A DNA stretch of 43,024 nt from Chiloscyllium plagiosum (taxonomy: Eukaryota): positions 1 to 43,024 of the forward strand of contig NW_025214405.1 of assembly GCF_004010195.1 (NCBI RefSeq), read 5' to 3'. Below the pieces are notes generated by a model, which saw nothing but the letters and a program-made list of their open reading frames with translations, made no database searches and had not been told where the DNA came from. Below, in pieces: positions 1 through 43,024 of the stretch (its first letter is position 1; each line of letters opens with the position of its first letter). Made by a program: the position numbers and the translations under genes.

Positions 1-35
1 CTGGGAATACCAGGTGCAATACACTTTATAATAGA

Positions 36-150
36 CCCTCTTGTGGTGCAGTGGTAGTGTCCCTACCCTGGACCAAGAGGCCCAGGTTCAAATCCCACCT
101 GCTCCAGATGTATATAATAACTTCTCTGAACAAGTTGATTGGAAAACTAG
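36..150 (+). mobile_element. tRNA-derived SINE head (family other than HE1)
   Basis: A box TGGTGCAGTGG and B box GGTTCAAATCCC; no complete cloverleaf. Confidence 0.6.
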
Positions 151-217
151 GTTAATTTTTTTCCAACCCCACTCTTTGATACCTGTGTATGCACTATCTT
201 TTCTTAGCTACTATAAG

Positions 218-326
218 TTCTGAAGAAGGATCATCAGATCTTAGACACTAACTTTGCTTTCTTTGCACAGATCATGCTAGGCTCTTTGAGTTTCTCCAGC
301 AATTTCTGATTTTTGTTTCTGGTCTG
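218..326 (+). mobile_element. Old, degenerate Penelope terminal repeat (similar relics at 8878-8960 + and 16710-16790 -)
   Basis: ctgaagaagg...cacaga..gagtttctccagcaatttctgatttttgtttc resembles the family A end. Confidence 0.55.
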
Positions 327-489
327 ACTAGTTTAGTAAGACGTCCTTATTTTTATTCTCCATATCCTGACTTGCCATTTTTTCTCTGTTGCTGAATCAA
401 AATTCTGGAACTGCCAAGCTTCAGATCATAGACAGTCATGTTTGAAAACAGTAGCCAACTGCCACTTTATACTAGAGATGGCATTATTT

Positions 490-665
490 TCCTTTCATAA
501 TTATTGTAGAAGATGCTGTTAGACCTCTCCTGGAGTATTGCATACAGTTTGGGCCCTACGTTATAACAAAGGTGTGAATGCACGCACTGGAGAGAGTGCA
601 GAAGTGATTTAAAAGCATGGTTCTAGGAATGAGAAATTTGTTATGAGGACAGATTAAAGCAATTG
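490..665 (+). mobile_element. Degenerate CR1 RT C-terminal fragment
   Basis: gttagacc..ctggagtattgcatacagtttggg..ggagagagtgcagaag (LEYC.Q / ERVQ). Confidence 0.6.
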
Positions 666-780
666 TTTACCAGGGAGAAGTATAAAAGTACACCATCTAC
701 TTTGTAGGATTCAAATACTGAATATGGAGTGAATTCATTGTGCAGTATTCCCTTAAAGTAATTTTACAATGTTGTCTTGC

Positions 781-1572
781 ATAGAACATAGAACGTTACA
801 GTGCAGTACAGGCCCTTCGGCACTTGATGTTGCTCCAACCTGTGAAATTAATCTGATGCCCATCTAACCTACACTGTTCCAGTATTATCCATCTGTATGT
901 CCAATGCCCATTTAAATGCCCTTAACATTGGCGAGTTTACTTCTGTTGCAGGCAGGCTGTTTCATGCCCCAACTACTTTGAGTAAAGAATTTCCCCGAGT
1001 ATCTGTCCTAAATCTATCACCCCTCAATTTAAAGCTATGTCCCCTCATGCTAACCATCACCATCTGAGGAAAAAGGCTCTCGCTGTCCATCCTATCTAAC
1101 CTCTGACTATCTTATACGTCTCGATTAAGTCACCTCTCAACTTTCTTCTCTCCAATGAAAACAGCCTCAGTTCCCTCAGCCTTTCCGAATAAGACCTTCC
1201 TTCCATACCAGGCAACATCCTAGTGAATATGCTCTGAACCCTTTCCAAAGCTTCCACATCCTTCCTATAATGCGGTGACCAGAACTGCACACAATACTCC
1301 AGGTGCAGCCGCACCAGTGTCTTGTACAGCTGAAGCATGAACTCGTGGCTCCGAAACTCAACCCCCTACCAATAAATGTCAACACACCATATGCCTTCTT
1401 AACAACCCAATCAACCTGGGTGGCAACTTTCAGGGATTTATGCACCTGGACACTGAGACCTCTCTATTCATCTACACTGCCAAGAATTTTACCATTAGCT
1501 CAGTACTCTGCATTCCTGTCACTTCTTCCAAAGTGAACTACCTCACACTTTTCTGCATTAAACTCCATGTGC
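781..1572 (-). mobile_element. CR1/HER1 LINE 3' fragment
   Basis: LYKTLVRLHLEYCVQFWSPHYRKDVEALERVQ...RGDLIETYKI; 3'UTR and (atagaac)n tail. Confidence 0.93.
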
Positions 1573-2101
1573 CTTGGTATATTTTGCTGCATTAAATACA
1601 CTATAAAAACACAAGTGTTATTTTTAATAACAGTAAATTCTCAAGTGACACAAATATTCTGCATTGAAATCTATTTCTTTTGTCAAATAATGAGCAGCTT
1701 CTCATTCTTTTAAGGTGTTAGGTACACTATTGTACTGCAAAATGTTTATCTCACTGTTTGCAGGAACACATACCAATTGCGGTAAAAAGTCAATATTCAA
1801 CTGCTTTTGGTTTCTGACTATCTTCCTTAAAAAATTCAGTTTTCTCCTTTTGTTTCTGGAGGCACTAATCCATAGCATAACACACGAGGGATGTTGCTGA
1901 AGTCAATATTTTTTATATGTGATCCCAAACCAAGTATATGTGCAGAATCCATGACTTGAAGGGGACTGATTGGGTTCTCATGGATTCTTCAGACAAGTGT
2001 AATATGCACCAGTGGGTAATTAGTTTAGAGTAGAGTTTCAAGGTGAACTTTCTCTTTCCAATTTAATCATTTTGATTAAATTATGAACTACGATGAAATA
2101 A

Positions 2102-2425
2102 GCGTGGTGGCTCAGTGGTTAGTACTGCTGCCTCACAGTGCCAGGGACCCGGATTCAATTCCCACCTTGGACAACTGTCTATGTGGAGTTTGCATATTCT
2201 CCCCGTGTCTGCGTGGGTTTCCTCCGGGTGCTCCGGTTTCCTCCCACAGTCCAAAGATGTGCAGGTTAGGTTAATTGGTCATGCTAAATTGCCTGTAGTG
2301 TCAGGTGTATTAGTCAGGGTGAAGGTAGGGGAATGGGTCTGGATGGTTGCTCTTCGGAGGGTCGGTGTGGACTTGTTGGGCCAAAAGGCCTGTTTCCACA
2401 CTGTAGGGAATCTAATCTAATCTAA
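2102..2425 (+). mobile_element. HE1-type tRNA-derived SINE
   Basis: A box TGGCTCAGTGG, B box GATTCAATTCC, central gtgtctgcgtgggtttcctccgggtgctccggtttcctcccacagtccaaagatgtgcagg, CR1-derived tail and (TCTAA)n. Confidence 0.92.
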
Positions 2426-2644
2426 GCAATAGACTATCTTAGAGAACTGTAGGAACTCTGAGGAACTGAATAATATTACATTGGCTACTATTTATGTCTC
2501 AATCAACTTTATTAAAACAGATTATTTGTTATCTTTGTTTGTTAGATCTTGCACTGAGCAAATTACTGTTGGGTTTATTTACATTTCAACAGTGACAATA
2601 TAAGTGTTTCACTGACTGTGATGGAACATGGAACGTCTCATATA

Positions 2645-3742
2645 AATGCAACTTGGATACAGAACTGGCTTAAAGGTAGAAGACAGAGTGTGGTGGTGGA
2701 GGGTTGTTGTTCAGACTGGAAGCCTGTGACCAGTGGAGTGCCACAAGGATCAGTGCTGGGTCCTCTACTTTTCATCATTTACATAAATGATTTGGATAGG
2801 GGCATACGACGTACAGCTAGTAAGTTTGCTGATGAGACCAAAGTTGGAGGGGGAGTGGACAGTGAAGAAGGTTACCTCAGATTACAACAAGATCTTGATC
2901 AGATGGGCCAATGGACTGAGAAGTGGCAGATGGAGTTTAATTTAGATAAATGCGAGGTGCTGCATTTTGGGAAAGCAAATCTTAGCAGGACGTACACACT
3001 TAATGGTCAGGTCCTAGGGAGTGTTGCTGAACAAAGCGACCTTGGAGTGCAGGTTCATAGCTCCTTGAAAGTGGAGTCACAGGTAGATAGGATAGTGAAG
3101 AAGGCGTTTGATATGCTTTCCTTTATTGGTCAGAGTATTGAGTACAGGAGTTGGCAGGTCATGTTGCAGCTGTACAGGGCATTGGTTAGGCCATTGTTGG
3201 AATATTGCAATTCTGGTCTCCTTCCTATCGGAAAGATGTTGTGAAACTTGAAAGCGTTCAGAAAAGATTTACAAGGATGTTGCTAGAGTTGGAGGATGTG
3301 AGCTATACAGAGAGGTTGAGTAAGCTAGGGCTGTTTTCCCTGGAGCGTTGGAGGCTGAGGGGTGACATTACAGAGGTTTATGAAATCATGAGGGGCATGG
3401 ATAGGATAAATAGACAAAGTCTGTTCCATGGAGTGGGGGGAGTCCAGAACTAGTGGACATAGATTTAGGTGAGAGGGGAAAGATATAAAAGGGACCTAAG
3501 TGGCAACGTTTTCACGCAGAGGGTGGTATGTGTATCGAATGAGCTGCCAGAGGATGTGGTGGAGGCTGGTACAATTGCAACATTTAAAAGGCATCCAGAT
3601 GGGTATATGAATAGGAAGGGTTTAGAGGGATACGGGCTGGGTGCTGGCAGGTGGGACTAGATTGGGTTGGGATATCTGGTCGGCATGGATGGGTTGGACC
3701 GAAGGGTCTGTTTCCATGCTGTACATCTCTATGACTCGATAA
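2645..3742 (+). mobile_element. CR1/HER1 LINE, 5'-truncated
   Basis: SGVPQGSVLGPLLFIIYINDLD...KFADETK...LEYC; 3'UTR and ctatgact tail; frameshifted. Confidence 0.95.
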
Positions 3743-4102
3743 TTCTACAACTTCTATCAAAATAAAATTACCCTGAATATTTTTATTTAAGTAGTTGGTT
3801 CTGTTTCCACATGCTGTTCAAGTCAGTAATTTTTAAAATCTAGTTTCTGATTTTAAACAATACATTGATATAAAATATTCTAAGCCGCCTCCTTAAGAAC
3901 AAAGAGAAAAACAGAAGTAATATTATGAATTCACAAAAGGTCCTCTAATAGCAATGTCTTTGGCAAAATTTAAGCAATACAATTTAACCATCTTGGTTAC
4001 TAGACATCACACATAATATATTACAAAGAAAAAGAGAAAACATATGTTTGAGGAACATTGCTGCTTTTTGAACCATAATGAAGTAGAATACTGGGCTACT
4101 TT

Positions 4103-5468
4103 ATAGAGTCATAGAATCATCAGCCTATTGGCCCATCTGTTCAAGATCCTGTTGTAATCTGAGGTAACCTTCTTCGCTGTCCACTACACATCCAATTTTG
4201 GTGTCATCTGCAAGCTTACTAACTCTACCTCTTATGCTCACATCCAAATCATTTATGTAAATGACAAAAAGTAGAGGACCCAGCACCGATCCTTGTGGCA
4301 CTCCACTGGTAACAGGTCTCCAGTCTGAAAAACAACTCTCCACCACCACCCTCTGTCTTCTACCTTTGAGCCAGTTCTGTATCCAATGGCTAGTTCTCCC
4401 TGTATTCCGTGAGATCTAACCTTGCTAATCAGTCTCCCATGGGGAACCTTGTCGAACGCCTTACTGAAGTCCATATAGATCACATCTACCGCTCTGCCCT
4501 CATCAATCCTCTTCCTCAAAAAACTCAATCAAGTTTGTGAGACATGATTTCCCACGTACGAAGCCATGTTGACTATCCCTAATCAGTCCTTGCCTTTCCA
4601 AATACATGTACATCCTATCCCTCAGGATTCCCTCCAACAACTTGACCACCACCGAGGTCAGGCTCACTGGTCTATAGTTCCCTGGCTTGTCCTTACTACT
4701 CTTCTTAAACAGTGGCACCACTGTCTTCTCGCTCCTCACCTGTGACTATATATCTCAGCAAGAGGCCCAGCAATCACTTCTCTGGCTTCCCACAGATCAC
4801 ACTTGATCAGGTCCTGGGGACTTGTCCACCTTTATGCGTTTCATGATATCCAGCACTTCCTCCTCTGTAATATTTACATTTTGTAAGGTGTCACCATCTA
4901 TTTCACTACTTTCTATATCTTCCATATCCTTTCCACAGTAAATACTGATGCAAAATACTCGTTTTCTGCAGCTCCACACAAAGGCTGCCTTGCTGATTTT
5001 TGAGGGGCCCTATTCTCTCCAGAGTTATCCTTTTGTCCTTACTGTATTTGTAAAATTCCCTTTGGATTCTCCTTAACTCTATTTGCCAAAGCTATCTCAT
5101 GTCCCCTTTTTGCCCTCCTGATTTCCCTCTTAAGTATACTCCTACTGCCTTTATACTCTTCTAAGGATTCACTCGATCTATCCTGTCGATCCCTTACATA
5201 TGCTTCCTTCTTTTTCTTAACCAAACGCTCAATTTCTTTAGTCATCTAGCATTCCCTATGCCTACCAGCCTTTCCTTTCACCCTAACAGGAATATACTTT
5301 CTCTGGATTCTCGTTATCTCATTTCTGAAGGCTTCCCATTTTCCAGGCATCCCTTTACCTGCGAATATCTGCCGCCAGTCAGCTTTTGAAAGTTCTTGCC
5401 TAATACCGTCAAAATTGGCCTTTCTCCAATTTAGAACTTCAACTTTTAGATCTGGTGTATCCTTTTCA
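4103..5468 (-). mobile_element. CR1/HER1 LINE internal fragment with deletions
   Basis: NWRKANF, KSPGPD, GNYRPVSLTSVV, MDFSKAFDKVPH, PQGSVLGP, LADDTK. Confidence 0.95.
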
Positions 5469-6304
5469 ATCAGTATTTTATTATTTTTGTAATTTTTGCA
5501 TTTGGTATTCCCTGGTGTCAAGTAGTTTTTTCTACTCTGTTGCAATAATGCTTTTTTTGTTGCACTTTTGTGAAGCAATTTCCAGTGTATCAATTATATT
5601 TTTTTCCACTTCTCATACAGCAATGAATCTATCCTAGTTTGGCAAGATTACCAGGTTAATGTTAATTTACTCTCAGTTGTGTGCTGTACACCTCAGTCTT
5701 ACAAACAGTTGAGTGCTCGATAATCCTATCACTGAGATTTTTGAGTGATGAACTAAACAAGCTTGAAATCCATTGAGATGTCTTCAGATTGAATGTGAAA
5801 TGAAAACTTTGATACAAGTGAAACATTACTGCATAATTTATCACAATTGGAGTGGAGTAGAATATGACATTGTGATCCAAATTGAGGTCAACCATAGATA
5901 CTTTCTTGAGTTTCAAGAAATGAATGGATTTTACAACTTTCTTTTTGTGGGACAACACATGAGCAAAACACTGAAGATACTAGGTATCTGAATTTATTAA
6001 AAGAAAAGTGACAGGGCAAAGCCAGAGAAGCTTACAGTAATTAACTGAAGGTTTCATGAAGCAACAGTTGAAAATGCTGGGAACAGATTTTGTGAAGTAA
6101 CAAAGATTGTATCCATGTGAATTAAGAAAAGAAATTGGCTGTTAGGCCAAATGAGGCATGAATTTCCACATGAAAATCATCTAAACAGACAAACACGATG
6201 AAGATCAACCCAACAAAACAAAGAGGAAAAAGTTAACATATGGAGCAAGATTGAGGCATAGTCTGAGTTTAACAACTATAGATCATAATGTTGAATCCAG
6301 ACAG

Positions 6305-6391
6305 TTAGAACATAGAACAATAGAACATAGAACAATAAAGCACAGAACAGGCCCTTCGGCCCACGATGTTGTGCCGAACATTTGTCCTAGC
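6305..6391 (-). mobile_element. Extreme 3' tip of a CR1 LINE
   Basis: (tagaaca)n tail followed by acaggcccttcggcccacgatgttgtgccga. Confidence 0.8.
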
Positions 6392-7010
6392 AAATTTGTT
6401 GTAGAGTGCCAAGCCGAAAGATAAAGTCTTGTTCCTCAAACCTGTGTTGAGCTTCCTGAGAATATTGTAGCAGGCACAAAGATCAGCCTATGGGAGCTAG
6501 TTCGAGACTAAGTCCAACAAACAATTGCGAAACAGTCATCAATCTGTATATAGTTTTCCCAATGTAGAAGTCAGTATGAGAGTGAATACAGTGCAATAAA
6601 TTGAGAGGAATGCATATAAATCACTGCTTTATTTGGAAGGTGTATTTGGTGGTTGCATAATGTATGTGCTGGAGAAATGGTGGAAGGTGATCCTTTGAAC
6701 ATAAACACAGATGGGGTGAAAGATAAGAATGAAGGGATCATTCTTTTGTTTGGGGGGCGGGGGAGGGAGTGGGGGGGGTTACAGAAATAGATGAGAGCAG
6801 GGGTTAGTGAAATGGATTCTACACATTGGATGGTCTTGTCAAATATACTGGTTGGGAACCTTCTGTTGAGGAAAAAGGAAAAATTTTGAAAAGTGATGGA
6901 TCATCAGAACACTTGCAATGGCAAAACTTGGAGAATAAAATGGAGGCTCTACAGGAAATATGCTGTGAGGAAGCTATGGAAGTTCATCTGTACTATCTCA
7001 TATGTATTTT
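6392..7010 (-). mobile_element. Highly decayed Penelope-like coding remnant
   Basis: Degenerate similarity to the GIY-YIG region at 19.6-19.8 kb (cttgttcctc, EEQ-like motif; cccaatgta = YIG). No open frame. Confidence 0.4.
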
Positions 7011-7301
7011 CATGGCCCAGAAACATAATAATAGCATCCTATATGATTGGGCCCAGATATTTCTTGATTTTAATACTGGTGCTTCTTTAATCTCTTCAAA
7101 GAATATCAGAGTAAACACTTGTTAAGGAAAGCTTGATGTCAATTATTAAGCTGCTTTTTTTCACATTGAATGATTCCATAGAGAACCACAGTCTGGTCAG
7201 CCAGATGTGGTCACAATTGATGGGATTTACCTTTGCATAGTGTGGGATCATGTTCAAACAACTACCAAAATTGGTGAGTGGTGAAATAACCTCTTTTATT
7301 C

Positions 7302-7498
7302 ATGACTTGGAGGTGCTGGTATTGGACTGGGGTGGACAAAGTTAAAAATCACACAACACCAGGTTATAGTCCAACAGGTTTATTTGAAAGCACTAGCCTT
7401 TGGAGCACCACTCTGAACAGGTATTTACTGTCTAAGTTTGCATATGAAACATTGTCTCTTGTTTTTCTGAAGAAGGAGCAGCTGTCTGAAAGCTAGTG
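7302..7498. mobile_element. Penelope family B terminal repeat (minus, 7302-7412) with a short inverted copy (7467-7498)
   Basis: gttaaaaatcacacaacaccaggttatagtccaacaggtttatttg is shared with 21005-21090. The + strand carries the hammerhead-like ctgaagaaggagcagctgtctgaaagcta. Confidence 0.7.
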
Positions 7499-8532
7499 AT
7501 ATTAATTGGGGAAACTGTTTAGTGTTCTGTAATCTGTTCAGGTCCTGGAGAAGATTGGTAAAGGCTGAATAAATTTATAAACTTTTGTGGAGACGTAATG
7601 GGGATGGTATTGTTTATGATATTCACACCTATGCAGAGATAGCTTTTGATGTAGAATTAGGCCTGGCAAGTGTTTAAGTTGAATGGGTTTGGAACTATTG
7701 CTTTAATATTAGTCTATCTTGCAATTGTAAAATATACTACAGAGCCGCAGCTTTATGTATGAATGAATGAAACCGTGTTATAGTAAATAATGGGATGGTA
7801 ACGGGTTATGAATGAATGAACAGGAATCTGGTATTAATGAATATAACGAGCTGGGGAGTGAGTTAATAAAGATAACCCATAACGTAATATCTCACAATAG
7901 TGAAACAAAAACATAGTATGATTCTTCACTTTATCAAATCTCTTCCAAGAAAGACTGCAAAATATGGAATGGAGGGGGCTTTAAATATAAATTCTGAAAT
8001 GTATAAACATAGAAAATGTACTCCTACCCGTTAGATACTTATAAGGAATACTCTTGCTTCCAATAGGGATGATATCGATATCAGAAGGAATTGAAAATGT
8101 CAGCTAGAAGTGGATTTTAGGCAACTCACCAATCACCTGAGATTAAGTTAAACATTAGGTCTTCAGTGATTACATAGTTTTAATTGGTTACTTATTTTCA
8201 GAATAGCTACAATAATTGACCAGATACAGTTTTCCAATGGTAAAAGCAATTACTCATTTTCTGTGGTACTGAATGCTATGTTCCATCTTTGATACTTAGT
8301 TTTGCTGTTACAACTGATCTGAACTGGGTGATAATAACAAAGTTACAATTGATCTCAACCATCCTATGACCAGCAAGCAAACATAATCCAAAATTTCCAT
8401 TTAAATTTACTGTTGACTTCTACTGAAAAATGAATTGAAGTAAGGTTGAGAATAAGACTGAATAAACATTTGACAGACATGCATTTATAGTGTGTTGTTC
8501 ACAACATCAGAATGACCCAAAGTATCTTACAG

Positions 8533-8750
8533 GTAAAAACAATGACTGCAGATGCTGAACACCAGATTCTGGATTAGTGGTGCTGGAAGAGCACAGCAGT
8601 TCAGGCAGCATCCGAGGAGCAGTAAAATCGACGTTTCAGGCAAAAGCCCTTCATTATTCCTGATGAAGGGCTTTTGCCCGAAACGTCGATTTTACTGCTC
8701 CTCGGATGCTGCCTGAACTGCTGTGCTCTTCCAGCACCACTAATCCAGAA
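8533..8750. mobile_element. Short Penelope-derived fold-back insertion (family A terminal repeat, head-to-head)
   Basis: 88-bp inverted arms at 8567-8654 and 8663-8750 with 1 mismatch. TSD caaagtatctta(c/t)ag at 8518-8532 and 8751-8765. Confidence 0.9.
8660..8687 (+). ncRNA. Minimal hammerhead ribozyme motif (Penelope family A)
   Basis: CUGAUGA-A-GGGC-UUUU-GCCC-GAAA-CGUC. Confidence 0.7.
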
Positions 8751-10195
8751 CAAAGTATCTTATAGTCAGTAAAGCACTTTTTGAAATGTAGTCACTGTTC
8801 TACTGCAGTATCAGGCGTGAATATTTCTTCCCCAGATATTTAAATGTTTTTGATATCCACTGTCTAAGTTTGCATATGAAACATTATCTCTCCATATTTT
8901 CTGGCAGACCTGCTGAGTTTCTCCAACATATTCTGTTTTATTTTATTTCAGATCTGCAGTTGCTGTACCAGTTTGCTTTCATTTTAGCATTTAATAGTTT
9001 CCTGGTTAAATGTACATACTTGTTTCCTTGGTCCAATCTAAAGTCAGGTAACTAAGGGAGTATTACCCATCATACATTTGATGGAGCAAACAGGCTCCTT
9101 AGTGCTGCAAGTGATTCTAATTTGCTTCACTGCTACCCTGTGGTTGAGGAAAGCAAAATTCATACAGGACTTTTCAGCCAAATAACTATCTAGTGACCTC
9201 TCCTGGAGGGAAAACAGGATGATGCTCATTATAGTCACACATTGCACATGCATTCCTCTTTTGGCAAATATAAGATTAGAATGGTTTTTGGGCTTAATAG
9301 CAATGGAAGTAGATGCTTTACACAGTTTCTTCCTAGGTGAGATCATTAAAATATCTTTTAAGTTTGTAAAGTAGAAAATGAAGCAGTGTATAAATCCAAT
9401 TAAAACAGATGGAGCATTTAAGAGATATCTTAACAATTGGAATGAAAAGCAACTGAAAATCTTGGAGAGCATAAAAAGGCATTTCAAAACATTAGCAGTC
9501 TTTGATAAAATTGTTTACAGTTGTTCTTGATTGATACTATAACCCAAATAATACTGATATCAAAAACCACGGTCTGTTCTTTATTTCACTGATCAAAATG
9601 AAGTTACATGTTCAGATGAACAAAGTGATTCTGATCATAACTCTGGTTCCCTATGTGTTCATTCATTGTGAAATAAAGCAGTTTAATAATTTGCACAAAG
9701 CCTTCCTTGATCACATTGTGTTCACACTGATCACCTTTGAAGAGATTAACTGTGAAGGACAAAACAACATAAATTAAGGAAAAGAAACACATTGTGCAGG
9801 AATGGGTAGCACAACACTGTTTGATGATTGAATGAGAAATGGTATTACAACAACATGGTTTCAAGATTTGATGGACTCATGGTTACTCCAACTGCTGTCA
9901 TCCCCATAAATAGACATTGCCGCAAAATTTCAGGGAGAAGTTTCAGATCATCCACGACTGTCACTGTATTTGGGAGCCTTTACTAATCCTTACAGTATTA
10001 CATCTGCTGCCCCTGACAATGAAAACAGTCCTTCACTATCATTGCCAGAGCTTAGAAAAATGGTTGATGCCATTAGCAAGTGATCTTGTGGATGATTAGA
10101 CAATACTGGGTCTCCTTCACACTCATGTCTTCTTTCTTCACATGCACTTATGTTTAGGTTTCTCCAACTTGTTGTTTGCTTGTTTCTTCACATTT

Positions 10196-10522
10196 TCTAA
10201 ACATGGGTGGGAATTTTAAAACTGAGGCAGTTTTTGTTGTTTTTTTAAAATAGGTATTTTTATTGAAAAAAGAAAACTTAAGATTTTTACTGTACTTTTC
10301 TACGTGCTACTATAACCTATCTGAAATGGTGCAGATTCTTGGTGACTGAACATTTGCAAAAAAGTGAGATCTTGTCACCAACATTTGTACTGCAGTTGGT
10401 ATTCCCATGGAGACCACTTGGGATGCTTGTCTAAACATGGGTGGGAATTTTAAAACTGAGGCAGTTTTTGTTGTTTTTTTAAAATAGGTATTTTTATTGA
10501 AAAAAGAAAACTTAAGATTTTT
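10196..10522. repeat. 93-bp identical direct duplication (10196-10288 and 10430-10522) spanning the L1 3' junction
   Basis: tctaaacatgggtgggaattttaaaactgaggcag...cttaagattttt occurs twice, 234 bp apart. Confidence 0.95.
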
Positions 10523-10799
10523 TTACAAAATTACAAAAGTAATGCAAACAAGTATAAGCACCAATATAAAATTAAATAAATAAGAAAAAAAAACAAAAAA
10601 GGGGGAAAAAAACCAACTAACTACTAATCTATCCTTCAAACAACCAAAACAAAAAATGGGATATCATACATTACTATCAGTAAACTACAAAACAATTAAA
10701 TAACTAGATACATGCTCAAAATGGATTTATTTCAAGTCATAACAAAACCAGTATTTATAGGATTCCTCTTCCCAGGGGTCCCCGAACCAGCCAGAACCA

Positions 10800-13700
10800 T
10801 TATCACAGAAAAACAAAAACCCTGGACAGTATGGCCAAAATGTTTTCTAAAATAATTTCATTTTTTGGTGCACTATATTTGTGAGGAAGTCAATGGGGAT
10901 ATATTCCACGACTATCCTGTGCCAGTTCGAAAGTTGTGGGGGGCCCTCACCCAATTCACTAAAATATTTTCCTTGCACAAAAGGAGAGAATGGTAAATAA
11001 TTTCCTCCTGTACACATCCAGGGAGGAAAAATCTGAAGAGCCCAAAAGTAGGGACACTGAATCCAATCTAATCTCTGTACCCAAGATCAAGGCATTCGCT
11101 ACTATATCCCAATACCTGCGGATCTTATGGCATGTCCATAGACAATGCATGAGAGTGCCAACTTCTATTTTACATTTAGGACACATTGGGGATGATCCTG
11201 CTTTGAATTTTGCGAATCGTTCAGGTGCCATATGAGCCCTGTGCAGTAATTTAATTAAATAGCCTGAGTTCTATTACAAATAGATATCTTTCTGGCATTT
11301 TCCCAGATGTCCTCCCACATTTCTAAAGAAATTTCCAACCTTAATTATTGATTCCAGGTTTTATATAATCATTCCATGTCCTTCGATATCTTATTATATA
11401 ATGACTGATAAAGAGTACTGACCGAGGGCAGCCCCATCGGCCATAGCACTCTTCTTTCCCTATCCGATTTGTAGGGATTAACTATCAGTGTGGTCTTCTT
11501 TTGTATAAAGTCTCGTATTTGGAAATACCGAAAGAGGTCCCTGTTAGGCAGTCCAAACTTGTGGTGCAACTGCTCAAAAGGACATAATAACCTCCCCATT
11601 GAACAGGTCTCCCAAGCAAGAGATACCTCTCGACTTCCAAGTTTTAAATGTAGCACCTGTCAGCCCTGGCTGAAATCCTGATGCTCCCACTACTGGGGTA
11701 TTAAGGGGGTTGTTTTGCAGGTCATTTTCATCTTGTCGCATATGCCTCCATGCCTTAATTGTATTTCATTCAGTAGAGTTTTTACAATAGTCCATAATAG
11801 CTCTCATCCTGTCCATAAATAAAAGATTGAGGAGGGAACATTTTGCTTGGGAGGACTCAATGTCTAACCAGATTATTGTGGGTCACAAGAGACCCGATCA
11901 GCTACATAGGACAATAAGGAGCTCAATTGATACCTCCTGAAATCTGGAAAGTCTAGTCCTCCCCTTGCTTGTGGAAGCTGCAGCTTTTCTAATTTGAGAA
12001 GGGGCCGTATTTGATTCCAAATAAAGGAGCCGAGCCAGCCGTAGAGCTTACGCAACGCCAATCTCAGCAGCATCAGGGGGAGCATTCTCATAGGATAAAG
12101 AAGATGACGTAGAATATTCATTTTAACTAAGGCTACTCTGCTTAACCAGGATATTGGGAGATCTCCCTAGCATTGAAGGTCCTTCCTTATTTTCTCTAAT
12201 AAGTGCACAAAATTGGCTTTATACAGCTGACCAAATACTAGAGTGATAAAAATACCTACGTATAGAAAACCTTCTAGTGACCACTGAAAGGGAAAGCAAG
12301 ATCCATCCAGTAAATTAGATACACTGGCAAGACCTCCCAACAGCATGGCCTCCGATTTCATAAAATTGATTTTATAACCTGAAAACATACCAAATAGATT
12401 GACCACTTGAATTAGGCGGGATATGGATATCAAAGGATCACTTAAGAAGAGGAAGACATCATCCCCATAGGGAGTGATTTTGTGCTTGCCCGATCCAACC
12501 CTCGGAGCAGTTATGTTAGGGTCAGTTCGTATAGCTTCCGCTAGTGGTTCAATCACCAGCGTGAATAATAATGGTGAAAGAGGACATCCCTGACACAGCC
12601 CCTGCCAACACTAAAGCTATCCGAACCTAAACCATTGGTCATCACCGCTGCTTTGGGATCATTATACAATACTGAAACCGATTTAGTAAATACCTCTCTG
12701 ACAGCGAACGTTTCCAGTGTATAAAAAAGATATGGCCATTCTACCCGATTAAATGCCTTCTCTGTGTCCAGGGAGACAACTAAACCTGGTATTGTTCCCT
12801 GTTGACAGGCTTGTATTGTATTTAAGACCCTGCTAATATTATTAGTTGATCTGCGACCCTTTGTAAACCCCATCTAATCCTTTTTTATAATGTATGGTAA
12901 GACCCTCTCCAGTCTTAATGCTAACATTTTGGAAAGAGTTTTGAAATCCACATTTAGCAAGGATATCGGTCTATATGATGAGCAATCTATTGGGGCCTTT
13001 CCCTTTTTAAGAATGAGAGAGATATTTGCTTCTTTCAACAAAGGCGGGAGGCAGCTCTTACTATGTGAGCAATTGTACATATTTATGAGTGGCCCGTCCA
13101 GTTCCCCTATAAACTCTTTATAGAACTCAACCTGGAATTCGTATGGCCCAGGCACTTTGCCACTCTGAAGCTGCCGAACCACATCGAGTACTTCCTGGGT
13201 TGTCAGAGGGGCATTCAAGATCCACACCTGCTCAGAGGTTAAGTCTAGAAGGGCCAAATTTTTAAAGAAGGATTCCATCTTTCCAGTTCTATCCTCACAG
13301 TCCTACAATTTATACAGGTGTAAAGGCTATATTGATCTTTTTAAACAATCACAAGTCAAGGTACCAGCACTTTCTCTAATGGACGTAATGGCTGGGGGAA
13401 CCTTTTTCTTTCCAGCAAGGTACGCTAGATATCTGCCAGGCTTATCGCCCTATTCAAATAATCTCTGCTTTGCGAATAATATTTCCCTCTTTGCTGTTTG
13501 GGTAAGTGCAGTATTCAAGGCTGCCCTAAGGGCTGTGATCCTTTGTAGCTTAGTAATGGAGGGCCTGTCAACATATGCTGTCTCAGCTGCCTTCAAGTGA
13601 GCCTCAAGCAGGTGCTGTTCCTCTCCCTTTTGTCTTTTCCAAGTCGCAGAATATGAGATGACCAAGCATTGCGCATATACCTTAGTGGTCTCCCACATCA

Positions 13701-14551
13701 TCAATGGGTTACTGGCTTACTTGAATTAATTTCCCAGAAGGTTTTGAGTTCCTGCGAAAAATACTTTATAAATTTGCTATCCTTTAATGTGAAGGGATCC
13801 ATATGCCAATGTCAGGGGCCTATCCCATCATCCCTAGTCTTGACTTCCATATATACTGTGACATGATCAGAAATAGCTATATTACCTATTTTACAAGACA
13901 GTATCGAATTCAAAAGGGTCGAGGAGGCAAAAAAAACATATCAATTCTGGTATGGCACTTGTGTGGATTACAGTAGAAAGTAAAGGCTCTACCCTGGGGA
14001 TTAAGGCACCTCCACACATCTACTAGCCCTAGCTCCTTGTTCAGATCCACCAGTTGTCTAGATCTATACCCGTAGTGCTCCTAGGTATCCTACCTGTCTC
14101 TGGATCCATAATACAGTTAAAATCTCCTCCTATAATTGCATGGCGGACCCTAAAAACCATCAATGTAGAGTACGCTTCCATTACAAATTTAAAAGGGTGC
14201 GTTGGGGGGCAATAAAGATTCAAAATTCCATATTCCTCTCCATGTATTAGGGCTTTGATCAATATATGCTGTCCAGACTCATCTTTTATCTGGCTTAACA
14301 TTTGGAAAGGAAGATTCTTCAGAATAAGAATGGCTACTCCCCAATTTTTTGAACTGAAAGATGAAAAGAAAGCTTGATCAAATCCACCCTGTTGTACCTT
14401 TAAAGTGTTCTTTATCAAGTAGATGTGTCTCCTGTAACAGAGCTACATCAACCCTTTCGTTTTTAAGACTTGATAATATCTTTTTCCTTTTGATTGGCGA
14501 ATTACTCCCCTTGACATTCCAGGTGCACCACCTAAACGAATGGCTAGCCAT
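10800..14551 (-). pseudogene. L1 ORF2p (APE endonuclease, reverse transcriptase, CCHC), multiply disrupted
   Basis: APE: WCTWNVKGSNSPIKRKKIL...LLQETHL and IIGGDFN. RT: SYRPISLLNVDFKTLSKMLALRL, SLDTEKAFNRVEW, YGDD. Zn-knuckle: CPKCKIEVGTLMHCLWTC. The 3' end is approximate. Confidence 0.9.
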
Positions 14552-15223
14552 GACCGTCCAGGCAAGCCCGAGACCCTCCAGGAGGAAGAACCCCACACAA
14601 AAGACCTTGAATAAAGACCATAGAGAATTCTCAAATACAAAAAAAGCTTTAAAACAATTAAACCAACACAAATAAAAACTACTCCTAAAAAAGAAATACA
14701 CAATGCAAAACATATTTGAAAGGAGACTTTCCCCTTGCTCCTAGGGGGTATAACTACCTATCAATAACCCCACCATAACCTCTCCTAGCTAGAGCACTGC
14801 CCCCCGGCCCAGGCATTGTAGAATGGAGTAAACAAATTCAAGCGTTTTATAAAACCAGAGTTAAAAGTGAGTGACCCAACGCGCCCCCCACCAACACCTG
14901 GGTGCATTTAGTAAAAACAATACAAAATAGAAATATATAACGTTACAAAATTACAATCCCAGTAAGTATTAGGCAATTAAGTAAGATGAAGAAAAAGGAA
15001 AGCCCACTCTAGAAAAAAAGCAAATCAGAACAAACTCCCCCTCCCACAAATCAAGTAAGCTGCACGAACTATAAAAAAAAGACCAAGGGAAGAGTAAAGA
15101 GCAAGCCCCCCACTCCCACAGAAAGATGAATGGAAAACAGATGAAGTAGGAAAAAAAAGGGTAAACAAAAGGGGGGCAAAATAAAGTCGTTATCCATACG
15201 GTTCAACTCCCAACTCCCGCAGT

Positions 15224-16075
15224 CTATTTAAGAGAGACCAAGAATTCTTTTGCTTTCTCTGGTGATCCAAAGTTATAAGCAGATCCTCCATGGCTGAGGC
15301 TCAGCGTTGCCAGATAACGCGTGGAGTATTGACTATTGAGGCCTCTCAGATGCTTCTTCGCCTCATCGAATGCCCTCCGCTTGCAGACCATGGCTGGAGA
15401 GAAGTCCTGCAATAACATTATCCTGGAACCCTTGTGCATCATGGCCTTGGGATCCTTCCCCAGGACTCTGGAGGCCTCCACGAGCATTTGTTTTTCTTTG
15501 TAGCATTGGAGTCAGATTAGGACTGGGTGGGGGCGCTAGTCAGGCCAGGGCCTGCGTACAGCAACCCGGTGGGCCCACTTCACCCGCACCCAGCATGGTC
15601 CTGACTCCAACTTCAATAATTTTGGGAGTCATCGCTCCAAAAAGTCCACAAGGTGGCGTTCCTCTTCCTGTTTGGGAAGGCCTAGCAATATTTTTCCGAT
15701 GACCCCGATTATCGAGGTCATCGATGTGCTCCTCCAGGGTCCGGATTCGATGCTCGAGAGCCCAGACCTGACCCACAGATGACTTGGCAGCAGTCTCCAA
15801 GGCGCGGCCCGTTGCTCAGCCCCTCCGACACACGGCTCGAGTTTTTCAATCTCTCGGACATGCTTCTGCAGCATGACCGAGATCGACTCCCACGTGGACC
15901 GGGTCTCCTCAATGAAAGCGTCGACCTTCTACTGGAATTTGGTGATCCCGGAGAACAGGCTCATCACCGAGGGTAAATCCCCCAAGGTGGCCGCGGATGT
16001 CTCTGCTGCTGCGAGAGGGGGTGGGGGAGGGGTCCCTGCCTGTTGCGAGCTGCGGGAGTTTTTGACCTTAGTCAT
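15224..16075 (-). pseudogene. L1 ORF1p (coiled-coil/RRM/CTD), frameshifted
   Basis: Starts MTKVKNSRSSQQ. Contains LEEHIDDLDNRGHRKNI, GLPKQEEERHLVDFLE and C-terminal IMLLQDFSPAMVCKRRAFDEAKKHLR...FGSPEKAKEFL, split across frames. Confidence 0.85.
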
Positions 16076-16230
16076 TTTTTTAAAAACACCAAACTGTTCA
16101 AGTTTGATGTAAAATGACTGAGTACGCTGGGCTAAAGCTATCCTAAATAATTTAAAGGCTGAGGTGAAGGTGGGTACCCCACTTTGCCCAAGTCTTAGGC
16201 AGAGCACAACAGACTCCGACTTACTGGGTC

Positions 16231-16242
16231 GCCGCCATCTTG
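16231..16242 (-). promoter_or_regulatory. YY1-binding motif in the L1 internal promoter
   Basis: GCCGCCATCTTG (minus CAAGATGGCGGC) starts at +10 of the element and matches the YY1 consensus CCGCCATNTT. Confidence 0.7.
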
Positions 16243-16344
16243 AATCCCCCCAAAACTGAGGCAGTTTAACCATAGACCAATGGAATCAGCTAACATTAAT
16301 CAGTCATTTTTACGTTTTGGGAAAAAAGTAATTCAAATTAAAAG

Positions 16345-16635
16345 AAGAAACTTTCATTACATTGTGCCTTCTATGCATTTAGGAGACCTAAGGTATGTTA
16401 CTTCTGAGCTACTTTGTTATGATACTGTTGTAACTTGAGGAAATATGGCATAAGTTTGCACTCAAGCTCCCAGAAATAGCAATATGGTAAGTAATGTGTT
16501 TTTAATGATATTGGTTGAGTGAAAAATATTGTTCAGGATACTTGAAGAACTCTCTTTTTCTCCCTTGAATAGTGTGCCATTCCAGTCCATCTGAGCTGCT
16601 GAAGATGACAATTCTACAACTTAAAAATGGCACCC
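16345..16635 (-). mobile_element. Ancient DeuSINE-like relic (others at ~2470-2625 + and 8478-8805 -)
   Basis: Degenerate motifs ttggttgag..aaatatt, tttgca..caag.tccca.aaa.agcaat and ttgaa.tgtagtcactgtt; recognised by eye. Confidence 0.5.
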
Positions 16636-17211
16636 ATGAGAAAGAGCATCTTAGTTATTATTAATCTGATGAGAAACCTTTTGTTGGTCTTCCCACTGAA
16701 TTGAAAGACCCTGAAATAAAAAAAAGTGAAGAAGCTCAACAGTTTTGGCAGCATCTGTGGGGAGAAAGAGACTCTGTCTTTTTTGTGACTGTTAATGCCA
16801 AATGCTGGAAAATTCTTCATCTGTCCTTTACCTCCTTTGTTTTGGATGAGAAATTAAACCACTGTTTTTTGGATGCATGTAAAGGATCTGAAGACACAAT
16901 TCAAAGTGGAGCAATTAAGTTCTTTAACTTTTTCACTTCTTTTCCTCCAATTCCTCTTTTAACTTTTATGTCTGACAAAGCATTGTCAGCTACCCTAATG
17001 AAGCTTGGTGCTAAAATTTGCTTCGTCAATATTCCCATAAAGCTGCCTGGGATATTTTGTTTGAATAAAGAGACCTTATAAATATACATTGTCATTACAG
17101 AAATAACAGTACAAATGGTATGTCATCACTGTTTGACGAAGTTGTGTCAGCCTCTGATACTTCCATTATGCTATACTTCTGAAACTGACAACTTGCCAAC
17201 GTTTTGAAAAG

Positions 17212-18590
17212 TCCAACCATCTTTAGCTGCTTCTTCAATCTTCTTCCCTCCGTAAGGTCTGAAATAGGAATATTCACCGACGATTGCATAATGTTCAGCA
17301 CCATGCACAACTCCTCAGGTACTGATGCAGTCAGAGTCATACAGCATGGAAATAGACCCTTTGGTCCAACCAGTCCATGCCAAACATCATCTCAAACTAA
17401 ACTAGTCCCACCTGCCTGCTCCTGGCCCATATCCCTCCAAACCATTCCTATTCATGTATTTAAACAAATGTCTTTTAAATATTGTAATTTTACCTCACAA
17501 AGTGTTCTCATGAAGTTCATTCTACACACAAACCACCTTCTATATAAAAAAAATTGCCTCTTAAGACATTTCAAAATCTCTCTTCGCTCACCTTAAAAAT
17601 GTGCCCACCAGTCTTGAAATCTCCCATCCTAGGGAAAAGAAACTACCATTAATTCTACCTATACCTCCCATTATTTTACCAACTTCTATCAGATCACCCT
17701 TCAACCTCCTACCCTCCAGTGGAAAACATCCCAGCCTATCCAGCCTTTCTTTATAACTCAACACTTCCATACCCAGAAATGCAACAAGATATGAACAATA
17801 TCCAGGCTTGGGCTGACACTGCCAAGAAACATTTGCACCACAAAATGCCAGGCAATGACCATCTCCAGTAAGAGACAGTCTAACCACCATTCCTTGATAT
17901 TCAATGGCACTACCAATAGTGGCACTACCACTGTCAACATACCTAGGATTATCTTTGACCTAAAGCTCAATCTGACTCACCACAGAAACACAGTGGCTAC
18001 AACAGCAGATCAGAGACTCGGAATACTGCAGCAAGTAACTCACCTCCTGACTTCCCAAAGCCAGTCCATCATCAAGAAGACACAAGTCAGGGGTGTGACG
18101 GAATTCTCCCTACTTGCTTGGATGGGTGCAGGTCAAACAACACTCAAGAAGCTTGACACACGCCAAGACAAAGCAGCCCACTTGACTGGCACCACATCCA
18201 CAAGCATCTATTCCCTCCACCACATACTCTGTTGCCGCAATGTGTACTATTTACAAGATGCACTGCAGAAATTCACTGAAGATCTTTAAAAAGAATCTTC
18301 CAAATCCACAACTACTTCCATCCAGAAGGGCAAAGGCAGCAGATACATGGAAACACCACTACCTGCATGTTCCTCTCCAAACCACTCCCCATCCTGAATT
18401 GAAAATATATTGCTATTCCTTCACTGTCACTGGGGCAAAATCATGGTATTCCCTTCTTCAGGGCAGTTTTAGTCAACCTAGAGCACATGGACTGAAGTGG
18501 TTCAAGAAGGAAGTTCACCACCACCTTCTCAAAGGCAACTAGGAACACGCAATAAATGTTGGCCAGCCAGTGTTGCCCATGTTGCCCAAG
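17212..18590 (+). mobile_element. Older CR1-clade LINE 3' part, interrupted by a minus-strand HER1/CR1 3' fragment (~17330-17776)
   Basis: GPTIFSCF-like / IFTDDC RT motif, QRLGIL, LAWMGA..TLKKLDT.QDKAA. The nested piece has an agagtcatacagcatgga tail and RRLKGDLIEV. Confidence 0.85.
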
Positions 18591-19149
18591 TGTAAAAGGA
18601 TTGCATTGAAAGTGTTAATATTGTAGATGTAGATCTGAAGAAAATGACTAGCTTAAAAAACCTGGAGTCAATGGTGGCAAATTGAAATTTAGCAACAGAT
18701 CAGGTCAACTTGGAGCAACTGATAATTGTACAATGGAGTTTGGTACGTTCGATATATTTGGCTGAAACTGAAAGGAAGAACAGATAGTTGAGGCCACCCT
18801 TCTTGTATAAAGTAGAAATGTGATCAACATTAACACAATATACTGATCATCGTACAGATGCTGAAATGGGATGTGTATGGAGGGTACTCAAGGCCAAGAT
18901 CAGTTGAATGGAAGCTGATCTTTTTTAGTATGGTTGAAAGTAGGTAAATCTGCAGATAAGATGTATCCAAACCCTTGCCTTGCAATGGTCTCTGACATTA
19001 ATTTTCCAATCCTCTTTGGCCACACAAGGGGTGGCAATGGGCTCAACTTCAGTCGAATTATTGTGGGAACATTATTGAAGAAGAGTGGCAGCTTAAAGCA
19101 GGAAACGATTAGAAAAATTTCTGGTGGACAGAATTCCTCTTCACTTAAT

Positions 19150-20978
19150 CAAGGCTAGTAAACATGGGTTTGTGAGGAGGCTATCTTGTTGAACAAATTT
19201 GATTGAATTTTTCAAGGAAGCGACTGGGTATTTAGATGTGGGTATTGCAGTTCAAGCAGTCAACGTGGACTTCAATGGAGCATTTGACAAGGTCTGGTAA
19301 AACAGACTAGCTAAGAAGCTAATAGCCCATGAGATCCAGAATAATTTGCTAAATGGATCCAAAATTGGTTCAGTGGCAAGAGCAGAAGCTGATGGTGAAA
19401 GATGTTTTTGTGACTGGAAGACTGTGTCCAGTGGCGTACCACAGGAGCTTGTGCTGGGTCCTTTAATGTTTATTACATACATTACTGACCTAAACATGCA
19501 TTTAGAGGGCTTGATCAATAAGTTCACAGTTGACACAAAAATTGGTGATGTGTAAAACAGCTAGGAGGGGAGGATTTAGCCACAGGCCAATATCAGGGAG
19601 ACAGGACACCTACTCGCAAAGCGCTTCAAGAGAATATCTCTGGGACACCCACACCAATCAACCCCTCCACCCCATGGGTGAACACTTCAACTCCCCTTCC
19701 CACTCTGCTGAGGACATGCAGGTCCTGGGCCTCCTCCATCACCACTCCCTTACCACCCAACACCTGAAGGAAGAACGCCTCATCTTCTACCTCAGGACCC
19801 TCCAACCCCATGGGATCAATGTGGATTTCACCAGTTTCCTCATTTCCCCTCCCCCCATTTTATCCCAGTTCCAACCTTCCAGCACAGCACTGCCCTCATG
19901 ACCCACCCCATTTTATTCATCTTCCTTCCCACCTATCCGCTCCTCCTCCCCTCCAACCTATCACCTTTACCCCAACCTCCATCCACCTCTTGCACTCTCA
20001 GCTACCTTCCCCCCATCCCCACCCCCACCCATTTGTCTCTCCACTCCAAAGCCTCCCACCCTCATTCCTGGCAAAGGGCTTTTGCCCAAAACATTGATTT
20101 TCCTGCTCCTTGGATGCTGCCTGACCTGCTGTGCTTTTCCAGCACCAGTCTAATCTTGACTTTAATCTCCAACATCTGCAGTACTCACTTTTACCACAGG
20201 CCAAGGTAGATGGGCCGGTCAGATGGAATTTAATCTTGTAAAGGGAAGTGATGCACTTTTGGAGGACTAAAAGCAAGAGAGTACATGGTGAATGATAGGA
20301 AGCTAGGGAGTATAGAATGTCCAAAGATCCCTAAAGGCAGCAGGGTAAGTAGATAAGGTAGTTAAGAAGACATATGGGATACTTGCCTTTATTAGTCAAA
20401 ACACTGAGTATCGGAGCAAGGAGGTTATGATGGAACTATACATACCATCAATTAGGTGACAGCTGGAGAATTGTGTGCAGTTTTAGTCACCAAACTATAG
20501 AAGGGATATGATTGGCTGAAGAGGATGTAGGGGAGATTCTCCAGGATGTTTCCTGGGCTGCAATGGTTCGGCTATGAAAAGAGATGAGATTGAACTGGGA
20601 TTGTTTTCTTCAGAGCAGAGAAGGCTAAGTCGGAATTGGATTGCAGGCGACAAACTTCTGAGGGGCATAAACATAACAGATGGGGAGAAATCTTTTCTTT
20701 TATTTGAGAGGTCAATAATTAAGGGCACAATTTTAAAGTTAGGAATTTGAGGTTTAGAGGGGATTTAAGGTAAAAAGTTTTCAATCAGAGGGTTGTGGAT
20801 ATTTGGAACTCACTGTCTAATTATGGTGGTAGAACCCTCAAGACACAGGTAGTATTTAGACAAACATTTAAGCACAATAGCATACAAGGCTACAGGCGAA
20901 GTGCTGGAAAATGGGATTAGGGTAGATCCATGTTAGAAGACTAGACCCTGCATCGAACAGCCTCTTTCCATGCTGTAA
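19150..20978 (+). mobile_element. Decayed CR1 LINE (host of the Penelope insertion at 19591-20193)
   Basis: DWKTVSSGVPQELVLGPL...INKFTVDTKIG; continues through the RT C-terminus to the 3'UTR. Confidence 0.85.
19591..20193 (+). mobile_element. 5'-truncated Penelope-like element inserted in a CR1 LINE
   Basis: GIY-YIG C-terminus (EHFNSPSHSAEDMQVLGL...KEERLIFYLRTLQPHGINVDF), a C-rich 3' region, then a degenerate family A terminal repeat. TSD ccacaggccaa at 19580-19590 and 20194-20204. Confidence 0.88.
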
Positions 20979-21004
20979 AAACGCAAATCAGTACATCGGG
21001 ATTA

Positions 21005-21090
21005 CAAAGTTAAAAATCACACCACACCAGGTTATAGTCCAACAGGTTTATTTGGAAGCACTAGCTTTCAGAGCGCTGCTCCTTCATCAA
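21005..21090 (-). mobile_element. Penelope family B terminal repeat with degenerate hammerhead motif
   Basis: Minus strand uUGAUGA-A-GGAGC-AGC-GCUCu-GAAA-GCUA, with a palindromic AGCU helix III. Confidence 0.7.
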
Positions 21091-21140
21091 CCACACGATT
21101 GATGTAACCAAGACAGGGTTAAAATGGTATATTCAACGAG

Positions 21141-21271
21141 GTAAAAACAATGACTGCAGATGCTGGAAACCAGATTCTGGACTAGTGGTGCTGGAAGAGC
21201 ACAGCAGTTCAGGCAGCATCCTGAAGGAGTTTCGAAATCGACGTTTCGGGCAAAAGCCCTTCATCAGGAAT
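21141..21271 (-). mobile_element. Short Penelope family A terminal-repeat insertion with intact hammerhead motif (21240-21267)
   Basis: gtaaaaacaatgactgcagatgctgg...gacgtttcgggcaaaagcccttcatcagg. A partial TSD aaaatggtat flanks it. Confidence 0.85.
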
Positions 21272-21429
21272 AAAAATGGTATGTTGCAGAGACAACATGG
21301 GATGACCCAAGTGATAAAAATGGAACTGGAAGAAGATTAGGAAAGCCGAAGACCAGATCAAAGGATGAGAATCGTAAACAAAATGAAATTGGAACAGCAC
21401 TATGTAGCAGAAGGAGATGAGGAGTGATC

Positions 21430-22560
21430 AACCAGCTCCATGGCAACCACAGGTCAAATGGGAGAAACATTAAAACGAGAACACAACACATTTATTTAAA
21501 ACATTCCAATGTGTTATAAAATTATCATCGAGAAACTATTATCTTGCATCTCTATCAATGAAGAAAGTGAACAGTAACATAAATCCTGAATCGTTTGCCG
21601 ACATCCGAGAGCCGATCCGGCTGTGCAAAACCAGGTAAGCCCGTTCGCCACCTGGAGGAGGAGTCTCACGGTGGTACGTTGGCCACACAAACACACACTT
21701 TGAGAACTAACTACTCTGATAAACAACGTACAGTTTCACCTCAGGGCTAGGATTGAAAACTATACACCTTTTGTTTTCTTAGTCCGCAAACCCTGTGTTG
21801 CGTTTATCAATGTGAGTCCTGCAAGGAAATGCTGACGATCACTTCGTTCTAGTGCTGAGACCTGTCCACTCTGGAATTAACCCACAGTTGGAATGTTTGC
21901 AAACCGTACAACTCTGGGTGTTTTGGAAAACTGTCTCCAATGGAAGGGGGAACGGAAAATCACATTTGCATAGTCAATCCCACCTATATCTTGGATGCCA
22001 ACAAAATGCAGTCCTCCTTACCAGCTGACGTCACATCCCCTGTAAAAGGAGTCTGATCCCCGAACGCCACGTACGTGGATTTATTTTCAGCTCTCAACCA
22101 ACCCTGCTAACAAACTACGCAACTCTCCTGATGGACAGTAGAATTAACCATTAGGAGATGGACTGGTGTATAAGGCGGGACCTCTTGGGGGAGCCTGACC
22201 AATGGAGGTGATATAGAGGCGTGGCCTATCGGTGCTGGTGCTTGGTTACGTTGCAACATTTGTCAAACGGGGTCGAGCTGTGGTGGATTGGAGCTGAAGG
22301 TGCTGTTTACGTTCATAGAGGGTTTGCGAAGACCGTGGCTGTGTATCTTTCTACGGGTTAGAGGTGCCGAGGGTAAAGGGAACACCACTAAACCTGATCT
22401 TTCATGTTCAACTTCATCATTGAAAAAGAACTTCATTACCCAGAGTCCTGCCTGAAAGTAGGAGGCACCAGACATCAGGGTAAGAAGTACAGATACGCCG
22501 CTAGAATGAATCGTTGTATGAAATTTATTCCGTACCAATCCTAATAGTTGTTCTGCCGTG
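21430..22560 (+). promoter_or_regulatory. CpG-enriched putative promoter / 5' non-coding exons, probably of NUCB2
   Basis: Mostly non-repeat sequence with locally retained CpGs. Motifs: CRE TGACGTCA 22026-22033, palindrome CCACGTACGTGG 22067-22078, GC box GGCGGG 22174-22179, CCAAT 22199-22203, GGCGTGGC 22218-22225. Strong + strand donors CAG|GTAAGC (21635) and G|GTAAGA (22480). Lies ~9 kb upstream of the ATG exon. Confidence 0.6.
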
Positions 22561-22835
22561 ACATGAGCAGGCTGTCTTAAAGGCATTAAACTTGATGTCC
22601 ACAGCAGGTGACCGTTAAATTCTGACACTTTGTGACCCTTGGCAAAATCTCTGCTCAAATTGTGAAACATGTTATGTTTAACGTTTTCTTTCTGCAGGTT
22701 GGAGTTCAAAATATTTCATCATACAATTTCACAGCACATTCGGTTTAAGACTTAAAACATAACTTAAAAACTTTGTTATATTCGTTCCAAAGCTTGTTAA
22801 AGGCTTGACACTGACCACAAAACCACATTTCTGGT

Positions 22836-23468
22836 TTAGAGTCATAGAGATGGACCGCATGGAAACAGACCCTTCGGTCCAACGTTCACGCCGACCAAGA
22901 TATCCCAACCCTGCATCCGGCCCATATCCCTCCAAACCCTTCCTATTCATTTACCCATCCAAATGCCTTTTAAATGTTGCAATTGTACTAGCCTCCACCA
23001 CTTCCTCTGGCAGCTCATTCCATACATGTACCAACCTCTGCGAGAAGAAGTTGTCCCTTAGGTCTCCTTTATATCTTTCCCCTCTCACCCTAAACCTATG
23101 CCCTCCAGTTCTGGACTCCCCTACCCCAGGGAAAAGACTTTGTCTATTTATCCTATCCATGCCCCTCATAATTTTGTAAACCTCTATAAGGTCACCCCTC
23201 AGCCTCTGACGCTCCAGGGAAAATGGTCCCAGCCTGTTCAGCCTCTCCCTATATTTCAGGTCCTCCAACCCTGGCAACATCCTTGTAAACCTTTTCTGAA
23301 CCCTTTCAAGTTTCACAACATCTTTCCAATAGGAAGGAGACCAGAATTGCATGCAATATTCCAACAGTGACCTAACCAATGTCCTGTACAGCTGCAACAT
23401 GACCTCCCAGCTCCTGTACTCAATATTCTGACCAATAAAGGAAAGCTTACAAAACGCCTTCTTCACTA
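22836..23468 (-). mobile_element. CR1/HER1 LINE 3' fragment
   Basis: 171-aa RT C-terminal ORF (LLEYCMQFWSP...RGDLIEVYKI...WNELPEEVV) plus tail. Confidence 0.95.
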
Positions 23469-26400
23469 TTAAAGTTGTTGAATCTGAAAGCAGAATTATG
23501 AACCTCTAGAAATTAAGAGTTCTGATTGTTAAATATCATTAGTATGTATTTCTGCATGATATAGACTTATAAATGAAATCACTTGCTTGAATTATTCTGT
23601 GCCTACTGTTTACATCATTCTTTGAATTTGTCCTGTCTTTTATAGAACTGTATCCATGTGTATCTAATAGATACAGTAGCAGAATCAAATTAGTATCATT
23701 TTTATCTATTATGTAATACAATGGCTATGATAACTAAACTCAAGTACTTTGTAGTACAATGCAAATTGTGTTTCAACACACGACCTGAAACATTTTATTC
23801 AATTTGCAGAACATTTGGTGCGCCCTGGAGAAGGCTGACCTGAATAGTTTTGTTTGAGGATAATTGTTGAATACAGCGCATGTACAGGCACATTAAAAAC
23901 ATGCATCCATTTTTTTCATTTTCTGTTTGTGAGGGAGAAGTTACACAATACAGGGATCACCACTCTGTTTTTATTAAAAACTCTAATGACTGGACACTTG
24001 TTGCCAACAAAGGAAATTAAAAAGTTATTGATTTGATACAGTAACAGAAATCTTAGGGAAACACATAATTAATTAAACACCTAGAAATCGCTGGAAGAAT
24101 GCTTCTCCCAGCAAATGCTATGGGACTAGACACTATAGATTAACCCCCACCCCATTTATGATTGGGCTATACCTCTATCAGATTCAGAATGGTTAAAGAC
24201 ACAGTAACATTACCAGTGAATGTCATCTCCAATGGTCTATGTTTTAAACAATCCATTTGGAAGATGAAGATGCGTTGAATTGAAATAAAATTCAATATAG
24301 AAAGGAAAAGGAGGAAAAATAGAAAGAAATTGATTTTTATTTAAGTTAAAATGTCTCTGAACAATTTACTTTGAGAATTGACTCCTCATTTTACTGTTCT
24401 CTTTTCTAAAGAAAGTCTAAAGATTAGCTGTATATGAGGTTATTCAGTTTTCTTAAACAAAAGACCTCTGATTTGAACAATTCATGTAAAAAACAATTTA
24501 ATGAAACAGTTAAAATGATAATTCATGATTTATTATTGCTATTTGGAAATCTTTGGTCTAAAATAGAAGAGCTATGTATATATTTTAAGTTTGATTTGTA
24601 TTTCTGTATATGTTAAGACGAGACATAGTTTTATCTCATTTTAGATTAGTGTCTGAAATTTTGTTTACATACATATGAGATCCTGAAAACCCTTGAGGTG
24701 AATAGCTCAGTGCATTAGAAACCAGGATAGAAGAGGGGAAAAATCTGTAGCTGCCTACCAACAGAGGTCTATAATTACAGAAATTGCTAATCTAAAAGAA
24801 AAGGTAATGCAAAAAGTTGTTCGTTTAGCAGCCTCCAAAACATTCAGGGCTTGGAGAAAAATTCCTGAGTGACGATAGAAGAAAAATATCTAGAAAATCA
24901 GCCAGTCTGTGACTTTGGACACTAGATAGTGGAGATGGAAGTGCTTGGCTGGTGAGAAGATTGACCCAAAAGTTGGTGGAAGGTGAATATTTGGAAAATT
25001 TATATGTTTTCATCTAAAGTGTTTAGAAGTTAATCTTAAAAACTTCAGAAACTATTTGAGGCCATTGTAACTGAACAAGGAGATTTAAAGTGAAGATGCG
25101 GTGAACCACTGAGGTTTGAGTCTTTGTAAAATTATTTTTCAATATAAAAGGGTTATGTTTTTACTTCCACGTTTTGTAGCAGGACTATTTGTTGAATAAT
25201 ATGTTTTCATTTTCGTTTTATATAATAAGCTTTTTTACTTTTAGTAAAAGTACATTGGCAGTCTCTTTTCAATATATTCAGTGGCTGACTGCCATGGTAA
25301 ACAAAAAGAAAAAATAAAACTCATGGTCCAATCTAACTTTCCAGTGTTACCATCAGCTGGGATCGTAACATGGTGGGGATCCTCATGGTGAGGTACTGAC
25401 TTGTTTGGTGTGTCTTTCTTTTCTCAAAAAAAATTGCAACAACTTTCACATAATACGAATGGTGAATGCCACAAGCGTACGAGTATTTTCTGACTAATAT
25501 TTGGTTAGAGAGGCAAATTCATGAAGTTATCTATGTATGAGGATTGCTATGAACCTTTAGAAACTGTAATCAAATTTCTGGGACCACACTTGTTTGAAGT
25601 TTTCTCTGGCACATTGATATTCCAAATAACATTTAAGTTAATACAGTTTAAGCAAAATTATTTCAAGTTTGCATTAATTGGATAAAATGTGGGTGTGCTC
25701 GCTAGTTAAAACTGTCAAACAATTTTCCTGATTTTAACAGATAAGGTGAGGTATTTTCTCACTAGTTAGAGCCAGAAGAAATGTATGCCATACTTATTTG
25801 TATTTGGTTTTCAAATTCTGTCATTCCTTGGAAGTCAATTGTTCTAAACTCATTCTTTGTATTCTGACTTGAATTATAATATTACACTGATCATATAATA
25901 GGTTTTTGCCATCAGATGCATATGTACATGTGAAATATGTATGTATCTACTTACCAAATATGGGATTGGACATTAATTGTTTCCCATACAATTTCACTTG
26001 TCTGTTGATACCATAGTCATTTTGCTGATGTGTAGATGATTCATTATTTAGTCTGTTATATTTTGTGATGGTGACTAAGAAGTTAGGGAAAATCTTTCTT
26101 GTCATGCTATTTGAGCTATAGCATCCTTGTAGAAAATGAATACTGGGAATTAGTTACACATTAGGTGTTTGATCAGTAGTGATATGGTGTGGATGGATTT
26201 CAACAGGGTCATGTTCATTGACATGCAAAGTAGGTGAGTTAGAAAGATATCAGAGTCTCTGACCCGATTTTGTTTAACCTTGTGGAGACACATAACTTCA
26301 ATTCTGAAGTTGGAGAGTTTTTTTTGTAATATCTGTTAAGCAGGGATAGAAAGGCAATGTGGATAACTATAAATCAATATGTTTAAACATTTGTGAACAC

Positions 26401-26611
26401 ATTTTTAATTCAAAATGATATTAATAAATTTTAGAAGTGTATATGTTGTCAAAGGCTGTGATGGTTGACCTGTTGTTAAAAATGAGTCGAATTTAACTAA
26501 CATAATTTCTGAAGAAGTGACAGATTGAATAGATAAGTGGGATTTAATACATGTAATACAGATGGATTTTCAAAGCTGGCACACACTTTCAGGAGTTTGA
26601 TATAATGAAAG

Positions 26612-27430
26612 TAACAATGTTCTAATTTATATACCGCCTTTTATCACAGAAAACCATTACCAGTTGCAACAGAGGTATACTTGGACAAAAATATTTGTTG
26701 ATGTAAGGGAAGAAAAGGACAGCTGCCTAATATCTTGGTCAAAGAAGGGACTTGGAGGAGCTGAAACAGATGGATTTGGATGGAATACACCCAGGGTACT
26801 GAGTCTTAGACTCACCTGAAGCTTAGCTACTAATGGTGGAGCAAAAGTAGCAAGGCATGGATAAAGAACTAAGTCAATCATTATAGGGAGAAAGAGGCAG
26901 GTTTCTGAAGGGATAGAAAGTGAAAATCATGCAACTTTTAAATTTTGAAGCTTGGGGATGACAGCACAGGCAGCAATGATCTTAAGACTGATAGGTGAAC
27001 AGGTTTGTGGTAGCATGAAACTTATGGAGGATGAAGAAAATGAGAATCACCATGTTGCCATTCATGAGCCACATCAGAATGTTATTATCCAAAGTAAGAT
27101 CATTTTCATGGGAACTCAACATTTTGGAGCAAAATATGTCAAATGTGGTGATTATAAGCTTGTGCTAGTCGTAGCATTTGGGGAGAGCAGCAAAGGAAGA
27201 AGCTTGATAATATTAGCTACTACCTAGTGAGAAGTTCAATGTGATTAAAGGTAAAGTAACTTGACTTGATGCTCATAAGGAAGTTGTGCATGTGGCTTTG
27301 TGGCTCCTTTTTAGAGAATATGTGGAGTGATCAAATAGCTGTCACCGTATACAAGTGAGATTCAAACCTTAAACAGTGCCAGGTGAATACAAAGGTGGAG
27401 AAGAGAGAAATTGAGGCAGAGGCTGAGGGA
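26612..27430 (-). mobile_element. Ancient L2-like LINE 3' relic (second relic at ~29565-30360)
   Basis: tttatataccgcctttt tail, cttggtcaaaga, purine-rich reverse-strand pattern typical of L2 3' ends; recognised by eye. Confidence 0.5.
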
Positions 27431-28092
27431 GAGGCAAAGTATCTAAACAGGGAAACAAATTTAAAATTTTTAGATTGGTTGAACAAAGATCAATTCTGGT
27501 AAGCATATGTTATTTGGAAGAGAGAAGTGATTGGAGTAGCATACCAAAGGTACAGATGCTTGGTTCGTTGTTGATCTTGAGAAATGTAAATTTTGGGTTC
27601 TCCACCTGAAGTAAAAATTGGTAAAATAAGGAAGTGATTTTAAGAAAAGTTTTATATTTACCAAAATTATGCAGAGTTCTGTTTTGAAAAAAAAGTACTG
27701 ACTTCTCTGGTCATCCTTCATCTTTCTTTCCAAACTCTGTTGCGCTAGTGCTCTCTCTCTCTTCCCCCCCCCCCCCCCCCTCCAAAGGGAATGAGAAGAC
27801 TTGTAATAAAGTTATTTGCATTGATGATGGTTGAAATATAAAATGCAACATGGTTGAGATAGAGATTGTCCCCTCTCTTTTGTGGAAATTTGATAAATAT
27901 TTCAAGTTGAGAGAGATAAAAGGCAATGGGGAAATAGTCAGTGAGATTAAATTTGGGTTACTCTGGGAGTTTAAAATGCAACACAAGAATGCAGAACAAT
28001 ATGGCCTCATACAGTGGGTTTCAAAGTATTTGATGCTGTTTCTGACTGTGTGCCACATGGTTATGTAAATGCAGTAATTGCTACAATATGTT

Positions 28093-28849
28093 GTGGTTCT
28101 GTTCACCGAGCTGGGAATTTGTGTTGCAGACGTTTCGTCCCCTGTCTAGGTGACATCCTCAGTGCTTGGGAGCTTCCTGTGAAGCGCTTCTGTAATCTTT
28201 CCTCCGGCATTTGTAGTGGTTTGAATCTGCCGCTTCCGGTTGTCAGTTCCAGCTATCCGTTGCAGTGGTCGGTATATTGAGCCCAGGTCGATGTGCTTAT
28301 TGATTGAATCTGTGGATGAGTGCCATACCTCTAGGAATTCCCTGGCTGTTCTCTGTTTGGCTTGTCCTATAATAGTAGTGTTGTCCCAGTCAAATTCATG
28401 TTGCTTGTCATCTGCGTGTGTGGCTACTAAGGAGAGCTGGTCGTGTTGTTTCGTGGCTAGTTGGTGTTCATGGATGCGGATCGTTAGCTGTCTTCCTGTT
28501 TGTCCTATGTAGTGTTTTGTGCAGTCCTTGTATGGGATTTTGTAGGACAAGCCAAACAGAGAACAGCCAGGGAATTCCTAGAGGCCTGGCACTCATCCAC
28601 AGATTCAATCAATAAGCACATCGACCTGGACCCAATATACCGACCACTGCAACGGACAGCTGGAACTGACAACTGGAAGCGGCAGATTCAAACCACTATA
28701 AATGCCGGAGGAAAAATCACAGAAGCGCTTCACAGGAGGCTCCCAAGCACTGAGGATGTCACCTAGACAGGGGAAGAAACGTCTGCAGCACAAATTCCCA
28801 GCTCGGCGAACAGAACCACAACAACGAGCAACAAATCTCACAAACTTTG
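28093..28849. mobile_element. Penelope-like element (GIY-YIG 3' region) with inverted duplicated end
   Basis: Minus-strand ORF YKIPYKDCTKHYIGQTGRQLTIRIHEH...AREFLE (GIY-YIG). Inverted arms of ~280 bp at 28089-28369 and 28543-28823. 16-bp TSD attgctacaatatgtt at 28077-28092 and 28850-28865. Confidence 0.92.
28126..28165 (-). ncRNA. Minimal type I hammerhead ribozyme motif (Penelope family C)
   Basis: Minus strand GCA-CUGAGGA-U-GUCACCU-AGAC-AGGGGAC-GAAA-CGUC-UGC: core boxes, stem II, palindromic ACGU helix III, 3-bp stem I. The + strand copy at 28747-28786 has a C>A change at the base of stem II. Confidence 0.75.
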
Positions 28850-29334
28850 ATTGCTACAATATGTTACACCTCCCAAGAGAATTCAGATAATTTTGAATCA
28901 TCTAAAGAGCACTGAACATGTTTCCCACTAAGTTTTACAATTATATCCTTTTTTAAAATTCTGTTTCGTCTGCAAGATATTTCAGATTTTGTCTTACATC
29001 TTAAGGCATTCCACTTTGAATTATTTGCTTTTACACAGCTTACTGGACCAACATTTTCATTTAGGACAATTTCATTGAATTTTGGATCAGAAATCCAGCT
29101 GACATTGAAATATAGGAACTAAGTAAGTTAGTTTAATAACTTACTGGCTGCAGCTTTAAATCTAATGACATTCCCTTTATTGATTTTTTTTTTAAACATT
29201 AATTTTTCAGTATCAAACTGGGATGCCCATAACTTGACTAAATGGCAGATAGTTTATTATCAAGAACTATTCATCGTTTTATCTGTCACTAATTGGGAAT
29301 AAATAGTTTCTGCAACAAATGCTTTTATGTTGAG

Positions 29335-29494
29335 ATATCTCCACCCTTCAAGCTCTCTGCCTTTATCCCTGATGAAGGGCTTTTGCCTGAAACGTTGATT
29401 TTACTGCTCCTCGGATGCTGCCTGAACTGCTGTGCTCTTCCAGCACCACTAATCCAGAATCTGGTTTCCAGCATCTGCAGCCATTGTTTTTACC
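29335..29494 (+). mobile_element. Penelope family A terminal repeat with hammerhead motif (29369-29396)
   Basis: cctgatgaagggcttttgcctgaaacgttgattttactgctcc...gcatctgcagccattgtttttacc; near-identical to the 8.6-kb copy. Confidence 0.85.
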
Positions 29495-30384
29495 TATTAC
29501 ACTGACAACCCGGTTCAAATTTTAATAATTTATTCATGCTCTACTTTGAAATCATAAGCAATGGCAATAATAATTTACCATCTAGCACTTCTAACATAAC
29601 ATTTCTGGGTGCTTCAGAGAAGTATAATGAGTTAAAAAAAATGTGTCAACCATAGAAATATTGCAAATGATGACCTGAAACTTGCAAAAAGTAGAGCTTT
29701 AGCAAGCATTTCTTAGGAAGAGCAGGAAGATGAAGAGAGAAAAAATCTAAAAGATGGAATCCTAGAACATTATATCTTTATTATTGAAAGAATGTCTATT
29801 GAATTTGGGATGAATTGGGAAACACTGCACAGACAGTCAGAGACATAAATATGTAAGTGTTGCTGGTACGAGGAGAGGTTAGAGAGATAGTTAAGGGTAA
29901 GGTATTGAGTGATTTGAACACTTGAACGTAAAATTGAAATTACAGTATTTGGGGGTGGCAATCAGTGAACAGGACTTGGTAGCTAAAGGACATAGCTACT
30001 CAACTTTTGATGGTAAGTGGAGATTAAAAGAATAGGGAAGACTAACAGGAAATGCACTAAAATACTTGAGTCCAAAGGTGTCAGTGGCGTGAAGGAGAGC
30101 TTCAACAGAGATTAAATTAGGAATAAAGGAAGGCAATGTTAAAGGTAGTAGTAGATAATTTTTGTTCAGGAGTTTGAGGTTAAAATGTATTCAGGACCAC
30201 ATATGTTGCGGAGTCTGTGGATAGTCTCTTAGTCTAAGGCATGGTTTGCAAAATGAACTGAATCAGTGGCAAGGGTTAGGAACCTTGTAGTAGGAGCAGA
30301 GGATGCCATGGTCTTTCTGTTGTTCAACTAGAAGATGTTTATCACATCCCATGGTGACATCGAAGTAGTTTCTTTTTGTTTTAT

Positions 30385-30780
30385 GAGATGAGGACTTCGG
30401 TTGCTAGATTAACATTTATTGCACATATTTGATTGTTCTGGTGAAGATGGTGAGTTGCTGCCTTGAACTATTGCTGTCACTGGAGTGTAGGGACACCCAG
30501 AGTGCTGTTAAGAAAAGGGCTTCAGGAGTTTGAGCCAGTGTAAGTGAAGGGATAACAATATGGTTCTAAGTCAAGATGGTGTGGGACTTGGTGGTGGTGT
30601 TCCCATGCATCTGCTGCCTTTATCGTTCTAGGTGGTAGATATTGTAGGTTGAAAGATGCTGGCAAGTAGCCCTGGTGAGTTAGTGTAGTTTATTTTGTAG
30701 AAGGTACACACTGCTAAAACTGCATATCAGCGGTGAAGTTGGTGAATGGGATGCTAATCAAACAGGCTCCCTTGTCCTTT
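30385..30780 (-). mobile_element. 3' end of the older CR1-clade LINE family (related pieces at 35395-35615 + and 38030-38440 +)
   Basis: gtggtggtgttcccatgcatctgctgcctt..gttctaggtggtaga is the reverse complement of 18310-18360-like sequence. Confidence 0.7.
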
Positions 30781-31479
30781 TCTTCTATTAGAATAGGCTA
30801 TGGATTCAAGAAGTAAATTTGGGTTGCATCAGATGCCAATGTTATTCACTTAACACAGTTATTAATGAGGCTTACTGGTTCATGATTAAGAATGGAGATT
30901 TTTGTGTCTCTTTCCACAGCAAAGGAGCATTGTAACCATTTATTATCAGTCTGTTGCCATGGCTAGGAGTTTCCTTGTTTAGATCTGTACTCCATTACAT
31001 AAGTTATCTACTTTTTATTTAAGCTAACAGTTATGCAGCAATAAAACAGATTTTGTTGAATTTATATGTATTTCTAACACTATTTTCAATGTAAAAGCTT
31101 AGGTTTTAGGATTTGCACATCATATAGTTGTTTTAAAAAAAAGTATGTTTTGTAAGATTGCAATTTTATTATTTCAGGCTATTAATGCACTTTAACTTTC
31201 TGTTGTTTTACATGGTATTTCAGCAGGGTGTAATCAAATCAAATGGCAGATCTGTAGTGGCTACTATGTTTATGTTGATGGAAGAAACAACCATATTTTG
31301 TGTGCCTATTTCAACATGGAGTTTTAGATTAATGTCAGCCTTCTGAATTCACAATTGCATGTCGTAGTTATAGGCATGATCATACAGCATCCATTTTGGT
31401 ACTTGGTTAATTTAATTGAAATGTTCAAGTTGAATGAGTAAATGAGATTGAGGAGGAATTTTCTTTTAATACATTATAG

Positions 31480-31617
31480 ATGCATTGGAAGAGTATGTCA
31501 CTGTCCCGCTGTTGGTTGCTGCTCTGTCTCCTTCTTGCTGCTGAAACTGTACCAATCGATAAGATAAAGGTGACCAAAGTAGAAGAACCAGAAGTGCAGG
31601 CAACAGTTGAAAGTCCA
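31480..31617 (+). CDS. NUCB2: Nucleobindin-2 (nesfatin-1 precursor), first coding exon: signal peptide plus start of nesfatin-1
   Basis: Acceptor ttttcttttaatacattatAG is immediately followed by ATG. The 138 nt are open: MHWKSMSLSRCWLLLCLLLAAETVPIDKIKVTKVEEPEVQATVESP, then a phase-0 donor GTAAGT (31618-31623). This resembles the human NUCB2 N-terminus (MRWRTILLQYCFLLITCLLTALEA-VPIDIDKTKV...KIEPP, followed by DTGLYY). NUCB1 is less likely given MxW and VPID..K.KV. Confidence 0.88.
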
Positions 31618-31794
31618 GTAAGTATTCCAATTGCAAGTAAAACAATTTATATATAGAATCATTTGAGATTCAGAAGTACCAGTATTGGAAATAATGGTCT
31701 TAGGTTTGTATACTTTTGAGAGATGTATAAACACAACAGTGAATGAACAAATAATTAATTATCGCTCAGTTATGCAAGGCTTTATTCCCTTATT

Positions 31795-32945
31795 CATTGT
31801 CAACAGCACAGAAAAAGGCCCTTAGGAATGTTGTGTCTGCACCAGTCAAATAAATCGCCTGACTATTCAAATCTCATTTTCCAGCACTTGGCCCATAGCC
31901 TTATATGCCTTTGCATCACAAGTGTACATCTAAATACCACCTAAGTGTTATGATGTTTTCTGCCTCTACCATCTTTAAAGCAGAGAGTTCCAGATACCCA
32001 CCACTCTTGTGTGAAAAAAATGTCTTTACATCTGGTCTAAGCCTACTGTCCTTTATCGTAAATCTATTGCCTGGTAATTGATCCCTCCAAAGGTTTCTTC
32101 TTGTCCACCTTATCTAGCCCCTCAATTTCATACATCACAGTCATGTCTCATCAATCTCCTCTGCTCCTCAGAAAGCAACCACAGTCTGTCCAATCTTTCT
32201 TCATAACTGAAACTCTCCAGTCTAAGTAACATGCTGGTAAATCTCCTCTGCACTGTCCACTGCAATCATATCCCACTTACGTGGATTCCAGAGCTATGCA
32301 TAATCCAGCTGAAGCCTAATTGCCACTTTGTACAATTCCAGCATAATCACCCTGCTCTTAAACTCTTTGCCTCAGTTAACAAAGGCAAGCACATCTTATA
32401 CCTTCTTAATCATTTTATTCACTTTTCCTGATACCTTAAGGAACTCATGTACATGCACAATAAAGGTGCCTCTGATCCTCAGTGCATCACTTCACCTTTA
32501 TCCAGGTTGAATTCCATTTGCCTATGTGACCAGCTGGTGTATATCCTTTGTAATCTAAGGCTATCCTCCTGTCTATTTAGTACTCCACCAATTTTTGTAT
32601 CATTGACAAGCACATTAATCAACTATCCTACATTCACGTCTAAATAATTTTAGATAAATCACAAGCAGGCCCTGACATTGACCCCGTGGGATCCCACTGG
32701 ACACAGATATCCAGTCAGAAAAACATCTCTCAATCATCATCCTCTGCTTCCTGCCTCTCAGCCAAATGTAGATCTGATTCACAAAATTTTCTTAGGTCCC
32801 ATGGGTTCTTAACTTATCTGCCAGATTTTCATGCAGGACATTATCAAAAGCCTTGCAGAAGTCCAAGTAGATTTCATTGCCCTCGTCCACACATCTCTTC
32901 AGAAACAGTCAATCAAGTTGGCCAGACATGACCACCTTCTCCATA
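31795..32945 (-). mobile_element. Decayed CR1 LINE
   Basis: Reverse-strand RT remnants (gggatcccactgg, tcaaaagccttgcagaagtcca) and 3'UTR. Confidence 0.8.
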
Positions 32946-33141
32946 TAGCAATCTTCATTTTGTGGAAGTTAATGGTGTTAACCAAGAACAAGAACCAAGA
33001 TTAGCTGTGAACAGTATATCTGTTCTTGAAGGAGTAAAATAATTTTGGCGATTTAAGTAAATACCATTTACAAGAGAACAAAATTTATGCAATGTGTGCT
33101 TATATGTCCCTGTTCCATGTAGTAGGAAGCAATGGTTACTT

Positions 33142-33454
33142 TTAGATTAGATTACTTTACAGTGTGGAAACAGGCCCTTCGGCCCAACAAGTCCACACCG
33201 ACCCGCTGAAGCGCAAACCACCCATACCCCTACATTTACCCCTTAGCTAACACTACGGACAATTTAGCATGGCCAATTCACCTGACCTGCACATCTTTGG
33301 ACTGTGGGAGGAAACCGGAGCACCCGGAGGAAACCCATGCAGACACGGGGAGAATGTGCAAACTCCACACAGTCGGTCGCCTGAGGCGGGAATTGAACCC
33401 GGGTCTCTGGCGCTGTGAGGCAGCAGTGCTAACCACTGTGCCACCGTGCCGCCC
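33142..33454 (-). mobile_element. HE1-type SINE
   Basis: Full-length reverse copy with ttagattagatt tail. Confidence 0.92.
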
Positions 33455-34469
33455 ATAATTACTGATTAAACTCATCCTGAGGCATAATGAGCAATGTTTC
33501 CTGCCACTTGATGATATGTACCTACATTGGGTGGCAAAGGATTTACCGGACATAATGCAGTCTCAAATGACTAGATATTTTGAACCTTAAGCTGAGTGCT
33601 TCCTTTAAGTGAATAAATGGATTTCAGTGTAAAGATCAGCAAATTTACTAGGGAGCACTAGTACTAGTCTGCAAAAGGCATTTCCACATCCAAATTTTTT
33701 TTGACTGCAGGTAAAGTCTTGCTCTCGGAGCCGCGCGTTCTAAATTCTGAAATTTCTCTTGATGTCTAAGTAATAAATTATTTCCTTATGCTTGTGGTTT
33801 TGCCTCTGAAAAGGTAGAAGAGAAGTTCAAGTATGTTATCAATTTCTTTTGAACCATGTGTCACTTTAGAATTAAAATGAGAAGGGAGGGTCCAGCACTT
33901 TTTTTTTTAAAAACAGTTGCTCAACTGAACATAGCTTACACAATTGTGCTTTTCTATCATATAGCATATTATCATACTTAGGCTTTTGACTGAGCGAATG
34001 ATACAGATAATGGCAAATATTTGCTTTATGGTTTGGAACATCTGCCCTGCTCTTAGAAGTAATTGTGTTTTGTTGTTGGCAGTTGCATGAATCCATTGAC
34101 AATATTAATTTGAAACAAAATGTACTAATTATCCCAGTGGTGCCAACTGCTATTGGTAATTTTACTTTGTGTGTTGGAATCAGATGATACCAAGTGTTCT
34201 GAAGGAAATTATCACATTTTTTTTGATGACTGTCTCATCATAGGCACATATGAAGAAGGCCTGAACATGCAAATTGTAAATATATCTGGCTGAGGCCAGT
34301 AGTTTTCAAATGGTTTTGGTTGTATAAATCTCATTCAGTTGGTTTAATAATCATGGATCCCTCCCTTGTAATACTTTCTAGTACCAATTGATAAAAGTGC
34401 TGCATGTAGATCTTTAAAAAATATTTTGAACGAGTTTTAAATGAGTGCTTAGTCCATTTTTCTCACTGA

Positions 34470-35245
34470 TCTCTAATGCCCTTTATTTAAAAGGGAATGG
34501 AATATAAAATTAAGGAGGTTTTGTTGAAACTATACAATAGGAGAAAGTGAGGTCTGTAGATGCTGGAGATCAGAGCTGAAAATGTGTTGCTGGAAAAGCG
34601 CAGCAGGTCAGGCAGCATCCAGGGAACAGGAGAATCAACGTTTCGGGCATAAGCCCTTCTTCAGGATTCCTGAAACTATACAATACTCTAGTTACACCAC
34701 TCTTAGAATACAGTTAACAGTTTTCATCCCCTGATCTAAGAAAAGACCCATTAGCATTTCAGGAGCCCAGAGAAGGTCCACAAGGTTGATTATCTGGTAC
34801 GGAGGATCTTATGAGGTGAGATTGAGCAGGTTGGTCTCGTACTTATTAAAATTTCAAAGAATGACAGATGACTCTATTGAAACACTTGTGAGATTCTTAG
34901 ACAACTTGACAGGGAAGATGTGGATAGATTGTTTCCCCTTGTTGGTGAAGCCAAAGCCAGAGCCAGAGCAAATGGGTTGCCCATTTCCAACAGATGAGGA
35001 GGAATGTTTTTCTGAGGGGAGTGAATCAGTTGAAATCTTTCCTGCAGAGGGCTGTCGAAGTGGGGCTCATTCAAGGTTACTGAAGGCTGAGATAGATAGA
35101 TTTTAAATTAATAAGGGAATCCAGGGTTATGGGGATAAGGCAGAAAAGTGGAGGTGAGGATGATCAGATCAGCTGTGGTCTCATTGAATGGCAGAGCAGA
35201 GCTGGGCTGTATGGCCTACTTCTACTCCCGTATCTCAGTCTTATG
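34470..35245 (+). mobile_element. Decayed CR1 3' fragment
   Basis: aaactatacaatactctagttacaccactcttagaatac (LY..LV...LEY), aaggctgagatagataga, ggcctacttctactcc 3'UTR. Confidence 0.8.
34540..34670 (-). mobile_element. Short Penelope family A-like insertion in CR1, with hammerhead motif (34637-34664)
   Basis: Perfect 15-bp TSD tgaaactatacaata at 34525-34539 and 34671-34685. Minus strand CUGAAGA-A-GGGC-UUAU-GCCC-GAAA-CGUU. Confidence 0.88.
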
Positions 35246-36472
35246 GAGGACCACACTGCAGAGTTTTCTATCTTTGTGTGAGCCCATCTTTAGAGGAGGT
35301 AGCTCACCCAGGGATGTTCCTTGTTTAGCAGTAGCACTTATTTTCTGGATTCCATCATTCTGCCTCTTGTGCAACTCATTCTTTTATGTAATTGACAAAA
35401 CCACTGCCACTTAGATGGAAAAGGGCAGAACATTCTCCAAGCTACATACCAATGTGACTTCACATTATATTGCCATTCCTTCACTCCTGGAACCTCCTTC
35501 CTCAGAGCAGTGTGGGTGTACCTATACCACATGGATTGCCGTAATTCAAGAAAGCAGCTCACCACATTCTAATTGGAGAAAGGCAATAAATCCTGGCCTA
35601 GCCAGAGACATTTGAGAAATGAACATTTAATAAAACTTAAAGTAGACTCTGTCGGATACAAGTCTGGCCAGCAAGATTCCACTAGTCCAGATTCGTTGCA
35701 GTCTCTTTCTGCAGCCTAGATGCTGCCCTGCTCTTGAAGGTCTCATTCAATGTACTTTATCAGCTCATTTTTGGTTAGGCCTGTCTTCTTCTTAAATCTG
35801 GTAATGTTGTTATATCTGGTGGTAATGCAACTTGGTAAACACTCACATTATTTCAAAACCTCGCTTAAAGTCTCTTGGGATCCAGTTTGAAAATAATTAA
35901 CTAACATTCTGATTGAGGAGCTTCTATTGAGCGGAGATCTCTTGTCTCCCTAGTCTGCTCATCTATCTAAACATTATTTTCATGCTGAAATAGATCCACC
36001 TTTTGCCAAGGAATCCGACCAAATTTGGGTTAGAAATCAGCATAAATTGCCTTCAAGGATAGCCAGTGAGTGAGTGTTGGAAATCTCTCAGCTGCCTGTC
36101 AACAATATTTTAAAAATGTAAAGTTGGCAGTGGCACCAGTGTGGAACTATAAGAGGCCTTTGCTACCAATATTTTTGTGCTTTAAATAAATCTCTTGATG
36201 GTAGGGTCTAATGGGCAATTCCTGTGTTAATCAGAGTAAGTAACAGGAGAGCACATGGGAGGCAGGAACTGTAGCAGATCATTCGACTCTTCTTCAATTA
36301 ATGTTTTTTCCCTGAGACCTTAAACAAGCTGCTAACTTAGCTTATTATACCCAGTGAAGATGGGTTCCTTCTGCATCTGGAGATTTCATCTAAGCAACTC
36401 TAAACTTCTCCCCAACCTGGCTCTGACTGTTCTGTGGTGACTTCTATGAACCGTATCTATGCTGCAATTGAC

Positions 36473-36785
36473 GATTAGATTGGATTACCTATAGTGTGGA
36501 CACAGGCCCTTCGGCCCAGCAAGTCCACACTGACCCTCCAAAGAGCAAACCACCCAGACCTATTTACCTACTCCCTACTAATGCGCCTATCACTATGGGC
36601 AATTTAGCATGACCAATTCAGGTAACCCGTACATCTTTGGACTATGGGAGGAAACTGGAGCACCCGGAGGAAACCCACGCAGACACGGAGAATGTGCATA
36701 CTCCACTCAGACAGTCGCTTTGAGGCTGGAAACGAACCCAGGTTCCTGATGCTGCGAGGCAGCAGTGCGAACCACTGTGCCGCCC
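36473..36785 (-). mobile_element. HE1-type SINE
   Basis: Reverse copy with the same central domain and tail. Confidence 0.9.
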
Positions 36786-37239
36786 AAACTTCTCTCTGAA
36801 TGAACCTGTTCCTAGCCCCCCCTGTCTCTGGGTTGTAAAACTAAAGTTAGAAAACACCATTGCAATAATTACCTGATAATAATTTAGCTAAAAATCACAG
36901 TCTCTTGGGAATGGTTTTATCATTGTTTATTGTTCAAAATGACACTCTGACCTTGCAAAATAAAACAAGTTAGATCTTCAGAAAACTGAAACCTAAAATT
37001 CATTTTCTTCTGCTTCAGAATGTAAGTTTCTATATTATTACATTACATTATGAACTTTCAGCACACAAATATAAAATCTGACAATAAGAGTTTGAGTATG
37101 TAAAAAAGAAAGAGTACATAAAAAGAACATTAGTTTCTTGGAGATGAGAGTTAATATTGGGAACCAAGGAAAGGGCTTTAGCATGTATTTTGCATCTGGC
37201 TTCTTTCTGGAGATGAGAAAAATTACTCCTACCATAATT

Positions 37240-37636
37240 CAAGACATTCATATGTTCTTTGGGAATATAACAAGCAGTGCGGATAAAGGGGAACTAATAG
37301 TTCTAGCACAGTATGTTGATTGCAGAAGGATTTGATAAGCTAAAAGTTTACTGCACAAGATGACAGACCATGATGTGGAAGATATAATTCAGGATAAAGA
37401 ATTGGCTAACTAACAGGAAATAGAAAGTTGTTTTCAGTTTGTTAAACAGTAACTAATGCAGGGTCATAGGAGTGCACCTATTTGAAATCTCTATTAATGA
37501 CTTGGATGAAGGGACAGAGTATCTTGTATCCAAATTCTGATTACATAAGAACTCTGAGGTGAACAGAATCTCTGGGATATAAATAGGTACAGTGAGTTGG
37601 CATGAATTTAGCTGGAGCATAATGTGTGAAAATATG
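37240..37636 (+). mobile_element. Decayed CR1 RT fragment
   Basis: attaatgacttggatgaaggg (INDLDEG), aaggatttgataag. Confidence 0.7.
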
Positions 37637-37956
37637 AGATTAGATTAGATTCCTTACAGTGTGGAAACTGGCCCTTTGGCCCAACCAGTCCACACCAAGC
37701 CATCGAAGAGTAACCCACGCAGGCCCACTTCCCTCTGACTAAGGCACCTATCACTATGGGCAATTTAGCATGGCCAATTCACCTGGCCTGCACATCTTTG
37801 GACTGTGGTAGGAAACCGGAACACTCGGAGGAAGCCCACGCAGACACAGGGAGTATATGCAAACTCCACACAGACAGTTGCCTGAGCCTGGAATCAAACC
37901 TGGGACCCTGATGCTGTGAGGCAGCAGTGCTAACCACTTGAGCCACCATGCTGCCC
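37637..37956 (-). mobile_element. HE1-type SINE nested in an old CR1 fragment
   Basis: Reverse copy; CR1-like sequence continues on both sides. Confidence 0.9.
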
Positions 37957-38679
37957 TTTTTGGTAATAGGAACAGAAAAGCATAATATTATTTAATATCT
38001 AGTTGTATAAATACTGTGGCTGAGAGGTACTTAGTATTCTGCAGCAAGTAACTCACCACCTGGGCCTTCAAGATCTGACCATCATCTACAAGATCCAGTG
38101 ATGGAGTACTCAGACTTGCCTTGATGAAAAAAATGCCATTAACAATCATCCAGGAATAAGCATGAATAACCATCTGATCAAGCAACATAAAAAAAAAATC
38201 TGCCCTCCATCACCAGCACTTTGCAGCTGCAATGTGTTCAAAGCAAAAGATGCACTGCAGTCTAGAACATGATGAGGGCATCAGATGCATGGGACACCAA
38301 CACTTCTCGTGTCGTCTCCAAACTAATTTGTTGTCCGTTCCTTTATCGTTGCTGAGCCAAGATTTTTGAATTTCCTATCAAACTGTGTTTTGCAGGTACT
38401 TTCAACAAGGTGGTTAAAAGAGATTACTTATCACCTTTAATGGCATTCCCAAAAAAACAACTTTGCATTTCTTTAATTGTCATGCTATTTAATAGTTTAG
38501 AGGGTGCTGGGTAATTTTAGTTTCAAAAAAAGTAAGGGAACTTTTAAAACTGGAATGCATTCAAATTTATATTCTAGCTCACTAGCTAAAATTTAGTGTT
38601 AAATAACTTAAGAATTTTTCAGTTGTGTAGTAATACAGATATAAATTTGAGGTTATCTAAGTACCTAAAATAGAATGGA

Positions 38680-39540
38680 GAATATATGAGCAGTAATAGA
38701 CTATTTACTCCTTCAAGCCTGCTCCACCCTTCATTAAGGTGGTTAAAAACAATGACTGCAGATGCTGGAAACCAGAGCTTAGATTAGAATGGTGCTGGAA
38801 AAGCACAGCAGTTCAGGCAGCATCCGAAGAGCAGTAAAATCGATGCTTCGGGCAAAAGCCCTTCATCAGAGATACACCATTCATTAAGATCATAGCTGGA
38901 CTAATTATGTCTTTAACTCCACTTTCCTGCCTGACCCTCATAAAACTTCATTCCTTTGTAGATTTAACTCCACTTTGAATATGTTAAATGATGCACTCTT
39001 CACTCCTCTCTGTGGAAGAGAATTCCAATGATTAATGAACCATTTGAGTGAAGAGATTCTTCTTCTTCTCCAATTTAAGATTAGGTGTCTCCAGTTTTGA
39101 AACTGGGTTCTCCAATTATCAGTTCCTGGCAAAGGAAACATTCTCTCCTTATCTACCTTGTTAAGTCTACTCAGAATGTGATTCATTTCAAAATGATCAC
39201 CTCATTCTTCTAAAGTCCAAGGAATATAGACCAAAATTACTCGACCTTTATTCGTGAGACAACTCTTTCATCCCCAAAAAAAATCAACCCAGTGAATGAT
39301 CTGAAGTACCTCCCTTGCAGACACATCCCATTTTAAACTCTATGCAATATTCTGGGTAACAGAGAGACCTTACCTAAATAGCAAGCCTTTACTACTTACA
39401 TTCTCAATCCTCTTCACAATAAAGGCCAATATTCCATTTTCATTCTTAATTACTTGCTGTACCAGAATGCTAACATTTTGTGATTCTTATGAGAACACAG
39501 AACCTGCTGTACTCTAGCATTCTACAGTCTTTCTCATATT
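38680..39540 (-). mobile_element. Decayed CR1 3' fragment
   Basis: WNSLPQR...NIFKVEL remnant and 3'UTR. Confidence 0.75.
38741..38870 (-). mobile_element. Short Penelope family A insertion in a CR1 3' end
   Basis: Same terminal repeat as other family A copies. TSD cacc(c/a)ttcattaag at 38725-38738 and 38875-38888. The hammerhead GAAA box is mutated. Confidence 0.85.
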
Positions 39541-39569
39541 AAATAGTAATGAACCTTACCAAAAGGGTA

Positions 39570-39898
39570 TCACTAGCTAGGCCAACATTTATTGCCCATC
39601 TCTCATTGACAATCAATTGCTCTTGGCCAATCACATTGCTGTGGACCTGACATCATGTGTAAGCCAGACCAGGTGTGGATGGCAGATTTCTTTCCCTAAA
39701 GGATATTGGAGCCAGATTTAAAAAAAAAAATCTGCAATAGTTTAATGATTGTCATTGAACTCTTAATTCCAGACATATTTTTAAAATTGAATTCAAATTC
39801 CTCCATCGGCCATGGCTGGACTTGAACCCAGGTTGCCATAAAATTATTTGGGTCTCTGGATTAATAGTCAAGTAGTAATACCACCATGCTATTGCCTC
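39570..39898 (-). mobile_element. tRNA-derived SINE sharing its 3' tail with the LINE at 17.2-18.6 kb
   Basis: Minus head gaggcaatagcatggtggta...gggttcaagtccagcc. The tail gggcaataaatgttggcc matches 18549-18564. Confidence 0.7.
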
Positions 39899-40418
39899 AT
39901 AGATATCTTCCAGTCAACCTGTTTTGAGACACCAGAATGTGTATTCCAGAATGTGTGATCAGGAGACTATCATCCTTCCTGATGCTCTGCACTGACTTCA
40001 GACTGCCCCTCGAGCTTTGCAATCCTGAATTTGAGCTCAGACAACTGGAGACACTTCAATGCATATAGTCCATTGAAGTAACAGGGAATGGTTGGGCCTA
40101 GGACACTGCACTTGCACTAATGTCCTGAGCCTCAGATGATTAATTTCAAACAATCTAAACCATCTTACTTTGTGTAAATAGGACTCCAACCAATAGAGCA
40201 TTTTACCCTGATTCACTTTAAGTTTACTTTTGCTTGTTATATCTTGCAGTCAAGTGCTGCTTTGACATCAAGTGGAATCCTTTATCTCACCTTTTGGAAT
40301 TCACCTGTTTATCCATGTTAGCACCATGACTACAATGAGTTTGAGGCCAAATGATCTTAGTGGGTCAGTTAGTAGGGTAAAGGCCTTTGCTGATTTAGAG
40401 TAGACTAATGCAATAATT

Positions 40419-40672
40419 GCTGAAAATGTGTTGCTGGAAAAGCGCAGCAGGTCAGGCAGCATCCAAGGAACAGGAGAATCGACGTTTCGGGCAGGAGCCC
40501 TTCTTCAGGAATGAGGAAAGTGTGTCCAGCAGGCTAAGATAAAAGGTAGGGAGGAGGGACTTAGGGGAGGGGCATTGGAAATGCGATAGGTGGAAGGAGG
40601 TCAAGGTGAGGGTGATAGGCCGGAGTGGGAGTGGGGGTGGGGGCAGAGAAGTCAGGAAGAAGATTGCAGGTT
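40419..40672 (-). mobile_element. Penelope family A-like 3' end with intact hammerhead motif (40481-40508)
   Basis: Minus strand CUGAAGA-A-GGGC-UCCU-GCCC-GAAA-CGUC, preceded by a C-rich 3' region like that at 19.9-20.0 kb. Confidence 0.85.
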
Positions 40673-41659
40673 GCAGGATACCTGTTGTATCTAACACCTT
40701 TCATGGATCAAACTATCCTTTAAAAAGGAAGAAATATGATCCCAAAATGACTGGAGTAGTCACCTGACCACAGATTGAGGAAAGTTTCAGGATATCCATG
40801 TGGAATACCTTTGCAAATGAAGCTGTGTACACTGAAATTACCATTTTTAACTAAAACCTTAAAATCCAGCAGCCTGCATGCCAGCTGAAAGAGCTGTCTG
40901 TCACTTAACTGCTAGGAGAAACAATGAGGCTGGCCTTCACAATACACACAACTGCAGTGTTTTTGAGCAACAGAGCAGAGAGAAAGAATAATGATTTTGT
41001 GACAACAGGAATGACAACTTACTCCTTGCTTATTTTCTCACTTCTGAATCTCGCACCTGTGGGAAGGGGTGGGGGGAGGGCAAATTAGACAAACAACCTT
41101 TCATTAAGAAATCAATGATATCTACAGATTTGTCTGCTGCTGTGCATATGAATCAAAAATTAACCAACTATGGCTTCAGGTTTACAATCTAACGCCTCAG
41201 ACTCTAGGGATTGTTTAGTATCATAACCCTTATTCTACCTAGATGTACACCTTTTTAAACGTTTTACCTGTTTGTGAATATGCTTGATATTATTTTTATT
41301 GTTTTCTTGGGGTTGATATAAAATTCCTGTTTAACTAAAGAAAATTGAGTCCTTAATTTTTCAGTGAATTCTGTTTTAATTGAAATGTGATAGCTGCTTG
41401 CAGAAAAAGAGGAAAATAATTGTTGGAACAAAAAGGCAGAAGTCAATTCTGTTCCTCCTCACCTGAGAAAGTTCTACAGCAGCTTGGCTGGAATTATCTC
41501 TACGTCCATGGTACGTTTTTAGCTCTGCAGCCAGGGTTTTGTTAGTACCTATAGCTTTTAACATATCTGATCTATTCAGTAGTTTTTAAATTGCGAATTG
41601 ACTATAGACTGGCATCTGTGATGCAGAAACCTTCAGAAATGACCAGAATAGACCAGCCA

Positions 41660-42660
41660 CTTGGCATTTCTGACTGATGATGGCTGCCAATGCTTCAGCC
41701 TTGTGTTTTACATTCAAGTTCAGCCCAGCCTTCATTGTTCATACAATTTCATACTTGACATTGGTAATTTAGTTGTCCATCACCATTCACGATTGAATAT
41801 AACCGGACTGCTATTTGACTGAGACTGTTGGTTGTGGGGTCACTTAGTTCCATTAACAGCATTCTGTTGGAACCTTGTTCTCTTGATGCATTAGGTGTTG
41901 TGTCCTGCAAGCTCTTCTACAATCCTCATTGAGCCAGGGTTGGTCATCAGTTAGTGTGAGGACTCTGTCAGGTCATGTGGCTAAAGTTTATATTGAAATA
42001 TAATTCTGTTGCTGCTGATGTGCCCACAGTGCCTCATTTATACCAAGTTTAGAAATGTTAAATTGTTCTATATCAATCCTACTTAATACAATGATAGCGC
42101 CATGCAACATGGAAAGTATTTTCAGTGTGAACACTATGTAGTAATCACTGCTAACAGTATTGTCATGGACAGATGCATCTGTGTCAGATTGGTAATGACA
42201 AGCTATTTTTTACTCTTGCCTCCATTTTCTTGCCACGTGCCAGAGGTCTATTCCAGCAGCTATGTGCTTTAGCAGCATGATTTTAACAATCTTGGTGTTG
42301 GCTATTGAAATCTCTTCACTAGACTACAGTCTCTGTTTATTCATTCTTTCAAATGGTGTTTAACATGGAGGAGTAATGGTCCATCAACTGATGGATGTTG
42401 GCAGGTGGTAATCAACAGGGCTTTATCTTGCCAGTGTTTAATGTGATGTCATGAATGTTTGTGGGATCTTGAGTAATATTGAGCACGCAAGACTATTTCT
42501 TCCTTGTTAAATGTAACTGTTGTCGGCTCTGTTCAGTCTGCCCTTCCTATGGGACAGTACAGAGATGGTGATGAAGGAACCTGGGACTTTTGCTGAAAAT
42601 GAGACTGTAAGAATTACTTTGTCAGGTTTATGTTTGACTAATGAATAGAACACCTCTTCC
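41660..42660 (-). mobile_element. Ancient LINE endonuclease-region relic (related piece at ~39905-40410)
   Basis: ttgtccatcaccattcacga, gctgctgatgtgcccacagtgcctcat, catggaggagtaatggt..tcaactgat..ggcaggtggta; degenerate. Confidence 0.5.
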
Positions 42661-43024
42661 AATTTTAGCATGTCTCCAGATGGAAATGAGGAAGATTTTA
42701 TTGAGTTGACAGAGAGAGCTTGAACTTGCCAAAATATTATTCTTGAACATGATCAAGTGGCCGTGTCTAAAAATTACTTTGGATGGAAATAATTTTGAAT
42801 CAGAAAATTTCAGAAAAAGCTTTGTCAGTAGTTGAGTGAATCAAGGCTTGGTGTGCTTTTGCTGCATCTGTATCTAATGCTAAGGTAAGTGTTTAGTTCT
42901 TATGGTTATAATATTTTTAGCAGTTTTATACACCTGAGTGACTTGCTCTGTTGTTCATGAGGAAAATTAAGAGTTAATAATTTTGCTGAGGGTCTGGATT
43001 TGCATCTAGGCCAGACCAGGTAAG

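Follow-up and report, generated by a model that had tools for sequence, protein, structure and literature searches.

Minimal hammerhead motifs of probable Penelope-like element origin in a 43,024-nt stretch of the Chiloscyllium plagiosum genome

In the window, i.e., the whole 43,024-nt stretch of Chiloscyllium plagiosum (hemiscylliid shark) DNA that was analyzed, 13 hammerhead-related copies were found: eight of family A, three of family B and two of family C. It is very probable that these motifs are minimal type I hammerheads from the terminal repeats (pLTRs) of Penelope-like elements (PLEs) that encode an endonuclease and form at least three families, and that the copies in the window are dead-on-arrival 3' stubs. 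An earlier sequence-only reading of this DNA had assigned the motifs to PLE minimal type I hammerheads of three sequence families and had judged them to be extremely abundant. Both points were borne out, the link to PLEs being shown for families A and C and inferred for family B. The "very large catalytic-RNA repertoire" also proposed there was not: eight of the 13 copies were broken, two of the five intact ones were predicted to be fully sequestered within long inverted-repeat hairpins, and the remaining three were solitary, with a helix I of 2-6 bp and no near dimer partner.

A strict descriptor, consisting of the core, the G10.1-C11.1 pair and at least 2 bp of helix I, matched five sites in the window (8660+, 21267-, 34664-, 40508- and 28162-), and a relaxed descriptor matched six. 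Motif occurrence was far above chance: 1000 dinucleotide-preserving shuffles yielded 0 strict matches and a mean of 0.005 relaxed matches (maximum 1), a comparison on which it bears that the descriptor was designed after the motifs had been seen. Hammerhead families were not among the five matches of Rfam covariance models to the window at E values up to 5. The Rfam mir-722 and mir-2007 matches, which corresponded to a palindrome at 8531-8750, scored far under the gathering cut-offs and were rejected.

A hammerhead-like motif was present at each of the nine places listed previously. The plus-strand C copy listed at 28747 has its C3 at 28750; the minus-strand numbers proved to be the low ends of the motifs, whose C3 lies at 21267, 34664, 40508, 21090 and 28162. 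Five of these nine motifs matched the strict descriptor, and the other four failed it; at 29369+, the motif has a G10.1-U11.1 pair and a single helix I pair, and at 28750+, it has A at 11.1. The consensus given for family B was matched by neither listed B copy (21090- and 7467+). Copies missing from that list were 8657-, 20068+ and 38869- of family A, all with broken cores, and 7413- of family B, which begins within stem II.

The core CUGANGA...GAAA...UH was whole in 8/13 window copies. The extra nucleotide after CUGANGA was confirmed in all 12 tabulated copies. The palindromic ACGU or AGCU, said to replace helix III in every motif, was found in 9-10 of the 12 and was lost by CG>CA at 20068+ and 38869-, the latter also lacking A15.1. 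The G10.1-C11.1 pair was kept in seven of the 12 (6/8 in A, 1/2 in C and 0/2 in B). The loop of family A varies as described (UUUU/UUAU/UCCU), dividing two A subfamilies; the variation is confined to the loop, with no stem covariation. Helix I comprises 2 bp, U.U and A-U in family A (6 bp at 34664-) and 3 bp in family C; in family B it has 3 bp in the family reads and is missing from the window copies. Such lengths fall at the weak end of the range published for min-HHR, the hammerhead class of metazoan PLEs described by Cervera and De la Pena 2014 (PMC4209133).

The family A units were as follows.

8531..8750, no strand assigned: head-to-head palindromic insertion; intact motif in the right arm, C3 at 8660+, scissile bond 8687/8688
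8657, minus strand: left arm of 8531..8750; motif cut at its 5' side; arm about 36 nt longer, this being the PLE tail
19590..20195, plus strand: 3' fragment of a PLE, probably Neptune-type; C-terminal GIY-YIG remnant up to about 19900, then a C-rich linker and an A end whose core is broken (20068+); 5' limit approximate
21139..21272, minus strand: A stub; intact motif, C3 at 21267, tail; candidate 10-bp target duplication
29362..29495, plus strand: A stub, sense in NUCB2 intron 1; core complete, U at 11.1, C at 2.2
34540..34670, minus strand: A stub of the second subfamily, antisense in NUCB2 intron 2; intact, C3 at 34664; 15-bp target duplication
38744..38879, minus strand: A stub lying antisense within NUCB2 intron 2; core broken (GAAG-CAUC); 9-bp candidate target duplication
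40419..40690, minus strand: A copy of the second subfamily, antisense in NUCB2 intron 2; intact, C3 at 40508; C-rich upstream linker, no tail; 5' limit approximate

The insertion at 8531..8750 is flanked by a 12-bp target duplication (8518-8529 and 8751-8762) and is predicted to fold into one hairpin (-181 kcal/mol, z -25), in which P(stem II) is 0.0. The GIY-YIG remnant near 19590 showed 51% identity (E 3e-26) to P0018, a protein with RT, a CX4CXXC linker and GIY-YIG, and the A motif sits approximately 170 nt 3' of the GIY-YIG ORF end. The C-rich linker of 20068+, located behind this Neptune-like remnant, was also found in the 40508- copy. The 6-bp helix I of 34664- arises from a 5-nt inverted stub at the 5' end of its unit. 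In the 29369+ copy, the C at 2.2 is U in most family reads, and 29367 C>T was seen in 67/68 reads of run X21.

Family C was represented by one insertion with two arms.

28089..28850, no strand assigned: insertion of family C, probably Penelope/Poseidon-type; end of a GIY-YIG ORF at 28149-28577 (minus strand) with the intact motif 28162-; 12-16-bp target duplication
28750, plus strand: shorter inverted arm of 28089..28850; motif with A at 11.1 and a tail

Here the motif lies at the very 3' end of the ORF: the core overlaps the last codons (S-T-E-D-V-T-stop), the stop codon being at the top of stem II. The inverted arms extend over 284 nt and are 95% complementary. The ORF is 82% identical to a Chiloscyllium punctatum protein bearing RT and GIY-YIG. 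Because a Pfam search with the two PLE ORFs (A and C) returned 0 families, so that the GIY-YIG family was not matched, the identity of these ORFs rests on protein homologues. A CX2-5CxxC linker between RT and EN marks Neptune/Nematis and is absent in Penelope/Poseidon; judged from the homologues only, it is present for family A (P0018) and absent for family C (P0001).

The three hallmarks of inverted arm, tail at one end and target duplication were found together at 8531-8750 and 28089-28850. Target duplications were sought in 11 units; none was found for five of them, and a 7-bp match of the B copy 21090- was not credible. Tails of 30-36 nt are optional. Most copies are 85-135 nt long and start within approximately 13 nt of the core, stub 5' ends often lying only a few bases from it. 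No full-length or tandem PLE was found within the window.

Three family B copies were distinguished.

7309..7413, minus strand: B stub; begins inside stem II, without CUGAUGA; keeps AAUAAA; tail of about 30 nt
7467..7500, plus strand: B-like motif whose core is complete; stem II eroded (G10.1-U11.1), helix I not properly formed, B tail absent; likely an older relative
21004..21089, minus strand: B stub; C3 position 21090; core truncated at U4, with 11.1 occupied by U; scissile position 21062/21061

The 21090- copy reads UUGAUGA because the insertion was cut at U4. The possibility that its U3 represents the published U3-A8 variant was ruled out, since G8 is kept and the family reads have C3. 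In this copy, AAUAAA occupies 21052-21047, 9 nt behind the scissile bond, and is followed by the poly(A) positions of the family reads (21035 and 21032), 27-30 nt 3' of that bond, and by a GU-rich stretch. Poly(T) was found in 880 of 5480 aligned reads of one RNA run, 12-15 nt behind AAUAAA, as loose ends of 511 + 369 reads at 21032 and 21035, at UA dinucleotides; these counts come from one sample, approximately 2% of one run having been read, and a few strong genes could dominate them. A second run of this sample yielded 0 aligned reads. The tail of 7309..7413 matches the loose end at 21004 in run X15. Read lengths imply that the poly(T) reads span the ribozyme uncut. Internal oligo-dT priming was considered for this site, but the sequence that follows in the family is rich in GU rather than in A; A-tailed copies may still occur elsewhere. 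It is probable that B copies serve as poly(A) sites at several loci. A poly(A) signal placed just behind the ribozyme and apparently used in RNA appears to be a new point; in 7 of 44 rows inspected of the published alignment, AAUAAA occurs within approximately 15 nt past the cut site, as judged by eye. Because none of the B copies in the window is flanked by an ORF, the parent of family B is deduced from its tail and anatomy only. Pattern scans recovered 0 stretches of family B in metagenome contigs and 0 of families A and B in viral contigs.

That some copies lie inside the NUCB2 transcription unit was confirmed: six were found there, all in introns 1 and 2. The following exons define the unit.

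22250..22479, plus strand: NUCB2 exon 1, non-coding, inferred; donor GTAAGA at 22480; 5' end approximate
31480..31617, plus strand: first coding exon of NUCB2; signal peptide; 100% identity over 46 aa to Hemiscyllium ocellatum nucleobindin-2-like

An X15 contig covers 22250-22478 at a depth of 43.7, and the depth of 18.2 in the exon 2 bin fits the same contig; the exon 1-exon 2 splice joint was not among the 15 joints listed. The exon at 31480-31617, the one coding exon that NUCB2 has in the window, was identified by reading the ORF list; searches by motif, charge and splice site, and by Pfam on 28 hand-picked ORFs, recovered no NUCB2 exon. The A stub 21139..21272 lies approximately 1 kb upstream of exon 1. 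Intact motifs were carried by 0/2 sense and 3/4 antisense intronic copies (Fisher p = 0.4), and selection against sense-strand copies is therefore not claimed.

Conservation of the core in excess of its flanks had been put forward as a check on function. The core is constant between families, but the genomic copies of family A keep it no better than the tail: mismatches numbered 6/88 in the core and 11/288 in the tail, a count over eight A copies in which the mixing of subfamilies exaggerates differences in the tail, and even so the core fares no better. The CpG formed by C11.1 and G12 was lost in 3/8 A copies. Duplex energies were -1.7 (ACGU) and -2.5 (AGCU) kcal/mol for helix III and +1.3 (A), -0.9 (B) and -2.4 (C) kcal/mol for helix I. 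No pile-up of molecule ends at the motif was found in the poly(A)-primed RNA reads; this is weak evidence of inactivity because such reads miss the 5' product and the 27-30-nt 3' product. The summed contig depths of X1 were 1e5-4e6 on the families against 6-10 on unique contigs, and they cannot serve as copy numbers.

Could the dispersed copies form a large pool of active ribozymes that pair in trans or within one pre-mRNA and cut RNA widely? Five strict motifs in 43 kb, the presence of family sequences in RNA reads and the ACGU palindrome common to families A and C, which makes mixed dimers formally possible, would fit this idea. However, helices III and I are marginally stable, the nearest intact same-strand partner of each of the three non-sequestered intact copies is at least 5.8 kb away, hairpins are predicted to sequester the other two, and the B poly(A) reads appear to run through the site uncut. 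Published activity is low even for designed dimers: min-HHR monomers did not cut and dimers cut weakly (PMC4209133), 8/9 Xenopus dimers failed to cut, and the anole PAc hammerhead, which depends on its protein, is not needed for insertion in vitro (PMC11167929). A widely active pool is accordingly quite improbable. Regulation of NUCB2 pre-mRNA by one exapted copy is less credible still, to the point of being barely tenable: apart from the presence of six copies in introns 1 and 2, both sense copies lack C11.1, one of them lies within the 284-bp inverted repeat, and all three intact intronic copies are antisense.

It has also to be considered whether family B is a mobile 90-nt module of ribozyme and poly(A) signal that, at many loci, clips off the last 27-30 nt and the tail when partnered or protein-bound. 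The two poly(T) ends behind AAUAAA with the GU-rich stretch beyond them, the published alignment rows and the rodent Clec2 3'-UTR hammerhead, which removes a poly(A) signal, speak for such a module; yet the reads represent a small part of one run, open to dominance by a few strong genes, and no ribozyme is needed to account for a poly(A) signal at the end of a retroelement. We regard this module as unlikely, and cutting by the B ribozyme at poly(A) sites with a regulatory effect is likewise unlikely. Similarly small is the chance that the short copies are an independent non-autonomous family (a non-LTR retrozyme or SINE-like) replicating as its own small RNA. The short length of most copies, their starts close to the core and the report of pLTR-derived retrozymes in one chondrichthyan agree with it, but the window holds no head-to-tail tandem units, the 5' boundary is upstream of the core rather than at the cut site, 20068+, 40508- and family C run upstream into PLE linker or ORF, and PLE insertion characteristically leaves such variable inverted arms and tails.

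The preferred reading, namely, stubs of PLE pLTRs, would operate as follows. According to the literature, a single transcript of an intact tandem element would carry two motifs, whose ACGU or AGCU palindromes would together form a common helix III of 4 bp; cleavage would then occur after position 17, probably only with the help of the element protein. Selection would act on the master elements, which would explain the constant core on unrelated stems. The scattered copies may have arisen by target-primed reverse transcription begun in the tail and halted near the motif; they would decay neutrally and cut rarely or never. Many genomic copies of family B appear to lend its Pol II poly(A) signal to transcripts running into them.

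These features largely correspond to the class in PMC4209133, which shares CUGANGA-H-G...C-GAAA-N-N'-U-H with the extra nucleotide between 9 and 10.1, the palindromic 15.2-16.2, a short helix I, several families per genome and mostly solitary copies, with some opposite-strand pairs 100-700 bp apart. Unlike that class, family A has only two contiguous helix I pairs together with a helix II of 4 bp, and the density of five strict matches in 43 kb, were the window typical, would be far above the 4,000 of coelacanth and 9,000 of Xenopus. No shark name was found in the one supplementary file of PMC4209133 that had hits. Poseidon PAc of Anolis carolinensis (Frangieh et al. 2024, PMC11167929) likewise has a pLTR hammerhead overlapping coding sequence, an optional tail arising from two RT start sites and no RNA-seq ends at the cut site; however, the PAc ORF begins at stem II, whereas the family C ORF ends there with the core in its last codons, and the shark families are known here from sequence. 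EN+ PLE units (Craig et al. 2021, PMC8557442; Arkhipova et al. 2013, PMC3846280) share 5' truncation, an adjacent inverted copy, a 30-40-bp tail at one end only and 9-16-bp target duplications; most window units differ in being just 85-220 nt. Non-LTR retrozymes (Li et al., bioRxiv 10.64898/2026.07.22.740005) are also pLTR-derived type I hammerheads of vertebrates, one chondrichthyan included, but are defined by tandem hammerhead units, of which the window has none. Going by the summaries in PMC6765202 and PMC6155905, the Clec2 hammerhead resembles family B in its cut site 5' of a poly(A) signal; it is, however, conserved, single-gene, discontinuous and active, in contrast to the high-copy minimal motif of family B.

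Neither a new mechanism nor a host function was demonstrated. With these findings the described min-HHR class is extended to a hemiscylliid shark, where its density is very high, and the shark copies lend themselves well to work on the role of the hammerhead in PLEs. For the activity of family B, the broken-core copies provide a ready internal control. Should many transcripts terminate in B copies, 3' ends in this genome would have been shaped by a retroelement; if, in addition, the B ribozyme cuts, host RNAs would be parted from their tails, and this would amount to a genome-wide de-tailing switch donated by a transposon.

A hammerhead-like motif was found at all nine places where the sequence-only reading had reported one, its minus-strand numbers being the low ends of the motifs; four of these nine copies fail at helix I or at G10.1-C11.1. 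Searches by fuzzy pattern, by blastn and with a profile built from the family A copies gave 13 motif copies in the window, eight of family A, three of family B and two of family C, as follows (position of core nucleotide C3 and strand).

Family A: 8657-, 8660+, 20068+, 21267-, 29369+, 34664-, 38869-, 40508-
Family B: 7413-, 7467+, 21090-
Family C: 28162-, 28750+

A relaxed descriptor gave six matches in the window, and a strict descriptor (core, G10.1-C11.1 and at least 2 bp of helix I) gave five, namely 8660+, 21267-, 34664-, 40508- and 28162-, which are called intact here. In 1000 dinucleotide-preserving shuffles, the mean was 0.005 relaxed and 0 strict matches. The descriptor was drawn up after the motifs had been seen, but the gap between observation and shuffles was too large for this to make a difference. 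The Rfam hammerhead was absent from all five matches at E up to 5. For an assumed genome size of ~4 Gb, five strict motifs per 43 kb would extrapolate to some 1e5-1e6, on the basis of one window and with wide error. In comparison, the consulted part of PMC4209133 gives ~4,000 hammerheads for coelacanth and ~9,000 for Xenopus. This counts sequence motifs rather than activities, and the proposed large catalytic-RNA repertoire is not supported.

Family A has the form AUUC-CUGAWGA-A-GGGC-N4-GCCC-GAAA-CGU-Y-GAUU, whose helix I is built from 2 bp and one further pair beyond a U.U mismatch. Family C consists of GCA-CUGAGGA-U, stem II (six pairs and one A.G) and GAAA-CGU-C-UGC, with a 3-bp helix I. 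The 5' side of family B is missing from its window copies; RNA reads on 21090- extend beyond it, and because their consensus there restores C3 together with a helix I of 3 bp (CAC/GUG), U3 of 21090- is the truncation point. In copy 34664-, an inverted stub of 5 nt at its 5' junction (34665-34670) creates a 6-bp helix I that is better than the family's own; for a cleavage assay, this would be the first copy to choose. A 38-nt segment between two head-to-head B-like copies (7422-7459) recurs at 8854-8891, followed by a weakly A-like tail (8893-8960, E 0.04), possibly as a further, older element end.

The predicted conservation of core over flanks held between families, where the core is constant despite unrelated stems. 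It did not hold among A copies: mismatches to the majority letter occurred in 6/88 core cells and 11/288 tail cells (1/44 and 1/144 in the four full copies of the first subfamily), and therefore there was no excess core conservation after insertion.

Family C is linked to Penelope-like elements (PLEs) by the ORF end at 28149-28577(-). This showed 82% identity to a protein of C. punctatum that contains an RT domain and has a C-terminus of GIY-YIG type, and the core sits within the last ORF codons (AGC ACT GAG GAT GTC ACC TAG). The stop codon lies at the top of stem II, and core and ORF overlap at 28146-28166(-) and 28746-28766(+). The C. punctatum homologue ends in STEDVT, as in the window, whereas STDEVS ends a protein of H. 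ocellatum; since both free letters of CUGANGAH are third codon positions, they would allow this swap. Annotated C. punctatum isoforms of MAP3K7 (P0003) and NT5DC1 (P0005) end in family C GIY-YIG sequence at 85-90% identity, either as exonised PLE ends or as annotation artefacts. Family A copy 20068+ follows a GIY-YIG remnant with 51% identity to P0018, a homologue carrying the CX4CXXC linker typical of Neptune-type elements, and shares a C-rich linker with 40508-. No ORF adjoins the family B copies in the window; their optional tail of ~30 nt is present at 7309-7335 and absent at 21004. The insertions at 8531-8750 (12-bp target duplication) and 28089-28850 (12-16 bp) are inverted pairs in which just one of the arms carries a tail, and a 15-bp duplication was found at 34540-34670; none was found at 5 of the 11 units tried.

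An old Neptune-like PLE remnant at 6390-6900(-) (E 2e-4 to P0018), in which no hammerhead was found, meets a LINE tail at its 3' end. The window is vertebrate DNA with many LINE remnants, recognised by matches to RT, endonuclease and zf-RVT, including a long frameshifted LINE with all three at ~10900-16300(-), GC-rich in its 5' part near 15000-16000. A 96-nt direct repeat (10193-10288 / 10427-10522, 99% identity) lies 234 nt apart.

The exon at 31480-31617(+) was 100% identical over 46 aa to a Hemiscyllium ocellatum nucleobindin-2-like protein and 96% identical to one from Chiloscyllium punctatum, which places the host among the hemiscylliid sharks. In run X15, presumably RNA, one contig spans 22250-22478 with a depth of 43.7. 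This explains the depth of the exon 2 bin, and therefore NUCB2 exon 1 probably ends at donor 22480; the exon 1-exon 2 joint was not among the 15 of 1070 joints listed. The region just upstream (21990-22250) is a probable promoter, CpG-rich and with what we take by eye to be GC-box-, CCAAT- and CRE-like motifs. Since no NUCB2 coding exon besides 31480-31617 was found in the window, six motif copies are intronic, in agreement with the suggestion that some lie within this transcription unit. Both sense-strand copies (28750+ and 29369+) lack C11.1, and three of the four antisense copies are intact (p = 0.4). Within the window, NUCB2 pre-mRNA carries no intact motif.

Eight of the 13 copies are broken, and the three CpGs of the family A motif are lost in 3/8, 2/8 and 3/8 copies. 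Local folding gave P(stem II) = 0.0 at 8660+ and 28162-, as the motif is taken up in pairing with the inverted arm, and opposite-strand pairs are unable to form a cis dimer. For the remaining intact copies, the nearest intact same-strand copy is at least 5.8 kb away. Calculated energies were -1.7 to -2.5 kcal/mol for dimer helix III and +1.3 to -2.4 kcal/mol for helix I. The window copies are predicted to be mostly inert; they are new family members of an already known class, which the sequence-only reading recognised correctly. In the part consulted, PMC4209133 describes all the motif traits listed by the sequence-only reading, with inactive monomers and weak dimers; PMC11167929 describes cleavage as protein-assisted and dispensable for insertion in vitro, with no RNA-seq ends at the site. 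Related work, also consulted in part, comprises PMC8557442, PMC3846280, PMC6765202, PMC6155905 and PMC2377424. No relevant literature on hammerheads or Penelope in sharks, including epaulette shark, was found outside subscription journals and Repbase annotations; the one chondrichthyan studied in bioRxiv 10.64898/2026.07.22.740005, as far as consulted, may bear on whether shark families are already catalogued.

Reads of four runs were aligned to 20900-31800 at 90% likeness. Of 5480 reads from X21, a poly(A) single-cell library (~2% of the run read), 4107 were only 90-95% alike to the window, and most aligned reads stem from other copies of the families. No pile-up of molecule ends was found anywhere in 20900-31800, cleavage products not being capturable by the X21 library type. 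Among the three largest loose-end classes listed for X21, two were poly(T), preceding 21032 in 511 reads and 21035 in 369; poly(A) ends at families A and C may be among 3494 further rows. These positions lie 15 and 12 nt behind an AAUAAA (21052-21047) on the element (minus) strand. Relative to the family B scissile bond, they are located 30 and 27 nt in the 3' direction, and AAUAAA follows that bond at 9 nt, so that signal and poly(A) positions together occupy 21052-21032(-). The joins fall at UA steps, and the sequence behind them is GU-rich, not A-rich. These 880 reads suggest that family B copies at other genomic places contain a poly(A) site that is in use. Another 746 X21 reads extend past 21089 by a median of 26 nt; because 68 + 58 + 26 approximates the 150-nt read length, they are probably largely the same as the poly(T) reads, and the B poly(A) reads probably span the ribozyme uncut. 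The consensus upstream of 21089 had an agreement of 0.63, which points to many contributing loci without giving their number. The poly(A) evidence comes from one sample, to which X22 also belongs and contributed 0 aligned reads.

No paper on a poly(A) signal in the PLE terminal repeat was found by title or abstract start, within the same literature and with PMC2678813 left out, and polyadenylation as a keyword gave no match in five PLE papers, including PMC4209133. By eye, AAUAAA directly follows the cut site in 7 of the 44 published alignment rows seen in PMC4209133, among them those of a turtle and of a Xenopus family, and therefore the pairing of hammerhead and poly(A) signal may be widespread. 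Of these results, only the poly(A) signal that follows the motif in family B merits follow-up.
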